Positions 1 to 64,000 of a stretch of DNA of 64,000 nt are shown here, one piece after another; the first letter of the stretch is position 1, and the number at the start of each line of letters is the position of its first letter. The position numbers and the translations under genes are program-made. The stretch lies in contig JAFVWS010000035.1 in assembly GCA_017501545.1 (NCBI GenBank), positions 75,408-139,407 on the forward strand. The letters run 5' to 3'. This stretch comes from Clostridia bacterium (lineage in GTDB: Bacteria > Bacillota > Clostridia > Oscillospirales > CAG-272). Below the pieces are notes generated by a model. It made no database searches and was not told where the DNA came from. It was given only the letters and a program-made list of their open reading frames with translations.

Positions 1-1053
1 CAGGTAGTTGTGACCGTTTGGTGAATTGTCATAATTTGTTATGTTTCTTTTTTCTTCAGCGTCACAGCGTGTGCAGGTGTATAAGTCATAGCCCTTTAGC
101 ATACAAGTTGCCTTTACCGTATCGGTAAGCTGGAAGTTGTGGCCGAGTGCATCAGATGGGCTATGTCTTGTGCCTTGACAAGCTTCACAGCTATAAATTG
201 AATATCCACTTTCCTCACAGGTTGCAGTGGTATCTATAAGCACGTATTTATGCTTGCTTGGGTCAGGGGCGGTTTCGTCTCTTTTTTCCGTTTCACCACA
301 GCGCCTGCAGGTGTAAAGCAGGTATCCGCCATTTGCACACGTAGCCAAATACTCCACTGGGTCGCCAAAGTCGTGGCCAAGGGCATTAGTTAGAATATCG
401 TATTCGAAGCTTCCACAAGCTACGCAGGACCTTACAATCGAAACATCCTCTGTACAGGTTGCCACGCTACCCTTTGTTTGCCAGTCACTCCACGTATGGT
501 TTTCTGTGCCATCAACACAAAGCGCCTTTTGTTGCCAAATTGGGTAAAGGGTCATACTATTATTGATAATAGTATCAATTCTGACAACGTTGCCGTCCTT
601 ATCCTGCCAGCCTGAAATTCTATATCCCTCACGCTCAGGCGCTGGCATTTTTGTGATAGCTGAGCCAAGCGTCTCTCCCTTGAAAACTTTATAGCTATCA
701 ATTTTCTCTGTGCCTTGGTTATCGTACACAAAATCTACTGTAACCACATCGCCGTCTGGCACCCATTTTGCGTAAACGGACATATTACTTGTAAGTGGCT
801 CATTCAGAATAGAATTAACGGTAAATGGTCTTTGCCAAGTTCCATTATCCCAGTACCAGCCACCAAAGGTATAGCCCTCCTTGGTTGGGTTTTGTGGCAT
901 TTGAATTATCTCATCACCTGTTGTTGTGATAGTAGCAATAACCTCGCCGTCAGAAACGAAGCTAATATCAAACTTAACAGGGCTGGAGCAGCTTGCAAAT
1001 ACTATAACAAATAGTAAAAGCAATGATGCTATTATACTTAGCCTTTTTTTCAT
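1..1053 (-). CDS. Surface lipoprotein with Listeria-Bacteroides (InlB B-type) repeats and Cys-rich modules; the C-terminus runs off the window
   Basis: Absent from the ORF track because it is open to position 1. My translation from the ATG at 1053-1051 gives MKKRLSIIASLLLLFVIVFASCSSPVKFDISFVSDGEVIATITTTGDEIIQMPQNPTKEGYTFGGWYWDNGTWQRPF... This shows a lipobox (FASC) and the EGYTFxGWY repeat. It is a close paralog of the N-terminus of 1193..3820. In frame near nt 60-125 it also encodes ATCMLKGYDLYTCTRCD. Confidence 0.6.
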   Translation of the reverse strand, partial: MKKRLSIIASLLLLFVIVFASCSSPVKFDISFVSDGEVIATITTTGDEIIQMPQNPTKEGYTFGGWYWDNGTWQRPFTVNSILNEPLTSNMSVYAKWVPDGDVVTVDFVYDNQGTEKIDSYKVFKGETLGSAITKMPAPEREGYRISGWQDKDGNVVRIDTIINNSMTLYPIWQQKALCVDGTENHTWSDWQTKGSVATCTEDVSIVRSCVACGSFEYDILTNALGHDFGDPVEYLATCANGGYLLYTCRRCGETEKRDETAPDPSKHKYVLIDTTATCEESGYSIYSCEACQGTRHSPSDALGHNFQLTDTVKATCMLKGYDLYTCTRCDAEEKRNITNYDNSPNGHNYL

Positions 1054-1155
1054 ATTTTCTCTCCTACAATTTAATTTGTTATATTAATTGTATCACAATC
1101 ACGATGTTAAATCAATATATATTGATTTTGTAAACAAATTTTTTGATAATAATTA

Positions 1156-1188
1156 AGCCAGCCAACGCACAAGGCGTAGGCTGGCTAT
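1156..1188 (-). terminator. Hairpin downstream of 1193..3820
   Basis: agccagcc (1156-1163) pairs with ggctggct (1179-1186), with inner acgc/gcgt pairing. The trailing T-run on the minus strand is weak. Confidence 0.4.
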
Positions 1189-1192
1189 TTAA

Positions 1193-3820
1193 TTAATTAT
1201 TTATCACAAACGCGCCAAGCTCGTGCCAATAGTCCAAGCCATTAGATGGGTATTGCATATATATTTCTATTTTTGTTACTGTGTCCTCTATTGTAAATGC
1301 CATGGTCGTGCCATCAGCTACAAATGAGCCAACGCCAACCATAATTTCTCTTCCATCAGCATACGTAACTGTTACCGTATATGCTGCTGAGCCTGTGCCT
1401 GTCACAGTAAATATATCAATATACGTTGCGCTTTTAGCCTCAAGTGTAACTGTTAGAGCGCTTGTTCCATTGCCTGCAACCTTTTTATCCTTAAAGTCGC
1501 CGTCTATAAGATTAATAGGCGCGCCTGAACCATAATAGTAATTTCCATCTATAGTTGGTATAGAGAAATTAGCATACGTGATATTATTTAAGATCTTTTG
1601 CTCGACTAAATCGCAGTGGACGCAATCTCTTATTAAGATCACCGCACCCGTGTCGCTTACGCGTACTGTTTCAATGAAATAGTGTCCGTTGCTTTCCTCC
1701 TTGCCCTCTACATAAGCACCAAGCTCTTGGAAGTAGTCCATTCCTTGAGACGGACTTGGCATAGAAACCTCTATTTTAACAACCTCTGCCTCAACTATAA
1801 ATGCTTTAGTTGTGCCATTTTCCCCAAATGAGCCAATACCAAGGTCTTTACTTGTACCATCTGAATATACAACTGATACTGTATAGGCTGATACGCCCTT
1901 TCCTGTAACTGTAAATATATCAATATAAGTCGCTTGCTTTGCTTCAAGTGTAATGGAAAATTCAGAAGCGCCTGTTGGGCATACGCTTCCAGTTGTTGCA
2001 TTTGAAATATAGCCGTCTATAAGGCTATTAACATTACCTGCGCCCCAACATACGCCATCTGTAATTGGAGTATTAAAATTGTCGTAGGTAATGTTTTCAT
2101 ATGCTGTTATAAAGATTCCATCGCATTTTTTGCACGTTCTACTTCTGCATACGATGCCCTCAACAACGTCAAGCTTAGATTCAGATAGCTCGTGTCCTGT
2201 TGGCTCTGCATAATATTTTGTTTCCCTATGTCCACATATGCCACATACTCTTTCCATTGTGCCTGCCTCTGTGCAGGTTGGGGTACTTCCTGTTTGCCAT
2301 GCTCCCCATCCGTGGTTTTCCGTGCCGTCAAGACAGTAAACAATTCTTTCCCAAATTGGAGAAAGGGTCATATCCGTTGTCACCTTGGTTGTAGCTGTCA
2401 CATATGTGCCATTTGCGTCTTTCCAGCCACCAAATCTATAGCCTGTCTTGCTTGCTGTTGGAAGCTCATTTAAAACGGTGCAAATTCTTTCACCCTTTAA
2501 TATTTCAAAATAAGTGATTTCGCCCTGCATCTCTTCACCCGTAGTGAGCATAAACTCAACCACTACAAGCTCACCAAGGCTTTTCCACTCTGCCACAAGC
2601 TCTATGTCCTTTTCAACCACATAGGTTTGATTTACTTTACGATATCCATCTACATACCAGCCCTCAAAGCTAAAGCCGTATTTTGTAGGAATTGGCAATG
2701 CCCCTATTGCTTCACCCTTTTTGATTTGAACTGTATCAGAAGTGCCATCAGGCATTTTTCCACCGTCGGTATCAAAATATACCATTCCTGCCTCTGCCCA
2801 CACAGCGCTAAGCGTTATATGTGATTCTGGAGTATAAGGGAATGAGATAATCTCTCCGTTTAACGCCCAACCCTCGAACTTGTATCCATTTTTGGTTGGC
2901 GTTGGTAATTTTTCTATTGCTTCGCCCCATTCAAAGCTTAGACTTGTCTTTTCATCGTCATTTAGGCTACCATCATTTAATTCAAGTGTCACACTGCACA
3001 AGGGGGCACGCTCTCTTTCAATTTCCACAGTGTACTGTGACTTGTTTGAGCCTGAGCCTGAGGTAACGAGAATGTAAAATACGTTTTTGCCCTCGTTAAG
3101 GGTTACTGTGCCGGTTGGGATAGCCTCATTGCCCTCAATATCCTTGCTTACCATATAAGTGGCGCTTGGGCTTACCTTAATAAGCGCAGACACAGCCACG
3201 TTTTCCTTTTCATATGGAACAGTCATTTTTAGGGTGCTTCCGTCCATCTCAAAGCCATCGGCTGAAATAATTTCTGCGCCCTCATTGTCGTTTGCCGACA
3301 CCCATTTTGCATAAATGGTTGTTTTGCCAGTTACCTTATCAGTTGCAAAATCCCACTTGCCTTGCAGGTCGGCATCCTTATACCAGCCTGCAAAAATATA
3401 ACCGTTTTTAGTTGGCTCAGCTGGCTCACTAACAAAGCCGTTATATTTTACAATTTGTCCATTTACATCGCTTCCACCCATTGTGTTAAAGCTTACCTCA
3501 AAGGACTCGTTTTCTAAATCCTTAGGTGTCCATTTTGCATAAACCGACATATCACCATTTAGTGGCTCATTTAAAAGTGAGCTTGCTGTAAATGGTCTTT
3601 GCCACGTATCCTTGTCCCAGTACCAGCCGTCAAAGGTATAGCCCTCTTTAACTGGGTTTTCTGGCATTTTAATTGTTTCGTCCCCTGTGGTAGAAATGGT
3701 GTGAATGATTTCACCATCGGAAATAAAATTCACGTCAAATTCTAGGGCGCCCATACAGCCAGCAAAAATTACTGTGACCATTAGAAGCGCAAGAGATAAT
3801 GTTAATAGCTTTCTTTTCAT
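1193..3820 (-). CDS. Large surface lipoprotein with Listeria-Bacteroides repeats, Cys4 modules and two C-terminal jelly-roll/discoidin-like modules
   Basis: The signal peptide carries a lipobox (VIFAGC). There are at least 6 copies of the (K/E)GYxFxGW(Y) repeat. A TPTCTEAGTMERVCGICGH motif is present. A module of about 130 aa is duplicated (ITY(D/A)NF...LIDG...TYIDIFTVTG(K/T)G..AYTV.V.Y.DG...YFQELGAYV / YWHELGAFV). Confidence 0.75.
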   Translation of the reverse strand: MKRKLLTLSLALLMVTVIFAGCMGALEFDVNFISDGEIIHTISTTGDETIKMPENPVKEGYTFDGWYWDKDTWQRPFTASSLLNEPLNGDMSVYAKWTPKDLENESFEVSFNTMGGSDVNGQIVKYNGFVSEPAEPTKNGYIFAGWYKDADLQGKWDFATDKVTGKTTIYAKWVSANDNEGAEIISADGFEMDGSTLKMTVPYEKENVAVSALIKVSPSATYMVSKDIEGNEAIPTGTVTLNEGKNVFYILVTSGSGSNKSQYTVEIERERAPLCSVTLELNDGSLNDDEKTSLSFEWGEAIEKLPTPTKNGYKFEGWALNGEIISFPYTPESHITLSAVWAEAGMVYFDTDGGKMPDGTSDTVQIKKGEAIGALPIPTKYGFSFEGWYVDGYRKVNQTYVVEKDIELVAEWKSLGELVVVEFMLTTGEEMQGEITYFEILKGERICTVLNELPTASKTGYRFGGWKDANGTYVTATTKVTTDMTLSPIWERIVYCLDGTENHGWGAWQTGSTPTCTEAGTMERVCGICGHRETKYYAEPTGHELSESKLDVVEGIVCRSRTCKKCDGIFITAYENITYDNFNTPITDGVCWGAGNVNSLIDGYISNATTGSVCPTGASEFSITLEAKQATYIDIFTVTGKGVSAYTVSVVYSDGTSKDLGIGSFGENGTTKAFIVEAEVVKIEVSMPSPSQGMDYFQELGAYVEGKEESNGHYFIETVRVSDTGAVILIRDCVHCDLVEQKILNNITYANFSIPTIDGNYYYGSGAPINLIDGDFKDKKVAGNGTSALTVTLEAKSATYIDIFTVTGTGSAAYTVTVTYADGREIMVGVGSFVADGTTMAFTIEDTVTKIEIYMQYPSNGLDYWHELGAFVINN

Positions 3821-3878
3821 TTTTTTCTCCTTGAAATTTATTTGATGTGCTAATTATATTAAATTTTACTTTTCCATT

Positions 3879-3981
3879 CAACCACCTTGTGGTTGCATTA
3901 TGTAAACCATAGGTTTACTTTTTCGTTCCTCTGTATAAATATCCCAAATTGGGATATTTTAATTATACCACAATGGTATAA
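3879..3981. promoter_or_regulatory. Divergent intergenic control region with four perfect palindromes
   Basis: The palindromes are caaccac-ctt-gtggttg (3879-3895), gtaaacc-ata-ggtttac (3902-3918), aatatcccaa-a-ttgggatatt (3938-3958) and ttatacca-caa-tggtataa (3963-3981). The last one overlaps an extended -10 (TGgTATAAT, 3974-3982) that sits about 30 nt upstream of the XRE gene start. Confidence 0.45.
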
Positions 3982-4012
3982 TTGTGTCAAGAGATAAAAA
4001 TAGGAGACTATT

Positions 4013-4219
4013 ATGAGGCTTAAACTGTTACGAAAGCAAAGAGGGATTTCCCAGCTAAAGCTTGCTATGGACTTAAATATGAACCAAAACAGCATAAGCC
4101 GTTACGAAAACGGCGAGCGAGAGGCTGATTATAGAACCCTTATATTATTTGCAGACTATTTTAACGTTTCAATTGATTATTTGCTTGGACGTACAGACAA
4201 CCCAACCATTAATAGATAA
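4013..4219 (+). CDS. XRE-family helix-turn-helix transcriptional regulator (68 aa)
   Basis: LRKQRGISQLKLAMDLNMNQNSISRYENGEREADYRTLILFADYFNVSIDYLLGRTD is a typical Cro/C1 HTH sequence with the YLLG tail. An RBS (aggag) precedes the ATG. Confidence 0.85.
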   Translation: MRLKLLRKQRGISQLKLAMDLNMNQNSISRYENGEREADYRTLILFADYFNVSIDYLLGRTDNPTINR

Positions 4220-4222
4220 AGG

Positions 4223-4251
4223 AAAAACGGCTTGAAATCAAGCCGTTTTTT
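4223..4251. terminator. Bidirectional rho-independent terminator
   Basis: aaaacggcttga-aa-tcaagccgtttt is flanked by A- and T-runs. It lies between the convergent genes 4013..4219(+) and 4254..5249(-). Confidence 0.7.
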
Positions 4252-4253
4252 GT

Positions 4254-5249
4254 TTAGTCAAATTTGTATGCGTGAACGTAGTTTCCACTGGTAAATTTAC
4301 CGAAGATGTATTTTGCAGATGCAGACTCGTTCATTATATAAATCTTGCCATCAAGGTACACCATTTCCTCTGCCATTGGTGGCGCTGTGATTGTGTCCAC
4401 AAGAGATTCACTGTCTATATAATAAAGAGTTGTCTTCCCACCAAAGAAATCGATTTGACTTGTTGCATCATTGTTTACCTTATCAAAATCATAAACGTAA
4501 AGCTTTGATTTTGAAATGCCCCATGAGGTTGAAAGAACAATTTTATTATCCTTTGTAATGCAAATGCCCTGCACCTGACTTGGAATTGAGTATGCTATAT
4601 TTGTTGTTTCGTCAATGCCAAAGCTTTCCTTCTTTGCTGGGTCAACGTCGTGCACTGTCATAATTGCAGTATTTTCTTCACCATTTAGGGTGTTCATAAT
4701 GTACTTATCGCTGTCGTAATCAGTATCTGCCTTATAGAAGGTGCCTGTGTACATTTTGCCCTCGTGAATATAGCAAAACGCAGGCTTTACTCCGACGTCA
4801 ACCGTGCCCTTGCAAACAGCCTCATCACAGCCAAGAATGTCGCTTAGCATAAATACCTGCACGCCAGAGTCCTCACTTGTTACGTAAACGTAGTCACCAC
4901 TATGTGCAATACCACCAGCGTGGGTTGTGTTTCTGCCACCTGTTTGGTTTCTTAGCTTTGTAAAGCCAATTACCTTTTCGTCCTCTCTGTCAACAACGTA
5001 AACACGTGATGATGAGCCGTCCTTCATATAGCCAGAAACAAGGAACACATCCTCGCTTTCAACGTAGTCAAAGCCCTGCTGGATAAAGCCGTCTGCTATA
5101 CCGGGGGTTTTAAACTCTGTTGTGGCGTTAGAATAAAACGATGTGAAAAGAAGTCTTTCTCCAACCTTTACAAGTGCAAGAAGACAAATAACCAAAAGAA
5201 CAATTGAAACAACGGCAATTAATGCGATTTTCATTATTTTCTTTTTCAT
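4254..5249 (-). CDS. Membrane-anchored hypothetical protein (331 aa), probably an extracytoplasmic beta-rich domain
   Basis: Long intact ORF with an N-terminal TM helix (IALIAVVSIVLLVICLLALV). I recognised no family. Confidence 0.5.
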   Translation of the reverse strand: MKKKIMKIALIAVVSIVLLVICLLALVKVGERLLFTSFYSNATTEFKTPGIADGFIQQGFDYVESEDVFLVSGYMKDGSSSRVYVVDREDEKVIGFTKLRNQTGGRNTTHAGGIAHSGDYVYVTSEDSGVQVFMLSDILGCDEAVCKGTVDVGVKPAFCYIHEGKMYTGTFYKADTDYDSDKYIMNTLNGEENTAIMTVHDVDPAKKESFGIDETTNIAYSIPSQVQGICITKDNKIVLSTSWGISKSKLYVYDFDKVNNDATSQIDFFGGKTTLYYIDSESLVDTITAPPMAEEMVYLDGKIYIMNESASAKYIFGKFTSGNYVHAYKFD

Positions 5250-5253
5250 AAAT

Positions 5254-8200
5254 TTAGTTCTTAGGCGCTGGTTTTTCGCCCAAGTCCTCTCTTTCTATTT
5301 TTTTCTTTGCTACTGACAGCATAAGCTTAATTCTGTTAAGCTGATTAACCTCTGATGCGCCTGGGTCATAGTCGATTGCAACTATATTTGACTCAGGGTA
5401 GCTTGAGCGCACCCTTTTAATTACGCCCTTGCCAACAACGTGGTTTGGTAAGCACGCAAACGGCTGAATACAAACTACGTTTGGCACACCTGACTCAATA
5501 AGCTCAATCATCTCGCCAGCCAAGAACCAGCCCTCACCATATTGGTTGCCTATTGACAAAAATGGCTTGGCAAGCTTAGCAACCTTGGTAATGTGCATTG
5601 GTGTGTCAAAGCGCCTGCTCTTGTTAAGCGCACGCTTCGCAGGACCTCTTACTGCCTCAATAACAGCGACACCAAGACGTGCAATAAGCAAGCTTGTTAG
5701 CTTAAAGCCGAAGAATTTATGCTTATACTCTGAATTATACACGCAATAGTTGAAAAAGTCAAGCATATCCGGCACAGTTACCTCTGCGCCCTCACTTTCA
5801 AGAAGCTCAACCAAGTGGTTGTTGGCAAGTGGCATATACTTAACAAGTATTTCACCAACAATGCCGACACGTGGCTTGACCAGGCCCTCTTTAAGTGGTA
5901 AATTATCAAAGTCAGCCACAATACCACGACAAATTTTGCCATAAGACATATGACCCTTTTTATTTGTTACGTTATCAATGCAGATTTTATTCCACTTCTC
6001 GTAAAGCTCCTCGGCTGAGCCCATATCACGCTCATATGGACGGGTGCGATATAGACAGCGCATCAAAAGGTCACCAAAGACCAAAACCTTAACAGCACCT
6101 ATTAGGGCACGCTTAGGAATTTTAAAGCCAGAGTTTTTCTCCATACCAGTTAAGTTAAGAGAGATAACTGGAATGTGGCTTAAATTAACCTTGTCAAGGG
6201 CACGCCTTATGAAGCTTACGTAGTTGCTTGCACGACAGCATCCACCAGTTTGTGTCATTATGATTGCCAGCCTGTCAGTATCATATTCACCCGACAAAAC
6301 AGCGTGCATAATTTGTCCGACCATTGAAATTGATGGGAAGCACGCGTCGTTATTTACGTACTTAAGGCCCGTATCAATTGCGTCCTTGGTGGTGTTGGAC
6401 AAAACAACGAAGTTATAGTTATATTTTCTGAATAGTGGCTCAAGAAGCTTGAAATGTATTGGCGACATTTGAGGCGCCAGGATTGTATAGCCCTCTTTAA
6501 ACATTTCCTCGGTAAATTCAGCACGCTTATAGTTAATTTCCTCAGCGTGTGGACGTATGCCCTTTTTTGCCCTCATATTCATTGCGCTTATTAAGCTACG
6601 CACACGAATTCTTATTGCACCGAGGTTATTAACCTCGTCAATCTTAAGAGAGGTATAAAGCTTACCGCTATTTTCAAGAATTTCAGACACTTGGTCCGTT
6701 GTAACCGCGTCAATGCCACAGCCAAAGGAGTTTAGCTGAATTAGCTCTAAGTGGTCGTATTTTCTTACGTACGCAGCTGCATTATATAGTCTTGTATGGT
6801 AAACCCACTGGTCGTTTACACGAAGCTTCTTTATCTCGTCGTAAATTTCTGGCAGTGAGTCCTCAGTTAAAACTGCAAAGCCATATGAGGAGATAAGCTC
6901 TGGAATTCCGTGGTTGATTTCTGGGTCAAGGTGATATGGTCTGCCCGCTAAGACAATGCCACGTCCGCCCTCCTTTTCAAGCAAATCTAAGACACGTCTG
7001 CCCTCTTTTTTGATATCTGCCTTTGCATTCTTCTGCTCACGCCATGCAAGCCTTACGGCGCGCTTAATTTCGCCCTCACTAATATCATATCCTCTTTCGT
7101 GGTGAAAATATCTTGCTAAGCGATTGGCAACCGTCTTTTCGCTTGTGAATGCGATAAACGGGCGTAGATACGTAATTTCGCCACTGCCGATTTCCTCAAA
7201 GTTGTTTTTAATATTTTCTGAGTTTGAAACAACTATTGGGCAGTTATAGTGGTTTTGCGCACCACTTGATTCTTGATTTTCATAGAAAATACAAGGATAG
7301 AAGATTGTTTTTGCGCCGTTTTCAATTAGCCACCTTATATGTCCGTGGGTGATTTTAGCAGGATAACACTCCGACTCTGATGGGATTGTATCCATACCCA
7401 TTTCGTAAATTGCCTTGGTGGACTTTGGTGATAGCATTACGCTAAAGCCAAGCTCCTTAAAAAACGTCGCCCAGAATGGGTAGTTTTCGTAAATATTTAA
7501 TGCTCTTGGAATACCAATTACGCCACGCTTTGCTTCTTCCTTAGAAAGCGGTGGGTAATTAAACATTCTATCAAGCTTGTAGCTTGCTACGTTTTCGCCC
7601 TTTTTGGTGCTTTGTGTGCCCTGTGCGCCTCTTTCGCATCTGTTTCCTGTTATATGGCGTCTGCCACCCTCAAATGCGTTAACTGTCAAAATGCACTGGT
7701 TTGAGCATCCCTTACACCTTACTGTTGACGAGGTATATGTAAGTGCCTCTATTTTTTCAAAGGACAAAATTGAGCTCTTAGCGCCCTTTCTGTTTTCACG
7801 TGCAATTAGCGCCGCACCGAATGCGCCCATAATGCCCGAAATGTCAGGGCAAGTAACCTTAACCCCTGCTATGCTTTCAAGCGCGCGCAAAACTGCGTGG
7901 TTATAAAACGTTCCGCCCTGCACAACCACGTGATGTCCAAGGTCGTCAGCGGTATTTAGCTTAATAACCTTAAATAGCGCGTTTTTAATTACGGAATAAG
8001 CAAGGCCCGCTGAAATATCGGGCACGCTTGCACCCTCCTTTTGCGCCTGCTTAACGTTTGAGTTCATAAATACGGTACAGCGAGTGCCGAGATCTATCGG
8101 ATTTTTTGCAAAAATTGCTTCCCTTGCAAAGTCACGCGCGCTATAACCAAGCGATGACGCAAAGGACTCAATGAACGAGCCACAGCCAGAGGAGCAAGCC

Positions 8201-9525
8201 TCGTTTAGTAAAATAGTATCGACTGAGCCGTTTTTGATTTTAATGCATTTCATATCCTGTCCGCCGATATCAAGCACACAGTCAACCTCAGGGTTAAAGA
8301 ATGATGCGGCTGTGCAGTGGGCAATGGTTTCAACCTCGCCCATATCAAGATTAAATGCAGATTTTAAAAGGTTTTCGCCATAGCCAGTTGAGCAGGCATA
8401 GGCAATTTGGGTTTTATCGTTAATAAGCTCGCTAAGCTCCTTCATTGCGCGCTTAGCGGTAGCAATAGGTGAGCCCTGATTGCTTGAATAAAACGAGTAT
8501 AAAAGCTCTCCATTTTCGCCAATTAATGCAAGCTTTGTGGTTGTAGAGCCTGCATCAATGCCAAGGTATGCATTACCCTCGTAGGCTTTTATATCGCCAC
8601 GTGCAACGCGTGCGCCCTCGTGTCTTGCTTTAAACTCGCTATACTCCTCCTCGTTTTCAAATAGTGGAGGTAGCCTTTTAAGCTCAAACTTCATCTTAAC
8701 GCCTTGGCTTAGCTTTTCAAGAAGCAAGCTTAGCTCTATGCCCTCGGCGTCCTTTGCCTCAAGCGCTGAGCCATATGCGGCGAAAAGATGTGAATTTTCC
8801 GGGTCCACGGTTGTTTCGGGTGTAAGCTTTAAGGTCCTTATAAAGGAAGCCTTTAATTCTGTCAAAAAGTGTAGTGGGCCACCAAGAAATGCAACAGTGC
8901 CACGAATTGGCTTACCACACGCAAGGCCTGAAACGGTTTGGTTTACAACCGCTTGGAAAATTGAGGCTGAAAGGTCAGGCACGCTTGCACCCTCGTTAAT
9001 TAGTGGCTGAATATCTGTCTTTGCAAAAACGCCACAGCGTGCGGCAATCGGATAAATACGCTCGTATTTCTTTGCCTCGTCATTAAGCCCCTTTGCATCG
9101 GTTTGCAAAAGTGACGCCATTTGGTCAATGAAGGAGCCTGTGCCACCTGCACAAATTCCATTCATTCTCTCCTCGATATTTGAGCCCTCGAAGTAGATGA
9201 TTTTTGCATCCTCACCACCAAGCTCAATTGCAACGTCGGTATTTGGGGCAAGGTGCTTAAGCGCCTCAGCAACTGCGCTTACCTCTTGGACAAAGCCGAT
9301 GTCAAGCGCCTTTCCAAGGTTAATAGCGCCAGAGCCAGTGATTTTTGCTTTAATTATAGAGTCGCCAAGCGCCTCTTTTAGGTCGCAAAGAAGTGAAAAT
9401 AGCTTATCCTGTGTGTGTGATAGGTGTCTTTCGTACTTACCAAAGACAATTTCATCTGAGTCATTAATAGCAACAACCTTAACAGTTGTTGAACCAATGT
9501 CAATTCCTACGCGATAAACGTTCAT
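5254..9525 (-). CDS. Fused acyl-CoA dehydratase activase (two BcrAD/BadFG ATPase domains) and 2-hydroxyacyl-CoA dehydratase-like domains
   Basis: Two actin-like ATPase starts are present (VGIDIGSTTVKVVA and LGIDAGSTTTKLAL). A Cys cluster (CKGCSNQCILT) and a long dehydratase-like C-terminal half follow. I place the start at ATG 9525, which is preceded by aaggagg, rather than at the ORF-track start 9555. Confidence 0.85.
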   Translation of the reverse strand: MNVYRVGIDIGSTTVKVVAINDSDEIVFGKYERHLSHTQDKLFSLLCDLKEALGDSIIKAKITGSGAINLGKALDIGFVQEVSAVAEALKHLAPNTDVAIELGGEDAKIIYFEGSNIEERMNGICAGGTGSFIDQMASLLQTDAKGLNDEAKKYERIYPIAARCGVFAKTDIQPLINEGASVPDLSASIFQAVVNQTVSGLACGKPIRGTVAFLGGPLHFLTELKASFIRTLKLTPETTVDPENSHLFAAYGSALEAKDAEGIELSLLLEKLSQGVKMKFELKRLPPLFENEEEYSEFKARHEGARVARGDIKAYEGNAYLGIDAGSTTTKLALIGENGELLYSFYSSNQGSPIATAKRAMKELSELINDKTQIAYACSTGYGENLLKSAFNLDMGEVETIAHCTAASFFNPEVDCVLDIGGQDMKCIKIKNGSVDTILLNEACSSGCGSFIESFASSLGYSARDFAREAIFAKNPIDLGTRCTVFMNSNVKQAQKEGASVPDISAGLAYSVIKNALFKVIKLNTADDLGHHVVVQGGTFYNHAVLRALESIAGVKVTCPDISGIMGAFGAALIARENRKGAKSSILSFEKIEALTYTSSTVRCKGCSNQCILTVNAFEGGRRHITGNRCERGAQGTQSTKKGENVASYKLDRMFNYPPLSKEEAKRGVIGIPRALNIYENYPFWATFFKELGFSVMLSPKSTKAIYEMGMDTIPSESECYPAKITHGHIRWLIENGAKTIFYPCIFYENQESSGAQNHYNCPIVVSNSENIKNNFEEIGSGEITYLRPFIAFTSEKTVANRLARYFHHERGYDISEGEIKRAVRLAWREQKNAKADIKKEGRRVLDLLEKEGGRGIVLAGRPYHLDPEINHGIPELISSYGFAVLTEDSLPEIYDEIKKLRVNDQWVYHTRLYNAAAYVRKYDHLELIQLNSFGCGIDAVTTDQVSEILENSGKLYTSLKIDEVNNLGAIRIRVRSLISAMNMRAKKGIRPHAEEINYKRAEFTEEMFKEGYTILAPQMSPIHFKLLEPLFRKYNYNFVVLSNTTKDAIDTGLKYVNNDACFPSISMVGQIMHAVLSGEYDTDRLAIIMTQTGGCCRASNYVSFIRRALDKVNLSHIPVISLNLTGMEKNSGFKIPKRALIGAVKVLVFGDLLMRCLYRTRPYERDMGSAEELYEKWNKICIDNVTNKKGHMSYGKICRGIVADFDNLPLKEGLVKPRVGIVGEILVKYMPLANNHLVELLESEGAEVTVPDMLDFFNYCVYNSEYKHKFFGFKLTSLLIARLGVAVIEAVRGPAKRALNKSRRFDTPMHITKVAKLAKPFLSIGNQYGEGWFLAGEMIELIESGVPNVVCIQPFACLPNHVVGKGVIKRVRSSYPESNIVAIDYDPGASEVNQLNRIKLMLSVAKKKIEREDLGEKPAPKN

Positions 9526-9662
9526 TCTCTTTTCCTCCTTTGCTTTTTCTATCATATTATTTTATAAACCCAAAATAAACTTAATATAAACTTTATAATA
9601 TTATATTATACATCATTTTTTTACAGTTTTGTTGTTTTTTTCAATAATTTTAGATAGAATGC

Positions 9663-9692
9663 AAAAAAGCCACGGAAATTCCGTGGCTTTTT
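9663..9692. terminator. Palindromic terminator, copy 1 of 3
   Basis: aaaaaagccacgg-aaatt-ccgtggcttttt, downstream of 9743..10264(-). The same hairpin recurs at 10513-10542 and 12076-12105. Confidence 0.7.
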
Positions 9693-9742
9693 GCTTTGAT
9701 AAAATGACGTTAGGACACACCACCGTCCTCTGTCTTACCCTC

Positions 9743-10264
9743 CTATATTTTTTCGAATTCAACACAATCTATATCAACTTTTCGCATTTTTAACACAAGG
9801 CATCTTTGATATAACATAGTAGAATCATCTTTTTCGCTTTTCTCTAATTCTATTTGGACAGTTAGGTTCGTGTTTTGTCGTTTAATTTCCTTTAAATTAT
9901 AATTCCTATATGGATTCATGTCGGAAAATATATAAAGAATTACAATCTCTTTTTCAAAATCAACGTCTATTTGAGTTTTAGAAAAAATTCTATTAAACTC
10001 GTCTTTGTTAGATATTATAAAAGTTCTTGAGCTTGGCGATTCTGTATCCATGATATATTTATCGCTTACATTGCTTACCCCTTCTACATAATTCTCATTA
10101 AGATAATACCCTTTCACTCTGTTTTCTTTCAAAAAATCTTCTTTCACCCATTCCTTTGTTTGATTATATAATGTAGCATCAAATTCTTCGGAGGAACAAC
10201 TTGTTGAAAAAATTAAAACCATAAATATCACTAGTCCCATCGCTATAAATCTTGTTTTTATCAT
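9743..10264 (-). CDS. Hypothetical lipoprotein (173 aa)
   Basis: Signal peptide with lipobox (IFSTSC). The coding sequence looks AT-rich. No family recognised. Confidence 0.6.
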   Translation of the reverse strand: MIKTRFIAMGLVIFMVLIFSTSCSSEEFDATLYNQTKEWVKEDFLKENRVKGYYLNENYVEGVSNVSDKYIMDTESPSSRTFIISNKDEFNRIFSKTQIDVDFEKEIVILYIFSDMNPYRNYNLKEIKRQNTNLTVQIELEKSEKDDSTMLYQRCLVLKMRKVDIDCVEFEKI

Positions 10265-10439
10265 AGTGTTTTCTCCTTAAAAAATTTATTAAATGATTCA
10301 TCTGAAATTAAAATAGTTCATTGGTCTGTCCACCATTTTTTGCCTTACATAATATAAAACACTTAAAAATAAAAAAACGGGTCACTTTTTTGAAAAAATT
10401 TGAAAAAATTTTATTTTTTATTGTTTTTTCTCTAATTTT

Positions 10440-10468
10440 ATTGTAGCAAGTACCATTAATTTTGTCAA
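10440..10468 (-). promoter_or_regulatory. Consensus sigma-A-type promoter for 9743..10264
   Basis: On the minus strand it reads TTGACA (10468-10463), a 17-nt spacer, then TACAAT (10445-10440). It lies inside a module that is duplicated at 11757-11785. Confidence 0.65.
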
Positions 10469-10512
10469 CTGCGTTTCATGGTTAGCAATGCTTGCCCCAG
10501 CATTTTTGGCAC

Positions 10513-10542
10513 AAAAAAGCCACGGAAATTCCGTGGCTTTTT
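10513..10542. terminator. Palindromic terminator, copy 2 of 3
   Basis: aaaaaagccacggaaattccgtggcttttt lies immediately downstream of the stop of 10548..11585(-). Confidence 0.7.
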
Positions 10543-10547
10543 ATTTT

Positions 10548-11585
10548 TTATGGACTGTAGTAAATATCACTGCCCGCAGTACGATACGTGGTTACCATAT
10601 AATCAATTACGTTTAAATTAATCTGTGGATTTGAATTAACATTTTCCAAAATTTCACTTGGAACTTCGATAAAGCACAAGCGCAAGCAATTGCTTTCACC
10701 ATAATATCCGTCTACAATTGTCCTTTGTACTGTTATTTCGATATCTCCGTTTTCATCAACCATAAGGTTATCAAAGCCAATGAAGGAGCTCTCCCCTGTT
10801 TCCAAATATCCCCGCAGGGAGTTGTTTAAGCATATTGCCAAAAGCTTGTTTTGCTTAGGGATATCAAAGCACCAATAAAAAATATTTTCTATTCCGTGGC
10901 TTGTTAAAAACTCGCCTGCCTCGGTTATGTTTTCAAAAACGCCTATATAACCATTATCAACCGTTTCACATGGCTCGGTAATGTATGCTCTATATTGTTT
11001 TAGATATGTGCGCTTGATTTTTAAATATCCACTTGATTTTCCGTTAATCTCAAGGGATGATTTTGTTGTACGAGGAATTAATAAATAGTAATAAAATAGT
11101 CTTATGTCTTCTGTCTCCCCCATACCAACCTCGTCCATATCATCTACCATTATGCTTCCCTCTTGTGGGTTATAATTTCTCATGCCAATTTCATCATATG
11201 AGCTATGATGGCATCTCCTCAAAACCAAAACATAATTGTCGATAAAATGCTCAGGGGATAACGCAGATGGGTCTTCAACGGATGCGCAGAACTCATCATA
11301 TGTAAAAATTTCATAAAAATAGTTACTATAATCACTACAATCCGTCAAGGTATCCTTCAAAAAATTACCTGCGTAAACGTAAGGATAGTACCCACCTATG
11401 CTCTTTGTTGGTTGCAATGGCTGGTTTTCTTGCCCGACATTTTCCGTGCCACCACTTGTATCGGCAGTATCGGTGTTAGTGTCATCTCCCTGTGAGTCCG
11501 TATCGGTATTATTAGGCGCGCCACAAGCTGTAAGTAATGCTATTAGCATTAAGGAAACAAGCATTATTGAAAGTAGTTTTTTCAT
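10548..11585 (-). CDS. Hypothetical lipoprotein (345 aa)
   Basis: Signal peptide with lipobox (LLTAC), followed by an acidic T/D/G-rich linker. No family recognised. Confidence 0.6.
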   Translation of the reverse strand: MKKLLSIMLVSLMLIALLTACGAPNNTDTDSQGDDTNTDTADTSGGTENVGQENQPLQPTKSIGGYYPYVYAGNFLKDTLTDCSDYSNYFYEIFTYDEFCASVEDPSALSPEHFIDNYVLVLRRCHHSSYDEIGMRNYNPQEGSIMVDDMDEVGMGETEDIRLFYYYLLIPRTTKSSLEINGKSSGYLKIKRTYLKQYRAYITEPCETVDNGYIGVFENITEAGEFLTSHGIENIFYWCFDIPKQNKLLAICLNNSLRGYLETGESSFIGFDNLMVDENGDIEITVQRTIVDGYYGESNCLRLCFIEVPSEILENVNSNPQINLNVIDYMVTTYRTAGSDIYYSP

Positions 11586-11756
11586 AAGGTTTCCTCCTTT
11601 TTTGAGGTTTTTTGCAAATTAGGTGTAAAATTCGAGGGGTGTCGGTTAGGGCACACCACCGTCCCCTGCCTTCACATAATATAAAACACTTAAAAATGGA
11701 AAAATGGTTCACTTTTTTGAAAAAATTTTATTTTTTATTGTTTTTTCTCTAATTTT

Positions 11757-11785
11757 ATTGTAGCAAGTACCATTAATTTTGTCAA
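11757..11785 (-). promoter_or_regulatory. Consensus sigma-A-type promoter for 10548..11585 (duplicate of 10440-10468)
   Basis: It has the identical TTGACA-aaattaatggtacttgc-TACAAT on the minus strand. About 100 nt of downstream leader is shared with the other copy. Confidence 0.65.
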
Positions 11786-11841
11786 CTTTTCAAGTATACT
11801 GTTCAGGCAATGTAGATAAGTGATAAAATCGCTTTGATACT

Positions 11842-12026
11842 GAGATCCTATCGCTATCGCTCCAGGATGACATGAAGGCGCGTGTTGTCATTGCGATTCG
11901 CTACGCTTGTATGCATAATTTCCACTAACGAAAGCAAGCTTTCAAGTGTCATTCTGGAACGCAACGCAGTGAAGTGATAGAATCTCTTTGAATTCGAGAT
12001 CCTATCGCTATCGCTCCAGGATGACA
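11842..12026. repeat. Cluster of REP-like palindromic units (gtcatcctggagcg...gatctc family)
   Basis: A perfect 31-bp direct repeat, gagatcctatcgctatcgctccaggatgaca, occurs at 11842-11872 and 11996-12026. Oppositely oriented related units occur at about 11885-11905 and at 11947-11986 (tgtcattctggaacgcaacgcagtgaagtgatagaatctc). The last two units form a long imperfect hairpin. Confidence 0.65.
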
Positions 12027-12075
12027 AAAAAGTTTTGTTACGGACGAGCAATGCTTGCCCCAGCATTTTTGACAC

Positions 12076-12105
12076 AAAAAAGCCACGGAAAATCCGTGGC
12101 TTTTT
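12076..12105. terminator. Palindromic terminator, copy 3 of 3 (downstream of PFOR)
   Basis: aaaaaagccacggaaaatccgtggcttttt, about 20 nt after the PFOR stop. Confidence 0.7.
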
Positions 12106-12124
12106 ATTTTTATGAAGGTTTATT

Positions 12125-15100
12125 TTACTTATAGAGTTCAATAAATCTCTTAAGTCTTTCGTACTTAGCCTTAGCAGCCTCTTCACTTGCTGTAAATAGC
12201 TTTTCTGCTCTGTCTGGGAATTGTTGAGCAAGACGGCTGTAACGTGTTTCGTTTGTAAGGAATGCACGGTAGTCGCCTGTTGGCTCCTTAGAGTCAAGTG
12301 AGAATGGATTTTGTCCCTCTGCCTTAAGTGCTGGGTTGTATCTAAAGAGATCCCAGTAACCAGCCTCAACAGCCTTCTTCATTTCGCCTTGGCAGTTTGT
12401 CATACCACCCTTAAGTCCGTGCATTTCACATGGAGCATAACCGATGATAAGTGATGGACCCTTATAAGCCTCAGCCTCAGCTATCGCCTTGATGGTTTGT
12501 GCTGGGTCAGCGCCCATAGCGATTTGAGCAACATATACGTAGCCATATGACATAGCAATTTCAGCAAGGTTCTTCTTACCGATAGCCTTACCAGCTGCAG
12601 CAAATTGTGCAACCTGACCGAGGTTAGAAGCCTTAGAAGCTTGTCCACCAGTATTTGAGTAAACCTCTGTGTCGAATACCATTACGTTAACGTCTTCGCC
12701 AGATGCAAGAACGTGGTCAAGACCACCAAATCCTATATCGTAAGCCCAACCGTCACCACCAAAGATCCATACGGATTTCTTTGAGAGGTATGTCTTGTCA
12801 GCAAGGATTTCTGGAGCTACTGGGCATCCTGCCTCAGCTGCCTTCTCAAGCTCTACGATGAGAGCCTTTGTAGCGCCCTCGTTTGCCTTACCGTCGTCAA
12901 CTGTGTCAAGGTAAGCCTTTGCAGCTGCCTTGAATTCGTCAGAAGCCTTGTCGCTTTCTGCCATTTCAGCAACCTTGCGGATAAGCTTTTCACGGAGAGT
13001 CTTTTGACCAAGGTACATACCAAGACCATGCTCAGCGTTGTCCTCAAAGAGTGAGTTAGCCCAAGCTGGACCACGGAGAGAATCCTTGTTTACTGTGTAT
13101 GGTGTAGCAGGAGCTGAGCCACCCCAAATGGATGAACAGCCTGTTGCGTTAGAAATGTACATTCTCTCGCCGAAGAGCTGTGTGATAAGACGTGCATATG
13201 ATGTTTCTGCACAGCCTGCACATGAGCCTGAGAACTCGAGAAGTGGTTGGTTAAATTGGCTACCCTTAACTGAAATTTCGTTAAATGGAAGCTCCTTCTT
13301 AGAAACGTTTGCAACTGCATAGTCAAATGCTGCTTGTTGGTCAAGCTGTGTAGCTTGTGGAACCATTCTAATAGGTGTCTTTTCTGGAGTGCCGTTTGCC
13401 TTAGCCTTAAGAGCAACTGGACAAACGTTTACACAAAGACCACAACCCATACAGTCAAGTGGGCTGATAGCGATTGTGAACTTGTAGTCCTCGCATCCCT
13501 TACCGATCATCTTAGCTGTGAACTTTGTTGACTCAGGAGCGTTTGCAGCCTCATCAGCATTCATAGCGAATGGACGGAGTGTTGCGTGTGGACATACATA
13601 TGAGCATTGGTTACATTGGATACAGTTTTCTGGAATCCACTCAGGAACAGTAACTGCAACACCACGCTTCTCGTATGCAGCAGCACCTTGTGGGAATGTA
13701 CCGTCAACGTAGTCAACGAATGCAGAAACAGGAAGCTTATCACCCTCCATCTTTGATACAGGGAGAAGTACGTTTTCAACATACTTAACAAGCTCAGGAC
13801 GCTTGCCCTCAACTGTTTCCTTAACGTCTACAACGTCAAGAGCTGCCCAAGCGGCAGGAACGTTAACCTTAACAAGTGCTTCCTTACCAGCGTCGATTGC
13901 CTTGTAGTTCATTTCAACCACAGCCTCGCCCTTCTTTAGGTAGGACTTCTTAGCCATGTATTTCATCTTTTCGATTGCTTCATCAATTGGCATGATGTTA
14001 GCAAGTGCGAAGAATGCAGATTGGAGAATTGTGTTTGTTCTCTTACCCATTCCAATTTCGATAGCCTTGTCAATAGCGTTTACAATGTAGAATTGTACGT
14101 TATTGTCAGCGATGTACTTCTTAACCTCTGCTGGGAGATGAGCATCAAGCTCAGCCTCTGTCCATTGGCAGTTGAGGAGGAATGTACCACCTGGCTTAAC
14201 GTCGTTAACAATCTTGTAGCCCTTGAGCATGTATGAAGGGTTATGGCATGCAACAAAGTCTGCTTTTGTTATGTAGTATGGGCTCTTAATAGCTGAATCA
14301 CCGAAGCGAAGGTGTGAAATTGTAACACCACCGGTCTTCTTTGAGTCATATTGGAAATAAGCTTGGATAAACTTATCTGTGTAGTCACCGATAATCTTAA
14401 TGGAGTTTTTGTTAGCACCAACTGTACCGTCACCACCAAGACCCCAGAACTTGCAAGAGATTGTACCCTTAGCGCTGGTGTCAACGTTAACTGTTTCAGG
14501 AAGTGAAAGACCAGTTACGTCGTCAACGATACCGATTGTGAAGTTAGCCTTTGGCTCATCAGCCTTAAGGTTTTCATATACTGCGAAGATTGAAGCAGGT
14601 GTTGTGTCCTTAGAACCAAGACCGTAACGACCGCCAACAACCTTAGCGTTAACACCCTTAATTGCGAGTGATGTAACAACGTCGAGGTAAAGTGGTTCAC
14701 CAAGTGAGCCTGGCTCCTTAGTTCTGTCAAGAACTGCTACCTTCTTAGCTGTAGCTGGGATAGCCTCAACAAGCTTCTCTGCTACGAATGGACGGTAAAG
14801 TCTTACCTTAACAAGACCAACCTTTTCGCCCATTGCTGTGAGGTAATCAATAACCTCCTCGCAAACGTCACATACTGAGCCCATAGCAACGATAACTCTT
14901 TCAGCATCTGGTGCACCGTAGTAGTTAAAGAGCTTATAGTCAGTACCGATTCTCTCGTTTACCTTGTTCATGTAGTTTTCTACGATTGCTGGGAATGCAT
15001 CGTAGTATTGGTTACAAGCCTCTCTGTGTTGGAAGAAGATGTCACCGTTTTCAGCAGAACCACGAAGAACTGGATGCTCTGGGTTGATTGAGCGAGCACG

Positions 15101-15712
15101 GAATGCGTTGATAGCATCCTTGTCAACCATTTCTTCAAGATCCTTATAGTCCCAAACCTCAATCTTTTGAATTTCGTGTGAGGTACGGAAGCCATCAAAG
15201 AAGTTAAGAACAGGAACTCTACCCTTAATTGTTGAAAGGTGAGCAACTGCACCAAGGTCCATAACCTCTTGTGGGTTTGTGCAAGCCATCATAGCATAAC
15301 CTGTTTGACGGCAAGCATATACGTCGGAGTGGTCTCCAAAAATGTTAAGAGCATGTGAAGCTACGCAACGAGCTGAAACGTGAATTACGTTTGGAAGAAG
15401 CTCACCAGCGATCTTGTACATGTTAGGAATCATAAGGAGCAAGCCTTGTGATGCTGTATAAGTTGTTGTTAGGGCACCAGCAGCAAGTGAGCCGTGTACT
15501 GTACCAGCAGCACCAGCCTCAGATTGCATCTCTGTAACCTTTACTTGTTCACCAAAAATGTTCTTTAAGCCTGTAGCACTCCATGAGTCGGTGAGCTCAG
15601 CCATAACACTTGATGGTGTGATTGGGTAAATCGCAGCAACCTCTGTAAACGCATAGCTGACAGTAGCGGCAGCGGTATTACCGTCCATTGACTGTTTCTT
15701 TCTTGTTATCAT
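12125..15712 (-). CDS. nifJ: Pyruvate:ferredoxin (flavodoxin) oxidoreductase, single-chain NifJ/PFOR type
   Basis: Two ferredoxin-type clusters are present (CIQCNQCSYVCPHA and CMGCGLCVNVCP), together with a TPP motif (GGDGWAYDIGFGG). The length is about 1195 aa. The start is set to ATG 15712 (MITRKKQSMDGN), which has an upstream ggagg. The ORF-track start at 15817 is an upstream in-frame extension. Confidence 0.95.
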   Translation of the reverse strand: MITRKKQSMDGNTAAATVSYAFTEVAAIYPITPSSVMAELTDSWSATGLKNIFGEQVKVTEMQSEAGAAGTVHGSLAAGALTTTYTASQGLLLMIPNMYKIAGELLPNVIHVSARCVASHALNIFGDHSDVYACRQTGYAMMACTNPQEVMDLGAVAHLSTIKGRVPVLNFFDGFRTSHEIQKIEVWDYKDLEEMVDKDAINAFRARSINPEHPVLRGSAENGDIFFQHREACNQYYDAFPAIVENYMNKVNERIGTDYKLFNYYGAPDAERVIVAMGSVCDVCEEVIDYLTAMGEKVGLVKVRLYRPFVAEKLVEAIPATAKKVAVLDRTKEPGSLGEPLYLDVVTSLAIKGVNAKVVGGRYGLGSKDTTPASIFAVYENLKADEPKANFTIGIVDDVTGLSLPETVNVDTSAKGTISCKFWGLGGDGTVGANKNSIKIIGDYTDKFIQAYFQYDSKKTGGVTISHLRFGDSAIKSPYYITKADFVACHNPSYMLKGYKIVNDVKPGGTFLLNCQWTEAELDAHLPAEVKKYIADNNVQFYIVNAIDKAIEIGMGKRTNTILQSAFFALANIMPIDEAIEKMKYMAKKSYLKKGEAVVEMNYKAIDAGKEALVKVNVPAAWAALDVVDVKETVEGKRPELVKYVENVLLPVSKMEGDKLPVSAFVDYVDGTFPQGAAAYEKRGVAVTVPEWIPENCIQCNQCSYVCPHATLRPFAMNADEAANAPESTKFTAKMIGKGCEDYKFTIAISPLDCMGCGLCVNVCPVALKAKANGTPEKTPIRMVPQATQLDQQAAFDYAVANVSKKELPFNEISVKGSQFNQPLLEFSGSCAGCAETSYARLITQLFGERMYISNATGCSSIWGGSAPATPYTVNKDSLRGPAWANSLFEDNAEHGLGMYLGQKTLREKLIRKVAEMAESDKASDEFKAAAKAYLDTVDDGKANEGATKALIVELEKAAEAGCPVAPEILADKTYLSKKSVWIFGGDGWAYDIGFGGLDHVLASGEDVNVMVFDTEVYSNTGGQASKASNLGQVAQFAAAGKAIGKKNLAEIAMSYGYVYVAQIAMGADPAQTIKAIAEAEAYKGPSLIIGYAPCEMHGLKGGMTNCQGEMKKAVEAGYWDLFRYNPALKAEGQNPFSLDSKEPTGDYRAFLTNETRYSRLAQQFPDRAEKLFTASEEAAKAKYERLKRFIELYK

Positions 15713-15932
15713 AAAAAACCCTCCAGTTTTATTTTTTGCAAAAATTTTTGCGCCTTTTCTGAATTTAGGCGCGAAAAAAGCACGCACGCGCGTACCCGTA
15801 CATAGTAATAATAGCACTTTTTATTTTCAATTTCAATACTTAAGGGTTATTTTTTTAATTTTTGTTACATATATATATAAAATTTAGCATAAACGGGATT
15901 CTTATATATAATTGATACAATATTGTCTTGCG

Positions 15933-15962
15933 CAAAAAAGGAACAGCAAAATTTGCTGTTCC
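15933..15962 (-). terminator. Rho-independent terminator that closes the T7SS/kinase/TIR operon
   Basis: The hairpin ggaacagcaaa/tttgctgttcc is followed on the minus strand by tttttt. It begins 8 nt after the stop of 15970..18111. Confidence 0.75.
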
Positions 15963-15969
15963 TTTAATC

Positions 15970-18111
15970 CTATTGTATGTAAGCCTCAGCGCCTGCTTCT
16001 CTTAATTCATTGAGAACGTAGTTTGCCTCCTCAAGAGTGTCAAGCTCTGCAATTACGCAAGGAGCTGCATCAATCATATCCTTTGCGGTTCTTAAATCAA
16101 CCTCAAACATTTCCTTTATTGAGTTCATAACCGCAAGCTGATTTAGTCCACCTGATTGTAAAACCACGCTATACTTGCCTTCCTCACTGTCACTATCCTC
16201 TACGCACGCTTCCTCCTCACCGTCAGAAACCGCCTCGTATGTGCCAGTGTTTTCGCCCTCGTTTTGCATAAAGTTGATTTTTTGATTAATTTGTGCAATT
16301 GCGCTTCTTGCTGTATCAATATTAGCCTGAACAGCCATAATATCGTTCTCAATTTCGTGTACAGCCTCGCTTTGCTTGCCAATATTGCCAGGTCTATATC
16401 TTACAAGTGTTTTGATTGCTTGAATATGCGAAACCAAGCCACCGGTAAGAAGCATATCCGCAGGAATTAATCCAGCACGCTTAATCATTGCAAGCAAAAC
16501 GATGCCAGAAATAGTACGCACAACAATCATTGTAACAACTGAGCCTACATGGCTTCCATCTCCGCCAGTGCTTACCAAGTTTATAAATCCACTAAGAAGG
16601 GTGAAAATATATGCAATGGTAATAATCAGGTGCACTCCTGCAACCACGTTTAGCTTAATTGCATTTTTCTTGTTAAACTGACCGTGTCGCGCCCTTTCAG
16701 CAGCCTCTTCAAGGTCTTTCTTTTGTTTCAAGAACTCGCCTATACGGTTAGATGCGTTTTGTCTTGCGTTATATAGCGCTTGAAGCTCGCTTTGTCTTTG
16801 TGCCTCAAGCTCTGCATTTTCTCTAATTTGACGTTCTCTTTCTCTGCGCTCAGCCTCAAGCTTTTCAAGAGTTTCCTTAATCTGCGTATTATAACCGATG
16901 ATTCTTGTTGCCGTCTCGTCGTCTAAGAAACGAATTGCATTTTTGTAGGCTGCATAGTTTTCAAAAACTGTTGTGCAGTAAACGAGGTCAGATTCCTTTG
17001 TGCATTTTAGCTGAGCAAGAAGCTTGCCAAGATAAGCGCGTCCGTTTTCAGGGTCATTATCAAGCACCTTTTCAGCATATTCATCAGCGCTTGACCAATC
17101 CTCTGACTCAAGGAAGAGATATACACGCTTTAGAAGCGCCTCAGTATTTGCAGCCGGTGCTTGAATAGCTGTTGGCGCAGCCTGTGCTTGTATAGGTGCC
17201 TGCACCCTTTGCTCATTCTTTTTGCCTATGATTTTCTTAATACCTCTAATGAGGTCAGGCATAAAGCCAAGCTTGCTCATATCCTGTGCCTGTAGGTGGG
17301 AAAATTCTTGTGGCAAATCGTAAGGGTCCATATCCTTATATGCAGGAATTAGCACCTTTCTCGCACCATTTTTAATAAGTGAAAGATATCTTGACCACTC
17401 ATTCTTCACCCAAACTGCATTAAAGAATTCAGGCTTTGTTCCAAGAACAACCATTACCTTTGCACTATTAAGTGCAGCGAAGATATATGGCTCATAAGCA
17501 ACACCAAGCTTATCCTCAAGAGTAATACGGGCAAAGAACACCTTAAAGCCCTCTCTCTTTAGCTCGTGATAAAGCTCTGTTGCATAAACCGAATCGTGGG
17601 TTCTTCTTCCGTTTTCGTCTGTTTCCTTATAGCAAATAAATACATCAAATGGCTCTTCCTTTTGAGAAATATCAAGGATTCCCTTTTGAATTTCATTTAT
17701 TGCCCTTGCCTCCTCCTCATAAATAAGCTTTTGAGAAATGTCGGCATATTTTATAGCTGACTTATAGTTGTCATCGTCGAAAATTGACGTATATTGAGCA
17801 CGGTTAACGGTAGGAATTCTCTTCTTTGTTAGAGGGTCCTCTACGTATTCAATGCCATATTTACAAAGGACGATTGACCAATAGCTTTCCGCATCCTCGA
17901 TGTTTTCATTAAGAATCTCCTCATAGATTCCCATTGCCTTATCAAATTCATTGTTTCGGCGAAAATGATTTGCGCGGTCGTAAAGCCTTTCAATCATATC
18001 ATCATTAAGCCTTGGAAGCGTTTGCTGACTGCCACAATAATCGCAGGTGATTGTTGTGCTATTTTCAACATTTAATGCGCCACCACACATTTTACACTTA
18101 AAAACTGCCAT
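15970..18111 (-). CDS. Zn-ribbon / TIR / TPR-like / coiled-coil / 2-TM / L7-L12-C-terminal-domain-like protein (713 aa)
   Basis: From N- to C-terminus I see: a Zn ribbon (CKMCGG...CDYCG); a TIR-like block (FDVFICYKETDENG...VFFARITLE...AKVMVVLGT...AVWVKNEWSRY); TPR-like helices; a charged coiled coil (EAERRERERQIRENAELEAQRQ); two hydrophobic helices (VVAGVHLIITIAYIFTLLSGFINLV and VGSVVTMIVVRTISGIVLLAMI); and a C-terminus (YSVVLQSGGLNQLAVMNSIKEMFEVDLRTAKDMIDAAPCVIAELDTLEEANYVLNELREAGAEAYIQ) that resembles the ribosomal L7/L12 CTD. Confidence 0.8.
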   Translation of the reverse strand: MAVFKCKMCGGALNVENSTTITCDYCGSQQTLPRLNDDMIERLYDRANHFRRNNEFDKAMGIYEEILNENIEDAESYWSIVLCKYGIEYVEDPLTKKRIPTVNRAQYTSIFDDDNYKSAIKYADISQKLIYEEEARAINEIQKGILDISQKEEPFDVFICYKETDENGRRTHDSVYATELYHELKREGFKVFFARITLEDKLGVAYEPYIFAALNSAKVMVVLGTKPEFFNAVWVKNEWSRYLSLIKNGARKVLIPAYKDMDPYDLPQEFSHLQAQDMSKLGFMPDLIRGIKKIIGKKNEQRVQAPIQAQAAPTAIQAPAANTEALLKRVYLFLESEDWSSADEYAEKVLDNDPENGRAYLGKLLAQLKCTKESDLVYCTTVFENYAAYKNAIRFLDDETATRIIGYNTQIKETLEKLEAERRERERQIRENAELEAQRQSELQALYNARQNASNRIGEFLKQKKDLEEAAERARHGQFNKKNAIKLNVVAGVHLIITIAYIFTLLSGFINLVSTGGDGSHVGSVVTMIVVRTISGIVLLAMIKRAGLIPADMLLTGGLVSHIQAIKTLVRYRPGNIGKQSEAVHEIENDIMAVQANIDTARSAIAQINQKINFMQNEGENTGTYEAVSDGEEEACVEDSDSEEGKYSVVLQSGGLNQLAVMNSIKEMFEVDLRTAKDMIDAAPCVIAELDTLEEANYVLNELREAGAEAYIQ

Positions 18112-18132
18112 TTCTAATGTCCGTTGCTCCTA

Positions 18133-18858
18133 TTACTTTAATATTTTGCATTTAGCATTTCTTTCGCTAATAAGAGCAGATAGCTCCTTGGAAAACACAG
18201 CTGCGTTTTCTGCGTTTTTCTCATCAACAGCTACTGAAAATTCAGCAAATTTTTCTGTGATTCTACCCTCGACTGATTCGAGTGCTGGGTCTGACATAGG
18301 GTCGCTGTATCTAATTTCCTCATATACATTTCTTGCCAAAAGAGAAAGCTCCTCGCCGTCCGCCCTTGCCTTTAGCGCCTCTGCCTCGCTGATAAGCCAT
18401 CTCATATAAGTTGTCTTTGCTTCAACCCTTGCTTCTACAGCCGCAGCGTGCTCACCGCTTACCTTTGCGCCAAGTATAGAAATAACACCTACAACTAAGG
18501 TAATAGCACAAGCGATTATTCCAATCCAAGAAGCAACATAGCCATATACAGCTATGCAAATACCACCAATAACCAAGGTGACAATTAGAGTTGTTATGCT
18601 TGTTGAAATCATTGGAAGATTTAAAAATCTCTTATCCTTGCTCTTTTCACTAAGTGCAATAAATGCAATGGCAAGCTGACCAATAAAGGAAATTGTAATT
18701 ACAATATAAGCCGCCCAGAAAATACCCGTGCCAAGCTTATCAACCTCAACACCATTTATTTCTCTATATCTTGGTGTTACAAACGCAATTAGATTGAAAA
18801 GGCCAAGGGACAACGCCCAGCCAATAATATAATAAATAAAGCTTTTAGCGAATTTCAT
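18133..18858 (-). CDS. 4-TM membrane protein with a helical cytoplasmic tail (241 aa)
   Basis: Four clear hydrophobic helices are followed by an Ala/Glu-rich helical C-terminal domain of about 100 aa. A good RBS (ggagg) is present. No family recognised. Confidence 0.65.
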   Translation of the reverse strand: MKFAKSFIYYIIGWALSLGLFNLIAFVTPRYREINGVEVDKLGTGIFWAAYIVITISFIGQLAIAFIALSEKSKDKRFLNLPMISTSITTLIVTLVIGGICIAVYGYVASWIGIIACAITLVVGVISILGAKVSGEHAAAVEARVEAKTTYMRWLISEAEALKARADGEELSLLARNVYEEIRYSDPMSDPALESVEGRITEKFAEFSVAVDEKNAENAAVFSKELSALISERNAKCKILK

Positions 18859-18873
18859 TTTTCATCCTCCTTA

Positions 18874-21561
18874 TTAAAGCTTTTCGCCACATTCTGGGCA
18901 GAATTTTGGATTGCCGTTAATCTCTGTGTCACACTTCGCACATTTGCGAGCAAGGGCTGCCCCACATTCGCCACAGAATTTACCCTTAGCTGTCTTTTGA
19001 CCGCATGATGGGCAAATAACCTCATTGTCGTTAAGGCTTTCTATTTTTGCGCCACATTCTAAGCAGAACTTAGAGGTTGAAGGCACGCTCGCATTACATT
19101 TTGGGCAGGTTGTAGCAGGTGCAACTGGCTCTTGTGGCTGGAAGCCCTTAAACATATCGCCCATTTGTGGAGCAATGTGTCCTGCTGCTGCAAGACCAAC
19201 ACCAAGTCCAACCATATCACCAGCAACTGAGCCACCACCTGTGATTGTCATATTGCCAATGCCCTTTGCATATTCCTTTTGAACCTCAGCCTGAATAATG
19301 TCTCTTTGGTTGTAGCCTTGTGCCTGCATAATTTCAGCCTGTGCGAAGCCGTCCATCTTTTTAGCCTGAGCCTCTGCCTGAGCCTTAATAAGGTCTCTTT
19401 CAGCCTGACGCTTTGCAATTTCTGTTGCTGTTAGCTCGCCCTCAAGGATTGTTTCTCTGTCTGCCTTTATTTTAGCTGTTCTTACAGCTGCCTCTGCCTC
19501 TGCAACCTTTGTTTGCAGAGAGATTGTATGAAGCTCACGAAGCTTTTTGAAGTTAGGGTCGTTTTCCGGAAGATTGATTGTTGTTATGTAGAACTGTGGA
19601 ATTGTAAGACCATATTCCTCAAGTGCCGGTGTAATGTTTCTTCTTAATACCTCGGAAAGAAGCTCAAGGTTTTCGTCAACATCCAAAAGATCAATATTTT
19701 GAGATTTTATCGTTGCTGCAAGATGTGTCTTTACAGCAGTTGTGATAAGTGGACGGAAGCAATTTTGAAGCGACTTTGTAAAGAACGCACCACGCTCCTC
19801 CCATGCAATACCATTCGTTGTACCAACAAGCTTAATAAGAAGCTTACGAGCGTTGGAAACTGCTAAATTAAGCTCACCAGATGCGCCAATTTCAAGAGGA
19901 ATACCAAGCGTTGGCTCAACAAAGCGCACAAGCTCAGGTGTGCCCCATTTAATGCCCATTTGAACAGTCTTATTAATAAAGTAAACCTCACAGTGGAAGG
20001 GTGATTCTCCACCTGCCACTCTCTTCATTGATTTTCCAACAAGTGGAAGGTTTTGTGTTTCAAGAGTATGACGACCTGGGCCAAACAAATCAAGCGCTTG
20101 ACCATTAAGGAAGAATACTGCCTCCTGTGATTCGTGAACTATAAGCTGTGTATAATTGTTGAAATCCTCGCGTGGGTGCTTCCAAATAAAGGTATTGTTA
20201 TCACCCTCATATTTAATTACGTCTACCACATTGTTAGCCATAATAATTGTCCTTTCCCCTGCTACTGCCGGTTTTGTTGAATTTACAAAAGAATCATCGT
20301 CCCTTGACGAATTAGCGCCTCCAAAATTTGGCGGTGGCACAACCCAATTTGCTGATGCAATCTTTGAATCTGCCACTGGCGCAGAAGGCTTTGGTGCTTC
20401 AATAGGTGGAGCCTTAGGCGCGCCTGATGAAAAGTCATTTTTTGGTGAAGGTGCTTGTGTCTTAGCTGGTGCTGAAATTGTATCAAATAAATGACGGTCC
20501 TCCTCTGAAGGAAGCGTTTCATTCATAGATGAAGGCGCACCAACTGCTATCGTTTCCTCTGCAGCCTTGCCTTGTGACACCGCTTTGCCTTCAGTCCTGC
20601 TTGAATTGATTGGGGTGCCCTCCATTACAACATCATCAAGGGCTTTTTCTCCCATTTCCTTTTCACATTCTAAGAGCGCATCATAAAATTCCTTTGCAGA
20701 ATCGTATCTTTGTGCGCGTGGACTGATTGCCTTGACTATTACCTCTCCAAGCTTATTTTTCGCCATCACAGGCGCGCTTGGCATCTTGCCTGTCATTCTC
20801 GTTTCAAATGCAATATCCTCGTCCTCTGTTGAATATGGCTCTGGAAATTCTGGCAGGAATGGATTTCTTGATTTATTTAATAGCTTATATAAAACTATTC
20901 CAAGTGAATATAAATCCACTGTATTATCGTACTTTTCTTTTCCAAGGTATACCTCAGGTGCTATGAAGTTTGGTGTGCCCTTGACGGACTCAGCACGTGA
21001 CTTGTCCTTTAGCATTTTGGATACACCAAAGTCCCCAAGCTTATATTCACCCTTGGAGGAAACAAATATATTGTCGTCCTTAATATCTCTGTGAATGATG
21101 CTCTTTTCGTGACAGGAAATTAAGGCTGTCAATATATCCTTACCTAATTTTATTACGTCCCTTACAAGTATAGGCTTGCTTTCTATATAGTCTGTAAATG
21201 GTGTTAAAAACTCCATCATTATGTAAATGTCGTATGTTTTTGGAGATGGCGTCTCGATAATATCATTTTCATAATATCTAACTATGTTTTTAGTGCCACT
21301 CTCTGATAACGTGCTTAAAATTTGTATTTCACTAACTATATCATTAAGCACGCTTGCAAAATAATCGTCTGCCTTCGCATAGTCGCCGCCCATTGAGTTA
21401 AGCACGCTTGCATACTGCTTTTTTGTAGGCAATGTAATATGCTTTAGTGCCCTTACGTATGTTCCTGCGGCGTTTGTTTTTGATACCTTATAAACCGTTC
21501 CGAATCCGCCGGAGCCGATTTTTTCATCAACATGATAGCCTAATATTTCTTTACCGATCAT
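18874..21561 (-). CDS. Hanks-type Ser/Thr kinase fused to an SPFH/Band-7 (YdjI-like) domain and three C-terminal zinc ribbons
   Basis: Kinase motifs are intact (GSGGFGTVYKV, RALK, HRDIKDDN, DFG, APE). A P/A-rich linker follows, then an SPFH-like region (VIKYEGDNNTFIWKHPREDF...FHCEVYFINKT...), a coiled coil, and three CxxC...CxxC ribbons. ATG 21561 is preceded by ggag. The ORF-track start at 21564 is a TTG one codon upstream. Confidence 0.85.
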   Translation of the reverse strand: MIGKEILGYHVDEKIGSGGFGTVYKVSKTNAAGTYVRALKHITLPTKKQYASVLNSMGGDYAKADDYFASVLNDIVSEIQILSTLSESGTKNIVRYYENDIIETPSPKTYDIYIMMEFLTPFTDYIESKPILVRDVIKLGKDILTALISCHEKSIIHRDIKDDNIFVSSKGEYKLGDFGVSKMLKDKSRAESVKGTPNFIAPEVYLGKEKYDNTVDLYSLGIVLYKLLNKSRNPFLPEFPEPYSTEDEDIAFETRMTGKMPSAPVMAKNKLGEVIVKAISPRAQRYDSAKEFYDALLECEKEMGEKALDDVVMEGTPINSSRTEGKAVSQGKAAEETIAVGAPSSMNETLPSEEDRHLFDTISAPAKTQAPSPKNDFSSGAPKAPPIEAPKPSAPVADSKIASANWVVPPPNFGGANSSRDDDSFVNSTKPAVAGERTIIMANNVVDVIKYEGDNNTFIWKHPREDFNNYTQLIVHESQEAVFFLNGQALDLFGPGRHTLETQNLPLVGKSMKRVAGGESPFHCEVYFINKTVQMGIKWGTPELVRFVEPTLGIPLEIGASGELNLAVSNARKLLIKLVGTTNGIAWEERGAFFTKSLQNCFRPLITTAVKTHLAATIKSQNIDLLDVDENLELLSEVLRRNITPALEEYGLTIPQFYITTINLPENDPNFKKLRELHTISLQTKVAEAEAAVRTAKIKADRETILEGELTATEIAKRQAERDLIKAQAEAQAKKMDGFAQAEIMQAQGYNQRDIIQAEVQKEYAKGIGNMTITGGGSVAGDMVGLGVGLAAAGHIAPQMGDMFKGFQPQEPVAPATTCPKCNASVPSTSKFCLECGAKIESLNDNEVICPSCGQKTAKGKFCGECGAALARKCAKCDTEINGNPKFCPECGEKL

Positions 21562-21574
21562 CAACTTGCTCCTT

Positions 21575-22393
21575 TCAGAATTCTATCAATATAAGCGTAA
21601 TGTTATCACCATAGCCGGCATTGCGCCCAAGTGCACGCTCTATAAGAATTTTTCCAATTTGTTTAATGTCTTGATTTGTTTTAAATATCTCTGTCATTTC
21701 CTCATCGCTTAATACATCCGTCAAGCCGTCGGTGCATAACAGTAATTTTGTTGTATAGGCGCTTTTTTCAATTTTAAATGCGTCCGCAACCAATTCCCCA
21801 TTATATCCAATATATCTATATAGGTTTTTTCTTCTTGGGAATTTTTCGCACTCCTCCTTGGACAGAAGCCCTAAGCCTAAGAGCCTTTGTCCCTCTGTAT
21901 GGTCAACGGATAGCTGCTCCAGCTCCTCTCCTCTATAAGAATAAAGCCTGCTATCACCTACGTTAAAGCCATAAAGCTCACCGTTTTTGCGGACGAAGCC
22001 ACAAAGCGTTGCGCCCATTCCGTGAAGCTCCTCGCGCTCTCTTGCGCTTTCTACAACATAACGATTTAGCTTTGATATTTCGCCCTTCAAGGCTTCCTTA
22101 GTAATAGATGCAGGGTCAAAAATTCTTCTGCTATTTTCAGCCAAGTAGCCAACGCTCATCGCGCTTGCCACCTCGCCCGAGGCATGCCCCCCCATTCCAT
22201 CGGAGACGGCAATTATAAGATTATCCTCAAGATTACATTCGTATGCCAATTCATACGTCTGCCTGCTTTGAGAAATATAAAGCACCTCTTCCCTTGAAAG
22301 AATTCGTCCGTTGGCAATTAGCGCATTATCTTCTTGATTTTCGCGACTGTTTCCAACGCTTGAGGCAAAATATACAGAAGTTTTATCGGTCAT
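21575..22393 (-). CDS. PP2C-family Ser/Thr phosphatase (272 aa)
   Basis: Typical PPM motifs are present (EDNAL, SDGMGGHASGEVAS, CTDGLTD, DNITLILIEF). Its ATG shares one nucleotide with the stop codon of the upstream radical-SAM gene. Confidence 0.85.
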   Translation of the reverse strand: MTDKTSVYFASSVGNSRENQEDNALIANGRILSREEVLYISQSRQTYELAYECNLEDNLIIAVSDGMGGHASGEVASAMSVGYLAENSRRIFDPASITKEALKGEISKLNRYVVESAREREELHGMGATLCGFVRKNGELYGFNVGDSRLYSYRGEELEQLSVDHTEGQRLLGLGLLSKEECEKFPRRKNLYRYIGYNGELVADAFKIEKSAYTTKLLLCTDGLTDVLSDEEMTEIFKTNQDIKQIGKILIERALGRNAGYGDNITLILIEF

Positions 22394-23232
22394 TACCTAC
22401 ACCCCATTTTCCATTCGTGTTCGTTTTCCTTCATTTCTTCAATAGTACGATATCGCCATTTTTGTAATTTGGAGCACGGAGATATTGTTCCGTCTACATT
22501 TATAAATATCGCGCTTTCGCCAATGTCTAAACACCTAAATTCACTATTTGTAGTATACTCCCAATATTCTTTAAAGCATTTTTCTATTCGATACAAACTT
22601 GGATTTTTCGCTATTATATTTTGAATGCGTTGAATTGTATGAGTTGAAATGGTTGGACTGTATATTCCACTAAAAGATTTCACGGGGCGAAGTATGTCTA
22701 TTTTTTTCACGCCAATATTTACAAGATATTGAGACAATTTTTCAAAATTGTCAATATTTTGATCAGACAATACGACATTGGCACAGCATAATACACCCAC
22801 ATCGCAGGCATCTTTAATTGCCGCCATGCCAATATCATATGTATCACGAGTTAACGAGTTTATACTTTTGTCTATATCATTCATCGATATGCACAAAACA
22901 TCCAAACCGTTTTTTTTAAGTTCTGAGTATTTCTCTCTTGAATGATTGTATCCAGATGTTGCAAGAAAAACGAACCTTCTATTGCCCTTGCATTCTTTTA
23001 TCAACAAAGATAAATCCTCATGCATAAGCGGTTCTCCACCGGTTATTTGAACCACCTCAACATCTTTTGTCTGTGGTAAATTTAAAATTTCTTTTACTAC
23101 ATCCAATGATATATACCTGTCCCCTTTTTCGGTGTAGCAGTAGTTGCAATTATAGGGACAAGAATTGGTACATTGAATAACACAAGCCTGCAACCGCAAG
23201 ATTTTATTCCTTTTCCTTTTCTTGTTGGTCAA
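22393..23232 (-). CDS. Small radical-SAM enzyme with a short C-terminal Cys-containing (twitch/SPASM-like) tail
   Basis: It carries a CPYNCNYCY (CxxxCxxC) motif near the N-terminus, a GGEPLM motif, and a C-terminal FINVDGTISPCSKL. The start is uncertain. Position 23232 is a TTG that overlaps DUF4176 by 29 nt. In-frame TTGs at 23199 and 23193 lie just after the DUF4176 stop, with aaggaa upstream. No ATG precedes the Cys motif. Confidence 0.75.
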   Translation of the reverse strand: MTNKKRKRNKILRLQACVIQCTNSCPYNCNYCYTEKGDRYISLDVVKEILNLPQTKDVEVVQITGGEPLMHEDLSLLIKECKGNRRFVFLATSGYNHSREKYSELKKNGLDVLCISMNDIDKSINSLTRDTYDIGMAAIKDACDVGVLCCANVVLSDQNIDNFEKLSQYLVNIGVKKIDILRPVKSFSGIYSPTISTHTIQRIQNIIAKNPSLYRIEKCFKEYWEYTTNSEFRCLDIGESAIFINVDGTISPCSKLQKWRYRTIEEMKENEHEWKMGCR

Positions 23233-23485
23233 GACGAATTAATTTTTGCAAGAACTCCATTCCTTCTGCATCTTGAAGTCCAACAAAGAACAATTTGTCT
23301 ATTTGATCAAAGTTAAACAGGTATAGCTTTTCAGGATTTATTATTCCTTCAGGATACAAGCATCCGCTAAAATCCCACATTTTACCATTATCAATCTGTT
23401 TTTGTCTTAATCCAACCACCATAACTCGTTTGTTACTATTTTTCAAAAGCACAACGGAGCCGATTGGAAGATATTTGTTTTCCAT
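23204..23485 (-). CDS. DUF4176-family small protein (T7SSb accessory type, 93 aa)
   Basis: YLPIGSVVLLKNSNKRVMVVGLRQ...W(D)FSGCLYPEG matches my recollection of the DUF4176 signature. The gene lies directly downstream of a putative T7 substrate. Confidence 0.65.
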   Translation of the reverse strand: MENKYLPIGSVVLLKNSNKRVMVVGLRQKQIDNGKMWDFSGCLYPEGIINPEKLYLFNFDQIDKLFFVGLQDAEGMEFLQKLIRLDQQEKEKE

Positions 23486-23570
23486 GACTAATTTAAACCT
23501 TTCTTTCTCACATTATCCAAAAATCTTTTGTAAAGTGTATTTTATGTATTTTGATTGTCAAAAAAGATAC

Positions 23571-24728
23571 TTACCAAGAGGTTATGGCATTCCAAAAGCT
23601 CTTTGCTCCATCCGCAATCGTTTCGCCAACATCACTGAAAAAATCGCCTACTGCATTAACAGCGTCGTTAACAAAATCACCTACTGCTTCAACAGTGTCG
23701 CTAACAAAATCACCTACTGCTTCAACAGCGTCGCTAACGGTTTCTTTAAAATTTTCCCATCCTGCATCATTAAATCCAATTTCAATGCCAAGAGAAAATC
23801 CCAATATTGCTGCGACTCCGCCTTCCATTTTGAATTTTCCGTTTTCAAATCCAATCTCGCCCTCTGCTCCAATAGCTCCTGCATATCCACCGGCGCTGAT
23901 TTTTATATCCAATCCAAAAATGCTGAATGTCGCCTCTGCTTTTCCTTGAGCCGCGGCGACCATCGCCTTGCCTTCGGCTTTTGCTATAACTTTACCGTCA
24001 TCATCAATTTTCATGCCAATCTCGCCTTTTGCTTCAGCTACTCCAATGCCTCCTTCGCCACTTATGCCAAATCCCGCCATATCGTCACCGATATTTAAGG
24101 ATCCTTCAGCTCCTAGAACTTGGACTGAAGCTCCAACCTCGGCGCCAATAGATATAAATTCCATGGTTTCTTTTTCTTCCCATGTACCATCTTTCTTTTT
24201 TTCGCGCGTCTTTGTAGCTTTTCCAAAAGCAAACGAAGTGTCAAAGCTAGCCTCTGCTTTTCCTACGTAGGCATCTACTTCTGCGTTTCCCCAACCCCAA
24301 TCAGCACCGGCATAAGCATTGACTAAGTATGCACTTGCACTATTATCTGTAACCTTTGTTCCAAGTCCGTTAACATATGCGGAGCCCCATTTATCAGGTT
24401 TTTCAAGATCAGTCAAGCCTAAATCAATTTTAGCCGGCAAATATATATCAGGAGAATTCATTCCCAAAGGATCGTCTAAGCTTGCATAAACTATTGCAAC
24501 TTGAGATAGAAGCGCTCCCATTTGATTCAATGTAGTGGCCTCTTTTTTTAATTCCTCTGGAATCGAAAATATTTTTTCCTTTGCGCCAGAATGATATAAA
24601 ATATCCGTTTCTGCCGAGTTGATCGTTTCTACATAGGTATTATACACTCTTACCAATTCTTGTGTATATGAATTAATTGTGGAAGAATAGTCATTGATTT
24701 TGTTTACATTAACTTTAATATAAGGCAA
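23571..24728 (-). CDS. Putative T7SS substrate/toxin with an N-terminal helical (LXG/WXG-like) region and a Gly/Ala-rich repetitive C-terminal domain
   Basis: The gene follows the WXG genes. It has a TTG start with ggagg 7 nt upstream. The N-terminal 90 aa or so look helical. The rest is rich in GxxxG/A strings (GAEVGASVQVLGAEGSLNIGDDMAGFGISGEGGIGVAEAKGEIG...). The C-terminus carries a 3x 11-aa repeat, D(A/T)VEAVGDFV(S/N). There is no signal peptide. I could not point to a literal LxG motif. Confidence 0.45.
   Translation of the reverse strand: MPYIKVNVNKINDYSSTINSYTQELVRVYNTYVETINSAETDILYHSGAKEKIFSIPEELKKEATTLNQMGALLSQVAIVYASLDDPLGMNSPDIYLPAKIDLGLTDLEKPDKWGSAYVNGLGTKVTDNSASAYLVNAYAGADWGWGNAEVDAYVGKAEASFDTSFAFGKATKTREKKKDGTWEEKETMEFISIGAEVGASVQVLGAEGSLNIGDDMAGFGISGEGGIGVAEAKGEIGMKIDDDGKVIAKAEGKAMVAAAQGKAEATFSIFGLDIKISAGGYAGAIGAEGEIGFENGKFKMEGGVAAILGFSLGIEIGFNDAGWENFKETVSDAVEAVGDFVSDTVEAVGDFVNDAVNAVGDFFSDVGETIADGAKSFWNAITSW
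23640..23738. repeat. 3 x 33-bp in-frame tandem repeat inside 23571..24728
   Basis: The unit aaaatc(g/a)cctactgc(a/t)t(t/c)aacag(c/t)gtcg(t/c)taac occupies 23640-23672, 23673-23705 and 23706-23738. Confidence 0.9.
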
Positions 24729-24754
24729 ACTATTTCCTCCTATGTATTATCAAT

Positions 24755-25054
24755 TCAACTTTGTTGTGCTTGTGCGCCTTGTACGTTTGCATTTTCAGTA
24801 GCATCGTACGTGTCTGCTGCTTTCTCGAGAAATGTTGCATAGCTTATAATTGTCGTATAAATATCATCAAAATTATCAGCCAAGCCTTGGAACTTTGCAA
24901 CTGTTGTTTCTGCTGATTCGCCTTGCCAGGTTGATCTTAAGCTTTCGATTTCAGCAGTCATTTCGCCTGTGAATGTTTTAATAGAGTTAGCAACTGTCTT
25001 AAATGAGTTTGCCTTGTCTCTCATTGATGTAGAATTAACCTTAATTGTAGCCAT
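24755..25054 (-). CDS. WXG100-family protein (99 aa)
   Basis: The size fits, a central WQGES motif is present, and the helical composition and Q-rich C-terminus fit the family. The gene lies in the T7SS operon. Confidence 0.75.
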   Translation of the reverse strand: MATIKVNSTSMRDKANSFKTVANSIKTFTGEMTAEIESLRSTWQGESAETTVAKFQGLADNFDDIYTTIISYATFLEKAADTYDATENANVQGAQAQQS

Positions 25055-25068
25055 TTTAAAATTCCTCC

Positions 25069-25380
25069 TTAGATTCCTGTATGAAGATTGCTTGCGGCAC
25101 CTTTAATTGCCTCTTCTGTTTTAACGTAATTTTCCGCAGCTGCCCTAAGATACTTTACATATTGCAAAAGCACTGCCGACATTGTTTCAAAGTCGTTTCT
25201 GTAAGCCTCAAGCTTTGCATTAAACGTGTCACTTGCAATACCTTGCCATTGCGCAGATTTCAAGTTTTGAATTTCTGTGTAAAGCTTTGCCCACTCAGCG
25301 TTGTAGCGTGCGGTTTTCTCCTCGATTACGTTTGCAGAAGAAACCAATCTTTCTGTTGTTACTGCCCATTCGTTTGCCAT
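25069..25380 (-). CDS. WXG100-family protein (103 aa)
   Basis: A central WQGIAS motif (W-x-G) is present, with the expected helical hairpin size. It is adjacent to the other WXG gene. Confidence 0.7.
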   Translation of the reverse strand: MANEWAVTTERLVSSANVIEEKTARYNAEWAKLYTEIQNLKSAQWQGIASDTFNAKLEAYRNDFETMSAVLLQYVKYLRAAAENYVKTEEAIKGAASNLHTGI

Positions 25381-25438
25381 AGTTGTTATTTCCTTTCTTT
25401 TTACAGCTGTTGCTGATTTTTATTAATTATTTTCGCTA

Positions 25439-25681
25439 TCATCTAAGATTTTTAGCAGCACGTTCCATAGCGTTTGATACATCTGACATGCTTTGCTTCG
25501 TTTTTTGTATATCCGAAATAATCTTTGATAAACGGTTTTGAAACTCTTCGGATGCGGGACCTCTCCATTCATTTTTCATTTTATCTCGCAAAATCTCCAG
25601 CGAGAGAATTTTGCAGTCCAAATCCGACTCCAAATTATGGATTTGTTCGACTTGGCTAATAGCCTTTGAATAATCAGCCAT
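25439..25681 (-). CDS. Small WXG-like helical protein (80 aa)
   Basis: It has a WRGPASEEF motif and lies between the esaB-like gene and the WXG genes. It is shorter than typical EsxA. Confidence 0.5.
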   Translation of the reverse strand: MADYSKAISQVEQIHNLESDLDCKILSLEILRDKMKNEWRGPASEEFQNRLSKIISDIQKTKQSMSDVSNAMERAAKNLR

Positions 25682-25694
25682 GATGATACCCCCG

Positions 25695-25952
25695 TTATAT
25701 TAGCAATAGTTTTTCGCCGTGAGTGATGCCTAACTGCTTGAAATTACAGCCTGAATTAAGCACCTTGCCTGTTGACGCCTGCATAAGCGCGCCAGCTTGA
25801 AGCTTACTACGCTTAATTCCAGGATATTCCTCGCTGATTGCGTTTTGAATTAGCACAGTAGCATCTAACACACTCATTTCAAACGGAATAAGAAAATTAT
25901 GCTCGACGTTTAAGGAGAGAACCTTTATATTTACCGATAATTTATCTACCAT
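25695..25952 (-). CDS. YukD/EsaB-like ubiquitin-fold T7SS protein (85 aa)
   Basis: The size fits, and it lies 10 nt downstream of essC. The sequence pattern looks like a beta-grasp (LSVNIKVLSLNVEHNFLIP...GEKLLLI). Confidence 0.6.
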   Translation of the reverse strand: MVDKLSVNIKVLSLNVEHNFLIPFEMSVLDATVLIQNAISEEYPGIKRSKLQAGALMQASTGKVLNSGCNFKQLGITHGEKLLLI

Positions 25953-25962
25953 TTTATCCTCC

Positions 25963-28900
25963 TTATATCTTAACGTAAGCTATTTCGTCCTTCGAATAAA
26001 CGATAGCCTCACCATCATCTAATTTAATCTCGCGCGATTTTGTTGGCACACTGTATATGTCTGTCGTTATCGCCTGGGCAACGGAGTTATTAATCTCGCC
26101 ACCGATAATTACACCACATTGTGCGCGAACAAGCATTGAGTAAAGTCCGGCGCTTTGATATTCACCCCAGCGTTGCATATCATCAAGCGTAACTATATGA
26201 AGCCTTGGGCTTCTTGATACTATCTTCTCAAATTTGTTAAGCGCCTCATCAGAAATTCTATCAAAGAAATCACAAAATCCGTCTATAACTATAATTATAT
26301 CCGTTAGGTCGCTTTCCTCCTTTGCCCACAAATCATCAACAAAAGCATCAATGTCGTCGACAAATTCAAGTTGAGAAAGCTCCTCGTCACGATTAGAGGA
26401 TATTATGTATGCTTTTTTACCCTGCCTTACGATACTTGCCTTGAGCTTTTTCGCAAGCCCGCTGCTTGCACGTGTGCCGATGAAGATTCTTTTAGCGCTC
26501 GAATAATTAAATCCAACCTCTTCGCCACTTGCCTTATCAACGCCAACAAGCATATCACCCTCGTCAGATGGCGCATATTTGTATCTTTTACATTCGATTT
26601 TTTGAGCTGTAGGAATCAATGATGAAATATCCTTAATGGGTGCGTTTTTCTCGGTGCTTGATTTTATTTTTCTTTTGCTTGAATAGCTGTTGCCCTTAGA
26701 GACCTTAGCCATTTCAGCATATATCTCATTTATTTTTGAAGCACGAAGTGATTCGTTTGAGGCATTAAACGGAACAGCAAACTGCACCTCCGTCGCCTTA
26801 CCGCCCTTAACCACTAAGCCTCTGCCCTTAGCCTGCTCCGGCATAATTGGAACAGACACGTTAAGAATATCTCTGTACGCGCCAGAATCATTCATATTAA
26901 GGACTATTCTTTCTGAAATATGCTCAGTTACCCTATAGTAAATTGCACCCTTGCTATTACCTGTAACAATGAAATAAATACCACAGGCGCGCGCAGCGGA
27001 CACTAACTGAACAAGCGTATCCTCTACCCTGTGCGTTTTTTCACGGAATGCTGCATAGTCGTCAAGTGCAAAAATTATCATTGGCATTTTTTCATCAGTA
27101 AGTCTTATATATGACTCGTAGTTTGCACAATGGCTCTTTGTAAATATCTCTCTTCTTTCTGCAATTATTCCGTTTAGAATATCAAGCATTTCGTTTAATC
27201 CTGCATCATCGCTATCGGAAACATACCTTGAGCAATGAGGCATTGAAGCGAGGCTTGCAAGTCCTCCACCACCAAAGTCAGCCACAAATAGATTTAGCAT
27301 CTCTGGCGAAAGCTTAAGCGCCAAGGAGAACAGAATTGTTTGAATAAGTGTACTTTTTCCAGTACCTGAAGCGCCATATATTGCCAAATGTCCGTTTTCC
27401 AAGAAATCAACACTATATTGCTCCTGCTTTTGCTTTTCCGGCAAATCAACCATACCACAAATAGCCTGCATTTGTGTATCTGTATCCCACTCGTCAATAT
27501 TAAGAGCAAGTGCGCTGTTAAGGCACCTTTCAAGGAGTAAGGATGTGGAAAGAGGTGGAAGCCATAGCTTTTTCGCCCTGAGCTTCTGCTGCTCACCAAT
27601 GCTTGCAAGAAGCGACACTGTCTCCTCAAGCTGTGTACGCTCACTCTTTTTGTCAGCAACGGATTTTTTAGAGGTTCTTATTCTTTCCGCGTGCCAGTTT
27701 ACCATGTCAACTGAAACGCTGTCCTCATCTATATATTCCTTTTGCTCTATATAGTCAGCACCACTATATCCAGATTGAATCTGCTCAAAGATTTCGTCGT
27801 AGCCAACCTGAACAAACGCACGACCTGGTTGCTTAATGAGTGCAGCCTCTGGCTTGCCAAGCATATCCATACTATCCTGCTTGTCAAGAACCTTTAGGCA
27901 AACCTTAAACTTTGAGTTGCTCCAAATTTGTGGGTCAACAACACCACTTGGTCTTTGCGTCGCCAAAATAAGATGTATTCCAAGGCTTCTACCAACCTGT
28001 GCTATGTCTATAAGCTTGGACATAAACTCGGGATGCTGGGATTTTAGCTGAGCAAACTCGTCGATTACAATAATCAAGTGAGGAAGTGGTTGATCCAGCT
28101 TTTTGTCCTTGAAATATTTATGGTATGAGTTGATATCAATCTTATCAACTCCTAATATCTCTGCAGATTTATTGAAAAGGCTTTGTCTGCTCTTCACCTC
28201 TGCCTCTAAGGAAATGAGCGCCCTGTGTAGCGTATTTCCAGAAAGGTTTGAAATGGTTGCCGCAAGGTGAGGTGAGCGCAAGAATGGTCTTGCCATATCG
28301 CCACCCTTAAAGTCAACCAGAACAAAGGCAACCTCATTAGGGCTATAGTTTATCATCATTGATAAAATATAAGCCTGTAAGAATTCACTCTTACCTGAGC
28401 CTGTTGTTCCCGCCACTAAGCCGTGACAGCCGTGATACTTTTCGTGAATATCAAGCGAGAATATCTCGCCACCTGCCTTAACGCCAATAGGTGCAGCAAG
28501 GCTCCTTTCCGATACGTTTGTGCCCCAATGGTTTGTAATCTCCAAGGCACCAACGTTTCCAACCCTGAACATATCAAGGAAGGTTACTCTGTCTGGAATT
28601 GCCTCTGTGGTTTTATCAATTTTCACAGGAATTTGATTTATTTCGCTGCAAAGCTGTTTCATTAATGAATCAGAAACAGAGTCGGATTTATATTTTATAA
28701 AGCGGTTGTTGTTTTCATTTTTAACATACATACCGCAAACCTCTGCGTCCTTTTGAATTATAGCAACGCATTCCTTTGGAATATTACTAAATCTCTTTCC
28801 AAAGAACACAGTAGAAATACCAGAGGTGTTGTCCTTGTCAATTAAACGCTTTCTAAACGGCAAATCCTCAATTAAATTATCATCCAGCACCAAAACAACA

Positions 28901-30501
28901 TATCTTGGTAGCATATCCTCATTGCCCTCTTGGCTTGTCTCGCGGTCTGAAACAACCTCATCAAGATGTGCAAGAAGCGCCCTTGCCTCTTGTGGAGTGG
29001 TTGCCACGTATCGACGCTTTCTATCATTGCTCCATGTATGTGGTAAATCGTTAGCCCACTTAAGTGAAGACAAGTCTGAGGAATTATAAATCAATGCGAT
29101 TTTAACCTCATCTGGTGAGTGAAGCGCAACTATATTTGAAACAATAACCTTGAAAACCTCCTTGGTGTCGCCAACAACGCCAATTACCCTTTTGTCAGCC
29201 AAGGAAATAGCAATTGGAACATCGGTTAATGTTTCGTATCTGTTTTTTAGGTCAAGCGCCTGCTCAACCATTGGGTCATCCTCAAGGGTGAATGCCTTTT
29301 CTGGTGCTTGGATGTTCAATGGCGTGTCAATTTCACCAACACCTAAGCGTACAAGCAAAAAGTCCTCGTCTGTTGGCACCCTTTCCCAAAGGCGCCTGTT
29401 TCTGTCAAATATAAATTTCGACGTGTCAGCAGGAGATGGCATTGCGCTTTCCTTCAAAACGCGTGCATTCCTTTCATGCTTTTCCTTTATTTCGCCTTCC
29501 TTTTCAGCCAAATAAAGCTCATATCTTTTTATTCTATACTCCTCGTTTAGCCTTTCCTGCTTTTTGTTATATCTTCTCAAAAGCACTGGCCAAAGAAGCG
29601 CACCTGCAAGCATGCTGACAGCCATTACACTGCTTGTTATAACTGATGCAATGCCATTGCCCTTAACAGCATTTGCTATCGTAATACCAACGCTGGCAAG
29701 CATAGCAAGTGACATTGTAATAGAAGGGCCTGCCGTCAACAAAAACGGTGGTTGCTTTGATTTTTGAGGTGGTGTTGGGGCATCAATTACTATTTTGTCC
29801 TTGTCAACGGACTTGATAATTCTTGGCGTCCTTACATAATCACTTTCCTCCTCGTCCTTTTCAGGAGATGCGATTTCATACTCTTGAAGCAAGCTAAGCG
29901 CATTTGTCCTAATGTTTGATGGCAAAACTAATGCTCCGTCAAAGTAAACCATTGTTGTTCCCATTAAGTAAATCTCATCGCCATTCTCAAGCTTTCTTGA
30001 TGACTCTCTTTTTCCATTAACATAAATTGGCGTCTTTGTAGACAAGTCCTCAAGCACATAAGCGTCATTTTCCTTGTGAATAGCGGCGCATTTACGAGAA
30101 ACATTTGCATTGATGTCTATTATTATATTCGACTCCTCTGAGCGTCCAATAAATACATTTTCTTCACCAAGCATATATATATTCGATGACATAGAAAGCG
30201 TGCTACAATCAACGAAAAGAGCTGAATACACAACTCCATCGTTATCAAAGGTTAAATAGTCACCGTGTGAGATTTGCAAGGAGCCCTCTGCCTCTTGTCC
30301 TGCACTATAAATTTTTACAGCTGAGGATTTGCTTTGCAAGGTGTAATATTCCGCCTGAATATGAATAGGCAAATATATTTTCTTGTTTCCAAAAACAAAG
30401 CTCTTATCAACATAACCATTGAACGAATTTTGAATAAGCTCATCAATTTTATATTGACACATTTTATTATTTACAAAAATCGTTACTATAAAATTGTTCA
30501 T
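25963..30501 (-). CDS. essC: EssC/YukB-type FtsK-SpoIIIE T7SS ATPase with N-terminal FHA-like modules (1512 aa)
   Basis: The N-terminus is FHA-like (IGRSEESNIIID...VSRKCAAI...STKTPIYVNG...GDEIYLMG). Two TM helices follow. Walker A motifs GTTGSGKSEF and GASGTGKSTL are present, with Walker B IVIDEFAQL and a degenerate third ATPase domain. Confidence 0.9.
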   Translation of the reverse strand: MNNFIVTIFVNNKMCQYKIDELIQNSFNGYVDKSFVFGNKKIYLPIHIQAEYYTLQSKSSAVKIYSAGQEAEGSLQISHGDYLTFDNDGVVYSALFVDCSTLSMSSNIYMLGEENVFIGRSEESNIIIDINANVSRKCAAIHKENDAYVLEDLSTKTPIYVNGKRESSRKLENGDEIYLMGTTMVYFDGALVLPSNIRTNALSLLQEYEIASPEKDEEESDYVRTPRIIKSVDKDKIVIDAPTPPQKSKQPPFLLTAGPSITMSLAMLASVGITIANAVKGNGIASVITSSVMAVSMLAGALLWPVLLRRYNKKQERLNEEYRIKRYELYLAEKEGEIKEKHERNARVLKESAMPSPADTSKFIFDRNRRLWERVPTDEDFLLVRLGVGEIDTPLNIQAPEKAFTLEDDPMVEQALDLKNRYETLTDVPIAISLADKRVIGVVGDTKEVFKVIVSNIVALHSPDEVKIALIYNSSDLSSLKWANDLPHTWSNDRKRRYVATTPQEARALLAHLDEVVSDRETSQEGNEDMLPRYVVLVLDDNLIEDLPFRKRLIDKDNTSGISTVFFGKRFSNIPKECVAIIQKDAEVCGMYVKNENNNRFIKYKSDSVSDSLMKQLCSEINQIPVKIDKTTEAIPDRVTFLDMFRVGNVGALEITNHWGTNVSERSLAAPIGVKAGGEIFSLDIHEKYHGCHGLVAGTTGSGKSEFLQAYILSMMINYSPNEVAFVLVDFKGGDMARPFLRSPHLAATISNLSGNTLHRALISLEAEVKSRQSLFNKSAEILGVDKIDINSYHKYFKDKKLDQPLPHLIIVIDEFAQLKSQHPEFMSKLIDIAQVGRSLGIHLILATQRPSGVVDPQIWSNSKFKVCLKVLDKQDSMDMLGKPEAALIKQPGRAFVQVGYDEIFEQIQSGYSGADYIEQKEYIDEDSVSVDMVNWHAERIRTSKKSVADKKSERTQLEETVSLLASIGEQQKLRAKKLWLPPLSTSLLLERCLNSALALNIDEWDTDTQMQAICGMVDLPEKQKQEQYSVDFLENGHLAIYGASGTGKSTLIQTILFSLALKLSPEMLNLFVADFGGGGLASLASMPHCSRYVSDSDDAGLNEMLDILNGIIAERREIFTKSHCANYESYIRLTDEKMPMIIFALDDYAAFREKTHRVEDTLVQLVSAARACGIYFIVTGNSKGAIYYRVTEHISERIVLNMNDSGAYRDILNVSVPIMPEQAKGRGLVVKGGKATEVQFAVPFNASNESLRASKINEIYAEMAKVSKGNSYSSKRKIKSSTEKNAPIKDISSLIPTAQKIECKRYKYAPSDEGDMLVGVDKASGEEVGFNYSSAKRIFIGTRASSGLAKKLKASIVRQGKKAYIISSNRDEELSQLEFVDDIDAFVDDLWAKEESDLTDIIIVIDGFCDFFDRISDEALNKFEKIVSRSPRLHIVTLDDMQRWGEYQSAGLYSMLVRAQCGVIIGGEINNSVAQAITTDIYSVPTKSREIKLDDGEAIVYSKDEIAYVKI

Positions 30502-30590
30502 ACTGTCTCCTTGCGCTTAGCTTTCTAATAATTAAGAAATTTCGCGGGTAAAACTAATAAACAGTAGCGCCCGCGAAAAATATATAATAA

Positions 30591-30619
30591 ATTATAACAT
30601 ATTATTCATAATTTGTCAA
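30591..30619 (-). promoter_or_regulatory. Consensus sigma-A-type promoter of the essC operon
   Basis: On the minus strand it reads TTGACA (30619-30614), a 17-nt spacer, then TATAAT (30596-30591). The roughly 85-nt leader contains an 8-bp stem ttcgcggg/cccgcgaa (30541-30578). Confidence 0.7.
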
Positions 30620-30656
30620 TATTTACAACAAATTTCCACTTATTTTGCGCGATATT

Positions 30657-30688
30657 ATAAAAGCGCGTGAGTTTTCACGCGCTTTTTT
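30657..30688. terminator. Palindromic terminator downstream of 30690..30899
   Basis: The hairpin aaaagcgcgtga-gttt-tcacgcgctttttt separates the RHH-like gene from the essC promoter. Confidence 0.6.
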
Positions 30689-30689
30689 G

Positions 30690-30899
30690 TTATTCTTCGT
30701 CTGAAAATTCATCAAGCGATATGCCTTGTAGCTCCTCGCTTTTAATATTGCCCTTTACTCTTTCGTAATACGAGATTTTTTGGCGTATCATAGCGGTAAT
30801 TTCGTTTTGCACGCTCATTTTCTCGTTTTTTGAAACAACGGCAAGCTTTTTTGCTACGTCCTCGCTTAAGCGAATTTTTAATATCTTGTTCTTTTTCAT
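30690..30899 (-). CDS. Small ribbon-helix-helix-like protein (69 aa)
   Basis: The N-terminus KILKIRLSEDVAKKLAVVSKNEKMSVQNEITAMIRQ fits a beta-strand plus two-helix CopG/Arc pattern, and the tail is acidic. The assignment is tentative. Confidence 0.4.
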   Translation of the reverse strand: MKKNKILKIRLSEDVAKKLAVVSKNEKMSVQNEITAMIRQKISYYERVKGNIKSEELQGISLDEFSDEE

Positions 30900-30907
30900 G
30901 GTTTCAC

Positions 30908-31206
30908 CTAATTAAAGTATTTCTTGTCAAACAAATTTTAGTTAAAGTATTTCTTATCAAGTGAGCGCAGTCCTATTGCCTCCGCCAGATGTACTTGCCT
31001 TCCCCTTGAGGGGACACATTGACACTAGAAAACTTGTTTTCTCAAGTGGAAAGCGTGCATGCGAGTGAAGTGAGTCGCAAGGGGGACCACAGCCACCAAG
31101 CTGTAAATACACTCTCGCTTTATAAGTGGTGGATGAGGTGTTTTTACAAATTTTAGTTAAAATATTTCTTATCAAGCGAACGCAGTCCTATTGCCTCTGC
31201 CAGGTG
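30908..31206. repeat. Duplicated comM 3' end flanking a 154-bp REP-like element
   Basis: The 61-bp segment 31146-31206 contains the last 16 sense codons of comM, its stop codon and about 7-10 nt downstream. It is repeated at 30931-30991 with about 5 mismatches, and a partial third copy lies at 30908-30930. The intervening 30992-31145, read on the minus strand, starts aaacacctcatcc and ends cccctcaaggggaaggc. These are the same termini as the element in the 55.9-kb array. Confidence 0.75.
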
Positions 31207-32700
31207 TTGTGGCATAATATCCTTACTACCACCAAGGTCTGCAATTGTGCGTGCAAGCCTTAAAATTCTGTCGTGTCCACGTGCTGAAAGGCCAAGGGCT
31301 GTAAATGCCCTTTCCATAAGGGCCGAGCATTCTGGCGATAGTGCGCAGTATTTTCTTAGGTGCTTTGATTCCATTTGCGCATTACATGTAATTTTTGCGC
31401 CTGCTTCTGTTGTGTCGTTTTCAAAGCGAGCCTGCATTATTTTGCGTGCGCTGTTTACCCTTTGTCTGATTGAAAACGAGGACTCTGCCTCTTGCTTTTT
31501 AGAAATTTCGTCATAGTTTAGCGAGGAAACCTCAATTTGAATATCTACTCTATCAAGAAGAGGCCCGCTGATTTTTGAAACGTATTTTTTAATTTCCTCT
31601 TTTTTGCAGGTGCAGGGGCGCGTTGGATGCCCAAAGTAGCCACACTTACAAGGGTTCATCGCCGCAACTAACATAAATCTGCACGGATATGTAATTCTGC
31701 CCGCCGCCCTTGTTATCGTGATTTTTCCGTCCTCAAGCGGCTGACGAAGTGACTCAGTCACCTGACGGTTAAACTCTGGTAGCTCATCAAGGAACAAAAC
31801 CCCATTAGAAGCAAGAGAAACCTCACCTGGAACCGGAATTTTGCCACCTCCAACCAAGGCTGGCGCCGACATTGTATGGTGAGGGGCACGGAAGGGTCTT
31901 TCTCTTATAAGAGAAACGCCCTCTGGTAAAATGCCAGAAACTGAATGTATTTTCGTTGTTTCAATCGACTCGTCAAAGGTCATTTCGGGAAGGATTGATG
32001 GTATACGCTTGGCTATCATTGATTTTCCTGTGCCAGGTGGGCCGATAAGAAGCATATTGTGTCCGCCCGCTGCTGCAATTTCTGTTGCACGGCGCACAGC
32101 TGCTTGCCCCATTACGTCGCTAAAGTCTGGGTAGGCTGGTGATTTTTCGGAGTCGTCTAATCCACCTACAACCGGTGCGATTTTATCTACCTCATTAAAG
32201 TGATTTACAAGCTGAGTTACGTTTCTTACCCCGTAAACCTCTATATCCCTTAAGGCGCTTGCCTCCCTTACGTTTTCAAGTGGCACAAAAAGCTTTTTCT
32301 TTCCTGCATTTTTGGCAGCCGATGCCATACATAAAACACCATTTACACGGCGCACGTCTCCAGAGAGTGAAAGCTCACCGATGAAGCAACATTCATCAAG
32401 CGCCTCCGGCTTTGAAAAAATCTCACCATTTAAAAGAATACTTACTAAAATTGCAAGGTCAAAGCTTGAGCCCTCCTTGCGCTTGTCCGCTGGCGCTAAG
32501 TTAACTATTATTTCCTTTTGCGGAAATGGCAATTTAGAGTTAATTGCCGCAGCCTTAACCCTCTCCTTTGCCTCCTTAATCGCGTTATCAGGAAGTCCAA
32601 CTATTTCAAAGCACGAAAGATTTCTTGTAGAGTGGCACTCAACTGTCACTAAGTATCCGTCAATTCCGAAAAGTCCTGCACTATAAGCCTTGCTAATCAT
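31153..32700 (-). CDS. comM: YifB/ComM-family Mg-chelatase-like AAA+ ATPase (515 aa)
   Basis: It has an N-terminal Lon-like domain, Walker A LLIGPPGTGKSM, Walker B GVLFLDELPEF, a Cys cluster CKCGYFGHPTRPCTC, and a conserved C-terminal tail. Confidence 0.9.
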   Translation of the reverse strand: MISKAYSAGLFGIDGYLVTVECHSTRNLSCFEIVGLPDNAIKEAKERVKAAAINSKLPFPQKEIIVNLAPADKRKEGSSFDLAILVSILLNGEIFSKPEALDECCFIGELSLSGDVRRVNGVLCMASAAKNAGKKKLFVPLENVREASALRDIEVYGVRNVTQLVNHFNEVDKIAPVVGGLDDSEKSPAYPDFSDVMGQAAVRRATEIAAAGGHNMLLIGPPGTGKSMIAKRIPSILPEMTFDESIETTKIHSVSGILPEGVSLIRERPFRAPHHTMSAPALVGGGKIPVPGEVSLASNGVLFLDELPEFNRQVTESLRQPLEDGKITITRAAGRITYPCRFMLVAAMNPCKCGYFGHPTRPCTCKKEEIKKYVSKISGPLLDRVDIQIEVSSLNYDEISKKQEAESSFSIRQRVNSARKIMQARFENDTTEAGAKITCNAQMESKHLRKYCALSPECSALMERAFTALGLSARGHDRILRLARTIADLGGSKDIMPQHLAEAIGLRSLDKKYFN

Positions 32701-32841
32701 AACTCACACCTCTAAAAATCGTACTAAGAAAAGTTTACCATACTTTGAATAAAAATTCAAGAAAAAGAAAGAGGCACACTAACGAAAATTAGCGCCCTCT
32801 TTGCTTTAAATTTTATTCTATGCCTACTACGGCAGTCACCA

Positions 32842-33495
32842 CTATGCCTCGATAGCCTTGAGAATCTTACGTGCAATCATCATTCCACCAACCCAGTTAG
32901 GATGAACTCTATCCCAAGAAATGTAAGCTGGATAGCGATATTTAAGGTGGTTATCAAAGTCCTCTTGCACGTCTATGTATTTGATGTTGTACTTCTCTGC
33001 GTATTTTTCTACAACCTCTTTGCAAATTTGTGCATATTCAAGAATACGCTTTTTCATTGGGTCCTCGTTATTTGCTTCCATATAAAATGGGCTGATAACA
33101 AACATACCCTTTACGTTTGGAAGCGTACGCTCACAAACTGCCTCAAGGTTATTACGATATGGGTCTGGCATTAATGCGCTATTATCAAGATTTGGCTCAT
33201 CAAACTGACGCCAAACGTCATTTGCACCTATCATAACGAAAACCCAGTCAGGCTTGCACGCCTCAACGTTTTTCTCCCAGTTGGCAAGCATATCCTTGCT
33301 GGCAGCGCCACTCTCGCCAACGTTTATAATGCGAAGCATTCTTTCGGGATAGTCAATTGCGAGGCTTGAGTCAACCATACGAACGTAGCCGTTGCCAAGT
33401 CCCTCCCAAAGTCCCATACCATAAGGGCGCTTTCTTCCACAGTCAGTAACTGAATCTCCTGCGAATACTATTGTTTCTCCATTTTGAAAAATCAT
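32842..33495 (-). CDS. SGNH/GDSL-family hydrolase (217 aa)
   Basis: Block I is VFAGDSVTD, GAND is present, and block V is DRVHPN. Confidence 0.75.
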   Translation of the reverse strand: MIFQNGETIVFAGDSVTDCGRKRPYGMGLWEGLGNGYVRMVDSSLAIDYPERMLRIINVGESGAASKDMLANWEKNVEACKPDWVFVMIGANDVWRQFDEPNLDNSALMPDPYRNNLEAVCERTLPNVKGMFVISPFYMEANNEDPMKKRILEYAQICKEVVEKYAEKYNIKYIDVQEDFDNHLKYRYPAYISWDRVHPNWVGGMMIARKILKAIEA

Positions 33496-34082
33496 TTCTT
33501 TTCTCCTTGCTTTTTATTTAGAGGCTTTTTCTTTTTTACCGAAAAGCCGAATTTACCAATACGCTCACCGAGTCTATAATACTCTCCGTGGGCAAATGCG
33601 CAAAGATGTGCGCGATTAATGCAAAGCTTGTCACCCTCTAAGAGTGACTTATCTACGTTTACTGCCAAAATATCAGCAAGAAACATATCGTGTGAGCCAA
33701 GAGGTATTACGTCAGTTACCTTACACTCAATTGAAATAGGACACTCCCCTATCATAGGTGCTTCAATTTTCGTTGCTTTTTCCTTGGTCAGCTTGCATTT
33801 TTCAAACTTGTCAATCTTGCGCCCTGTGTACATTCCGCAAAAATCCGCCACCTTGGCAAGGGACGAGGGCGTTAGGTTTATTACAAACTCACCGGTTTTC
33901 TTTAAAATTTCATATGAATATCGCTCAGGGCGAACGGAAATATACGTTTTTGGTGGGACAGTGTTTGTAATTCCACACCAAGCAACCGTAATTATATTTG
34001 ATTTTTCCATATCTCCAAGCGAAACCATAACCGCAGGCACCGGAGCAACAAGTGCGCCACCACGCCAACTAATCTTCTCCAT
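33492..34082 (-). CDS. Flavin reductase-like (FMN-binding split-barrel) protein
   Basis: ITVAWCGITNTVPPKTYISVRPERYSYEILKKTGEFVINL is typical of the flavin-reductase domain. I prefer the ATG at 34082 to the TTG at 34097. Confidence 0.7.
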   Translation of the reverse strand: MEKISWRGGALVAPVPAVMVSLGDMEKSNIITVAWCGITNTVPPKTYISVRPERYSYEILKKTGEFVINLTPSSLAKVADFCGMYTGRKIDKFEKCKLTKEKATKIEAPMIGECPISIECKVTDVIPLGSHDMFLADILAVNVDKSLLEGDKLCINRAHLCAFAHGEYYRLGERIGKFGFSVKKKKPLNKKQGEKK

Positions 34083-34584
34083 ATCGCTTCTCCACAAAAT
34101 GAGGACATAAATTTATTATTTCAAGCCCGCTACGCCTTGCGTATCTAAAGGTTTGTCCTGTGCCTGAAATATAAGTGCCGTCGTAGTAGGTAATTAGGTA
34201 CGAGGCACTATCCACCATTTTATAATTTCTTATTTTCATACAATCCTTAGTATAAGTATAGCTTGGCATATCAACAAAATCTGCCTTTTTTAGTATCTCC
34301 TTATACTGTCGCCTGTCGCCAAAGCTCCACCTTGACTCCTGCCCCTGGCAAGGCACATAAATGTGAAGCTTAATCTGCGGGTGTGATTTTTTAAGGCCTA
34401 AAATACACAGGGCAACCTCTGTGTCAAAGCCGAGTGCGCCACCAGCAATAAAGGTGTCAATGCCCTTTTCTATCAAGGCTTCAACTGCGCCAATCAGCTT
34501 GCTTCTTGAATAGTCACTATCTAAATATCTATGTCCTGAAAAGCAACATGCATTTTCCCTTGACAAATCAGACCCTCCCTTCAA
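34069..34584 (-). CDS. DUF1273/YpsA-like SLOG-family protein
   Basis: FSGHR and GGALGFDTEVA motifs are present. The start is uncertain: the track start 34584 is a TTG, and the TTG at 34566 has gggaggg upstream. Confidence 0.65.
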   Translation of the reverse strand: MKGGSDLSRENACCFSGHRYLDSDYSRSKLIGAVEALIEKGIDTFIAGGALGFDTEVALCILGLKKSHPQIKLHIYVPCQGQESRWSFGDRRQYKEILKKADFVDMPSYTYTKDCMKIRNYKMVDSASYLITYYDGTYISGTGQTFRYARRSGLEIINLCPHFVEKRYGED

Positions 34585-34772
34585 GAACTAAACTATTTTC
34601 ATTATATCACCAAGGGAGCATAAATACAATAAAATATCAAGATTTTATGCTTTGTTTTTTGAAAAAATTACTTTTTTATCGACATTTACCGACACCACAT
34701 CTATAAAAGGCTGTGTATTCTTTCTTTTACAATAATCCATCATCAAAAAGCACGCGCTTTTGACACCGTGCT

Positions 34773-34805
34773 TTGACAAAATCCCCACCTCTACATATGT
34801 ATAAT
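34773..34805 (+). promoter_or_regulatory. Candidate spoIIE promoter with a 21-nt spacer
   Basis: TTGACA (34773-34778), a 21-nt spacer, then TATAAT (34800-34805), about 26 nt before the ATG. A second TTGACA lies at 34760-34765. Spo0A-box-like sequences occur at 34678-34684 (atcgaca) and 34688-34694 (accgaca). Confidence 0.5.
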
Positions 34806-34831
34806 TAAATAAAAAACGAAAGAGGTATTTT

Positions 34832-37147
34832 ATGATAAAAGCTTTGTTTAAGAAAAAAATCAAGCTACCAGCCGAGGCTAAGGCTATAATAAGTGAGCTT
34901 TTAGTCTTTTTCCTTGCGCTGATTATTACGCCCGTGCGCTTTGCATTTGGGATTTATCCATTTGGAATTGCACTTTGTGCAAGCACAAGGCGTCACACTC
35001 CATTTGCATTAGCAGGTGCTATCACAAGTATCGTTTTCTTTATGGATTTTAATATTGTCTACTTAGTTGCATTCCTTGCATTACTTGTCTTAAGGCTTCT
35101 TGCCTCGTTTTTAAAGAAGCCAGATAAATCACCACTGTTAGGTGAAAGGCGCACAAAGCACATCTTCAAGGAAATTTTTGAGGAAAACGTAATTTTCAAG
35201 GTGCTAATAGCGCTTAGCGTTTCCTTGGGAATTGGAATTTACTACGTAATTATAAACGGATACTTGTTTTATGACATTTTTTCACTTGTATTTTTTATTT
35301 GCGTATCTCCTATTCTTGCCTACCTGTTTATAGGTGCTTTTAATGGCAACACTAAGTCAAAAGCATTTCTAATTTCAATCGTTGCTATACTCTTCTCCCT
35401 TGCATATGCCCTAAGCGGTAAAGAGCTTGGAGGAATCGATTTTTCAATTGTAATTTCTCTTGCCTTGACTCTTTATGTTTCTAAAAACTCGTCAACTCTG
35501 TACGCATGTGTGCTTGGCTTAGTGCTTGGACTGGCAGGCGAGCCAAGCTTTGCGCCAGTTTACGCCTTGTGCGCGCTTGTTGCTGGACTTTTATGGCGTG
35601 TTTCGTCTTATCTTGCCATTATGTGTGGCTTTATTGTTTCAATGGGATATGCTATTTTTGTAAGTGGCTATGAGGCCATTGCCTACCTTGCGCCAGAGGC
35701 TCTTGGTGCTTCCTTGATTTCCTACCCTATTTTGCGTTTTGAGCTAATTCCAAGGCCTGCCTTTTTAGACGCTAACGAATCATCACGAGAAAGCGCCAAG
35801 GAGCTTGATTTAAAAAAGCAAAATGAGCAAAGCCGACACAGCCTTGAAAATATGGCGCACGCATTTGGCGACATTTCAAAAATTTTCTATGACGTGTCAA
35901 AAAGAACAAGGGTGCCGACAAGAAGTGAGCTTGAAAGGACCTGCCTTGAGGCGTGCGAAGCATACTGCTACTCCTGTCCTAAGGAGGAAATTTGCTGGAA
36001 AAAGGACGTGCCAACAACAGAAACAAGCATAAAAAGCATGAGCGAAAATGCATTTTTCCTTGGGAAGGCAACAAAAAGCACGCTTGACGAAAGGTTTTTG
36101 CACCGTTGTCCAAACGTGGATAAAATTATCAATCGAATTAACAAAAGGACTGAGTCGTTTTTTGAGGGTGGCATCAAAAACGACAAGCTTGAAATTAGTG
36201 CAAGTAGCTTTGAGTTAACCTCGAAAATTCTGCACTCAGCATCAACTGATGGGATTGAGGACGAAATGAAAAACAAGGACCTTGCTAATACTCTTTCAAA
36301 GCGTGCCTCTCTTCTTGGCTTAGTCTATGATAAAATCGAGGTCTTTGGTGGCAGAAAGAAGCGCATTTTAATCGTCGGGGTTGACACGTTGCGCAGTGGC
36401 ACGCTTCCAAGTGAGCTTTGTGCGTCCTTTGAGGAGGCGCTAAAAATCAAGCTTTCCGAGCCGATTATTTCATATGCCGACGATACTGCCACGATTGAAA
36501 TAAATGAGCTTCCACCATATAAAATCACCTCAAAAATTGCGTCCGTTCCTCTTGACCCAAGCGCAAACGGTGACAGCGTCCTCACCTTTAAAAACGACTT
36601 TGACAAGGAATATTTTTTAATTTGCGATGGCATGGGCAGTGGCGAGAGTGCAAGCATTACCTCAGGCATGTGCGCCTCATTTTTGGAAAAGCTTCTTAGC
36701 GTTACAAAGGAAAAGGAAATTGCAGTTTCTATGCTTAATAACTTTGTTAGGGCGAAAAATAAGGAGTGCTCCTCAAGCATTGATTTACTTGAGGTTGACG
36801 TGGCTTGTGGTGAGGCTTCATTCTTAAAAAGTGGTGCTGCACCATCGTTTATCAAGCGTGGCTCACACGTGTTTAAGCTTTCGTCCAAAACTGCCCCTAT
36901 TGGAATTATGAAAAGGCTTGACTCAGAAAAATTATCCTTTACCTTTATGCGTGGTGATATTTGCATTATGCTAAGCGATGGCACCTTGGATGGCAAGAAA
37001 AATCAGGATGCATCCTTTATTGTTTCATATCTTGAGGAAAACGAAAATACTGACCCTGAAAAAATTGCAAACGATATTATTTCTCTTGCGCGTGAGGCAG
37101 GGGCAAAAACGGATGATATGAGTGTGCTCGCCTTGAAATTTGAATAA
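34832..37147 (+). CDS. spoIIE: Stage II sporulation protein E (polytopic membrane PP2C phosphatase)
   Basis: About 10 N-terminal TM helices are followed by a central regulatory region and a C-terminal PP2C domain (FLICDGMGSGESAS...DDMSVLALKF). The length is 771 aa. Confidence 0.85.
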   Translation: MIKALFKKKIKLPAEAKAIISELLVFFLALIITPVRFAFGIYPFGIALCASTRRHTPFALAGAITSIVFFMDFNIVYLVAFLALLVLRLLASFLKKPDKSPLLGERRTKHIFKEIFEENVIFKVLIALSVSLGIGIYYVIINGYLFYDIFSLVFFICVSPILAYLFIGAFNGNTKSKAFLISIVAILFSLAYALSGKELGGIDFSIVISLALTLYVSKNSSTLYACVLGLVLGLAGEPSFAPVYALCALVAGLLWRVSSYLAIMCGFIVSMGYAIFVSGYEAIAYLAPEALGASLISYPILRFELIPRPAFLDANESSRESAKELDLKKQNEQSRHSLENMAHAFGDISKIFYDVSKRTRVPTRSELERTCLEACEAYCYSCPKEEICWKKDVPTTETSIKSMSENAFFLGKATKSTLDERFLHRCPNVDKIINRINKRTESFFEGGIKNDKLEISASSFELTSKILHSASTDGIEDEMKNKDLANTLSKRASLLGLVYDKIEVFGGRKKRILIVGVDTLRSGTLPSELCASFEEALKIKLSEPIISYADDTATIEINELPPYKITSKIASVPLDPSANGDSVLTFKNDFDKEYFLICDGMGSGESASITSGMCASFLEKLLSVTKEKEIAVSMLNNFVRAKNKECSSSIDLLEVDVACGEASFLKSGAAPSFIKRGSHVFKLSSKTAPIGIMKRLDSEKLSFTFMRGDICIMLSDGTLDGKKNQDASFIVSYLEENENTDPEKIANDIISLAREAGAKTDDMSVLALKFE

Positions 37148-37186
37148 AACAAAAATACACCTCATATATTTAATCGAGGTGATTTT

Positions 37187-37678
37187 ATGAAAAGGCTTGC
37201 TTTTTTCCTTATGCTTTTATGTACCCTGTGTTTTTTGGGGTGCCAAGGTCAAAATTACGACATTCTTTCCTATCAAAATAAAAATATAAGCGCAATTTGT
37301 ACTCTAAACGACGAATACAAAATCAAGGTTGAAAGAAAAAACGATTTAAGCAGTGTTTCCTTTTTAGAGCCAAAGGAGCTAAAGAGTGTGATATTTACTT
37401 TAAAAAATGACGAGTTAAGCGCCTCGGCTGGTGAGGTTAACATTCCTCTTTCCAAAGAAAATGCTGACGGAATTTATGCAATTTTAAATATGTTTTCCCT
37501 TGACACAGCCACAGTTAAAACTGCCAAGGATGACGGCGAATTTGACGTGTTAGAGTTTGATACCGAAATAGGACTTTATACCCTTTTGATGGGAGAAAAC
37601 AATTTACCAAGCAAGATTATAATTTCGGGGGATGGGTATTTTTTCGAAATATTAATTGATGAAATTTCTCTTTCATAA
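37187..37678 (+). CDS. Hypothetical lipoprotein (163 aa)
   Basis: Signal peptide with lipobox (CFLGC). No family recognised. Confidence 0.55.
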   Translation: MKRLAFFLMLLCTLCFLGCQGQNYDILSYQNKNISAICTLNDEYKIKVERKNDLSSVSFLEPKELKSVIFTLKNDELSASAGEVNIPLSKENADGIYAILNMFSLDTATVKTAKDDGEFDVLEFDTEIGLYTLLMGENNLPSKIIISGDGYFFEILIDEISLS

Positions 37679-37714
37679 AACGAAAAAGGAGTGTCGTTTG
37701 ACACTCCTTTTTAA

Positions 37715-38659
37715 TTATCTTTTAAGGCTTAAAGCAATTTTTACCTTTTCGCAAATTCCCTTTGCGTTTAAGCCATAGTATTCAATAAGCTCCTTTGCTG
37801 GACCACTCTTACCAAACACATCGTTTACGCCGTGCTTAACTACTGGCACTGGGTAATTTTCACCGATTGCCTCAGCAACTGCGCTACCAAGACCACCGAT
37901 AATATTGTGCTCCTCGCTGACAACAACTGCGCCAGTGATTTTTGCATCATCAACAATAGTCTTTACGTCAAGTGGCTTAACCGTGTGGGCGTTGATTACG
38001 GATGCTGAAATGCCATTTTCAAGAAGCATTTTTCTTGCCTCAAGCGCCTCGTAAACCATCATTCCGTTTGCTACGATTGTAACGTCCTTACCCTCGGCAA
38101 GCTTGATTGCCTTGCCTATTTCAAACTTGTAATCATCGTTGTCATTAAAGATAGGAAGTGCAAGTCTGCCAAAGCGAATATATACTGGACCATTATAGTT
38201 TATTGCTGCCTCAACTGCGCATCTTGCCTCAACTGCGTCACTTGGGTTGATTACAACCATACCAGGGATTGTACGCATCAGGGCAATGTCCTCGTTGCAT
38301 TGGTGAGTTGCACCATCCTCACCTACTGAAATGCCTGCGTGTGTTGCGCAGATTTTTACGTTTAGGTGTGGGTAACCGATTGAGTTTCTTACCTGGTCAA
38401 AGCTTCTGCCCGCTGCGAACATAGCAAAGGTGCTTGCAAATGGGATTTTTCCACAGGTGGAAAGGCCGGCTGCAACTGAATACATATTGTTTTCTGCAAT
38501 ACCGCAGTCAAAAAATCTCTCTGGGAATTTTTTCTTAAATATACAAGTCTTTGTAGCCTCGGCAAGGTCTGCATCAAGCACTACAATGTTTTCGTACCTT
38601 TCACCAAGCTCAGCTAATGCATTACCATAGGCTTCTCTTGTTGCAATCTTGTCTGCCAT
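37715..38659 (-). CDS. Transketolase, C-terminal (pyrimidine-binding) subunit
   Basis: It has the split-transketolase architecture, with FDCGIAENNM and HAGISVGEDGATHQ motifs. Its ATG overlaps the stop of the N-terminal subunit gene by 1 nt. Confidence 0.9.
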   Translation of the reverse strand: MADKIATREAYGNALAELGERYENIVVLDADLAEATKTCIFKKKFPERFFDCGIAENNMYSVAAGLSTCGKIPFASTFAMFAAGRSFDQVRNSIGYPHLNVKICATHAGISVGEDGATHQCNEDIALMRTIPGMVVINPSDAVEARCAVEAAINYNGPVYIRFGRLALPIFNDNDDYKFEIGKAIKLAEGKDVTIVANGMMVYEALEARKMLLENGISASVINAHTVKPLDVKTIVDDAKITGAVVVSEEHNIIGGLGSAVAEAIGENYPVPVVKHGVNDVFGKSGPAKELIEYYGLNAKGICEKVKIALSLKR

Positions 38660-39507
38660 TAGTTGTTACCTCCCAAGGAATTTTTGTAAGCTGTAAGCTC
38701 TGAAACTGCAATATTATATTGCTCCTCATTTGGAGCCTTGCCATGCCATGAGGCTTGGTTTTCCATAAATGAAACGCCCTTGCCCTTTATGGTTTTTGCC
38801 ACGATTACGCTTGGCTTGCCCTTGGTCGCCCTTGCATTTTCAAGCGCGCCAAGAATTTCTTCAATATTATGTCCATCAATTGTGATTACGTTCCAGCCAA
38901 AGGCAAGAAGCTTGCTTTCATAAGGCATAGTGTTCATAACGTCTGACACCTTACCATCAATTTGCAAGCCATTATTGTCTATAATTAGACAAAGGTTGTC
39001 AAGCTTATAGTGTGCGGCAAACATAATTGCCTCCCAAACCTGACCCTCTTGGCTTTCGCCATCACCGATAAGGGTATATGTACGATAATTTTTGCCGTCC
39101 ACCTTGCCTGCAAGCGCCATACCACAAGCGCATGAAAAGCCTTGTCCAAGTGAGCCGGCTGACATATCAACGCCCTTAATCGCCTTCATATCAGGGTGTC
39201 CCTGTAAAAGTGCGCCTGTGTGTCTGAAGCTTTTTAATTCCTCTGCTGGGAAAAAGCCCTTAAGTGCAAGTGCAGAATAAAGACCTGGGCAGGAATGTCC
39301 CTTTGAAAGGACAAATCTATCGCGTCCCTCCCACTTTGGGTTATTTACATCAACATTAAGCTCGCTAAAGTATAAGCACGCAAGGATATCAGCTGAGGAA
39401 AGTGCGCCACCTGGGTGTCCACTTTTTGCATTATAAACTGCCTCAACTGCACCAAGACGGATATCAGTTGCGATTTTTTTGAGTTCTAAAATCTTTTGCT
39501 TGTCCAT
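38659..39507 (-). CDS. Transketolase, N-terminal (TPP-binding) subunit
   Basis: GHPGGALSSADI, LSKGHSCP and GDGESQEGQVWEA motifs are present. Confidence 0.9.
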   Translation of the reverse strand: MDKQKILELKKIATDIRLGAVEAVYNAKSGHPGGALSSADILACLYFSELNVDVNNPKWEGRDRFVLSKGHSCPGLYSALALKGFFPAEELKSFRHTGALLQGHPDMKAIKGVDMSAGSLGQGFSCACGMALAGKVDGKNYRTYTLIGDGESQEGQVWEAIMFAAHYKLDNLCLIIDNNGLQIDGKVSDVMNTMPYESKLLAFGWNVITIDGHNIEEILGALENARATKGKPSVIVAKTIKGKGVSFMENQASWHGKAPNEEQYNIAVSELTAYKNSLGGNN

Positions 39508-39643
39508 TTTGCTCTCCTTTAAGCCAAGTGAGTTCCTTGGCGTATATTACATATACACCATTTTAGCATTTTTAAAGCTTAATGTCAATATTATTTAAGA
39601 GGTAAGTTTTGCTGTTTTTAGATGAGGTAATACGAGAGAAATG

Positions 39644-40528
39644 CTATGAGGCTAATCGCTGATTTGTAACATAAACCTTGAATTTTTGCAAATAATCAAT
39701 TTTCTTGATAATGCCACCACGGTGCTCATCCACTACCCACGAAAAGCTTGAGTACATTTGAATAATGCCTGAGGTGATATACATCACAATTTGAAGGGTG
39801 TTCCAAATAAGCACTGCTGGATTTATTTCACTTACGAAGGTAACGCCAAAGTAGCCAAAAATCACAGCCATCACAACGCGTGAAAGTGCATCTGAAAGGT
39901 TTTTCTCTCTTGCGTATTCTCTTTTGCTTTTTCCAAAGTCAAAGGGGTTATTTTCCTTGACTCCGTCACACGTTAAGGCGCTTGGAGTTAAGTGCTTGAT
40001 TTTTAAATTTGATGCCTTGTCGTACGCCCTTTTTCTTTTGAAATTTTCAAAAATCATTTTGCGCTTTTTTCTGCCCTTAGCGCCCTTTATTTCCTCGTCG
40101 GAATATAATTCATAGCTTGATGAGCATAAAATGCCCTCGCTATCAAAAAAGTCATTATAATGCAGTCCTGCAGTGGCTAAGATTTTGCGTCTTAACGAGG
40201 AAATTGCACGCTTATTTTCCATTTCGCAAAAATCCTCAAGCTTGTCAACGTAAGGGGAAATTTCCTCTATGCTTTTTGAATATAGCTGTGCAGTTTTAAT
40301 TGTCCTTTCGTCGCTTTCTCCCTTGTTAATTCCTATAGAACGGAAAACGCCGTTAATAAGAAGCCCGACAAGCATACTGATTACACCCGTGGCAATTATC
40401 TCGCCAACGCTTTTTCCCGTCTTTGAAATAAGAATAAAGCTTCCACCTATGTAAACAAGGGAAATTAGGACTACTGCAATATAGCCTGCGTTTTTATATA
40501 ATGCGTCAAAGAGTGTGATTTTTTTCAT
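39644..40528 (-). CDS. Membrane protein (294 aa), last gene of the island
   Basis: Two N-terminal TM helices, a basic/charged central region (GAKGRKKRKMIFENFKRKR) and two C-terminal TM helices. No family recognised. Confidence 0.55.
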   Translation of the reverse strand: MKKITLFDALYKNAGYIAVVLISLVYIGGSFILISKTGKSVGEIIATGVISMLVGLLINGVFRSIGINKGESDERTIKTAQLYSKSIEEISPYVDKLEDFCEMENKRAISSLRRKILATAGLHYNDFFDSEGILCSSSYELYSDEEIKGAKGRKKRKMIFENFKRKRAYDKASNLKIKHLTPSALTCDGVKENNPFDFGKSKREYAREKNLSDALSRVVMAVIFGYFGVTFVSEINPAVLIWNTLQIVMYITSGIIQMYSSFSWVVDEHRGGIIKKIDYLQKFKVYVTNQRLAS

Positions 40529-40529
40529 A

Positions 40530-40937
40530 TTATACCCGTCCAGAAATTGATTCTATTGCGCTTTTTACTGCCGACTCTGTTTTTTGGTAGGATTTTTTCT
40601 CCTTCTCTTTTCTTATAAAGATGCGTACAACTGCCGAAAGGATTTCTCCCACTAGTGCAAGCAAGGAAAAAACAACGATGTCAGAAATAATGCTTTCCAA
40701 AAGATATGAAAGAATCAAAAGCCCTGCAAAAAACGCAATTGAGCTTTTGATTTTCAAAAAGCCAAGAGCTTTTATTATCAAGATTGCAATTACAAAAATT
40801 GCGCCGAAAAGAAGCTTTATTCCCTCTGGCACGCTTCTTATATACCTATCGTGATTTACTATAAAGTAAATCAAAACTGGCAAAACGCTAAAAAGCACGC
40901 TAAGAATATATAAAAGTGGTAGCTTCATTCTTTTCAT
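40530..40937 (-). CDS. Small polytopic membrane protein (135 aa), holin-like in size and topology
   Basis: Four hydrophobic helices and a charged C-terminal tail. It lies 1 nt from the next gene. Confidence 0.5.
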   Translation of the reverse strand: MKRMKLPLLYILSVLFSVLPVLIYFIVNHDRYIRSVPEGIKLLFGAIFVIAILIIKALGFLKIKSSIAFFAGLLILSYLLESIISDIVVFSLLALVGEILSAVVRIFIRKEKEKKSYQKTESAVKSAIESISGRV

Positions 40938-40939
40938 AA

Positions 40940-41521
40940 TTATTCCTCCTTACAGCTAAGCCTTTCGCACTCTGCCAAAAGTCCACTAATCTTGGCGCCG
41001 TTTCCACTCTTTATTACGTCCTTATTTTGGCTAAAGCCAAGGGACACCATTTTTCCTATATACGTACATTCTGTAATTAGCTTCTGGGTGGACTCTTCAA
41101 GCTCTATTAGTTGCTTTTCAAGACGAGGAATATCTGAAACTATTTTCTTTAATTCCTCTGCCTTTGCGTTTAAGTACTCACTCTGTGCCTTAAAGGACGT
41201 GTCGCGATTTTTCGCCTCTTTTTCAAAGGACTCCTTAGCGCTTCTAATCTTGGCAAGTGAGCTTCTGATGCCTGCCAAGGTCGCAAGTAACGCTGAAACT
41301 GAGGTTAAAACACCAACAATGACAGGTATGATTTTTTCCTTTATGTATTCCTTAATATCTGTTTTTTCCTCGCCGTTTTCCGCCTCGGACAAGCCACCTG
41401 CATCCGTTTCCAAGCTTTCGTCTGGCGTCACGTCGGTAGCAGACGCGCACGAGCGGAAGGCAAACAAAAAAACAAAGGTAAGGACCAAAGCAACTGAAAT
41501 TGTTATAATTAATTTTTTCAT
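40940..41521 (-). CDS. Bitopic membrane/coiled-coil protein (193 aa)
   Basis: N-terminal TM or signal segment, acidic linker, second TM (IIPVIVGVLTSVSALLATLAGI), then a coiled coil (EELKKIVSDIPRLEKQLIELEESTQKL). Confidence 0.5.
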   Translation of the reverse strand: MKKLIITISVALVLTFVFLFAFRSCASATDVTPDESLETDAGGLSEAENGEEKTDIKEYIKEKIIPVIVGVLTSVSALLATLAGIRSSLAKIRSAKESFEKEAKNRDTSFKAQSEYLNAKAEELKKIVSDIPRLEKQLIELEESTQKLITECTYIGKMVSLGFSQNKDVIKSGNGAKISGLLAECERLSCKEE

Positions 41522-41754
41522 TTTTCCTCCTTGAATTTTGGCACGATATAGCCGTTTTCTATTTCGTAAGAGATTATTTCGCCCTCGCCCTCAATTTCTA
41601 AAAGTGGGTACTTGCCCACCATTCTAAAATCATCGTATGATGGGTTGGTTTTCACTCTTCTCTTACCATTTTTGTCGGTATATTCAATTTTATTTTCGAG
41701 GTTTTTTTGTAGCTTTCCCTCGACCAAGCTATAAACGCTTTTATATGCAAGCAT
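41518..41754 (-). CDS. Small hypothetical protein (78 aa)
   Basis: It is translationally coupled on both sides, with a 4-nt overlap downstream and a 1-nt overlap upstream. Confidence 0.5.
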   Translation of the reverse strand: MLAYKSVYSLVEGKLQKNLENKIEYTDKNGKRRVKTNPSYDDFRMVGKYPLLEIEGEGEIISYEIENGYIVPKFKEEK

Positions 41755-43181
41755 TATTCTGCCTCCTTATAAATTAAACTTACTTCCGTATCTTTCTGCG
41801 CCACGCCCTCAATAATTTCACTCGTACGAGTATAGCCAGAAATGTGTGGCACAATGATTTGGTATTTTGAGCCAAGCCTTATAGTGTGTGATTTCGGACT
41901 TGAAATTTCAACACCGCTTTCGTCCAAATACCTTATTAAAAGCGCTCTCTTTTCTTCGTTTTCTTGGCTCATTGAATAGTAGGTTGCCGAAATTCCATTA
42001 GCGCCTATTCCCGAAGCGCTTAGCGTGCCATTTTTGCCACGAGGCACCAAGATGGAAAGCAGTGCTCTTCCAAGGTCGCTATTTGAAATATCATGTGTTA
42101 ATGCCACCCTTCTTTTTAAAAGAATTTTCATAGGACTTCCTGCTATATACAGGTTTCTTATCTGGTTTTTAAAAGCACTTGCCCTTTGAGCCATTTGCGA
42201 GTTTGTAAGGCCTGTGTCGTTTTGATCAGTTTTTATGTAAAGCTGCTTTGTGTTAATGCTAAATATATTGTCCTTTCTTGGTGGCGGATATGTCCAAGGC
42301 TCAAGTGGGAATCTTGTATTGTATCCAACGTTAGGTTCTGCTGCAACCGACAAGCTATACATAAAGAAAACGCCATATCCGGCAGTCATTGCTGAACCAT
42401 ATACACTTGTGCCCTCTATGCCATTATAGATCTTTTGATAGCTCCCCTCCTCGTAAATTACCGTTTTGCTTTTTAAATCCACCCTGAGCGAGTCAAACTC
42501 ACTCATAAGAAGTGTAACGGTTTTGTCAGCTAAGCTTATCTTTTTAGGAAGCTCAATTGTGCTTTTTTCGCCATCGACCTCAAGCGTTAATAGAATGCCA
42601 CTGTCGCCTGCATTTAAAATCGGCGTGTCTATTTCAAAGCAAATAGGCGCCACTGCTGAAAGAGAGTAGCCGTCCCAAAGCTCAATTAGCTCAGTTAGGA
42701 CGTGGACTATATCGCCGTTTTCGTCAGTTACGTCGTCACCCTGTATACCACCAACCATTAAATATGAATATTCCCCACCCGTGTAGCTACTAAGCGTGCC
42801 GTCCTCTGAAAGAAGAGGCACTGTGCTTGCAAAAAGCGGATTTGTACCGTCGCTTAGACTAACCGTTACGCCCAAGACCTGATCCGTTTCAAGAAGCGTA
42901 TAGGTCATATTAACGCCCACCCACTCGCTTGGCAATGGAATATAGTAGTAGCCTGCCACGCCTGCCGAGGAATAATTTGAGATGGTTTTAAAATATTCGC
43001 TCATATTTAAGCCTCTGTCCTCAATGGGCTGAGTTGTTTTGCCCTTGATTAAAAGTGTGCTAAGAGGCGCGCCTGCACTGTCAATAATTTCTATTTTATC
43101 CACACCCGTGGCTGTTCTAAGCGTGCCACTTATCGGATTATTAAAGATTAGGCGCCTTCTTGATAAGTCCTTTTTTCTCAT
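41754..43181 (-). CDS. Putative receptor-binding / tail-fibre-type protein with a C-terminal MucBP-like domain (475 aa)
   Basis: The C-terminal LLIRYLDESGVEISSPKSHTIRLGSKYQIIVPHISGYTRTSEIIEGVAQKDTEVSLIYKE fits the MucBP pattern (xYxDxxGxxI...G..Y......GY......G......V...Y). An ATGA overlap joins it to the upstream gene. Confidence 0.45.
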   Translation of the reverse strand: MRKKDLSRRRLIFNNPISGTLRTATGVDKIEIIDSAGAPLSTLLIKGKTTQPIEDRGLNMSEYFKTISNYSSAGVAGYYYIPLPSEWVGVNMTYTLLETDQVLGVTVSLSDGTNPLFASTVPLLSEDGTLSSYTGGEYSYLMVGGIQGDDVTDENGDIVHVLTELIELWDGYSLSAVAPICFEIDTPILNAGDSGILLTLEVDGEKSTIELPKKISLADKTVTLLMSEFDSLRVDLKSKTVIYEEGSYQKIYNGIEGTSVYGSAMTAGYGVFFMYSLSVAAEPNVGYNTRFPLEPWTYPPPRKDNIFSINTKQLYIKTDQNDTGLTNSQMAQRASAFKNQIRNLYIAGSPMKILLKRRVALTHDISNSDLGRALLSILVPRGKNGTLSASGIGANGISATYYSMSQENEEKRALLIRYLDESGVEISSPKSHTIRLGSKYQIIVPHISGYTRTSEIIEGVAQKDTEVSLIYKEAE

Positions 43182-44257
43182 TCAATTACCTCATAGTCAA
43201 CTGCTCCAACACGTGCAACCAAAGATCCTAAGACTCTTTTTATGCTTATTTCATAAAGCCTGCTTGATACTGGATAAAATGAGCCGTATAGCGTATCGTC
43301 ACCAAGAAAATATAGCTCATACGGTGCGTCAAGCACTGTGGCGCTTGCACCAGATTTAAAATTAATCAGCGCATCAAGGCATTGTGAGTCTGAAACGCTA
43401 AGGGTTAGCTCTGTTAGCGTGCCAAGATTATATTCATAGCCGTTTTCGACTAAAAGATTTGACCCACTATTTTCAATGGTAATTAGTGCGCTTTCCTTTT
43501 TAAGTAGCTCAGCCTCTGCTATCTCAATGCGTGCCTCGTGACTATTTAGCTCTGCCTCTAAGTCGTTTAATTCCTCTCTTTTGGCAAGGCGTGAGGTTTC
43601 AAGGCTTCCCTCGCTGGAAATAAGTCTGACCCCGCCTACAAAATAGCTTAAATCTGGGTATAGTGCAAGCTCACCACTTGCGATTTTCTCGCTATCAAGG
43701 GCTATATCGTCATCTCTTTTTTGAATATTTACGTTAAAGACCGTAAAGTCAGGGGATGCTGGGTCGGCAATTAGATATATGTCGCCAACGCCAGCCTCAC
43801 CTCCACCATTAATATAGTCAAGCATTTCAATTACGTCATCAAAGGTGGAAACACGGCTTTTTCCACTGGCAAGGGCAAGCGCTAACTCGTTTTGCGCCTT
43901 AAGCTCGCTTAGCCTTTGGCTAAGTGCTTGATAACTTGCGCTTATTTTATCTCTTATATCACCATGGGAGGTGTCAAGCTGGTCGTGCTGTGCAATTTGG
44001 CTAACTATCGCCTCACCAAGTGACGTGTCCTTCTTTTGAAGCTCTGAAATTATCCCCTCATACTCATTAAGAAGCGTGTTTATTTCGCCCATATGCAAAT
44101 TGATTTTTTCTGCAAGAGTACGAATGAAATCGTAAAAGTATTTTTTTATTTGTGTTGCCCTTTGTCCAAGTGAGGCTGGTGAGTCTGCCAAGGAATAGGG
44201 CGAATGTAAAATAACCTCAGTTATTTCCTCGTTTGTTAGTTTGAATTTCTCACTCAA
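43178..44257 (-). CDS. Coiled-coil fibre-like protein (359 aa)
   Basis: TTG start with ggaggg upstream. It has long heptad-like stretches (ELKAQNELALALAS and LNDLEAELNSHEARIEIAEAELLKKESAL). The N-terminal SLGQRATQIKKYFYDF resembles prophage tail-fibre N-termini as I recall them. Confidence 0.4.
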   Translation of the reverse strand: MSEKFKLTNEEITEVILHSPYSLADSPASLGQRATQIKKYFYDFIRTLAEKINLHMGEINTLLNEYEGIISELQKKDTSLGEAIVSQIAQHDQLDTSHGDIRDKISASYQALSQRLSELKAQNELALALASGKSRVSTFDDVIEMLDYINGGGEAGVGDIYLIADPASPDFTVFNVNIQKRDDDIALDSEKIASGELALYPDLSYFVGGVRLISSEGSLETSRLAKREELNDLEAELNSHEARIEIAEAELLKKESALITIENSGSNLLVENGYEYNLGTLTELTLSVSDSQCLDALINFKSGASATVLDAPYELYFLGDDTLYGSFYPVSSRLYEISIKRVLGSLVARVGAVDYEVIE

Positions 44258-46754
44258 TTATATTTCCCTCCATATAAATTGCTCCAAGTGAAAATGGCTG
44301 GTCGTTTTCGGTTTTTATAGATACTGCAATATAATCAAAATCGCGGATTATCATTTGTACTGGCACAAGAGTATCAAAGGAAGCATCAAAGCTAAGGGCG
44401 TTGAAGCTCAAGGAGTCAAAGGAAAGGACTGGCGCAAGCTTAACTGTGCGCAAATAATTTGTCTTTTTTGTCCTTGCCTCTAAGAAAATCTCGCCACACG
44501 TGCCCTCGAAAACCGTCAAAAGTATTCTTTTAAGCACTGCCCCTTTTCTTGTTTGGCTCATCATAAACGGCTCCGTTTCATATTGGCACAAAATATCTCT
44601 TGTCCAGGTAAGGCTTATTTCCTTTATGGAGCCTTCAAGCTTAATTTTTTCGCCTCCATCAATTAAAATACAGCCACCCGTTAGCTCATTTACCTCATAT
44701 TCCTTTTTTTCAAGCACCAAATATAAATCGTATTTTTCGTTGCTATCAAGCTCACATTCAGACAAGGTGATTTCTGCCGTATATGGGTTTATTTTTTCAA
44801 TTTGTGCCTCGTTAGTTGTGCCGTCCTTTGCGACAAGTGCAAGGGTGTCGCCCTCGAAAAGCTTAACTCCACCGTCCCTTGAAAAAAGCTCGTTTGGTAA
44901 AAGAGAAGCCTTTAAATCGTTTACCGAGGCTTCCCTTTTTATAAGCCTTTTGTGCGCGCCCAAGGTGGCTTTTATTCTTTCGCCAGCCTTGGTTTTGTGC
45001 ATTGTTTTGTCTATGACAAAAACCGTATAATCCTTATCGTTGTTTACGCTAAGGGTTAAATTATCCACGCTATACGTGTGCGTGTCAGCATCACAAAAGC
45101 CGTCGTAAAGTTTTCTAATTTGGCCACCCTCTGTGCCAAAATATATTTCACTTGCGCTTGCAAAAACTGCTCTTGCTGGCACGTTTTTCCAAAAATACCA
45201 GCTATATTCGCTATTACTTGAAGCTCCTCTTTTTTGGCGCGTATCGGCAATATAGGCGTTTTCGCCTATGAATAAATAGTAGTAGCCGTCGAAGAAAAGT
45301 GAGGTTGCGTTTTGCTTTTCCTCATAACTGTATCCCTTTAACTCACTACAAATATCGCTGGAGCGCTGACTAAGTGCGCTTTTTACGTTAGTAAGAGACT
45401 TATAGTCGCTCACACCAAAAACACCTCTTTCGTTAAATACCAAGCAGTCGTCATCACCGTGGCATGATGAGAAAATGCTATATGCGCCAGCCGTATCTGA
45501 CGAGGTATAAACCTCGTATGGATGGGCTCCACCTGTTAGCACCACTCTAAAAAAGCTATCTTTTTTAAAGGCGCCAAAGATATTGTCCCAAAGCTGAATT
45601 AGCGAGGTGATTTTTTCACCATCTGAGCCAAGGGAGATTTTATTGCTTTTCGGCAGATAGAAAAAGCCCCTTTCCTCGTCGCTGAAATAAATATCGTTTC
45701 CACCAAGGGTTAAGGCTAAAACCTGTCCACCCTTAGCGCCGTTTGTGACTGTGCCCATTTCAATTTGACTGCAAAGCTCCTCGTTTTTCACCTCAGCCTC
45801 GTATTCAACCGTGATATTTTCCTTGTCCTGCCAAGGCGTTGGCACCTCGAAGCCTAAGGAAATTTCACGCTTATTTGAAATTGAAACGCCAAACGGTAGC
45901 TCGTCAAAATCACATATTTTATCGTTATATTTGATTCTGATTTTTGCGCCCTGCTCGTCCAAAATAGGCTCTGCAAGGAAAATTATAGTGCCTGCGCCCA
46001 AGCTGTCTCTTTCGTATCTTAGGGTGACTATTGTGCTTACCTCGTTTCCGTCTGCATCTATGCCGATATACGAGGTGTTGTTTTCATTTACCTCCTCATC
46101 GCTTGTGCGTGTACGGATTTTTACCTCTAACACAAATTTACTGTTGTTGGCAATTTTTTCGTCAAGCAAAAAGACTGACGCCTTACCACTTTTATACTTT
46201 GTGTTTGCGCCGATAAGCTTATTAATTCTGCGTGGGGTTAAAAGGTTTGCGCCCTCGCACTCTATACTTTTGGCGCCGTTTTGATTGTCAGTAATTCCTA
46301 TCGCGGTTACTGGCACGTATGCGTTTTCATTTTCATATGCGCGCTTCACCTTGATACCATCGTATATTAAAAGGTCGCCAGCGCCAACGATAAAGAGGCT
46401 TTCATTCATTAAAAACGCGCTTGAGCGTGCGTCCTTTATCTTAATTCCAACGTCATAAGTAAGCTCGCGTGGGCTTGAAAAGTCCTCATTTAATTCAAAA
46501 AGGTGCGCCCCTGCGTGTACGATTTTGCATTTTACAATCTCACCATTTTTTATATATGAGTAGCTAAAAATGCCGTTAATTCTCAGGGGGCTTTGCAAAG
46601 CGTCCTTAATAGTTATTACGTTTTTGTGGCCCTTGCGCTTTACAAGCCCATTACCACTTGAAATAAGGTTGCAAAGCGCCCCTGTGCGCCTTTTTCCCTC
46701 TATTTTTGTGCCGTTTGCAAGCTCTACCTTAAGTAAGTTTCTTTTAAGTGCCAT
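44250..46754 (-). CDS. Large beta-rich structural-type protein (about 834 aa), possibly tail nozzle/baseplate-like
   Basis: Intact ORF. I prefer the ATG at 46754 (gaggt upstream) to the TTG at 46766. It has repeated strand-turn patterns (SLFFDGYYYLFIGENAYIAD...YSWYFWKNVPARAVFASASEIYFGTEGGQIRKLY) that suggest a beta-propeller. No enzymatic motif was seen. Confidence 0.4.
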   Translation of the reverse strand: MALKRNLLKVELANGTKIEGKRRTGALCNLISSGNGLVKRKGHKNVITIKDALQSPLRINGIFSYSYIKNGEIVKCKIVHAGAHLFELNEDFSSPRELTYDVGIKIKDARSSAFLMNESLFIVGAGDLLIYDGIKVKRAYENENAYVPVTAIGITDNQNGAKSIECEGANLLTPRRINKLIGANTKYKSGKASVFLLDEKIANNSKFVLEVKIRTRTSDEEVNENNTSYIGIDADGNEVSTIVTLRYERDSLGAGTIIFLAEPILDEQGAKIRIKYNDKICDFDELPFGVSISNKREISLGFEVPTPWQDKENITVEYEAEVKNEELCSQIEMGTVTNGAKGGQVLALTLGGNDIYFSDEERGFFYLPKSNKISLGSDGEKITSLIQLWDNIFGAFKKDSFFRVVLTGGAHPYEVYTSSDTAGAYSIFSSCHGDDDCLVFNERGVFGVSDYKSLTNVKSALSQRSSDICSELKGYSYEEKQNATSLFFDGYYYLFIGENAYIADTRQKRGASSNSEYSWYFWKNVPARAVFASASEIYFGTEGGQIRKLYDGFCDADTHTYSVDNLTLSVNNDKDYTVFVIDKTMHKTKAGERIKATLGAHKRLIKREASVNDLKASLLPNELFSRDGGVKLFEGDTLALVAKDGTTNEAQIEKINPYTAEITLSECELDSNEKYDLYLVLEKKEYEVNELTGGCILIDGGEKIKLEGSIKEISLTWTRDILCQYETEPFMMSQTRKGAVLKRILLTVFEGTCGEIFLEARTKKTNYLRTVKLAPVLSFDSLSFNALSFDASFDTLVPVQMIIRDFDYIAVSIKTENDQPFSLGAIYMEGNIIE

Positions 46755-46762
46755 ATTCAACC

Positions 46763-47395
46763 TCAAATACTATAAACAGTCATTACTGCCCCGCCACCAG
46801 TTGGCTTGATTAGAACGCTATTCAAAGCACTTAAAAACTCGTTTTTTGCGTCCTTAGCGCCCTTTTCGTCCTCGCCTAAAATTAACTCCGACCTTACAAA
46901 GTACGGAATTAGCTCTAAAATGGCAGAGTCAAGCTCAATTTCGTATGAATCGCTTGTTTTTTCGCTAATGCGTGGGATTTTTGAATTATATAAAATCTCA
47001 ACCTCGCCATTTTGCGACTCCACAAGCAAAATGCCATCTGCCTCCTTGGTAAAATTAACGCTTTTGCCATTTTGATAAATTGCAATTACGTTGTGCGCCT
47101 CCTTCACTTCATCCTTCAGAGGAACACGCACCATTCCACCTATTTTTGCTTTACCCTTAAGACTTATAGTCTTAATTTCTGTTTTTGACGCGCCCTTTGA
47201 CTCAATAATTGAAAGCGCGCGGTTGATGGCGCCCACGCACGAGTCAAGGTAGCCCTTTAGTGTTGGGTCGCATTTTAAATTAGCGACTGCACTATTTATG
47301 CTTTCGGCGTTGTCGCTATCGAAATGCAAATCAAGCTCTGGAAACACAAGCCTTAGTGCTTCACACTTAATTTCTCCAATTTTAATTTTCTCCAT
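46763..47395 (-). CDS. Hypothetical protein (210 aa), head-tail connector/adaptor-like by size and position
   Basis: Intact ORF directly preceding the 834-aa gene. No motif recognised with confidence. Confidence 0.35.
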   Translation of the reverse strand: MEKIKIGEIKCEALRLVFPELDLHFDSDNAESINSAVANLKCDPTLKGYLDSCVGAINRALSIIESKGASKTEIKTISLKGKAKIGGMVRVPLKDEVKEAHNVIAIYQNGKSVNFTKEADGILLVESQNGEVEILYNSKIPRISEKTSDSYEIELDSAILELIPYFVRSELILGEDEKGAKDAKNEFLSALNSVLIKPTGGGAVMTVYSI

Positions 47396-47403
47396 CTCCT
47401 TTT

Positions 47404-47742
47404 TTAAAAGTCCTCAAACTTCTTATATTCCACCTGCACCTTTTCTCCCTCCTTGAGCTTGTTGCCCGAGGAATCTCTTAAGAAAACAGCCGCCTGTGTA
47501 TCTCCGTTTGAGGCCTTTATTATTTGTGCTAATAAAATCGCCTCTTGATAGCTGATTTTTTCAAAGGGCGATTTTCTTATCGCCTCAGGAAGTGCCTCCT
47601 TGGGCACCTCCTTGGCGAGTAAGCTTTCTAAGGAGTCCTTAAACGTGGTGCGTTTTTTTCTCCTTTTCCTATTTGTTTTTTTCGGTGCTTCGTTTGAGTT
47701 TTCTTTTAGCATTTTATCTCGTTTTCTCCTTTTTCTTCGCAC
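47404..47742 (-). CDS. Small highly basic protein with a small-terminase-like C-terminal motif
   Basis: The N-terminus is RRKRRKR...KKTNRKRRKKR, and the C-terminus has YQEAILLAQIIKASNGDTQAAVFLRDSSGNK. The start is ambiguous between GTG 47742 and ATG 47712. Confidence 0.4.
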   Translation of the reverse strand: MRRKRRKRDKMLKENSNEAPKKTNRKRRKKRTTFKDSLESLLAKEVPKEALPEAIRKSPFEKISYQEAILLAQIIKASNGDTQAAVFLRDSSGNKLKEGEKVQVEYKKFEDF

Positions 47743-47800
47743 CCTTATTATCCCATAATCAAAGCGGTACCAACCGGTACACTTTTCAAAAAATGCAAAA

Positions 47801-47861
47801 AAATAAAGCCCCTAAAATGGGGCTTGGCGTAAAAAAAGAACAGGCATTTGCCTGCTCTTTT
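47801..47861 (-). terminator. Two tandem hairpin terminators downstream of 47867..49480
   Basis: Read on the minus strand, they are gagcaggca-aat-gcctgttc followed by ttttttt (47832-47861) and aagcccc-atttta-ggggctt followed by tattttttt (47801-47826). Confidence 0.6.
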
Positions 47862-47866
47862 ATTAT

Positions 47867-49480
47867 TTATTTTTTAGAAACAGCCTCATAGGTAAGACCT
47901 ACAACTAAGTTAGAGGTTGTGCCATCATTTAAGTAATATGTTTTTCCGTCATTTACTAAATATGCGCAGAAAACTATTGTTGTTTTCTCCTTTTCCAAAG
48001 GAACATTTGTAATCTTTATATTAAAGTAATCATAGTCAAGCTCCTTAAATGAGGCGCTTACCATATTAGCACTTTCAAGAGGAGAAACCTCAGCCCCATC
48101 CTCGTTTAGCATTGCAACAACGCCAAAATCATAGCTGTTTTCAAGATATTTTGTCATTTCCTTATTAACCTTGAATAGCTGTGTCATTGAGCGAGTTGCG
48201 TCAGCGTACTGTGCATATGAAAATCCACGATTGACAAATAGTGGGTCTGCGCTTGGTGTTGTTTCAGCCGTAGCTATGCTACATCTTGCACAAACGCCCT
48301 CGTATGCACCATTTCCAAAATAGTTTTCCCATGTAACGCCTGTAGCTGTTTCCTCGGTTATATTGTGGCCAAGGGCTGGGTTGTCAATTGAATATTGTTC
48401 AACCACTGTTTCAAGAGAATCAAAAGATGTTATATATTCAGCTGTTCCCTGCACTGCTTCGCTATATGCTTGGCGTCCTACTTTTTCACAGGTAGCAGTC
48501 TCTGTAATTGTGACCTTTGCATTTCCTTCTCGGTCGCCCTTTATCTCAATGGAATAATCCTCTGGGAATGTACAATCAATAAAGTTTAATGAATATCTGC
48601 CAGTCCAAAAATAAATGTTTTTGTTTTCAAATATTACATTTTCAATCTCAACAGGCTCTTTTGGACAAGCAGCAACCTCTAAATAACTATCAAAGTAAGC
48701 CTTATGCTTTGCTATTCTTGTATTTTTTATATATGAGCCTTCGCTAAATGAAACACTTTCTTTTCCGCCACCTAATCCGTAAATAACGCTATCCTCGATT
48801 TGGGTCAACGATTGTTTTAATGTGCCGCCAGCATCTCTTCTTCCAACTGCCAAAAGGCTATTTGAATCAGGCACTCTTACAATAGAATTGCTAATCTTTA
48901 CGTTATGCACATGATCACTACTACCCATCATAAATATCGCCCATTCACCTGTGTGATATTGATTGATATACATATTGTTTAACTCAATTGAGCCTTTAGC
49001 AATATATATTGATGGACCGTTAGATGCATAGTCTGGTGATTTTATTCCAGCTGCCTCGTTAGGGTCATTTACTTCTCCGTTTGAAATTGAGATTTTTTGG
49101 TCATTTGGTGCAACATAATTAACAGGGTCAACATCCCAAGTACCATTCAAAATCAATTTTGCATCATTAGAATTTACATACATTCCATAAACAGTGCCAG
49201 CACCTGCCGAACCTGCGTTTGCATAAATTGTATAGCCATTAAAGTTAATAGTAACTGTTTTTGCACCATCAACCTTTATTGCACTGGATGTATTTGGAAT
49301 AGCAATATCCTTTGTTAAATCAATTACAACGCTATCAGTATCCTGTGCGCCGGCTATTGCTGTATGAATGTCATCAAGACTATCAGCTTCTATCTTTATT
49401 TCAGCAGCAAAAACGCCTATTGCGAAAAGGCAAGCTGCCAAAACAGTAAGTGCCAAGGCGATAAAAATTTTCTTTTTCAT
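47867..49480 (-). CDS. Secreted protein (537 aa), possibly a right-handed beta-helix
   Basis: It has a signal peptide (ALALTVLAACLFAIGVFAAE). The N-terminal half has short repeated beta-strand rungs (VVIDLTKDIAIP..., TVTINFNGYTIYAN..., AKLILNGTW). The assignment is tentative. Confidence 0.5.
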   Translation of the reverse strand: MKKKIFIALALTVLAACLFAIGVFAAEIKIEADSLDDIHTAIAGAQDTDSVVIDLTKDIAIPNTSSAIKVDGAKTVTINFNGYTIYANAGSAGAGTVYGMYVNSNDAKLILNGTWDVDPVNYVAPNDQKISISNGEVNDPNEAAGIKSPDYASNGPSIYIAKGSIELNNMYINQYHTGEWAIFMMGSSDHVHNVKISNSIVRVPDSNSLLAVGRRDAGGTLKQSLTQIEDSVIYGLGGGKESVSFSEGSYIKNTRIAKHKAYFDSYLEVAACPKEPVEIENVIFENKNIYFWTGRYSLNFIDCTFPEDYSIEIKGDREGNAKVTITETATCEKVGRQAYSEAVQGTAEYITSFDSLETVVEQYSIDNPALGHNITEETATGVTWENYFGNGAYEGVCARCSIATAETTPSADPLFVNRGFSYAQYADATRSMTQLFKVNKEMTKYLENSYDFGVVAMLNEDGAEVSPLESANMVSASFKELDYDYFNIKITNVPLEKEKTTIVFCAYLVNDGKTYYLNDGTTSNLVVGLTYEAVSKK

Positions 49481-49551
49481 ATTATTTCTCCTATAATATA
49501 CTCATTTCTATTGACAGAATACCACATTTTTCTTTTTTTGTCAACTGTGGC

Positions 49552-51378
49552 TTATTTAAGGTTTTTTATAGCGCTTATAATGTCATCCCTTGTAAATTTG
49601 CAAGCGCTATATAGGTCGCTAAGCAAGCCGTGCTCAACAAAGCCCTCTATTGCGTGGACGTGGACTCTTTGGTGGGATAAAATTGCGCTAATTTTTTCGC
49701 CTACGCCACCGTTTACGTAGCCCTCGTCAATAATATAAACAAGCTCCTTGCCATTGGTAAGTGATTTTAATTTTTCTTTATCGAATGGGAAAATGCGCAC
49801 AAGCTTTATTAGTGCTGTGTCACTATCAAGCCCCTTTATTACCTCGTTTGCAATTCTTGTCATTCTGCCATAGGTAATTATTACCTTTTTAGCCTCTGAA
49901 ATGTTTTTTGAATACGCAAGGCACGCCTCACTGTCGTAAATCATTTCGCACGCACACTCATACTCAGAATATGCGCCCTTAGGATATCTTATTACGTCAA
50001 GAGTGTCACTTGAAATAGATACGCTAAGCACATTTTTTAATTCCTCATAGGTTTCAGGGGAATAAATTTTTGCGTTTGGCACAGCGGTAAATATTGGGTA
50101 ATCAAAAATGCCCTGATGGGTAATTCCATCACCCTCAACAAGACCACATCTGTCAAGAAGCAGGGTTAGTGGCAAATTTTGCAATGAAACGTCATGCAAA
50201 AGCTGGTCATACACTCTTTGCGCAAAGGTTGAATATAGCGCAACCACTGGCTTCAAGCCACTTACGCTAAGTCCTGCGCCGAAGGTTAAGGCATGCTCCT
50301 CAGCAATACCAACGTCGAAAAACCTGTCTGGGTGCTTTTCTTGAAATATGTTAAGTCCTGTGCCATCTGCCATTGCGGCAGTAATTGCACATATTTTTTC
50401 GTCCTCGTCTGCCATTTCTGTAAGGGTAGCGCCAACAAAGCTTGAATAGCTTTCTCTTGGCTCACTAATTACACCTACGTCCTTATCAAATGGGCAAACA
50501 CCGTGATACCTGCTTGGCTCCTTCTCTGCAGGTAAATAGCCAAGCCCCTTTTTGGTTCTTATGTGAATAACCGTTGGCATTTCACGCTTTTTAGCCTCGG
50601 TTAAAACCGTCACAAGCTTTTTAATATTGTTGCCGTCAACTGGGCCTATATAGTTAAGCCCTAAATCCTCAAACATAGTGCTTTTTAAAAAAAGCCTTCT
50701 AAACGCATTTTTCATAAGTGCAAAAAGCTTAACAAAGGGCTTGCCAAGAAGTGGTAAAATACCAATACCACGCTTAGCACCACGCTTGAATCTAAAGTAG
50801 CTACGGCTTATGCGAATGTTTGAAAGGTATTTTGGAAGCCCACCAACGTTTTTAGAAATCGACATTTCATTATCGTTTACGATAATGATTAGCCTCAAAT
50901 CCTTGTCATTACAGTTATTAAGCGCCTCGTAAACCATGCCGTTGGTAAGTGAGCCGTCGCCTATTACTGCAATAGCGTAGCCGTCATTTCCCTGCATTTT
51001 ATTTGCAGTCGCAATTCCAATAGCTGAGGAAACGGAGGTGCCACTATGCCCCTCGGTTAAAACGTCATGCTCACTTTCACGTCTGCTTGGAAAGCCAGAA
51101 ACACCACCAAAGGTGCGAAGGGTGTCAAATTCGTCCTCTCTGCCGGTTAAAATCTTATGCGCGTATGACTGGTGCCCAACATCGAAAATAATTTTATCAT
51201 GTGGGGAGTCAAAAACGTGGTGTAAGGCAATAGTTGCCTCAACCATACCGAGGTTAGATGCTAAGTGACCGCCATTTTTAGAAACAGCAGAAACTATCTT
51301 TTCGCGTAGCTCGCCTGACAAGGCTTGCATTTCCTTTGGTGTCATTGTCTTAAGCTCACTTAAATAATCACGTCCCAT
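49552..51378 (-). CDS. dxs: 1-deoxy-D-xylulose-5-phosphate synthase
   Basis: GGHLASNLGMVEATIALHHVF..DKIIFDVGHQSYAHKILTGR, GDGSLTNGMVYEALN and AEEHALTFGAGL motifs are present. The length is 608 aa. Confidence 0.95.
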   Translation of the reverse strand: MGRDYLSELKTMTPKEMQALSGELREKIVSAVSKNGGHLASNLGMVEATIALHHVFDSPHDKIIFDVGHQSYAHKILTGREDEFDTLRTFGGVSGFPSRRESEHDVLTEGHSGTSVSSAIGIATANKMQGNDGYAIAVIGDGSLTNGMVYEALNNCNDKDLRLIIIVNDNEMSISKNVGGLPKYLSNIRISRSYFRFKRGAKRGIGILPLLGKPFVKLFALMKNAFRRLFLKSTMFEDLGLNYIGPVDGNNIKKLVTVLTEAKKREMPTVIHIRTKKGLGYLPAEKEPSRYHGVCPFDKDVGVISEPRESYSSFVGATLTEMADEDEKICAITAAMADGTGLNIFQEKHPDRFFDVGIAEEHALTFGAGLSVSGLKPVVALYSTFAQRVYDQLLHDVSLQNLPLTLLLDRCGLVEGDGITHQGIFDYPIFTAVPNAKIYSPETYEELKNVLSVSISSDTLDVIRYPKGAYSEYECACEMIYDSEACLAYSKNISEAKKVIITYGRMTRIANEVIKGLDSDTALIKLVRIFPFDKEKLKSLTNGKELVYIIDEGYVNGGVGEKISAILSHQRVHVHAIEGFVEHGLLSDLYSACKFTRDDIISAIKNLK

Positions 51379-51486
51379 ATCTAACCTCCTTTAATATTTA
51401 CGCAAAGCGCGCATTAGTATCTATACTATAATTTAACATATATAATTTTTAAAGTCAAGAAATTTTTGTGTGCGCACAGGTGAATA

Positions 51487-51516
51487 TAAAAAGACGCACA
51501 CAGGGTGCGTCCTTTT
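51487..51516. terminator. Hairpin terminator after 51517..51840
   Basis: gacgcac-acagg-gtgcgtc is flanked by A- and T-runs. Confidence 0.65.
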
Positions 51517-51840
51517 TTATTTGTCTTTCTCTTCGTTTTCAGATGGGAAATCATTTGCAATCTCGCTTGCCATTTCAATCGGCACATCTACTGCAATAAC
51601 CTTAGCATCATCAACAATTTCAAGTGCGTCACTTGCAATTTCATTTACAACGTCCTTGCTTTCGTCCGTCACCATTTTTACCACATCATCACAAGGAGGC
51701 AAAACCTCACGCCCTTGCTTTGTTTGCTTGGATTTTAAAATTGAAATATTTGAAATAATTAAAAGAAGTGTAAAGACAAAAACGCCTATTTCAACAAGGA
51801 AAATAAGCACAACTAAAAGCGCAACTATAATCCAAAACAT
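51517..51840 (-). CDS. Small membrane-anchored acidic protein (107 aa)
   Basis: N-terminal TM helix or helices (MFWIIVALLVVLIFLVEIGVFVFTLLLII) and an acidic C-terminal tail. Confidence 0.5.
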   Translation of the reverse strand: MFWIIVALLVVLIFLVEIGVFVFTLLLIISNISILKSKQTKQGREVLPPCDDVVKMVTDESKDVVNEIASDALEIVDDAKVIAVDVPIEMASEIANDFPSENEEKDK

Positions 51841-51904
51841 ATTCTTTTCCTCCCTTTAATCAAATCTTATTTACATTATACAGTAACAATTTTGCATTGT
51901 CAAG

Positions 51905-52729
51905 TTAAAGTGTGGGTGTGCCAAGTGGCTTTGGCGCATTACCATTAAAAATTGCACGTGCATTTTCTGAAAAATCACTAATTAAAAGGTCGCGCTCTCT
52001 TTTTATTGTCCAAGGCGCATTTAGTCCAATTTCGTATAGCCACATCTTATCGTAGCCAACCTCTTTAAGTGCCAAAAGTAGCGCCTGCCAGTCTATTTGT
52101 CCCTCTCCCGGAAGCCAGTGGCGCTCATCCTTAAAATCATAGTCTGAAATATGAGTTGATGCAATATTTTTGCCGAGGACGTGGATGAATTTGATATAAT
52201 CCTCGCCCAAAAGGTGGTTGGTGTCAAAGCAAGCCTTAAGCGCCTTGTGTGCGCTTAAAAGCTCCAAGATCTCACTTGAATTTCTGCCAAGGCACGTGCG
52301 TGGTAAATTTTCAACAAGCACATATGCCCCCCTTTTTTCTGCATAGGTGGCAAGGTCACAAAGGCTCTTTTTTGCAGTTTCCATGCGCACTGCCCTTTCG
52401 CTAACATCAATTGGCTCACCACTTGCGTGGATTACAAATTTATCTATGCCTATTTTAGTTGCCTTATCGATATAGCCCTTTAGGTATTCTACGCTATATT
52501 CTGCCAATTCCGGCTTTGAAATATCAATTTCGCTAAATGGCCAAAATGGCAGGTGAAATGACCATAGATTTATTTCGTATTTTTCTGACCACTCCTTGAT
52601 TTTTCCGTAGTCTAATTTCTCAGAAAGCTCCTTTGAAACGGAAATTTCCATATCTGTTATACCAGCGTCTTTCATATCGCAAAAAAGCTGTTCATTTATA
52701 AAATCTGGGGTTGATAATCCAAGTCTCAT
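51905..52729 (-). CDS. Sugar phosphate isomerase/epimerase (xylose-isomerase-like TIM barrel)
   Basis: The size (274 aa) and the pattern (FHLPF..., VIHASG, VLVENL, DTNHL, HISD) are typical of the AP-endonuclease-2/TIM-barrel family. Confidence 0.65.
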   Translation of the reverse strand: MRLGLSTPDFINEQLFCDMKDAGITDMEISVSKELSEKLDYGKIKEWSEKYEINLWSFHLPFWPFSEIDISKPELAEYSVEYLKGYIDKATKIGIDKFVIHASGEPIDVSERAVRMETAKKSLCDLATYAEKRGAYVLVENLPRTCLGRNSSEILELLSAHKALKACFDTNHLLGEDYIKFIHVLGKNIASTHISDYDFKDERHWLPGEGQIDWQALLLALKEVGYDKMWLYEIGLNAPWTIKRERDLLISDFSENARAIFNGNAPKPLGTPTL

Positions 52730-52850
52730 AATTCTCTCCTTAGTTTTGATAATTTATTATACCACTTTATAAAAATATCGTCAATAATTTATTGAAATAT
52801 CATTTTTAAAATGATATACTTAAATTAATTACAATCCAAAGGAGTCTATT

Positions 52851-55043
52851 ATGGCTATCATTATTAACGAGCAGGCAAAAACCTACACCATTCAAACAAA
52901 AAACACCACGTATCAAATGGCTGTAAACCCATTTGGCGTGCTTTTGCATACGTACTATGGCAGAAAAATCGAAAATGACGATTTGTGCTACACCGTGTAT
53001 AACGATATGCGTCCATTTACTCCCAAAAGCGAGGAAATAAAGGGTGATGAGGCTTGGGCAAAGGTTGACCACATTCCTCAGGAAATTTCGTGCTTTGGCT
53101 GTGGCGATTATCGTGAAAGCGCAATTAATATAAGGAATAGTGACGGCACACTTGGTATTCAGCCTGTTTTTCATAGTTTAGAGGTAAAAAAGGGCAAGTA
53201 TAATCTTGACTCCTTGCCTGCCTTCTATGGTGAGGAGGGCGAAACGCTTATCGTTACCTTAAAGGACAGAGTTTACGATATTTATCTACATCTATACTAT
53301 GGTGTTTTACCAGAATATGATTTAATTACAAGATGCGTAAAAATTGAGAATAGGACAAGCGAAAAAATCAATGTGGAAAAGGCGCTTTCCTTAAATCTCG
53401 ACTTTAATTATGGGGACTTTGACTTAGTTTCCTTTGAGGGACGTTGGGCGAAGGAAAGACACTTTCAAAGAGCGCCGGTTGTGCATGGTAAGAGTCAAAT
53501 TTTCTCCACAAGAGGCGCAAGTGGTCATATTATGAACCCATCCTGTATTCTTTGTAGCAAGGATGCAACCGAGGTGTCGGGAGATGCCTATGCTCTTGCC
53601 TTTGTATATAGTGGTAGCTTTTTAATTAGCGCCTCAAGGAACTTTACTGACAGCACTCGTTTAGTTATGGGCATCAACCCAGAGAATTTTAATTTTGCAC
53701 TAAAGAGTGGTGAGTCCTTCCAAACGCCAGAGGTTGCAATGACCTTTTCGTATAACGGCTTTGAGACAGCCTCACAAAACCTACATAAAGCAATTAGAAA
53801 CAACCTTTGTCGTGGCAAATACAAAAATGCGCGTCGCCCTATTCTTATAAACAACTGGGAGGGCACATATTTTACATTTAATGCAGACAAATTAGTTTCT
53901 ATGGCTAAGGATGCCTCAGAGCTTGGTGTTGAGCTATTTGTTATGGACGACGGCTGGTTTGGCAAGCGCGATGATGACTTCTCTGGCCTTGGTGACTGGA
54001 CACCAAATGAGAAAAAGCTTGGCTGTACCTTAAAGGAGCTTGCTGAGCGAATTAATGAAACAGGTATGAAATTTGGCATTTGGTTTGAGCCAGAGGCAGT
54101 AAACGAGGACTCCGACCTATATCGCGCCCACCCTGATTACGCATTTAAAATGCCTAATCGTCAGCCTACCCTTGCGCGTCATCAGCTTATTCTTGATATG
54201 TCAAGAAAAGAGGTTAGAGACAATATCTATAACCAGCTTTGTAAAATCCTTGACTCAGCAAATATCTCTTACGTAAAATGGGACTTTAACAGAAACATAA
54301 CCGACCTATATAGCTGTGAGGTTCCAGCCGAAAGGCAAGGCGAAATTTATCATAGATACGTCCTTGGCTTATATGACCTTCTTGAAAGAATTACCTCTCG
54401 CTACCCTGATATTTTATTTGAAAGCTGCTCGGGCGGTGGTGGTCGCTTCGACTGTGGTATGCATTACTATATGCCACAGGCTTGGACAAGTGACGACACT
54501 GACCCAATTGAAAGACTAAAAATTCAGCACGGCACATCCTTTATCTACCCTGTTTCAACTATGGGCGCACACGTTTCTGCCTCACCTAACCACCAAACAG
54601 GCAGAGTAACACCATTGAAAACCAGAGGAAACGTTGCTTACTTCGGTACATATGGCTTGGAGCTTGACGTAAACAAGATGACAAACGAGGAAAAGGTAGA
54701 AATCAAGCGTCAAATTGAGGAATTTAAGCGTCACTATGAGCTAATTCAAAGAGGTGAATACTCTCGTCTGCGCTCACCATACGAGCAAGAGAGTCTATAC
54801 TGCATTTGGCAGGTTAGCGCAAGTGATAAGAGTGAGGCGCTTGTTTGCGCTGTTAAATATAAAAACGAGTCAAGCGCTCGCCCAGAAATCGTACGCCTGC
54901 GCGGTCTTGACGAAAATAAATACTATAAGGTAAACGATGGTAAAATTTATCAAGGCGCTTCCCTTATGTATAACGGACTTATGTTAGCTGATGGCTGGGG
55001 AGATTACGAGTCACAGTTATATTACATACAAGAGGTAAAGTAA
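52851..55043 (+). CDS. GH36 alpha-galactosidase
   Basis: FVMDDGWFGKRDDD, YVKWDFNRN and ESCSGGGGRFD motifs are present. The length is 730 aa. Confidence 0.9.
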   Translation: MAIIINEQAKTYTIQTKNTTYQMAVNPFGVLLHTYYGRKIENDDLCYTVYNDMRPFTPKSEEIKGDEAWAKVDHIPQEISCFGCGDYRESAINIRNSDGTLGIQPVFHSLEVKKGKYNLDSLPAFYGEEGETLIVTLKDRVYDIYLHLYYGVLPEYDLITRCVKIENRTSEKINVEKALSLNLDFNYGDFDLVSFEGRWAKERHFQRAPVVHGKSQIFSTRGASGHIMNPSCILCSKDATEVSGDAYALAFVYSGSFLISASRNFTDSTRLVMGINPENFNFALKSGESFQTPEVAMTFSYNGFETASQNLHKAIRNNLCRGKYKNARRPILINNWEGTYFTFNADKLVSMAKDASELGVELFVMDDGWFGKRDDDFSGLGDWTPNEKKLGCTLKELAERINETGMKFGIWFEPEAVNEDSDLYRAHPDYAFKMPNRQPTLARHQLILDMSRKEVRDNIYNQLCKILDSANISYVKWDFNRNITDLYSCEVPAERQGEIYHRYVLGLYDLLERITSRYPDILFESCSGGGGRFDCGMHYYMPQAWTSDDTDPIERLKIQHGTSFIYPVSTMGAHVSASPNHQTGRVTPLKTRGNVAYFGTYGLELDVNKMTNEEKVEIKRQIEEFKRHYELIQRGEYSRLRSPYEQESLYCIWQVSASDKSEALVCAVKYKNESSARPEIVRLRGLDENKYYKVNDGKIYQGASLMYNGLMLADGWGDYESQLYYIQEVK

Positions 55044-55044
55044 T

Positions 55045-55905
55045 ATGAAAAAAATTGCCGTATTTATGATTTTTGGTCAATCAAACGCCACAGGACACGG
55101 CGTGCCTATGACTGAAAACGACATTATCAAGGAGCCACTTAAAAACGTTTTCGGCTTGAATCGTGAGCCAAACCAGTCCTTTGACACGGAAAAATTAAAG
55201 TTTACCGGCTATACAAGCTACGGTATGAACTTGGCTGAAAACCAAGACAACACCTACTCTGTGCCCAACTGCCTTGCTAAAAACTGGCAGGCGGAAATTG
55301 ACAATGGTGCAAAGTTGCCCGACCTATATATAATTCAAATTTCCATAGGCTCACAGGGTGTATATGGAATGTGGTCACCAACGCGCCCTAAAAAGCTAAT
55401 TCCTGGCAAGCTGGGGGACTGCGACATTTCAATGTATCCATATGCGTGCCACGTGCTTTCTTTGTTTAATAAATATTTGAATGAAAACGAGCTTGAGCCT
55501 GACTTTGTCGGCATGCACTGGCGTGGCGGTGAGCAGGAGTTTTGGCAGAGTGTGCCTAATTTAAAGGACAACGACAGACTAAAAAACACATATAAGACTA
55601 TCTTTAGTGGTCTTAGAAGCGCCCTTGGCTACGAGTGCCCTATTGTGCTTCACAAAATGAACTTTGAGGCTGTGCTTACTGGCATTGAGGACGGCAAGCA
55701 CCTACCAAGCATGCACTTTATAAACGAGGTGTTTAACGATTTATGCAATGAGGTGCCAAATGTAACTATGTTTGATAGCACCCGTGCCCCACACTATAAT
55801 CCCGAAAACCCATATACACTATTCAGATGGGATTTAATTCATTATAGTCCTGAGACAAACAACTGGGTATCCCGTGACATTTTAGAGGAATACAAAAACA
55901 GATAA
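55045..55905 (+). CDS. SGNH-like carbohydrate esterase (sialate O-acetylesterase-type GQSN motif)
   Basis: The N-terminal IFGQSNATGHG motif is present. The gene starts 2 nt after the GH36 stop. Confidence 0.55.
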   Translation: MKKIAVFMIFGQSNATGHGVPMTENDIIKEPLKNVFGLNREPNQSFDTEKLKFTGYTSYGMNLAENQDNTYSVPNCLAKNWQAEIDNGAKLPDLYIIQISIGSQGVYGMWSPTRPKKLIPGKLGDCDISMYPYACHVLSLFNKYLNENELEPDFVGMHWRGGEQEFWQSVPNLKDNDRLKNTYKTIFSGLRSALGYECPIVLHKMNFEAVLTGIEDGKHLPSMHFINEVFNDLCNEVPNVTMFDSTRAPHYNPENPYTLFRWDLIHYSPETNNWVSRDILEEYKNR

Positions 55906-56292
55906 ACACCTCATCCGTCAACCAAGTTGACACCTTCCCCTCAAGGGGAAGGCTACAAACTAGGTATCCTGTGACATTTTAGAGGAATACAAAAACAGAT
56001 AAGCACCTCATCCGTCAACTACGTTGACACCTTCCCCTCAAGGGGAAGGCTACAAACTATGTCTCTCGTGACATTTTAGAGGAATATAAAAACAGGTAAA
56101 CACCTCATTCGTCAACTGCGTTGACACCTTCCCCTCAAGGGGAAGGCTACAAACGAGGTCTCCCGTGACATTTTAGAGGAATATGAAAACAGGTAAACAC
56201 CTCATCCGTCAACTGCGTTGACACCTTCCCCTCAAGGGGAAGGCTACAAACTATGTCTCTCGTGACATTTTAGAGGAATACAAAAATAGGTA
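55864..56292. repeat. Tandem array of period 97 bp (4 full copies plus 1 partial): gene 3' end plus a double-hairpin REP-like element
   Basis: cacctcat starts at 55907, 56004, 56101 and 56198, giving an exact 97-bp phase. Each unit is gt(a/c)tc(c/t)(c/t)gtgacattttagaggaata...taa (a copy of the last 11 or so sense codons plus the stop of 55045..55905) followed by acacctcatccgtcaac..gttgacaccttcccctcaaggggaaggctacaaac. Confidence 0.9.
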
Positions 56293-56295
56293 AAA

Positions 56296-56460
56296 ATGGA
56301 AACAAGATATTATAAGGTAACAAAAATAGAGGGTGAATATGCCACCCTTACCGACTTAGACACGGGCGATGAAATATTTATTGCGCTATTCCTTTTGCCA
56401 GAGGGGACTGACCTTGGCACTAAGCTTAAATATGAATTGCTTGAATATGAGATAATATAA
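56296..56460 (+). CDS. DUF3006-like small protein (54 aa; below the ORF-track cutoff)
   Basis: My translation is METRYYKVTKIEGEYATLTDLDTGDEIFIALFLLPEGTDLGTKLKYELLEYEII. The IEG(E/D)xA.L......LP.G pattern matches DUF3006 as I recall it. A terminator follows. Confidence 0.45.
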   Translation: METRYYKVTKIEGEYATLTDLDTGDEIFIALFLLPEGTDLGTKLKYELLEYEII

Positions 56461-56463
56461 AAG

Positions 56464-56493
56464 AAAAACAGCGACACTGGGTCGCTGTTTTTT
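56464..56493. terminator. Bidirectional terminator
   Basis: acagcgac-actgg-gtcgctgt followed by tttttt. It lies between 56296..56460(+) and 56498..58480(-). Confidence 0.75.
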
Positions 56494-56497
56494 ATTG

Positions 56498-58480
56498 TCA
56501 TAGTGTAGCCTCATACAGGTCTATAATCGCTTGATACCCTTGACGTTTTTCTTCGGCAAGCTCTTCGTTTTTCAGTTGTTCTTTAAGATAATATATAATT
56601 ACTTGCTTTTCTTCGTCGGTGTAGCCAGATGGCAAGTACCACACTGCCGACTCGTCATATAATGGTAGTTGTTCTTCCTCGATTGGTGAATCAGGAGTCC
56701 AAATCATATTAGAATTATCTTTCTGCGAGATGCACATAATTCCAGTCTCCCCGTCTTTTACGCCAAATGCGCAAACAACTATGGCTTTACAGTTATGGCA
56801 TTCCGCTGCAAATTGGGCGATAGGTTCAAATTCTAATGGCACTTTATAGTCAATAAGCATATTCGCATACTCAAATTTGCACCCTTCTTGGCAACGTCCA
56901 AACGACTCTAAGAGCGTTTGAAGTGCTTCTGGCACTAAATTCTCGGGCTCATCTGGTGCATCTGGCTCATCTGGTTCTTCTGGCTCATCTGGCTCTTCCG
57001 GTATAACAGGCAATTTAGACGAAGTGGGTATTTCAAACTCCTCGTCTGGGAAAATTGTCTTTAGTCGTTCTTCAATTACCTGCTTTTCCTCCTCAAGCGC
57101 ATATCTTGATTTAAAAAGAACGTATTTGTCAGTTGGTGCCTCATCGGTAAGAATTTTTACCGCACCCTTGCTTTGATAAATAATTTCACCATTATATATG
57201 GCGCTAATAAACTTAAATATGCAATCACCAACGTCTGTGCTTACAACTAAGTAGCCATCAAAAACACAAAGTCCGCAATCATACGTATATACCATCTCAT
57301 CATCAAATCCAACCACGCCCTCGGGCATAAACGCGCTTACGTCAATCAAGGTATATGTAGAACTTATAACAGGAGCATTTGGGGCGCCGTGGGAACGCAA
57401 GCGGTCCCAGTTAATGCTTACTGTTTCTTTTTTTGCACCACACGCGCAAGCATTTGTTATTTCAAGCACATCATCTTGGAATGGGCTATCGCATCCACAA
57501 TAATTGTTAAGATTAATTTTGGTTTTTAATTGCAAATGGGCGTTATCAACAATATCCTTTTCAAATGAAAGCTCATCATTTATTATAAGCTTTGATGTAT
57601 GATACGTTGTCTGCATACAAGGAGATGCCTCATCTCCCCATTTTTCCTCTAAAGTTAAGCCACACTCAGTGCACGTCTTTATTTGTGTTACGTGCTCCAC
57701 CCCGTCACTATCAGTGGTTGACTCCCTTGTTGTTTCCAAAAGCGCGCGATTGCACTTATAATTAATGTCTAATCTTGAATTTTTTCCACACTCACACTCG
57801 TAAAGTGCCACGTAGCCACCACAGTAGCCATAATCTTCAAGATTATATCTTGCAACCTCTCTTTGCGTTGTGTGGTCTTGGGTATAATACTCTCTGAGTA
57901 AAATACCACACCATTTACATTTTTCTATATGCTTTACAGGGTCAAGGCAATTTTCTCCTGAAGGAATTTTTTCGAGGTAGCTACTGTGAAAAGTAGTTTT
58001 TCCTTCCTTTATTTTTTCGGTATAATAGGTTTTGCCCTTGTAGCTTGCCTCTGCCGTAAATTTTCTTATTTCTATTCGTTGACAGGTGGCTGACTGAATT
58101 ACGTCTCCACCTATTGTTTTACTTGTGATTCTTCCATTAAAGGAATAATCATGTGAGGAGTCATATGGGCACTTAAGGTAAATTGCAACGGCTGCATTTT
58201 TATTATACCACTCCCAGCTTACCTCATAATCACACTCTGTCTTTGGTACGACAATCGTGTTTTTTTCGCTACAGTAGGAGCATCTTAATATTTTTTCACC
58301 TTCGCTTGCACAGGTTGGATATTTTTGGCTTTCTAAAACCCACCTATGCTCACATTCCACCTCTGCCTCATCGTTATCATTTTTCTCGCCCTTTTCCTTG
58401 TCATCTCCACAGGCACAAAGAGAAAGTGCTAAAATAAGCGATAGCAATAAAAGCGCTAATGTTATTATCCGTTTTTTCAT
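56498..58480 (-). CDS. Cys-rich surface lipoprotein (660 aa), paralog of 58506..59837
   Basis: It has a lipobox (LSLCAC). The N-terminal HRWVLESQKYPTCASEGEKILRCSYCSEKN module aligns with the neighbouring gene. Many CxxC and C..C pairs are present, along with an acidic PE(E/D)PDEP linker. Confidence 0.65.
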   Translation of the reverse strand: MKKRIITLALLLLSLILALSLCACGDDKEKGEKNDNDEAEVECEHRWVLESQKYPTCASEGEKILRCSYCSEKNTIVVPKTECDYEVSWEWYNKNAAVAIYLKCPYDSSHDYSFNGRITSKTIGGDVIQSATCQRIEIRKFTAEASYKGKTYYTEKIKEGKTTFHSSYLEKIPSGENCLDPVKHIEKCKWCGILLREYYTQDHTTQREVARYNLEDYGYCGGYVALYECECGKNSRLDINYKCNRALLETTRESTTDSDGVEHVTQIKTCTECGLTLEEKWGDEASPCMQTTYHTSKLIINDELSFEKDIVDNAHLQLKTKINLNNYCGCDSPFQDDVLEITNACACGAKKETVSINWDRLRSHGAPNAPVISSTYTLIDVSAFMPEGVVGFDDEMVYTYDCGLCVFDGYLVVSTDVGDCIFKFISAIYNGEIIYQSKGAVKILTDEAPTDKYVLFKSRYALEEEKQVIEERLKTIFPDEEFEIPTSSKLPVIPEEPDEPEEPDEPDAPDEPENLVPEALQTLLESFGRCQEGCKFEYANMLIDYKVPLEFEPIAQFAAECHNCKAIVVCAFGVKDGETGIMCISQKDNSNMIWTPDSPIEEEQLPLYDESAVWYLPSGYTDEEKQVIIYYLKEQLKNEELAEEKRQGYQAIIDLYEATL

Positions 58481-58505
58481 ATTAATGCCTCCTTTTTAAA
58501 GGGTG

Positions 58506-59837
58506 TTAATCGTTTGAAAATTCGTACTCGTATTTTACCTCGCCATTAATTTTCAGTGTATAGCTTGTAAATGAATTACCATTTAAAATATATTCGTCAT
58601 AAACAAGCTCAAGTCCACAGTCCTTGCACATATATGTTTTAGTTGTATGAACCTCGTTCTCTGTCTCAAATAAGTCATAATTATATTCTGCGTCGCAAGT
58701 GATGACAAAAATTGCGTCTTCCTTTTCGCCACAAGGACATTCCTTCTTTTGTAGATATCCACCACAAGCGCCAAAATCGCTAAAGCTTATTTTTTCAGTT
58801 GGGAAGGTAACTGCATGGTCGTTTCTTTCTACGTCCGCCTCATAGCCACATGCTTTACATTCAACGTGGCAGGTGTAGCCGTTTTCACAGCTATCAATTT
58901 CACCACCCTCATAGGTATAAACCAAGGCGTGATTATATTGAGCGTCGTATTTTTCGCTAAGTATGGAGAAAAGCACCTCTTCTCCGTCCATTACGTTATA
59001 AACGCAGTTTTGATAAGCGATACATTCATCCTCAGTTACGTAACGGTCATAGATAATTTCAAAATCACATCTTATGCAGAATTTATGCTCAAAATTATGG
59101 ATTATGCCATCCTCGTCCTCTTCACTCCAGCCTTCCTTTTCTACCTCACCAAGGCAACCCTCTGGCTCAAAGAAATCAACCTCCTTGCCACATGGGCACG
59201 CGCTGAATACTGCATATCCACCACAGGTCTTAAATTTAGCAAGTGGGAAAAGAATGTGGTCCTCATGGCTTGAGTTAACCTCCTTGCCACAGTTTTTGCA
59301 AACTGCATTTGCATCATATCCGTGAATACAGCTTTCGCCCTCAAGGTAAAATTCATATTCAAAATCGCACTCACCTACTGGAAGCACAACCTCCTTTGTG
59401 TCCTCGTAGGTTTTAATAATTTCTATTGTCGCAGTATATTTAATCAAGCCCTCGCTTTGGCAGGTTGGGTCTGTTTGCTCCTTTTTTACAACTGCGCTAA
59501 TGGTCTTGTTGTGTGCTGGGTCGGCAGGACAAGTAAGAACAGCATATGCACTGCTATAATCCTCGCTCCAATGCCACTGTTCGACATAGTCACAGCCCTG
59601 CGCCTCTATACGCACGGTCTTTGTTTCACTACAAAGTGCGCATTTCAAATTGCGCTCACCAGCCTCGGTACAGGTTGGTATTTTTTCTCCCTGAAGCCTC
59701 CAGTCGTGCTGGCACTCAACTGCTTCATCTGTGTTTTCCTCGTTTTGCTCCTTTTCGTCACCACATGCAGTGAGCATTGCCACGCACAAAAGTGAAAGAA
59801 GCACCAAAAGAATGCTTATAAAAATCTTTCTTTTCAT
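58506..59837 (-). CDS. Cys-rich surface lipoprotein (about 443 aa)
   Basis: The start is set to ATG 59837 (MKRKIFISILLVLLSLLCVAMLTAC). It carries HDWRLQGEKIPTCTEAGERNLKCALCSETK and repeated C-rich modules. Confidence 0.65.
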   Translation of the reverse strand: MKRKIFISILLVLLSLLCVAMLTACGDEKEQNEENTDEAVECQHDWRLQGEKIPTCTEAGERNLKCALCSETKTVRIEAQGCDYVEQWHWSEDYSSAYAVLTCPADPAHNKTISAVVKKEQTDPTCQSEGLIKYTATIEIIKTYEDTKEVVLPVGECDFEYEFYLEGESCIHGYDANAVCKNCGKEVNSSHEDHILFPLAKFKTCGGYAVFSACPCGKEVDFFEPEGCLGEVEKEGWSEEDEDGIIHNFEHKFCIRCDFEIIYDRYVTEDECIAYQNCVYNVMDGEEVLFSILSEKYDAQYNHALVYTYEGGEIDSCENGYTCHVECKACGYEADVERNDHAVTFPTEKISFSDFGACGGYLQKKECPCGEKEDAIFVITCDAEYNYDLFETENEVHTTKTYMCKDCGLELVYDEYILNGNSFTSYTLKINGEVKYEYEFSND

Positions 59838-59889
59838 ATTCTCTCTCCATATAATAAGACGAATTTTTTGGTTCAATAGTTACAATTTT

Positions 59890-59919
59890 ATTATAGCATA
59901 ATAAATATATTCGTGTCAA
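59890..59919 (-). promoter_or_regulatory. Sigma-A-type promoter for the Cys-rich lipoprotein genes
   Basis: On the minus strand it reads TTGACA (59919-59914), an 18-nt spacer, then TATAAT (59895-59890). Confidence 0.55.
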
Positions 59920-59944
59920 TATAGTGCTGTCTATTCAAAATTAG

Positions 59945-60232
59945 CCTCCAAGGGCGAGCGTGGTGCTTGTAACGAGTGGCACAATAGATTTAGTTTCTTC
60001 TAACAACGCTTTAGAGCGTGTAGAAATTAGCGAGTTTGTAACCGAAATTTGGTCATATGCATTTGAAGATTGCGATTCGCTTGCAGAGGTTGTTTTCGAC
60101 GAGCCAAATGGTTGGGTTGCGTACGATTATTTGAGTGATAGCTACATAACAATTTCAGGACTTTCAGATTCTGAAACGGCTGCACTTTATTTGACAAGCA
60201 TTTACTTAGACTGTGACTGGTACAATAGCTAA
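59945..60232 (+). pseudogene. C-terminal remnant of a BspA-type leucine-rich-repeat surface protein
   Basis: The frame opens right after a stop at 59942-59944. It has no ATG, signal peptide or RBS. The sequence (LERVEISEFVTEIWSYAFEDCDSLAEVVF...ETAALYLTSIYLDCDWY) resembles one LRR plus the usual C-terminal tail of that family. Confidence 0.35.
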
Positions 60233-60235
60233 AGC

Positions 60236-60262
60236 AAAAAGAGACCGATTTGGTCTCTTTTT
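60236..60262 (+). terminator. Rho-independent terminator
   Basis: aaaaagagacc-gattt-ggtctcttttt. Confidence 0.7.
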
Positions 60263-60309
60263 CTTTTGTTTTTCGACACAGGGTGGGCTTTTTGGACTAA
60301 AAATTTTTA

Positions 60310-60338
60310 TTGACACGGAGGCATCATTATGATAGAAT
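60310..60338 (+). promoter_or_regulatory. Sigma-A-type promoter for 60361..61002
   Basis: TTGACA (60310-60315), a 17-nt spacer, then TAGAAT (60333-60338). This shows that the ORF-track start at 60310 lies inside the promoter. Confidence 0.6.
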
Positions 60339-60360
60339 AAAGAAAAAAGGGGTTTTTATT

Positions 60361-61002
60361 ATGCCTACCAACGAATCAATTAAAGTTGTTACCAAAGGTA
60401 AAAATTTATCACTGAGGGTGTCAAAGGGACACTTTGCAACAAGCCATAGCCATATAAATTACTATATTGACGTTTCTATGCAAAAGACAAGGCTTTCCGA
60501 GGCGCAGGCAGTTGCACACGAGCTTGTTTCGTATTATTCCTCCAACACAATTGTTGACACTATTTTATGTCTTGACGGCATGGAGGTTGTTGGCACGTGC
60601 CTTGCAAATGAGCTTACTGCTGGTGGCTTTCAATCAATAAACGCGCACCAAACAATTTATATTGTCACTCCAGAGCATACCTCGGGCAGTCAGCTTATCT
60701 TTCGAGATAATATTGCTAACGCAATCAAGGGCAAAAACGTTTTAATTTTGGCTGCGTCTGTTACAACAGGCTATACCGCCACAGCAGCCGCTGAGGCAAT
60801 TAAATATTATGGTGGCAACGTTGCAGGAATTGCATCAATATTCGCAACAACTCCAACCTGTGCTGGCTACACCGTGCGCTCAGCCTTTGACCCAAATGAC
60901 CTAAGCGACTACTCCACATATCCATCTCACGAATGTCCGATGTGCAAAAACGGAGAAAAAATTGACGCCTTGGTAAACAGCCACGGATACTCAAAAATTT
61001 AA
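60361..61002 (+). CDS. Phosphoribosyltransferase-family protein (213 aa)
   Basis: It has a PRPP-binding-type loop (VLILAASVTTGYTA) and a C-terminal CPMC. The start is ATG 60361 (MPTNESIKV). Confidence 0.65.
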   Translation: MPTNESIKVVTKGKNLSLRVSKGHFATSHSHINYYIDVSMQKTRLSEAQAVAHELVSYYSSNTIVDTILCLDGMEVVGTCLANELTAGGFQSINAHQTIYIVTPEHTSGSQLIFRDNIANAIKGKNVLILAASVTTGYTATAAAEAIKYYGGNVAGIASIFATTPTCAGYTVRSAFDPNDLSDYSTYPSHECPMCKNGEKIDALVNSHGYSKI

Positions 61003-61004
61003 CT

Positions 61005-61034
61005 AAAAAAGAACGGCAATGCCGTTCTTTTTTT
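61005..61034. terminator. Bidirectional terminator
   Basis: aaaaaagaacggc-aat-gccgttcttttttt lies between convergent genes. Confidence 0.8.
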
Positions 61035-61035
61035 A

Positions 61036-61509
61036 TTAGCAATCGCTTGTATCTACGCAATAGTATTCAAGCTCTATTTCAAAGTCAGCGCTTTCGCCCG
61101 CTATTCTTATCTCATAGGAGCTCTTTGGGTTATTGATAATAATTTTCTGGTCCTCGCCAATTGGCAAATCCCTTACTATCTCGCCATCGTGTATCAAAAC
61201 AGCCCTAAAATTACCACCATCAAGCTCTAAATCGTAATTGATTTCAAGCCATTTACCACCAGTAAATGTAATCTTTTTTATGGTCCTAACGCCTGAAAAT
61301 TTTTCACAACTAAGCTCTACGCTGTTTTTCGTTTTGTTGATTATTGAATTCGTTTCTGTATACGAGGACGAGCCATTTATCAGCTTATCCTCTGTTATCT
61401 CAACAAGCGAATAATCATCTGGTCCGTTTTTGTCCTCAATGTGGCATGCGCACAGGCAAAGCATAACGCCTACACATAAAGCTAAAAGCAATGCTATTTT
61501 TCTTTTCAT
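61036..61509 (-). CDS. Hypothetical lipoprotein (157 aa)
   Basis: Signal peptide with lipobox (LCLCAC). No family recognised. Confidence 0.55.
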   Translation of the reverse strand: MKRKIALLLALCVGVMLCLCACHIEDKNGPDDYSLVEITEDKLINGSSSYTETNSIINKTKNSVELSCEKFSGVRTIKKITFTGGKWLEINYDLELDGGNFRAVLIHDGEIVRDLPIGEDQKIIINNPKSSYEIRIAGESADFEIELEYYCVDTSDC

Positions 61510-61552
61510 AAACGCCTTCCTTTCTAAAATACAGACACAGGGTGCTTCCTTT

Positions 61553-62377
61553 TTACATTGTTTTCTGATAATTTTCTATTTTTTGGTCTGTGCGATAGTT
61601 TTCCATATCCGGCGTTATGCCAGCCATTCTTTGCATCATATCGTATGATGTCTTATGTAGTCTTTCAACCTCTAAATATGTGGGCGTTTCCTTATTAGGA
61701 ATAAGCACCTTGCCAATATGTAGGTCAACACACGGCTTTTTAGTAAATAGCCTCGTTATACCCTTTCTTTCCCTAAAGGAAAATGCCATAGGAATTATGG
61801 GTCTTTGGTGCTTTACTGCCATTTTGAAAACAGCTGTCTTTAGGGGTCTAATGTCTGGGTAGTAGTACCACATTGAGCCCTCTGGGAAAAAGTGCACCCA
61901 TTTTTTAGTTGACAAAACCTCATCCATTGCATCCTTAAAGGCACGCATTGCCCTTATATTGTCAGTCGGAATAGGCATTCCGCCAGCCCACCTGATAATA
62001 CCTCTTTCAGAGCCCTCAAAGTTGGTTTTCCAAGCAGGAAAGCGCTCAAGACGCGGGCGAATCGCCTTCAAAACGCACAGATAATCCCACTTGAAAACGT
62101 GGTTGGAAATTGTAATTGCACCACCTTTTAAAAGCTCCCTTTGCTCCTTTAAATTCTTCTTTCCGTGAATTCTTAGCCCGTGGGTAATATGCAAGAGGGG
62201 AAATACAATAAGGTTCATCGCAAGCCAAAAGAATGCATTTTTTATTTTTCTACTAAAGCGCTTGTCTATATAATCGTAATTTTCATCAAAATGCGTGTCA
62301 TGCTTGTGCTTTACGGTTATCATATGCTCGTCGCTTTTTTCAGGATATATATAATTCAAGCTATGCCTATAGTACAT
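61553..62377 (-). CDS. PlsC-type lysophospholipid acyltransferase
   Basis: The H(X)4D motif (NHVFKWD), an FPEGS block and an N-terminal TM segment are present. Confidence 0.75.
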   Translation of the reverse strand: MYYRHSLNYIYPEKSDEHMITVKHKHDTHFDENYDYIDKRFSRKIKNAFFWLAMNLIVFPLLHITHGLRIHGKKNLKEQRELLKGGAITISNHVFKWDYLCVLKAIRPRLERFPAWKTNFEGSERGIIRWAGGMPIPTDNIRAMRAFKDAMDEVLSTKKWVHFFPEGSMWYYYPDIRPLKTAVFKMAVKHQRPIIPMAFSFRERKGITRLFTKKPCVDLHIGKVLIPNKETPTYLEVERLHKTSYDMMQRMAGITPDMENYRTDQKIENYQKTM

Positions 62378-62443
62378 TTTATTCTCCTTGCATTTATCCT
62401 TGTTAATTAGATTATATCATAATAATATTGTTTATTCAAGATA

Positions 62444-62470
62444 TAAAAAAGGCAAGCCAAGCTTGCCCTT
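62444..62470 (-). terminator. Terminator after 62478..62936
   Basis: On the minus strand the hairpin ggcaagc-ttg-gcttgcc is followed by tttttt. Confidence 0.7.
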
Positions 62471-62477
62471 TAGCTTA

Positions 62478-62936
62478 TTAAGATGCACTTAACAAAGCAA
62501 TTGTAAGAATAAGTCCCAAAACCGTCATAACTATTCCAATTGGAATTGCAACAGTTGAAATTATCTTTCCTGCCTTTACAAATCCGTTTGATGGATATCC
62601 TGCATCAAAGTGCTTGTTCTTGAAGGATCTGCTAAGTGACACAAACACGATAAAGCATGGAAGCATAAAAATCAAGCCAAGAATTGGATAGCATGCAAGT
62701 AATGCAAATTCAATTGATACTGCACCGAACACCATTGATAAAATTGAATATTTTTTGCTGTATTTTTGTCTTACTGGTTGTTGATAGCTTGGCTGGTAGC
62801 TTTGTTGATAGCTATTATTTGGTGCTGACTGATAGCCTTGGTTATTAACGTCATTTACGCTATTTACCTTTGTTCCACAGTATTGGCATGTATCACTCTC
62901 TGGCTTAAGCATAGCGCCGCAAATTGGACAAAACAT
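62478..62936 (-). CDS. Zn-ribbon / Q,N,Y,P-rich linker / 2-TM protein, tandem paralog 1
   Basis: MFCPICG...CQYCGTKV is followed by NNQGYQSAPNNSYQQSYQPSYQQP and two TM helices. A GYP(S/Q)NGF(V/Y)KAG(K/R)I.STVAIP.G motif is shared with the next two genes. Confidence 0.6.
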   Translation of the reverse strand: MFCPICGAMLKPESDTCQYCGTKVNSVNDVNNQGYQSAPNNSYQQSYQPSYQQPVRQKYSKKYSILSMVFGAVSIEFALLACYPILGLIFMLPCFIVFVSLSRSFKNKHFDAGYPSNGFVKAGKIISTVAIPIGIVMTVLGLILTIALLSAS

Positions 62937-63075
62937 AATTATCCTCCTTTTAAATATTTTCTATATTATAATACTATATTTTATTTTTGTCAAGGAAACG
63001 ATAAGATTTTAATCCTCAAATTCAACAAAAAAAGAAAGCAAGCACTCACACTTGCTTACTTTTTTCTTTTTAATA

Positions 63076-63525
63076 TCAATAAGAAGCTGCAATTACTATA
63101 ATGAACATCAACATAAACATCAGCCCATATAAGCCATAGACAACTCCCAAAGGAATTGCAACCGTTGAAAGGATTTTACCCGCCTTGACAAATCCGTTTT
63201 GAGGGTAGCCCAATTCAAGATGCATCCTCGCGTATTTTTTGCTAAGTGCACAAAATGTAATAAATGCAGGCAAGAACATAAAAAGTCCAAAAAACGGAAT
63301 AAATGACATTACCGAAAATTCAAGTGCTGCCCCACCAAATGCCATTGACATAATTGAATTCTTTAGGTTGTATTTTGGGCGTGGCTGTTGGTAATATACG
63401 TAGCTGGGCGCACCTTGGGTGTCCTGTAGATAAGCTTGTGTGCTTCTTTCTATCTTAGTGCCACAATACGGACAAAAGTCGTGCGTTGGCTGAAGCCCTG
63501 CGCCACAAATAGGACAAAAATTCAT
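63076..63525 (-). CDS. Zn-ribbon / linker / 2-TM protein, tandem paralog 2
   Basis: I prefer ATG 63525 (MNFCPICG), which has ggagg upstream. The architecture and C-terminal motif match 62478..62936. Confidence 0.6.
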   Translation of the reverse strand: MNFCPICGAGLQPTHDFCPYCGTKIERSTQAYLQDTQGAPSYVYYQQPRPKYNLKNSIMSMAFGGAALEFSVMSFIPFFGLFMFLPAFITFCALSKKYARMHLELGYPQNGFVKAGKILSTVAIPLGVVYGLYGLMFMLMFIIVIAASY

Positions 63526-63540
63526 ATTCACCTCCGGGGC

Positions 63541-64000
63541 TTAGCCCTTAATAAGCATGCAAGTTAAAATGAATCCAAAGAAGGAAAATACTGCACCGAG
63601 CGGAATTGCAACCGTTGAAACAATCCTTCCTGCCTTATAAAAGCCGTTTTGTGGATAACCAAGACCAATGTGCTTTCTTGCAAATTTTTTGCTCAGCGCC
63701 GTAAATACAATAAACGCAGGCATAAACGCAATTAAGCCAAGGAGAGGATAAAGCGCAAATATTCCAAAGTAAATTGCCACTATACCAAATACCATTGACA
63801 TAATTGAGTATTTTAGGTTATATCTTGGGCGTGGTCTTGGTTGATAATATGGATTATATCCGTTTTGATAATTTGGTTGGTAATTATTTTGTGGCATGCC
63901 ATAGCCTTGATTTGGCTGATTATATGCCTGATATTCTTGTGTAGGGGCTTGTTGGCAAATCACCTTCGTGCCACAATATTGACAGGTGTCAGAGCCCGCC
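63541..64000 (-). CDS. Zn-ribbon / Q,N,Y,P-rich / 2-TM protein, tandem paralog 3 (the N-terminus runs off the window)
   Basis: The frame stays open upstream of 63963. Nucleotides 63964-64000 encode ...GSDTCQYCGTKV, the second half of the Zn ribbon. A Q/N/Y/P-rich linker and the conserved TM/C-terminal motif follow. Confidence 0.55.
   Translation of the reverse strand, partial: AGSDTCQYCGTKVICQQAPTQEYQAYNQPNQGYGMPQNNYQPNYQNGYNPYYQPRPRPRYNLKYSIMSMVFGIVAIYFGIFALYPLLGLIAFMPAFIVFTALSKKFARKHIGLGYPQNGFYKAGRIVSTVAIPLGAVFSFFGFILTCMLIKG

Follow-up and report, generated by a model that had tools for sequence, protein, structure and literature searches.

Gene content of the locus

Our window, by which we mean the whole 64,000-nucleotide stretch of DNA from a gut Clostridia bacterium that was analysed (GCA_017501545.1, JAFVWS010000035.1:75408-139407), contains 12 minus-strand ORFs (30501–15970), with a perfect sigma-70 promoter before the first and a strong terminator after the last. 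The features are listed in the direction of transcription.

30591–30619, minus strand: operon promoter, TTGACA–17 nt–TATAAT with an extended -10 TG (promoter score 12/12)
30502–30585, minus strand: 5' leader with two hairpins (dG -21.7 kcal/mol, z -2.2)
25963–30501, minus strand: EssC/TsxC secretion ATPase, 1512 aa, with N-terminal FHA, 2 TM segments and FtsK-type ATPase domains (TIGR03928)
25695–25952, minus strand: 85-aa candidate ubiquitin-like TsxB/EsaB/YukD protein (position conserved in all orthologous loci)
25439–25681, minus strand: WXG100 protein 1, 80 aa (Pfam WXG100, E 1.3e-6)
25069–25380, minus strand: WXG100 protein 2, 103 aa (Pfam WXG100, E 2.5e-10; TIGR03930 above cutoff)
24755–25054, minus strand: WXG100 protein 3, 99 aa (Pfam WXG100, E 1.2e-13; TIGR03930 above cutoff)
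23571–24728, minus strand: 385-aa substrate candidate, WXG100-like N-terminal hairpin and variable Gly/Ala-rich C-terminal part (hhalign)
23486–23570, minus strand: 85-nt intergenic gap with candidate internal promoters (TTGACA-16-TACACT at 23561–23534, score 10/12)
23204–23485, minus strand: DUF4176 protein of the Ltc toxin-chaperone family, 93 aa (Pfam DUF4176, E 3e-27)
22393–23232, minus strand: small radical-SAM enzyme, 237–268 aa, start ambiguous as gene callers differ (Pfam Radical_SAM, E 4e-20)
21575–22393, minus strand: PP2C/PPM phosphatase, 272 aa (Pfam PP2C_2, E 1.4e-14)
18874–21564, minus strand: kinase–SPFH fusion ORF, 896 aa, Pkinase, Band_7_1 and zinc ribbons (Pfam)
20545–21561, minus strand: Hanks Ser/Thr kinase domain of the fusion, aa 1–340 (Pfam Pkinase, E 1e-40)
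20242–20544, minus strand: kinase linker (homology to stand-alone kinases stops after an RHLFDT motif)
18874–20241, minus strand: SPFH (Band_7_1, E 2.5e-37), coiled coil, Gly-rich segment and three zinc ribbons (DZR)
18133–18858, minus strand: 4-TM protein, 241 aa, with a cytoplasmic helical C-terminal domain (4 TM by hydropathy)
15970–18111, minus strand: zinc-ribbon/helical/TIR/TPR/coiled-coil/2-TM hairpin/L7-L12 CTD-like protein, 713 aa (Pfam)
15933–15962, minus strand: operon intrinsic terminator (13-bp stem, dG -19.4 kcal/mol, z -5.05, followed by a U-run)

Transcription unit

Successive ORFs are separated by 10, 13, 58, 14, 26, 85, -29, -1, 10–13, 15 and 21 nt, and the 29-nt overlap between the DUF4176 and radical-SAM genes becomes a gap of a few nucleotides if a later radical-SAM start is used. 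The exact pattern of the operon promoter occurs four times in the window, compared with 0.02 expected, and a bidirectional terminator (30659–30686) lies immediately upstream of it. The second hairpin of the 5' leader pairs with the EssC ribosome-binding site; the leader had no match in Rfam, and its hairpins may have a regulatory role. Terminator-like matches inside the operon were weak, all located in coding sequence and at chance frequency (19 vs. 15.3 ± 3.8 expected). Our ORF calls and promoter scores thus reproduced the 12-ORF layout, the gap sizes, the consensus promoter and the single strong terminator of the original prediction, and this operon anatomy supports its view of one expression unit, with co-transcription of the 12 genes as a single unit being itself a prediction.

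It is possible, though we regard it as the less probable case, that there are two or more transcription units. The genes from DUF4176 to TIR would then be expressed separately from EssC, from an internal promoter in the 85-nt gap or at another position, and the one operon would be only apparent. The promoter-like site in that gap (10/12) has an extended -10, TGGATAAT, nearby, and the only sizeable gaps are those of 58 and 85 nt. However, there is no terminator in the 85-nt gap, nor in the rest of the operon from the 30619 promoter to the 15962 terminator, and relatives show the same arrangement, in which the substrate gene is directly followed by DUF4176. An internal promoter would also be an addition to read-through rather than a replacement for it.

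Secretion genes

EssC scored 973 bits against TIGR03928 (cutoff 778) and carries FtsK_SpoIIIE, TM segments at aa 261–302 (hydropathy) and one Pfam FHA (aa 117–179, E 7e-11). When this FHA was aligned to GarA, the GR and SR positions were kept, and the phosphothreonine pocket retains its Arg and Ser; His was replaced by Cys and the NG-loop Asn was missing. Among EssC orthologues GR and S-R-(K)-H are conserved, with Cys for His in the window, and the NG-loop Asn is missing in all.

The 85-aa protein encoded beside EssC had no Pfam or NCBIfam match. A profile search against the PDB returned ubiquitin-like proteins only, at weak E-values (0.08–1.9), a single-sequence AF2 model was poor (pLDDT 55), and the orthologue in locus L173 has a weak precomputed YukD match (PF08817). 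The domain calls made earlier for this operon are correct, with this "YukD-like" one as their single soft spot. The 385-aa protein had no Pfam match; its N-terminus matched the WXG3 family (hhalign probability 95.2%, E 2.8e-8), only its first ~100 aa are conserved across orthologous loci, and its gene holds a tandem repeat (3 x 33 nt, 23640–23738). It is probably a WXG-headed, polymorphic secreted substrate, as judged by this profile match and conservation pattern.

DUF4176 family members are chaperones of T7SSb toxins (PMC12478183). The radical-SAM enzyme has its CxxxCxxC cluster motif (as CPYNCNYC), a weak SPASM match below its cutoff (E 0.0066) and NCBIfam matches that are all far under the family cutoffs. 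Its family is rare (23 members at E<=1e-5), and the members examined all sit in the DUF4176–rSAM–PP2C–kinase slot of a T7SS locus. The PP2C gene is immediately upstream of the kinase gene in all related loci, and key motifs are present in the PP2C, radical-SAM and TIR proteins.

The kinase–SPFH fusion

The kinase domain of the fusion shares 59–82% identity with T7SS-linked kinases, and the GxGxxG, K40, HRDIKDDN, DFG and APE motifs are invariant across the family. The membrane domain of the stand-alone kinases is missing, and no TM segment was found in the fusion by hydropathy. The SPFH part opens at an internal ATG (20241–20239), which is where stand-alone homologues start, with a Shine-Dalgarno-like GGGGAAAGGA ahead of it. 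This part is closer to the SPFH-zinc-ribbon (SPFH-ZnR) proteins of a separate gene trio (48–69% identity) than to those of T7SS loci (26–42%). The fusion and the full gene order occur in at least seven independent assemblies, in which the 12 ORFs are intact and near-identical. No kinase plus SPFH combination was found when the multi-stretch or unusually long candidates within the best 150 of 1.84 billion cluster representatives were scanned with Pfam. The fusion was found in one species-level lineage only, yet it is real, and the join between the T7SS genes and the trio falls inside a single ORF.

The SPFH/4-TM/TIR trio

The trio, which comprises SPFH-ZnR, 4-TM and zinc-ribbon-TIR-TPR proteins, is a separate unit that is widespread in Clostridia and unstudied. 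The 4-TM gene directly follows the SPFH gene in 61/72 trio loci, and the TIR gene is present in 43 of 48. None of the 35 well-flanked loci, from the species-level genomes sampled, had T7SS genes within ±8 kb of the trio. The trio's neighbours in the loci examined were housekeeping genes.

The 713-aa TIR protein matched TIR_2 (E 4.6e-11), Ribosomal_L12 (E 7e-10) and TPR, and has 2 TM segments by hydropathy. Trio loci conserve its first ~420 aa, and identity in the TIR domain reaches 89%; the C-terminal part is unique to the window. A W-V-x-N-E-W motif is invariant in 58 homologues and aligns with S-x-W-C-x-x-E of TLRs, by which the TIR glutamate is predicted to be of the catalytic type and intact. 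TIR paralogues occur in multiple copies whose C-terminal domains are hypervariable (e.g., LRR, RCC1, DUF6273), and many family members look like single-pass receptors in which the LRR, RCC1 or DUF6273 domains are extracellular.

Related loci and shared ancestry

The layout of the T7SS part recurs in at least 14 Clostridia loci (L001, L084–87, L092, L094, L096, L098 and L170–174, plus 10 shorter contigs). All kinase homologues with at least 57% identity and enough flanking DNA have DUF4176–PP2C–kinase downstream of EssC–85aa–3xWXG. These relatives have their own SPFH-ZnR (T7SS-type, in 11/12 loci having DNA upstream of EssC), often a ZnR-TPR protein, a YidD-domain protein and sometimes a radical-SAM enzyme, and their kinases end in a 2-TM-plus-helical domain. 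Four features of the relatives have no counterpart in the window: the kinase TM domain, ZnR-TPR197, the YidD-like protein and a T7SS-type SPFH.

Homology links the 4-TM family to the membrane domain in which the T7SS kinases end (hhalign probability 99.8%, E 5.4e-29; 37% identity in L170 by tblastn). The match between ZnR-TPR197 and the N-terminus of the TIR protein (probability 86.6%, E 4.5e-6) is suggestive only. The same TIR family adjoins this kinase family and a T7SS-type SPFH in L172, which has a T7SS, and in L175, which has an FHA-ABC transporter and no T7SS. By sequence homology, the T7SS part and the trio share ancestry, with the SPFH and 4-TM proteins being paralogues of T7SS-part accessories, because related T7SS loci almost always carry an SPFH-ZnR paralogue, the kinase membrane domain resembles the 4-TM protein, and the TIR gene stands beside kinase and SPFH in two other loci. 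The grouping of kinase, PP2C, TIR and SPFH that was first noted in the window therefore recurs. Its proposed linkage to essC stands for the kinase/PP2C pair, which is conserved with FHA-EssC, but not for the trio (0/35, as above) or for the TIR gene, which is in only 3 of about 15 kinase loci.

Comparison with known systems

T7SS variants that combine phosphothreonine-competent FHA domains with a PPM phosphatase and a Ser/Thr kinase in the membrane have been described, and phospho-regulation was proposed for them (Garrett, Higginson and Palmer 2024; PMC11217815). Of the variants T7SSc–j, T7SSe and T7SSj are closest to the window. The statement in the original prediction that this is not a described system is thus half right. 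What sets the window apart is the joining of a kinase-type T7SS variant, whose general kind was already known, to the SPFH/4-TM/TIR trio through a kinase–SPFH fusion; SPFH, TIR and DUF4176 each returned zero occurrences in a search for these three terms in the main text of PMC11217815. The window shares with T7SSe/T7SSj an FHA-bearing EssC/TsxC, WXG100s, a small candidate TsxB-like protein beside the ATPase, a Hanks Ser/Thr kinase (TsxD) with intact active-site motifs and a PPM/PP2C phosphatase (TsxF), and the phospho-regulation hypothesis may apply to it too. It differs in that TsxI (large, Sec-signal, Ig-like), TsxJ (DUF6382 plus FHA) and the single-TM TsxH/TsxK are absent from the operon and from those orthologous loci that were Pfam-annotated. 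Its relatives instead carry SPFH-ZnR, ZnR-TPR, a YidD-domain protein and sometimes radical-SAM, and the membrane kinase of T7SSe/T7SSj is replaced by one that has no TM segment and is fused to SPFH.

Compared with canonical T7SSb (S. aureus Ess, B. subtilis Yuk), the window has an EssC above the TIGR03928 cutoff, EsxA-like WXG100s, a DUF4176 chaperone and an LXG-like substrate logic. However, EssA, the EssB pseudokinase and EsaA were not found in the 12 ORFs or the flanking genes scanned, EssC has a single Pfam-canonical FHA, and a phosphatase and a predicted active kinase are encoded. The earlier type VIIb label thus needs correcting, as the system is not of the canonical T7SSb form.

The T6SS threonine-phosphorylation pathway of Pseudomonas (PpkA/PppA/Fha1) likewise has a membrane-associated Hanks kinase, PP2C and FHA encoded with a secretion machine, and a similar on/off logic is proposed; TssL-Fha of Agrobacterium is a T6SS threonine-phosphorylation system cited in PMC11217815. 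The T6SS machine is unrelated and the window's FHA is part of the ATPase itself. The resemblance, seen here as the three domain types and their conserved linkage, would be functional only.

The PspA-YdjGHI (SamGHI) system of B. subtilis also combines a soluble Band_7_1 SPFH, a low-complexity segment and C-terminal zinc ribbon(s) with adjoining membrane-partner genes, one of whose products opens with a zinc ribbon (PMC8581546; bioRxiv 10.64898/2026.02.06.704340; PMC11237479). There, YdjI/SamI is an SPFH protein with a zinc finger that is recruited by its membrane partners (PMC8581546; bioRxiv 10.64898/2026.02.06.704340). None of the 12 ORFs encodes PspA or a TPM domain, which YdjH has and the window's 4-TM protein does not. 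The window's zinc-ribbon partner bears TIR and TPR rather than a YpeB-like domain, and the gene order is different. A flotillin has been reported as a scaffold of the S. aureus T7SS (PMC5718613). Bacterial TIR immunity proteins (Thoeris ThsB and similar) share the TIR_2 domain and conserved catalytic-type Glu, but the window has no ThsA or other known partner, gives weak family matches only, and embeds its TIR in the conserved SPFH/4-TM trio.

Proposed mechanism and alternatives

Since the operon joins a T7SS to the SPFH/membrane/TIR trio via the kinase–SPFH fusion, it suggests that these parts cooperate at the membrane. Our best explanation, which we consider somewhat more probable than not, is that the region forms one predicted transcription unit in which two modules of related ancestry were joined inside one ORF, with phospho-gating as the working model. 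The first module, from EssC to the kinase domain, would represent, in minimal form, the kinase/phosphatase type of T7SS variant already published. It comprises FHA-EssC, the ubiquitin-like candidate, three WXG100 proteins, a WXG-headed substrate and the DUF4176 protein as its chaperone, a radical-SAM enzyme specific to T7SS loci and the PP2C/Hanks-kinase pair. The second (SPFH-ZnR, the 4-TM protein and the ZnR-TIR-TPR protein) is found by itself in many Clostridia. The kinase of this lineage would have lost its own membrane domain and been fused in-frame to a trio-type SPFH.

The gating of secretion, the protein contacts, the phosphorylation targets and the TIR activity that follow are what we infer. 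The 4-TM protein would dock a cytosolic SPFH-ZnR oligomer to the membrane, in the way that YdjG/H dock YdjI/SamI in Bacillus subtilis, and docking would position and activate the kinase beside EssC. Threonine phosphorylation could then create a ligand for the EssC FHA and so license T7SS assembly or firing, PP2C would reset the switch, and the TIR protein on the same scaffold may provide a second output. Nonetheless, this model needs to be interpreted with caution considering that the incomplete FHA pocket (no NG-loop Asn, and Cys for His in the window) counts against it, as do the restriction of the fusion to one lineage and the 12/15 T7SS-kinase loci without TIR.

We think it unlikely that a deletion accidentally fused two unrelated neighbouring operons, with the parts now independent or the T7SS degenerating and the fusion without adaptive meaning. 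The window's SPFH is trio-type, not T7SS-type, and therefore the join may simply reflect chance proximity; the accessories of most relatives are missing, and therefore the T7SS could be decaying. Such an accident would also agree with the single-lineage occurrence of the fusion, with the 0/35 trio loci near T7SS genes, and with our finding no shared flanks that point to an ancestral arrangement. It is at odds, however, with 12 ORFs that have stayed intact and near-identical in at least seven assemblies, with an SPFH-ZnR paralogue in nearly all related T7SS loci, with the homology of the kinase membrane domain to the trio's 4-TM protein, and with the linkage of the TIR family to kinase and SPFH in two more loci of different organisation.

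We consider it improbable that the SPFH/4-TM/TIR genes are an abortive-infection or anti-phage module, in which a membrane-perturbation sensor triggers NAD+ depletion by TIR and the T7SS is merely co-expressed in a conflict response: the invariant catalytic-type Glu, weak PADLOC/NCBIfam matches (ThsB, E 0.0028; PDC-S66, E 5.5e-5; Thoeris ThcB4), hypervariable multi-copy TIR paralogues and a precedent for L12/ClpS-type domains in conflict systems (PMC7159879) point that way, but the PADLOC matches are generic single-domain similarities with no system-level match, the trio's neighbours in the loci examined are housekeeping genes, neither a ThsA-like protein nor another effector partner is present, and up to 89% TIR identity across species is atypical of fast-evolving defence genes.

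A wider reading

Returning to two related modules joined in one ORF, we tentatively suggest a broader possibility, to which we give less credence than to that explanation itself: Clostridia may have a modular membrane-signalling chassis (an SPFH-ZnR scaffold, an anchor in the form of a 4-TM protein or an equivalent domain, and a ZnR/TPR adaptor) that is plugged into different outputs. One output would be a Hanks kinase/PP2C switch that licenses FHA exporters, namely an EssC-type T7SS in most loci and the FHA-ABC transporter in L175. The other would be TIR proteins, many of them single-pass receptors, which would give an inverted Toll-like-receptor layout. If this is true, the kinase–SPFH protein would be a Rosetta-stone fusion that places kinase and scaffold in one complex, and cell-surface or membrane sensing would be coupled to both T7SS firing and TIR signalling.

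A kinase-SPFH fusion within one predicted operon

Our analysis identifies the operon as a type VII secretion system (T7SS) of the kinase/phosphatase type that is joined, through a lineage-specific fusion of the Rosetta-stone kind, to an SPFH/4TM/TIR trio that is conserved but uncharacterised. Its 12 open reading frames (ORFs) all lie on the minus strand between 30619 and 15933, with no opposite-strand gene among them. The ORF calls bore out the inter-ORF distances and the 12-gene layout of the original prediction, and, the YukD/EsaB-like call aside, the domains named there were recovered by Pfam and NCBIfam. The claimed promoter is an exact match to the consensus and also carries an extended -10 TG; four exact copies occur in the 64-kb window (pattern search), compared with 0.02 expected by chance. 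The strong terminator proposed at the distal end was likewise found. These features are as follows:

3962-3990, minus strand, exact TTGACA-17-TATAAT promoter
30591-30619, minus strand, exact TTGACA-17-TATAAT promoter with extended -10 TG (operon promoter)
51875-51903, minus strand, exact TTGACA-17-TATAAT promoter
62965-62993, minus strand, exact TTGACA-17-TATAAT promoter
15962-15933, minus strand, operon terminator (13-bp stem, dG -19.4 kcal/mol, z -5.05, then a U-run)

The operon promoter is insulated from the upstream ComM-like gene by a bidirectional terminator that lies between them (30659-30686). Within the operon, terminator-like matches were weak, inside coding sequence and at chance frequency only, in line with the reported lack of internal terminators, and the caveat raised about the 85-nt gap (23486-23570) was well placed, as promoter-like sites are indeed present there. 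We predict one transcript for all 12 ORFs. The 5' leader of EssC (30502-30585) folds into a stable 9-bp GC-rich hairpin and a second helix (dG -21.7 kcal/mol, z -2.2), in which UUUCUU is paired with the AAGGAG ribosome-binding site. This leader may be a translational control element; an Rfam scan of the whole window, leader included, gave zero matches. The operon is flanked by housekeeping genes (PFOR, the ComM-like gene, SpoIIE and transketolase), and GC content is uniform (0.38-0.44), with no compositional sign of horizontal transfer of either module.

The 896-aa protein encoded at 18874-21564 combines Pkinase, Band_7_1 and zinc ribbons (ZnR) in a single ORF (Pfam/NCBIfam). In a search of 5.8 billion proteins, one relative matched over the full length, P0001, with 99% identity and 20 member sequences. 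The other matches were stand-alone kinases of ~620 aa, with 68-79% identity across the kinase domain, and stand-alone SPFH-zinc-ribbon proteins of ~500 aa (55-68% identical). An assembly or frameshift artefact was ruled out, since the fusion ORF (895/896 aa) and the 12-gene order recur in at least seven independent assemblies. We also searched 1.84 billion cluster representatives exhaustively with HMMER and scanned with Pfam the multi-stretch or unusually long candidates from the best 150. No second kinase-plus-SPFH protein was present among the candidates scanned, which were tandem kinases, kinases with LRR, MORN or DUF6273 tails, or, in one case, an SPFH-only protein. The fusion is real but lineage-specific.

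With regard to the junction, the match to stand-alone kinases stops past the conserved RHLFDT motif, ahead of their C-terminal domain with two transmembrane (TM) segments. The SPFH part starts at an internal ATG (20241-20239; MANNVVDVIKYEG...) aligned with the N-terminus of the stand-alone homologues, and a Shine-Dalgarno-like sequence, GGGGAAAGGA, lies 5' of this ATG (window 20239-20262). The junction fits an in-frame deletion after which the kinase linker would have run directly into the 5' end of an SPFH gene. The internal ATG and GGGGAAAGGA are a relic of the ancestral SPFH start, from which a free SPFH-ZnR protein might be translated separately.

A kinase/phosphatase-type T7SS

The EssC protein matched TIGR03928 at 973 bits and contains a single Pfam-canonical FHA domain; the operon also encodes three WXG100 proteins, DUF4176, a radical-SAM enzyme and a PP2C phosphatase (Pfam/NCBIfam). 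Related T7SS loci were surveyed by a metagenome scan with the kinase alignment and by look-ups of individual homologues. For all kinases with identity of 57% or more and sufficient flanking DNA, the gene order was the same, namely EssC(FHA), an 85-aa protein, three WXG100 proteins, a variable protein (330-460 aa, sometimes with further genes), DUF4176, (radical SAM), PP2C and kinase. EssC is included in 14 of the loci with this order, and 10 shorter contigs show the distal part, so that conserved linkage of the kinase to essC, on which the original prediction had staked its reading, was recovered.

The variable protein shares sequence across loci only over its first ~100 residues, which are WXG100-like (hhalign probability 95.2%, E 2.8e-8). 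Given this N-terminal region and the variable remainder, the 385-aa protein of the window (23571-24728) is best read as a putative polymorphic substrate. Its C-terminus contains V-x-D-x-V-E-A-V-G-D-F repeats, encoded by a 3 x 33-nt tandem repeat (23640-23738, 90% matches). DUF4176 is a chaperone family for T7SSb toxins (PMC12478183). The radical-SAM family is tiny (23 matches at E<=1e-5 in 5.8 billion proteins), and all members whose locus was examined (L083, L170-L172 and L174) occupy the same slot of this T7SS subtype; no obvious precursor peptide gene was seen for the enzyme in the window (22393-23232) or at these loci. For the 85-aa protein, a candidate ubiquitin-like protein, the single-sequence structure model was poor and unfit for fold search. 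Alignment of the EssC FHA domain with GarA showed that GR and SR(K)H are kept in the orthologues, with Cys for His in the window, and that the NG-loop Asn is missing from the window and all orthologues. As the pocket is partly kept and this Asn missing, phosphothreonine binding is plausible but not assured.

A conserved SPFH/4TM/TIR trio

We scanned species-representative genomes with an alignment of SPFH-ZnR proteins, obtained >595 confirmed matches and analysed 80 of the loci. The gene for a 4-TM protein directly follows SPFH in 61/72 loci with enough downstream DNA, and a ZnR-TIR-TPR gene is present in 43 of the 48 well-flanked loci. EssC, WXG or DUF4176 genes occurred in none of the 35 trio loci with +/-8 kb of flank. 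In this neighbourhood check the trio genes showed no linkage to essC; the original interpretation, in which secretion ATPase, phospho-switch and TIR protein form one unit, is supported in part. Kinase and PP2C matches near two trio loci (L038 and L040) were discarded as evidence of linkage, those at L040 being a housekeeping fmt-rsmB-rlmN-prpC-prkC(PASTA)-rsgA operon.

The TIR protein of the window (713 aa, 15970-18111) has a ZnR-TIR-TPR-2TM-L12-CTD architecture (Pfam/NCBIfam, hydropathy). In its relatives the first ~420 residues are conserved, identity within the TIR domain reaching 89%, and the Glu of W-V-x-N-E-W is invariant in 58 TIR sequences and aligns with the W-C-x-x-E motif of TLRs. 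At the cytoplasmic C-terminus of the window protein lies a homologue of the ribosomal L7/L12 C-terminal domain (CTD; 15970-16170, aa 645-713; Pfam E 7e-10, TIGR00855 E 1e-9), which is confined to the window and was found in 0/80 related loci. On ribosomes, this L12 domain is bound by translational GTPases.

The family is often multi-copy, with 76 complete ORFs of 303-2561 aa in 80 loci (L002-L082), for example:

L060, 14-11018, multi-copy TIR locus
L044, 1969-8406, multi-copy TIR locus
L040, 7584-14014, multi-copy TIR locus

The C-termini are hypervariable (Pfam, 60 members), carrying DUF6273 (24/60), RCC1 (7), BspA-LRR (6) or LRR_8 (3); DUF6273 is described in the literature as a DGR-diversified receptor-binding domain. 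In about half of the members, a single strong TM segment separates the TPR region from the variable domain. This would place the TIR domain in the cytoplasm and the variable domain outside the cell, and implies an inverted Toll-like-receptor-like layout. We also observed close relatives of the T7SS-linked kinase (P0190, P0201, P0274, P0275 and P0288; 33-51% identity), some of them tandem kinases, with C-terminal MORN, LRR or DUF6273 domains. LRR and DUF6273 are also found among the variable domains of the TIR family, which suggests that receptor-kinase and receptor-TIR families use a common pool of sensor domains.

Relationship between the T7SS part and the trio

As a hybrid, the window operon combines a T7SS signalling block with the trio: the kinase gave up its 4TM-like anchor and became covalently joined to a trio-type SPFH instead, with the trio 4-TM and TIR genes next. 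The main rival is an accidental juxtaposition of the two parts, which we consider unlikely. It stays in play because the fusion is restricted to one lineage and several accessories of related T7SS loci are missing from the window. Among these accessories, an SPFH-zinc-ribbon protein (350-394 aa) is near-universal, being present in 11/12 related loci with EssC-upstream DNA, which weakens the case for juxtaposition. A 197-aa ZnR-TPR protein lies just downstream of the kinase in eight loci, directly adjoining it in most. YidD-domain proteins (163-196 aa) also recur (L086:111-602, L083:7610-8119, L171:14765-15280, L174:14691-15281), with an N-terminal extension, and lie either 5' of the SPFH gene or 3' of the kinase gene; the window has none. 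YidD is a membrane-protein insertion efficiency factor.

Juxtaposition is further weakened by paralogy between the modules. The T7SS-type SPFH-ZnR protein is a clear paralogue of the trio SPFH (~31% identity, E 1e-58). The 4-TM family shares homology with the membrane-plus-helical domain at the C-terminus of T7SS kinases (hhalign probability 99.8%, E 5.4e-29, 198 columns), as backed by a direct tblastn match of 37% identity in locus L170. The 197-aa ZnR-TPR protein is similar to the N-terminal region of the TIR proteins, which consists of ZnR and helical parts (probability 86.6%, E 4.5e-6), a possible relationship that is suggestive only.

Two further loci also count against juxtaposition. At the end of the complete T7SS locus L172, the kinase is followed by a 485-aa protein, a ZnR-TIR-TPR protein 49% identical to the window TIR protein over aa 1-399, and a T7SS-type SPFH. 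Locus L175 (9202-19946) has an orthologous block of PP2C, kinase, a 467-aa polytopic protein, ZnR-TIR-TPR and SPFH-ZnR, then a second PP2C and an FHA-FHA-ABC ATPase with permease, and no T7SS genes within 10 kb upstream of the block. With this setting, the L175 block may serve an FHA-bearing ABC exporter instead of EssC. The 467- and 485-aa polytopic proteins were ruled out as 4-TM homologues (hhalign probability 1.3%). A TIR protein is encoded with the kinase at 3 of ~15 loci for which sufficient downstream sequence was available. From these comparisons, kinase, PP2C, SPFH and sometimes TIR behave as one signalling block, to which FHA-EssC is usually attached, though not always. As to which module inserted beside which, there were no informative shared flanks; L018 alone has PFOR, differently arranged.

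Comparison with published systems

The original prediction did not recognise a described system. The general kind is already known, since FHA domains occur together with a PPM phosphatase and a membrane Ser/Thr kinase in several of the T7SSc-j variants of Garrett, Higginson and Palmer 2024, and phospho-regulation was proposed for these by analogy with T6SS (PMC11217815). The present family fits neither T7SSe nor T7SSj: it has no Ig-like TsxI, DUF6382-FHA TsxJ or TsxH/K. Compared with that catalogue (PMC11217815), it adds SPFH-ZnR, ZnR-TPR and YidD proteins, of which SPFH alone was searched there as a term (0 occurrences). In the literature searched, no paper connects a T7SS with an SPFH or TIR protein encoded in its operon, although the flotillin FloA is known as a scaffold of the T7SS in S. 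aureus (PMC5718613). The SPFH component has its closest characterised counterpart in B. subtilis YdjI/SamI, a soluble SPFH protein that ends in a zinc finger and that YdjG/H recruit to the membrane (PMC8581546; bioRxiv 10.64898/2026.02.06.704340; PMC11237479); unlike that system, PspA and a TPM domain are missing here. PADLOC returned generic kinase, viperin and TIR similarities only, with no system-level match, and an anti-phage role of the TIR trio is possible but unlikely.

Working model and significance

Returning to the hybrid operon, the most economical working model has five steps, all of which we infer. The 4-TM protein would dock an SPFH oligomer, which would then place and activate the kinase at the membrane. 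The FHA domain of EssC would read phosphothreonine and gate secretion, PP2C would reset the switch, and the TIR protein, on the common scaffold, would provide a second output.

The locus bears on the question of how Gram-positive T7SSs are switched on post-translationally. To our knowledge, kinase/phosphatase-containing variants have only been catalogued so far. The locus and its relatives add three concrete components that can be tested: an operon-encoded SPFH scaffold, a membrane domain common to the kinase and the free-standing 4-TM protein, and a TIR protein family. The natural kinase-SPFH fusion indicates which proteins should touch. Our analysis also brings to light the conserved, uncharacterised SPFH/4TM/TIR trio, for which a single scan of species-representative genomes gave more than 595 matches that encode a relative, and the receptor-like look of many of its TIR proteins is relevant to how TIR signalling evolved and to how abundant anaerobes of the gut sense their envelope. 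The interest lies less in a single operon than in what it reveals about Clostridia: a putative common signalling chassis built on SPFH, and a family of receptor-like TIR proteins.

Follow-up and report, generated by a model that had tools for sequence, protein, structure and literature searches.

The 713-residue protein encoded at 15970..18111 on the minus strand of the window, a 64,000-nt stretch of contig JAFVWS010000035.1 from a Clostridia bacterium, combines from N- to C-terminus a Zn ribbon, a helical domain, a TIR domain, TPR-like repeats, a 79-residue helix, a membrane hairpin, an acidic linker and a domain with the fold of the L7/L12 C-terminal domain (CTD). Its gene is the last of a conserved cassette that also encodes a YdjI-like SPFH/Zn-ribbon protein and a 4-TM protein. 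We lean towards regarding the protein as an SPFH-associated membrane TIR effector or signal generator that carries an interchangeable protein-binding tail. The architecture proposed in the initial annotation of this DNA is real: the Pfam models TIR_2, Ribosomal_L12 and TPR_14 all scored above their cut-offs in HMM searches, and the AF2 models of the TIR and L12-like parts gave Foldseek matches to a TIR domain and to the L7/L12 CTD, respectively. Eight contigs carry the identical protein and the four that are listed represent four separate samples, so the C-terminal fusion of the L12-like domain with the TIR protein is not an assembly artefact. Within the window, no further paralogue or L12-like copy was found beyond this protein.

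The Zn ribbon at the N-terminus (residues 1-33, CKMC...CDYC; 18013..18111, minus strand like all features described here) had been recognised initially, and its four cysteines, C6, C9, C23 and C26, proved invariant in an alignment of 28 homologues (alignment A1). Zn-ribbon HMMs match this region weakly, and AF2 places short beta strands at residues 20-22 and 29-31. The following domain (residues 34-150; 17662..18012) is helical and TPR-like with a beta-hairpin and contains an invariant YW..LC.YG..YV motif as well as many further invariant columns in the same alignment. It has no Pfam family, TPR_2 and TPR_7 matching weakly at residues 42-70. In the AF2 model it consists of helices at 38-84, a hairpin at 87-102 and helices at 114-151, with pLDDT values of 67-94.

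The TIR domain (residues 151-297; 17221..17661) contains FDVFICYKE as strand beta-A and the motif W234-V-K-N-E238. Pfam TIR_2 matched residues 157-280 with 43.7 bits (cut-off 28), and the best compact Foldseek match of the AF2 model was the TIR domain of AbTir (7uxu_A, TM-score 0.73), further TIR matches being MyD88, TIRAP, TcpB and RPP1. W234-x-x-x-E238 was retained in all 120 near relatives and in 95 of 96 genome ORFs. In line with the initial annotation, we take the glutamate of this WxxxE motif after beta-C, E238, to be the position that is catalytic in characterised TIR NADases. When the family profile was compared with PDB sequences, only TPR proteins and one TLR TIR were found, the WVKNE of our protein being aligned with the WCQYE of the latter. 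Because this search gave no bacterial NADase TIR, the equivalence of the catalytic glutamate rests on the motif and on the Foldseek match to AbTir; a conserved glutamate is present at the E238 position in non-catalytic TLR TIRs as well. Judged from these features of the sequence, the TIR domain is probably NAD-cleaving.

The protein shares the TIR fold and the WxxxE motif with the TIR NADases AbTir, BtpA/TcpB and Thoeris ThsB. In contrast to these, its TIR domain is preceded by a Zn ribbon and helical domain and followed by TPR, coiled coil and membrane anchor, the accompanying proteins are of the SPFH and 4-TM kind and not ThsA-like, and its activity is a predicted one. Thoeris ThsB-type TIR models remained below threshold (NF058526 ThcB4, 26.7 bits against a cut-off of 220), and PADLOC yielded weak matches only for the TIR protein (PDC-S66, 21-24 bits; ThsB, 14.8-16.3 bits). 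Neither a SIR2 nor a SLOG gene lies beside the TIR gene, the neighbours encoding the 4-TM protein, a kinase-SPFH-Zn ribbon protein, a PP2C phosphatase and a radical SAM protein. With the ThsB models below threshold and no ThsA-type neighbour, membership in Thoeris was rejected.

A low-complexity Q/A/P linker (residues 298-320; 17152..17220; pLDDT below 50 for 299-320) connects the TIR domain to TPR-like helical repeats (residues 321-395; 16927..17151). TPR_14 is marginally above its cut-off here (24.2 versus 23.5 bits), and both the AF2 helices (pLDDT about 90) and Foldseek matches to CTPR and TPR structures in the PDB agree with the TPR-like repeats seen previously. A long charged helix or coiled-coil stalk (residues 398-476; 16684..16920) then leads toward the membrane. 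AF2 models it as one unbroken helix with pLDDT 79-92; this helix and a second one at 574-621 account for the highly charged coiled coil noted before.

The membrane hairpin (16483..16656) is formed by TM1 (about residues 486-513) and TM2 (about 521-543), joined by the acidic loop STGGDGSH. Both helices are strongly hydrophobic at 495-513 and 525-543 (Kyte-Doolittle peaks of 2.21 and 2.37), in keeping with the membrane anchoring by two TM helices claimed at the outset, and are flanked by five K/R before TM1, none in loop 1 and two after TM2. A third, weaker hydrophobic segment (residues 546-570; 16402..16476), which was absent from the initial annotation, emerged from hydropathy, homologues and AF2. 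It has a Kyte-Doolittle value of 1.28, contains D552, H562 and K567, and its AF2 helix is interrupted at G557/G558. It is homologous to a strongly hydrophobic segment of sister proteins, and the corresponding segment is scored as a TM helix in roughly every second class-(b) homologue. The segment is probably re-entrant or interfacial, the alternative being a third TM helix. It is followed by a post-membrane amphipathic helix (residues 574-621; 16249..16392), which is aligned in every class-(b) homologue, and by an acidic disordered tether of 26 residues (622-647; 16171..16248) with 10 D/E, 1 K/R and pLDDT values of 27-42.

Topology was assigned solely from hydropathy and positive-inside charge statistics. 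In the statistics over 46 homologues, loop 1 had 0.17 K/R, whereas loop 2 had 2.3 and the stretch behind the third segment 3.8. On this basis we favor a cytoplasmic C-terminus, which would leave both the TIR and the L12-like domain facing the cytoplasm as originally suggested. If segment 546-570 spanned the membrane instead, the amphipathic helix, the acidic linker and the L12-like domain would constitute a small variable ectodomain. Such a three-TM arrangement would agree with the alignment to a strongly hydrophobic segment in the sister proteins, with the extracellular location of the variable part in single-TM relatives and with the very acidic tail that lacks a basic patch. It would also agree with the occurrence of signal-peptide- or lipobox-like N-termini in about 26 of 150 L12-repeat proteins, some of which also carry dockerin, adhesin, fn3 or SPOR domains; many L12-repeat proteins appear to be secreted. 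However, the K/R-rich flanks of the third segment fit a re-entrant, C-in arrangement, its polar residues, low hydropathy and AF2 break at the GG pair speak against a membrane span, and the L12-like domain of the sister proteins sits in the cytoplasmic part beside the TIR domain. We therefore consider a third TM helix unlikely and retain the cytoplasmic C-terminus.

The last 66 residues (648-713; 15973..16170) form a diverged, acidic and non-ribosomal version of the L7/L12 CTD. Pfam Ribosomal_L12 (PF00542) matched with 39.5 bits (cut-off 25.9) over profile positions 2-66 of 67, and phmmer aligned the domain with E. coli L7/L12 at E=1.4e-6. AF2 on the domain alone gave a pLDDT of 94.8 and a beta-alpha-alpha-beta-alpha-beta topology, for which the top Foldseek match was 1ctf (TM-scores 0.86/0.93, rmsd 0.9 A). 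The resemblance that had been seen by eye in the final 65 or so residues is hence borne out. In the full-length AF2 model this region had a pLDDT of only 27-74 because alignment A1 was without C-terminal homologues, and the domain-level alignment was used instead. The domain shares fold, about 30% identity and attachment via a flexible linker with the CTD of bL12. The differences are considerable: the protein is without the N-terminal dimerisation/L10-binding domain of bL12 (no match to Ribosomal_L12_N, PF16320) and has 713 instead of about 120-130 residues, the TIGR00855 equivalog score stays at 38.9 bits against a cut-off of 84.4, and the copy is strongly acidic, has its factor-binding patch replaced and is part of a membrane protein. 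NCBI has the protein misannotated as 'ribosomal protein L7/L12'.

The trGTPase contact regions of bL12 have been mapped by NMR to residues 66-70 and 80-85 (PMC3505967). At the equivalent E. coli positions, the L12-like domain has Q65, L66, M69, N70, D79, R81 and T82, and only L80, A83, K84 and D85 of the patch are retained. K65, K70 and E82, located in or beside the contact regions, are replaced by Q, N and T. All three are lost in just 11 of 414 other non-ribosomal copies (2.7%) and all three are kept in 288, while the net charge of -10 falls into the lowest 1.2% of copies. Because K65, K70 and E82 are lost and the domain is very acidic, docking of trGTPases is unsupported, and on present sequence grounds the domain is unlikely to be a docking site for the ribosome or for GTPases. 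The initial annotation had read it as a GTPase- or ribosome-related interaction module; this reading was not supported, given the altered residues, the acidity, the non-ribosomal kin and the character of the domain as a rare accessory of variable position.

An exhaustive HMMER search placed the L12-like domain closest to non-ribosomal L12-like repeats that occur in tandem rather than to bL12; it was used in place of a word-indexed search, which had returned one fragment only with the 74-residue L12-like domain. As a rule, proteins with such repeats contain 2-8 copies in tandem, in which the patch is canonical, and their commonest partner domain is TIR (24 of 136). In the TIR family itself, the L12-like domain was found in 16 of 120 near relatives and in none of the 96 genome ORFs. 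It occurs at two positions, at about residues 315-392 in 15 sister TIR proteins, where it is inserted at the site of the Q/A/P linker, and C-terminally in the 713-residue protein. The gene for one soluble TIR plus L12 protein adjoins nSTAND1 and other TIR genes. Taken from these sequence comparisons, the L12-like domain is a mobile, interchangeable accessory module frequently present alongside bacterial TIR domains. A precedent is provided by L12/ClpS-like inserts in vWA proteins of conflict systems (Kaur et al., 2020; PMC7159879) and in an orthocaspase (PMC8283722). These are likewise add-on folds with variable insertion sites in multidomain, often conflict-related proteins, but none of these published proteins, vWA or caspase, is a TIR protein, and our protein has a single diverged copy after the membrane anchor instead of 2-8 tandem canonical ones. 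In the literature searched on TIR+L12 and bL12+TIR, the pairing was not described, which agrees with the earlier view that this combination had not been characterised.

These relationships bear on the possibility that the L12-like domain mimics the ribosomal stalk, docks EF-Tu, EF-G, IF2 or L11 and so couples an NADase to translation at the membrane. The close match to the bL12 CTD fold, the tethering by a helix and a flexible acidic linker reminiscent of the bL12 hinge, the predicted cytoplasmic C-terminus and the frequent partnership with TIR would all suit such a function, as would the retention of K65, I69, K70, R73 and GLGLKEAKDLV in sister TIR proteins and in most non-ribosomal copies. 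However, the trGTPase patch is equally conserved in signal-peptide/lipobox-bearing and in cytoplasmic copies, so its conservation is not diagnostic of GTPase binding even where the copies are canonical, and we did not take it as evidence of such binding. The copy studied here has Q65, M69, N70, D79 and T82, keeps none of K65, K70 and E82 and is strongly acidic. Furthermore, the domain is missing from most members and thus is not central to the mechanism of the TIR family. We regard stalk mimicry by this protein as quite improbable. Equally improbable in our judgement is a broader scheme in which L12-CTD-like modules are dedicated, unrecognised partners of TIR effectors that act by stalk mimicry, either recruiting trGTPases or serving as decoys for phage factors that target bL12. 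They would then link NAD-based immunity with translation, in Clostridia within an SPFH-scaffolded membrane-surveillance cassette in which the present protein has a re-purposed acidic copy.

The TIR protein belongs to a very large family that is specific to Clostridia and spread throughout them, with more than 8000 clusters at 90% identity and members in at least 590 species genomes. The constant part is cytoplasmic and comprises the Zn ribbon, the helical domain, the TIR domain with WxxxE, the TPR and the coiled-coil stalk, whereas the C-termini vary across the family (L12, DUF6273, RCC1, LRR, RHS). The family falls into two topology classes with matching charge asymmetry; in the single-TM class, the variable part lies outside the cell as a large ectodomain (DUF6273, RCC1, LRR or RHS). 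Tandem paralogues and hypervariable C-termini, which are typical of conflict systems, occur in the family. The single-TM relatives, some with LRR, resemble Toll-like receptors in joining a cytoplasmic TIR via one TM helix to a variable ectodomain. This is an architectural analogy only: the polarity is opposite with the TIR N-terminal, the architecture as a whole is not of common ancestry, and the 713-residue protein is without an ectodomain. This family background and the conserved SPFH cassette, neither of which appears in the initial annotation, are more informative about function.

The gene for the 4-TM protein (18133..18858), which precedes the TIR gene by 21 nt, encodes 241 residues with a helical C-terminal half and belongs to no Pfam, NCBIfam or PADLOC family; 34 of 60 genome loci have a homologue of it immediately before the TIR gene. 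The next gene (18874..21564) encodes a Ser/Thr kinase fused to an SPFH domain and double Zn ribbons (Pkinase 140 bits, Band_7_1 129 bits, DZR 52 bits). The order SPFH-Zn ribbon protein, TM protein of about 232 residues and TIR protein was found in five of five contig look-ups. An SPFH gene is present at 45 of the 60 loci, directly upstream in 35, and 15 loci are without a nearby SPFH gene. The kinase was present in 0 of 79 cases; the conserved partner is the SPFH-Zn ribbon part, and the kinase is a lineage-specific addition. A PP2C phosphatase gene (21575..22393; PP2C_2, 54.6 bits) ends 10 nt upstream of the kinase-SPFH gene and is probably part of the transcription unit, in the genome of the window only. 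The gaps between the cassette genes amount to 10-21 nt, and the operon limits were drawn from gene spacing only since a terminator scan performed no better than on shuffled sequence. In the contig look-ups the cassette is flanked by housekeeping genes (ruvAB, polA, a ribosomal protein operon, PFOR) and not by defence islands, and PADLOC had no match for the SPFH half. Given these flanks and the weak or missing PADLOC matches, the cassette may be physiological rather than anti-phage. It was not described in the literature searched on SPFH+TIR, YdjI/SPFH and PspA/Band-7.

In Bacillus subtilis, YdjI is a soluble SPFH protein with a C-terminal Zn ribbon that serves as a membrane-stress scaffold (PMC8581546; PMC11237479; bioRxiv 10.64898/2026.02.06.704340). 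The SPFH gene of the cassette shows this same combination of a Band_7_1 SPFH domain with a Zn ribbon behind it and, as in the PspA-YdjGHI (SamGHI) system, is accompanied by genes for membrane proteins, and the TIR protein resembles YdjG only in its N-terminal Zn ribbon and terminal membrane anchor. In contrast to that system, a TIR domain is present, the gene order is another one and the SPFH protein of the window is fused to a kinase. No PspA (PspA_IM30) gene was detected among the called genes of five independent loci or among the window neighbours, the 241-residue protein gave no match to the TPM domain of YdjH, and the TIR protein lacks the NTF2-like domain that YdjG combines with two Zn ribbons and a TM anchor. 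Membership in YdjGHI/SamGHI was rejected on these three features. The likeness nevertheless allows a reading in which the TIR domain, like that of TLR adaptors, serves homotypic assembly without being an enzyme and the cassette is a Clostridial counterpart of this housekeeping envelope-stress module. In addition to the YdjI-like neighbour and the YdjG-like ends, the housekeeping flanks, the broad distribution in Clostridia and the lack of a strong PADLOC match conform with a scaffold. On the other hand, WxxxE is essentially invariant and the best compact structural match is an NADase, no cassette examined has a PspA gene, the 241-residue protein is without a TPM domain and the TIR protein without an NTF2-like one, and paralogues and C-termini vary as in conflict systems. 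A purely structural role thus seems unlikely to us, and we keep to the membrane TIR effector or signal generator.

For such an effector, we envisage a sub-membrane assembly in which the TIR protein is held by the SPFH scaffold and its 4-TM partner. TIR-TIR association via the stalk and the TPR could be triggered by perturbation of the envelope or, in relatives with large ectodomains, by ligand binding. A composite active site around E238 would then cleave NAD+, leading to depletion or to a signalling nucleotide. The L12-like domain would be tethered on the cytoplasmic side by the post-membrane helix and the acidic linker. Since the canonical trGTPase-contact residues are lost, we infer by exclusion that this tail most likely mediates protein-protein interaction, autoregulation or oligomerisation.

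Bacteria, plants and animals all rely on TIR domains for immunity, and for most of the bacterial proteins the key question is what controls TIR activation. Among the largest TIR families of gut Clostridia is this membrane-anchored one, whose genes accompany that of a YdjI-like SPFH scaffold; a connection of membrane surveillance with NAD chemistry is thereby suggested. Moreover, the L7/L12 C-terminal fold recurs outside the ribosome in a large family of modules, which are often arranged in tandem and in some cases seem to be secreted, and the database label 'ribosomal protein L7/L12' is wrong for such proteins. Should the L12-like modules prove to have defined binding partners, the recruitment or triggering of TIR effectors would become approachable through them.

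The TIR protein is encoded by an ORF of 713 aa on the minus strand (15970-18111). The identical protein (P0001) is found on eight contigs, and the four shown come from four separate samples, indicating that the gene is real and that its C-terminal fusion was not created by assembly. The initial annotation, made by eye, had listed a Zn ribbon, a TIR-like core, TPR-like repeats, a coiled coil, two TM helices and a terminal L7/L12-CTD-like domain, and all of these were recovered. In the HMM searches that it had proposed, every profile scored above the curated Pfam threshold: TIR_2 at residues 157-280 (43.7 bits, threshold 28), the Ribosomal_L12 C-terminal domain at residues 648-712 (39.5 bits, threshold 25.9, covering profile positions 2-66 of 67) and TPR_14 at residues 324-365 (24.2 bits, threshold 23.5). 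The Zn-ribbon cysteines C6, C9, C23 and C26 were unchanged throughout 28 homologues, and E. coli L7/L12 was matched directly by phmmer (E=1.4e-6).

Structure prediction, the other check suggested, gave a full-length AF2 model with a pLDDT of 76, in which a Zn knuckle is followed by a helical/beta-hairpin domain, a TIR fold, TPR-like helices (321-395), a single helix of 79 residues (398-476), two membrane helices, a broken helix (549-571) and a further helix (574-621). The TIR region superposed in Foldseek on AbTir (7uxu_A, TM 0.73), with MyD88, TIRAP, TcpB and RPP1 as further matches. In this full-length model the L12 region was of low quality, because the alignment lacked homologues of the C-terminus. 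With an alignment of the domain itself, the pLDDT rose to 94.8 and a beta-alpha-alpha-beta-alpha-beta topology was obtained, the best match of which was the E. coli L7/L12 CTD (1ctf, TM 0.86/0.93, rmsd 0.9 A); ClpS formed a second tier of matches. In NCBI, P0001 carries the name 'ribosomal protein L7/L12', as do the Bacteroidales TIR + L12 proteins P0296 and P0297, a systematic misannotation that results from the PF00542 match.

A homologue search with the TIR protein returned at least 8000 matches. Among those listed, identity is 50-87% over the first ~400 residues, which comprise Zn ribbon, helical domain, TIR and TPR, and the part that follows varies, being L12-like, DUF6273, RCC1, LRR or RHS. 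By hydropathy, the top 120 relatives fall into two classes, one with a single TM segment preceding a large C-terminal part and the other with two or three hydrophobic segments and a short tail. The motif W-V-[KR]-N-E-W is kept in all 120, and also in 95 of the 96 family ORFs at 79 loci of species-representative genomes if one WAKNEW variant is counted; the sole exception is a truncated ORF. Some of these loci hold tandem paralogues, hence 96 ORFs at 79 loci. At least 590 relatives occur in species-representative genomes of Oscillospiraceae, Lachnospiraceae, Acutalibacteraceae, Ruminococcaceae, Anaerovoracaceae and others. The protein is best read as a membrane-anchored member of a Clostridia-wide family that probably cleaves NAD.

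Both TM helices named in the initial annotation are well defined (KD 2.21 and 2.37); five K/R residues precede TM1, the STGGDGSH loop has none, and TM2 is followed by KR. The protein contains in addition a third hydrophobic segment (546-570), whose homologous counterpart in sister proteins is strongly hydrophobic; if this third segment crossed the membrane, the L12-like domain would lie outside the cell. We consider such an extracellular placement unlikely, since positively charged residues are found on both sides of the segment: K/R counts in 46 three-segment homologues were 4.07 before TM1, 0.17 in loop 1, 2.30 in loop 2 and 3.80 over the 15 residues that follow segment 3. In the single-TM class they were 6.85 before and 1.56 after the TM segment. 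Furthermore, segment 3 of the TIR protein itself contains D, H and K residues, and the AF2 helix breaks at G557/G558. Charge, hydropathy and the helix break together favour a re-entrant segment 3 and a cytoplasmic C-terminus.

To collect relatives of the L12-like domain, residues 640-713 were used as query in an exhaustive HMMER search, which yielded 605 representative proteins at E<=0.001. The best 150 of these (P0122-P0271) were almost all non-ribosomal, 150-1300 aa long, and carried the domain in 2-8 tandem copies; a genuine-looking bL12 (128 aa, single copy) appeared only at 7e-8. Among the Pfam partners in 136 L12-like proteins, TIR_2 (24) and TIR (14) were by far the commonest, and only two had Ribosomal_L12_N, by which a real bL12 is recognised. 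SPOR, solute-binding, PNP_UDP, kinase, TerB and EF-Tu-domain-2 partners occurred in a few proteins each, and among the longest L12-repeat proteins there were also dockerin, adhesin/fn3 (cleaved-adhesin) and LRV/HEAT partners. One L12-repeat protein also gives a match to EF-Tu domain 2 (GTP_EFTU_D2), others to PNP_UDP_1, Pkinase or TerB; the GTP_EFTU_D2 fusion might bear on whether canonical L12-like copies are still linked to translation factors. Signal-peptide-like or lipobox-like N-termini are present in about 26 of the best 150. Together with the dockerin, cleaved-adhesin/fn3, SPOR and solute-binding fusions, these suggest that the ribosomal-stalk fold is used outside the cytoplasm as well.

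Within the TIR family itself, the L12-like domain is rare: 16 of the 120 nearest relatives carry it, and none of the 96 ORFs at the 79 genome loci does. Its position is between TIR and TPR (~315-392) in 15 sister proteins, for example at residues 318-387 of P0003, and the sister protein P0012 has two copies. The TIR protein, in which the usual insertion site is a low-complexity linker, is alone among the 16 carriers in ending with the domain, which there follows the membrane anchor. L12/ClpS-like inserts of varying position are known from conflict-system vWA proteins (PMC7159879), and one orthocaspase has an L12-like domain (PMC8283722). No description of a TIR and L12 pairing was found in the literature searched, and this recurrent pairing appears to be undescribed.

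Interchangeable C-termini (L12, Lcl_C, Sel1 and SEC-C) are likewise seen in the family of P0283, a soluble Bacteroidales TIR protein with multiple L12 copies. On a Bacteroidales metagenome contig (L090, 1-13113), its gene adjoins those for an nSTAND1 NTPase of 1185 aa, a TIR protein of 518 aa and a TIR fragment; the related locus L092 additionally encodes a TIR + hexapeptide-repeat protein. The arrangement resembles a TIR array that is diversifying.

The initial annotation is weakest in its proposal that the L12-like domain serves as a GTPase- or ribosome-interaction module. By NMR, translational GTPases contact residues 66-70 and 80-85 of the bL12 CTD (PMC3505967). In 414 non-ribosomal copies, this patch is well kept (K65 81%, K70 77%, R/K73 89%, L80 88%, E82 65%, K84 82%; E. 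coli bL12 numbering), and the inserts of sister proteins read KKLxCIKVVRETxGLGLKEAKDLVES. Copies of signal-peptide-bearing proteins conserve it as well (80-89%) as TIR-fused copies do (86-96%); the patch is therefore a family trait and not evidence for a cytoplasmic GTPase partner. The copy of the TIR protein reads Q65, L66, M69, N70, K73, D79, R81 and T82. It has lost K65, K70 and E82, as have only 11 of the 414 other copies, and its net charge of -10 is within the lowest 1.2%, leaving GTPase or ribosome docking unsupported, and unlikely, for this copy. The tail is best interpreted as a rare, diverged and acidic L12-like accessory module that is held on a flexible cytoplasmic tether.

Immediately upstream of the TIR gene lie, in order, genes for a protein of 241 aa that has four TM segments and belongs to no known family, an 896-aa protein combining a Ser/Thr kinase, SPFH (Band_7_1) and a double Zn ribbon, a PP2C phosphatase and a radical SAM protein, all on the minus strand and separated, from the TIR gene upward, by 21, 15, 10 and -1 nt. 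At four other independent loci, with family members of different architecture, a gene for a ~470-aa SPFH + double-Zn-ribbon protein without kinase adjoins the TIR gene, and in three of them one or two genes for ~232-aa membrane proteins lie in between. When the 60 of 79 genome loci with at least 3 kb upstream of the TIR gene were examined, SPFH was directly upstream on the same strand in 35 and elsewhere in the locus in 10, and a homologue of the 241-aa protein was directly upstream in 34. The cassette is flanked by housekeeping genes that differ from genome to genome. PADLOC matched no model on the SPFH half and gave weak matches on the TIR part.

The SPFH protein with its C-terminal Zn ribbon has the layout of B. 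subtilis YdjI/SamI, a soluble SPFH scaffold that YdjG and YdjH bring to the membrane during the PspA stress response (PMC8581546, PMC11237479, bioRxiv 10.64898/2026.02.06.704340). Nevertheless, the cassette resembles the PspA/YdjGHI system without belonging to it, as pspA, the TPM-domain YdjH and the NTF2-like YdjG are missing. The best-supported reading is that the TIR protein acts together with an SPFH scaffold of the YdjI type and a 4-TM partner, in a cassette that appears to be undescribed.

Some cassette loci have additional neighbours that look conflict-related. Downstream in locus L005 (12749-19840) are genes for a transglutaminase-core protein, a double-Zn-ribbon protein and a MoxR-type AAA_3 ATPase, and AAA, Sel1 and CYTH genes lie upstream in L006-L008 (L006, 1-4832); these conflict-like neighbours are inconsistent from locus to locus. 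In the window, the gene downstream of the TIR gene encodes pyruvate:ferredoxin oxidoreductase (12125-15817). Unrelated minus-strand neighbours encode a 1433-aa BcrAD_BadFG + DUF2229 protein of the CoA-enzyme activase type (5254-9555) and a surface protein of 875 aa (1193-3820) that has five Listeria-Bacteroides repeats along with a cadherin-like domain.

Directly upstream of the cassette is a type VII secretion-like cluster (23204-30501, minus strand throughout), comprising genes for an EssC-like FHA + FtsK/SpoIIIE protein of 1512 aa (25963-30501), an 85-aa protein, three WXG100 proteins (about 25681-24755), a 385-aa protein of no family (23571-24728) and a DUF4176 protein (about 23485-23204). 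The kinase, N-terminal in the SPFH + Zn-ribbon partner of the window and absent at all 79 related genome loci, is encoded together with the PP2C phosphatase, 10 nt upstream, at 18874-22393 (minus strand). These two and the FHA domain in the EssC-like protein make up a kinase/phosphatase/FHA set, which could tie the cassette to the control of type VII secretion in this lineage.

Follow-up and report, generated by a model that had tools for sequence, protein, structure and literature searches.

[quoted passage not shown] The locus described here resembles the TsxD/TsxF/TsxC clusters of that study in having an active-site-conserved Ser/Thr kinase and a PPM phosphatase in a T7SS cluster, together with WXG100 proteins, an FtsK-type ATPase that carries an FHA domain, and a small protein at the EsaB/YukD position. 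The same phospho-regulation hypothesis and T6SS analogy apply to both. The TsxD kinases, however, are membrane-anchored and have a C-terminal extracytoplasmic domain (PMC11217815), whereas the present kinase lacks a transmembrane (TM) helix and carries an SPFH domain with zinc ribbons (SPFH-ZnR). The terms SPFH, stomatin, flotillin, band 7 and zinc are absent from PMC11217815, and the array analyzed here was found to have no DUF6382 domain and no second FHA protein, both of which are features of TsxJ. In the T6SS threonine-phosphorylation pathway PpkA/PppA/Fha1, too, the genes of a secretion machine are accompanied by those for a Hanks kinase, a PP2C and an FHA reader. The secretion system is a different one and its components are not homologous, so that the likeness is an analogy only.

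A kinase fold is also found in the core of the canonical T7SSb, where the cytoplasmic domain of EssB/YukC touches the FHA region at the N-terminus of EssC/YukB; in the case of YukC, a pseudokinase is bound to this region of YukB (PMC9600267). EssB, which has a single TM helix and an extracellular domain, is catalytically dead and its binding involves no phosphorylation, whereas the present kinase has every catalytic residue and a paired PP2C. No array protein scanned matched the EssB, EssA or EsaA models of Pfam and NCBIfam.

SPFH-family scaffolds have been connected with the T7SS in S. aureus, in which the flotillin FloA supports T7SS assembly by promoting interactions of its membrane components (PMC5718613). 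FloA is a housekeeping flotillin, encoded elsewhere and equipped with its own membrane anchor, whereas the SPFH proteins considered here are encoded inside T7SS operons (the short type) or fused to the kinase. The C-terminal half of the fusion has the same layout as B. subtilis YdjI/SamI, which is recruited by membrane proteins (PMC8581546; bioRxiv 10.64898/2026.02.06.704340) and reaches the membrane only with YdjG/YdjH (SamG/SamH) (PMC8581546). As in that system, there is a conserved 4-TM neighbor, a 241-aa protein. The two systems differ in that the array showed no PspA gene, a TIR-TPR protein is the partner and the N-terminus carries a kinase.

The locus lies in a 64,000-nucleotide stretch of a Clostridia bacterium contig (JAFVWS010000035.1), hereafter the window. 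The T7SS genes and their upstream site, in the direction of transcription, are:

30591..30619, minus strand: perfect sigma-70-type promoter-like site (TTGACA, 17 nt, TG, TATAAT) upstream of essC, from sequence
25963..30501, minus strand: EssC-type ATPase, 1512 aa, two hydrophobic segments, FtsK domains (TIGR03928, 973 bits)
29965..30153, minus strand: FHA domain of EssC, residues 117-179, the sole Pfam FHA in EssC
25695..25952, minus strand: 85-aa protein in a conserved position right after essC, the EsaB/YukD-like TsxB site in other T7SS; no HMM match
25439..25681, minus strand: WXG100-like protein, 80 aa
25069..25380, minus strand: WXG100 protein, 103 aa (profile match)
24755..25054, minus strand: WXG100 protein, 99 aa (profile match)
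23571..24728, minus strand: Gly-rich protein, 385 aa, no family match; from its position, probably a T7SS substrate or toxin candidate
23204..23485, minus strand: DUF4176 protein
22393..23232, minus strand: Radical SAM protein (profile match), start codon uncertain
21575..22393, minus strand: PP2C/PPM phosphatase, 272 aa, all metal-binding motifs present

The EssC score is above the cut-off of 778 for TIGR03928, the NCBIfam EssC equivalog. The phosphatase contains the PPM motifs RENQED, DGMGGH, GDSR, TDGLTD and DNIT, and exactly 13 nt separate its TGA from the kinase ATG, the spacing given in an earlier note on this DNA. That note also placed EssC next to the kinase/PP2C pair. All three genes do belong to one co-directional array headed by essC, but essC is not adjacent to the pair, being seven genes (3.6 kb) upstream. 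Among 38 kinase-related species-level loci, PP2C is present in 33, EssC in 28, WXG100 in 29 and DUF4176 in 30, in the same order; the link between the kinase/PP2C pair and the T7SS is thus no coincidence of the window. The pair is a conserved component of an EssC-FHA cluster type found in about 30 species. The Radical SAM gene between DUF4176 and PP2C occurs in the closest relatives only. Kinase relatives of the usual form have 2-4 TM helices followed by a helical tail; the normal form is membrane-anchored.

In the window, the kinase gene is instead continuous with an SPFH-ZnR gene. The ORF spans 18874-21564 on the minus strand, and its most likely start is the ATG at 21561, which has AAGGAG just before it:

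18874..21561, minus strand: fusion gene, kinase, linker and SPFH-ZnR, 895 aa (Pfam and motif scan)
20602..21561, minus strand: Hanks kinase domain, residues 1 to ~320, catalytically intact by motif
20278..20601, minus strand: kinase-derived linker, residues 321 to ~428, with family-conserved ETxG (T337) and DRHLFDT (T361) kept
20242..20277, minus strand: former 5'UTR of the SPFH-ZnR gene, now translated, residues ~429-440; RBS aggggaaagg retained at 20251-20260
18874..20241, minus strand: whole former SPFH-ZnR ORF, Met441 to Leu895 and stop; its ATG aligns with the standalone start codon in contig L172
19561..20184, minus strand: Band_7_1 SPFH domain (PF13421), residues 460-667 (Pfam, 2.5e-37)
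19321..19557, minus strand: long helix of the kind that builds SPFH cages, residues ~669-747 (AlphaFold model)
19171..19227, minus strand: Gly-zipper hydrophobic patch, residues 779-797, hydropathy 1.42, common to both SPFH-ZnR subfamilies
18889..19107, minus strand: three CxxC-CxxC zinc ribbons, residues 819-891 (Pfam and motifs)

The catalytic signatures that had been read from the sequence were all located (GSGGFG at residue 16, RALK at 37 with Lys40, HRDIKDDN at 157, DFG at 177 and APE at 201), and the Pfam Pkinase model matches the protein at 1.1e-40 (140 bits against a cut-off of 31.7). In an alignment of 27 kinase family members K40, E78, D159, K161, N164, D177 and A201-P202-E203 are invariant. 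The linker is of the Pro/Ala type. The YdjI-like SPFH part and the three ribbons were borne out by the HMM check: besides Band_7_1, the DZR and Zn_Ribbon models match residues 817-892, where six CxxC pairs (at 819, 833, 850, 863, 874 and 888) make up the three ribbons. In the AlphaFold model of the C-terminal half, the SPFH core (pLDDT 74-90) is followed by a 79-residue helix, and the structures it resembles most in the PDB are those of stomatin, prohibitin, HflK/C and flotillin (E down to 5e-9). The view that the protein is not a PrkC also holds. Kyte-Doolittle hydropathy in a 19-residue window peaks at 1.42, in the Gly-rich patch at 779-797, below the usual TM threshold of 1.6, and no PASTA domain was found, the NCBIfam PASTA-kinase model scoring 103 bits against a cut-off of 450. 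The patch may associate with the membrane.

Two cassette genes follow the fusion:

18133..18858, minus strand: 4-TM protein, 241 aa, helical tail with invariant RYSDP.S
15970..18111, minus strand: 713-aa protein with Zn ribbon, TIR, TPR, two TM segments and a ribosomal L7/L12 C-terminal domain, the third cassette gene

The 4-TM gene begins 15 nt downstream of the fusion and is the conserved 3' partner of long-type SPFH-ZnR genes. The SPFH half corresponds to the opening gene of a cassette (SPFH-ZnR / 4-TM adaptor / TIR-TPR) that is widespread and is also seen in four annotated contexts. In 80 metagenome loci with SPFH-ZnR genes, the 4-TM gene was present in 54 and the TIR-TPR gene in 62, and a kinase, PP2C or EssC gene in none. 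The earlier note had the SPFH domain placing the kinase at the membrane. This has to be qualified, as an SPFH domain of this type has no anchor of its own and YdjI needs YdjG/YdjH; the conserved 4-TM protein is the likely anchor.

The origin of the junction can be read from a sister haplotype of the same species, contig L172, which contains neither the fusion nor the following block:

20277..30576, minus strand: T7SS block of ~10.3 kb, essC through kinase residues 1 to ~428, absent from L172; boundaries approximate

L172 and the window are 98.5% identical over 34866-31146 and 95.4% identical over 30987-30577, which includes the promoter-like site. An identical copy of that site (30591..30619) lies in L172 directly 5' of a standalone 463-aa SPFH-ZnR gene, whose ATG corresponds to Met441 of the fusion and which is followed by the 4-TM gene. 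The T7SS block, cut inside the kinase gene, meets the RBS of the SPFH-ZnR gene behind the SPFH-ZnR promoter. Both an insertion and a deletion are possible as the event, and because the two haplotypes share only 74% identity over the SPFH/4-TM segment, the whole segment might have been replaced. We are highly confident of the anatomy and origin of the fusion as described. Within the species, pN/pS is 0.04-0.1 in the kinase and SPFH parts alike. Each half would be under purifying selection even if the covalent linkage were irrelevant, and the fusion might be a neutral by-product of the junction.

The significance of the fusion lies mainly in the other combinations of its parts found in related genomes. 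A short SPFH-ZnR gene is positioned just 5' of essC in 13 loci, and in the seven of these where the whole gene is visible it runs into essC or directly adjoins it. The kinase is fused to the 4-TM module in seven sister clusters, one of which, L089, lies inside a T7SS operon. Homology between the usual kinase tail and the 4-TM protein is no more than tentative (hhalign probability 30%). That related genomes join the same parts in other ways suggests that the modules work together. It appears to be new that many of these T7SS operons open with a short SPFH-ZnR gene, that the SPFH half was drawn from the SPFH-ZnR / 4-TM / TIR-TPR cassette, and that sister kinases are fused to the 4-TM partner instead.

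The EssC FHA domain is pertinent to how the kinase might act. It reads GR...SRKC...STKTP: comparison with GarA and 35 relatives agreed with the earlier reading that Gly-Arg and Ser (here Ser-Arg) are kept, while the His and Asn are replaced by Cys and Thr. The clade of the window has SRKC versus SRKH in most relatives, and in the same alignment all T7SS-linked loci whose kinase is at least 48% identical have another residue in place of the Asn. These substitutions weaken the phospho-switch interpretation. The closest solved relatives of the domain in the structure table are GarA and OdhI, which both bind phosphothreonine; the FHA structures of EssC from S. aureus (1WV3) and G. thermodenitrificans (5FWH), which lack pThr-binding residues according to PMC9600267, are absent from the match table at E <= 1. 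The threonine-phosphorylation switch on the T7SS suggested in the earlier note thus gains from the presence of kinase and PP2C in T7SS loci and from the resemblance to GarA and OdhI, but the idea had already been published (PMC11217815) and the FHA His and Asn are lost.

The best explanation as a whole, which we consider fairly probable, is a lineage-restricted fusion of a T7SS kinase with an SPFH cassette gene. Residues ~1-428 represent the catalytic domain and conserved linker of a kinase that ends an EssC-FHA T7SS operon with a PP2C, residues ~429-440 the translated former 5'UTR of the resident gene, and residues 441-895 its whole ORF, which encodes an SPFH protein of the YdjI/SamI type that has a Gly-zipper and three zinc ribbons. 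The kinase and PP2C may still act on the secretion machine, a proposal with about an even chance of being right. The kinase would probably do so through phospho-Thr-dependent contacts with the FHA domain of EssC, in an active version of the contact that the pseudokinase EssB makes with FHA. Membrane placement was presumably provided by a TM module of the kinase itself before; now an oligomeric SPFH scaffold docked on the 4-TM protein could tether the kinase, for which the case is evenly balanced. The retained internal RBS and ATG may also give free SPFH-ZnR protein.

A chimeric assembly or the mis-joining of two neighboring genes might be suspected, given that standalone relatives of each half are far closer than fused ones and that one MAG has two adjacent annotated genes (P0269 and P0267), the gene being split inside the SPFH domain. 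This has been effectively refuted. The 90% identity cluster of the fusion has 20 members, with at least 10 distinct full-length sequences (895/896 aa) of identical architecture that were assembled independently (NCBI, ENA and Logan) and lie on contigs 64-146 kb long; the flanks are conserved on both sides, and in L003 and L088 the gene order is that of the window. The in-frame fusion is genuine but restricted to one lineage: among the best 120 of 5.8 billion proteins, that single species-level cluster alone covers the whole query, and when 10 long or multi-stretch matches from the best 150 of 1.84 billion representatives were scanned, none combined Pkinase with Band_7_1. Such a distribution would also fit a functionless accident, in which a truncated kinase is read through, working SPFH-ZnR is made from the internal RBS and Met441, and the kinase half is impaired or tolerated. 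The junction lies exactly at the 5'UTR with RBS and ATG kept, the copy in the one MAG is broken, and the L172 haplotype does without block and fusion. However, the reading frame is kept in ten full-length variants, the catalytic residues are all intact, and strain differences in the kinase domain are 6 synonymous versus 1-2 non-synonymous. The joining of this kinase family to other cassette parts elsewhere is also hard to attribute to chance adjacency alone. We regard an accident as unlikely, at somewhat better than one chance in five.

The kinase/PP2C pair might instead mainly control the SPFH/4-TM/TIR cassette as a membrane-stress or anti-phage module, its T7SS position being secondary; the substrate of the kinase would then be the SPFH scaffold, the adaptor or the TIR protein. 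Locus L091 has SPFH-ZnR, PP2C, kinase::4TM and TIR-TPR in this order with no T7SS within 10 kb, which means that the pair can occur without one at that distance. In L006 and L007 the kinase gene is followed by TIR-TPR genes, the glutamate motif W..NEW is preserved in the TIR protein (read by eye from the alignment), and the kinase domain resembles PADLOC defense kinases, at the level of the generic kinase fold only. We nevertheless consider control of the cassette, and phosphorylation of its proteins with it, improbable, and more so than an accident. No FHA or other phospho-reader domain was found in the cassette proteins by Pfam and PADLOC scans, and neither a kinase nor a PP2C occurs in any of the 80 cassette loci, so the cassette functions without the two enzymes. 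Conversely, about 30 species have the kinase/PP2C pair in T7SS operons without a TIR gene, which is present in only two of the 38 kinase-related loci.

The 895-aa fusion protein is deposited as NCBI MBR2944717.1, where its sole annotation is 'SPFH domain-containing protein'. The kinase domain matches PF00069 (Pkinase, Pfam) with 140 bits against a cut-off of 31.7 (E 1.1e-40) and contains all of the catalytic signatures: GSGGFG at residue 16, K40, E78, HRDIKDDN at 157, DFG at 177 and APE at 201. These signatures are invariant in an alignment of 27 family members. By its profile and catalytic motifs the protein is a Hanks-type (eukaryote-like) Ser/Thr kinase, whose activity is predicted. It is not a PASTA kinase of the PrkC/PknB/Stk1 type: NF033483 reaches 103 bits against a cut-off of 450, Pfam finds no PASTA domain and there is no TM helix. 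The hydropathy maximum, which falls on a Gly-zipper patch (residues 779-797), is only 1.42, so that no convincing TM helix can be assigned in the fusion. The kinase family carries an insert of ~35 residues between the β3 Lys and the αC Glu (fusion residues 41-77, window positions ~21331-21441), which includes the sequence HITLPTKKQYASVLNSMGGDYAKADDYF and much of which is invariant across the family.

The C-terminal half is predicted to be an SPFH protein of the YdjI/SamI-like Band_7_1 type, as judged from its profile, its fold and a long helix. Residues 460-667 match Band_7_1 (PF13421) at 129 bits (cut-off 24, E 2.5e-37), and double zinc-ribbon models match residues 817-892, the six CxxC pairs making up three ribbons (both Pfam). 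The AlphaFold model of this half, which is of moderate confidence (mean pLDDT 66), contains an SPFH core with pLDDT values of 74-90 and a helix of 79 residues. All of its best PDB matches are SPFH cage proteins, namely stomatin, prohibitin, HflK/C, erlin, flotillin and QmcA (Foldseek, E 5e-9 to 1e-5). These matches came from the fold search; by sequence alone, the SPFH half had no significant match in the PDB. The layout is also like that of YdjI/SamI in having no TM anchor of its own, C-terminal zinc ribbons and an adjoining membrane-protein gene. PspA had no match among the scanned ORFs of the window array. The earlier note had read the domain architecture correctly, as is borne out by the Pfam domains, the catalytic signatures, the ribbons, the absence of TM and PASTA segments, and the accompanying PP2C and EssC-FHA.

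The fusion gene is part of an array of co-directional genes, all on the minus strand and separated by gaps of 0-85 nt, downstream of the essC promoter. The order is essC, an 85-aa ORF, three WXG100 genes, a 385-aa Gly-rich protein, DUF4176, radical SAM, PP2C, the fusion, a 241-aa 4-TM protein and a 713-aa TIR-TPR protein. No convincing terminator was found within the array.

Features of the array (window coordinates)
30659-30686: bidirectional terminator-like hairpin with a 12-bp stem, before the essC promoter
30619-30591, minus strand: promoter upstream of essC, recognized from sequence as a perfect sigma-70-like TTGACA-17-TG-TATAAT
25963-30501, minus strand: EssC; TIGR03928 (NCBIfam equivalog) 973 bits against a cut-off of 778; FHA domain at residues 117-179
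23571-24728, minus strand: 385-aa Gly-rich protein, between the WXG100 genes and DUF4176; no family match
22393-23232, minus strand: radical SAM gene, between DUF4176 and PP2C; weak SPASM and viperin-like matches
21575-22393, minus strand: PP2C, ending 13 nt before the kinase ATG; all PPM motifs kept
18874-21564, minus strand: fusion ORF, 895 aa; likeliest start ATG at 21561, with AAGGAG before it
15970-18111, minus strand: TIR-TPR protein, 713 aa; zinc ribbon, TIR, TPR, two TM segments, L7/L12 C-terminal domain

Like a canonical T7SSb, the array encodes an EssC ATPase and WXG100 substrates (three WXG100 proteins). The canonical core proteins EssB, EssA and EsaA had no Pfam or NCBIfam match among the scanned array proteins. 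The 85-aa ORF that follows essC is conserved in position (28 loci) and occupies the spot for an EsaB/YukD-like protein; it has no HMM match. The 385-aa protein is likely to be a secreted substrate or toxin, because it lies between the WXG100 genes and DUF4176. Its C-terminus carries the motif AVGDF(V/F)(S/N)D three times. The radical SAM gene is confined to the closest T7SS relatives (loci L004, L007, L008, L062 and L089).

The origin of the fusion can be read from L172, a sister-haplotype contig without the T7SS block. L172 is 98.5% identical to window 34866-31146, a region of YpsA, flavin reductase, GDSL and ComM-like genes, and 95.4% identical to window 30987-30577, which contains a 69-aa ORF and the promoter. 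After the promoter, L172 continues directly with a standalone 463-aa gene for an SPFH domain with zinc ribbons (SPFH-ZnR) and then a 250-aa 4-TM gene; identity of these two genes to window 20256-18127 is only 74%. The essC promoter of the window is the same promoter that drives the standalone SPFH-ZnR gene in L172. The standalone start codon falls on the codon for Met441 of the fusion (ATG, 20241-20239). The ribosome-binding site aggggaaagg is kept in the window at 20260-20251, and the similarity of the untranslated region reaches ~20277. This alignment of promoter, ribosome-binding site and start codon indicates that in the window a block of ~10.3 kb, running from essC to kinase residue ~428, sits between the promoter and the ribosome-binding site of a resident SPFH-ZnR gene. 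As read from the same alignment, the block cuts the kinase just before its membrane module, and fusion residues ~429-440 are translated former untranslated region. The block may have been inserted at this point, or recombination may have replaced the entire segment. That the locus recombines is shown by the 74% identity of the SPFH/4-TM genes between window and L172, together with a mosaic 3' end of the fusion gene in L088, another locus with the fusion. In the latter (L088:12200-12691, fusion residues ~740-896) pS is 0.22-0.33, compared to <0.06 in the remaining gene, which suggests gene conversion from another SPFH-ZnR allele. Compared over window 18127-34866, there are two haplotypes, with the T7SS block present or absent, which appear to belong to one species; such a natural strain pair, with and without the 10.3-kb block, offers a ready-made comparison. 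The anatomy and origin of the fusion are well supported.

The 90% cluster of the fusion has 20 members. Independent assemblies in NCBI, ENA and Logan contribute 10 full-length sequences that differ from one another, and the contigs that carry them reach 146 kb. In two of the loci, L003 and L088, the gene order around the fusion is the same as in the window. The strain differences are mostly synonymous in both halves (pN/pS 0.04-0.1), with 6 synonymous and 1-2 non-synonymous changes in the kinase. In one MAG the fusion gene is broken inside the SPFH domain. No fused form was found outside this cluster among the best 120 matches of 5.8 billion proteins, where the other best matches cover one half each. 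Those to the kinase half are kinases of ~620 aa with 68-79% identity to fusion residues 1-400; those to the other half are SPFH-ZnR proteins of ~500 aa with 47-63% identity to residues 445-895. In a search of 1.84 billion representatives, the ten long or multi-stretch matches that were scanned within the best 150 held no pairing of a kinase with Band_7_1; they were tandem kinases, or had a kinase together with MORN, LRR or DUF6273. Tandem kinases and MORN, LRR or DUF6273 C-termini are found in proteins P0123, P0166, P0177, P0250, P0251 and P0264, which belong to the same kinase family. At one further locus (L062 and L040, MAG SGB_680) the contig stops inside the kinase gene. Its first 95 residues are 96% identical to the window kinase, whereas the PP2C is only 53% identical to that of the window, suggesting a recombination breakpoint or an assembly break at the kinase gene.

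Ordinary relatives of the kinase consist of the kinase domain, a linker with conserved ETxG and DRHLFDT, 2-3 TM helices and a helical tail. A scan of one genome per species gave 38 loci with a kinase at least 48% identical to that of the window, from Oscillospiraceae, Lachnospiraceae, Paenibacillus, Sporosarcina and Cytobacillus. PP2C lies directly upstream in 33 of the 38, and EssC (28/38), WXG100 (29/38) and DUF4176 (30/38) occur in the same order; the loci without those genes are mostly on short contigs. This shared content and order make the PP2C/kinase pair a conserved terminal module of this type of EssC-FHA cluster. A shorter SPFH-ZnR gene (~375 aa) of the same architecture, ~30% identical to the SPFH half of the window fusion, lies directly upstream of essC in 13 loci and, where the whole gene is visible, overlaps essC or stops no more than 10 nt away. 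Neither such a gene nor a remnant of one was found upstream of the window essC. SPFH-ZnR proteins are recurrent members of kinase/PP2C T7SS operons.

Among the closest described components is TsxD (PMC11217815), which, like the window fusion, is a kinase with a conserved active site beside a PPM phosphatase in a T7SS cluster. TsxD is anchored by one or more TM helices and has an extracytoplasmic C-terminal domain, whereas the window fusion has no TM helix, although its relatives do. The species names met here are absent from the supplements of that paper, and the defining extras of T7SS subtypes e, f and j were not found.

SPFH-ZnR genes of the long type are followed by a gene for a ~230-aa 4-TM protein and then by one or two genes for zinc-ribbon/TIR/TPR proteins. 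The 4-TM proteins are 35-43% identical to the 241-aa protein of the window, with an invariant RYSDP.S motif, and the TIR proteins are up to 61-71% identical to that of the window. Four annotated contexts, unrelated to one another, show this arrangement. Among 80 SPFH-ZnR loci surveyed in metagenomes, the 4-TM gene was present in 54 and TIR-TPR in 62, and in the subset with at least 3.5 kb downstream the counts were 38/45 and 41/45, respectively. The 4-TM gene starts no more than 200 nt downstream of SPFH-ZnR in 44 of the 80 (15 nt in the window). SPFH-ZnR/4-TM/TIR-TPR is thus a widespread three-gene cassette (loci L002, L084-L087 and L092-L171; window 15970-20241), and none of the 80 surveyed cassette loci contains a kinase, PP2C or EssC.

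The cassette is a candidate defence or membrane-stress system. PADLOC identified no known defence system in it, and a literature search on SPFH proteins with anti-phage or TIR functions gave nothing relevant. Known TIR defence systems match only weakly (PDC-S66 5.5e-5, ThsB 0.0028, NCBIfam ThcB4 2e-6); the ThcB4 match is 27 bits against a cut-off of 220, and the cognate partner genes of the TIR systems are absent. The window kinase matches the generic kinase models mad6 and PD-T4-6 in PADLOC, and no others.

The widespread cassette has parts in common with the T7SS loci. The 4-TM RYSDP.S module forms the C-terminus of seven other kinase clusters, 63-81% identical to the window kinase domain. 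One such kinase::4TM is inside a full T7SS operon (L089). In another locus (L091) the order is SPFH-ZnR, PP2C, kinase::4TM and TIR-TPR, with no T7SS gene within 10 kb. TIR-TPR genes are also found downstream of an ordinary T7SS kinase in L006 and L007, the latter having an SPFH gene there as well. In the window all of the module genes, the T7SS genes and the TIR gene are behind one promoter. The same five modules thus recur in several arrangements: SPFH-ZnR, a TM/helical adaptor, the kinase, PP2C, and either a T7SS or a TIR protein. Such recurrence points to functional coupling of the modules, in the simplest case through a complex that joins the kinase and the adaptor to the SPFH scaffold. 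When the 241-aa protein was compared by BLASTP with the C-termini of ordinary kinases, no match was obtained. In profile-profile comparison of the kinase tail with the 4-TM protein the hhalign probability is only 30% (E 6e-4), with the alignment on the expected helical motif. The kinase linkers are too divergent to tell which type of C-terminus is ancestral.

The membrane module of the kinase is interchangeable: some of the kinases have a TM tail of their own, others the 4-TM adaptor, and the window fusion the SPFH scaffold. A bolder and rather improbable reading is that SPFH-ZnR, the TM/helical adaptor and kinase/PP2C form one envelope-stress signalling set, plugged either into T7SS through the FHA domain of EssC or into a TIR NADase effector. 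On that reading, the fusions of the kinase to SPFH and to 4TM would count as 'Rosetta stone' evidence for a physical complex. In the window genome, with every part behind one promoter, a single signal of membrane damage, for example from phage attack or from a T7 toxin coming in, could set off secretion as a counter-attack and a TIR response together. Such a signalling set would tie PspA/YdjI-type membrane surveillance to interbacterial antagonism and TIR-based immunity in gut Clostridia.

The FHA domain of the window EssC keeps the Gly-Arg and Ser-Arg of the phosphothreonine-binding signature, with His replaced by Cys and Asn by Thr. In an alignment of T7SS-linked relatives Gly-Arg is present in all and Ser-Arg in almost all; SRKH is found in most, and SRKC in the window and its closest relatives (L004, L006, L007 and L008). 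Wherever a T7SS-linked locus has a kinase of >=48% identity, K-T-G or a similar sequence stands in place of the canonical S-N-G; in the window it is K-T-P. The best solved matches, GarA and OdhI (E 4e-4), are phosphothreonine binders. The EssC structures 1WV3 (S. aureus) and 5FWH (G. thermodenitrificans), which lack phosphothreonine-binding residues, as cited in PMC9600267, are absent from the match table at E <= 1. Phospho-binding by the window FHA domain is plausible, although not assured.

The earlier note proposed a kinase/PP2C/FHA threonine-phosphorylation switch on the T7SS, with the SPFH domain placing the kinase at the membrane. The switch is already in print: the same phospho-regulation was proposed for T7SS subtypes c, d, e and j (PMC11217815), and for T7SS variants it is so far a hypothesis from gene neighbourhoods. 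In such a mechanism the kinase and PP2C would control how far a component of the T7SS, or the linker of the kinase itself, is phosphorylated, and the FHA domain of EssC would read this state; it would be a catalytically active counterpart of the way in which the EssB/YukC pseudokinase contacts the FHA region (PMC9600267). The SPFH-ZnR scaffold, docking on the 241-aa adaptor, would take the place of the lost TM module, much as YdjI/SamI is recruited by YdjG/YdjH; S. aureus FloA is a precedent for an SPFH protein that supports T7SS assembly. Free SPFH-ZnR may also arise by internal initiation at Met441. Two other explanations must be set beside this one. The covalent link between kinase and SPFH may be a neutral by-product of the junction, or the kinase may act mainly on the TIR cassette rather than on the T7SS. 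As far as the searches reach, kinase::SPFH, kinase::4TM, the short SPFH-ZnR at the head of the operon and the SPFH/4-TM/TIR cassette are undescribed.

The C-terminus of the window TIR-TPR protein differs from that of its homologues. A ribosomal L7/L12 C-terminal domain (residues 648-712, Pfam 7e-10) follows the two TM segments, and homologues elsewhere have extra TPR or DUF6273 domains in its place, the latter in cassette loci L084 and L086. In the ribosome, translational GTPases bind to the C-terminal domain of L12, and the tail of the TIR-TPR protein therefore looks like a swapped sensor or decoy domain.
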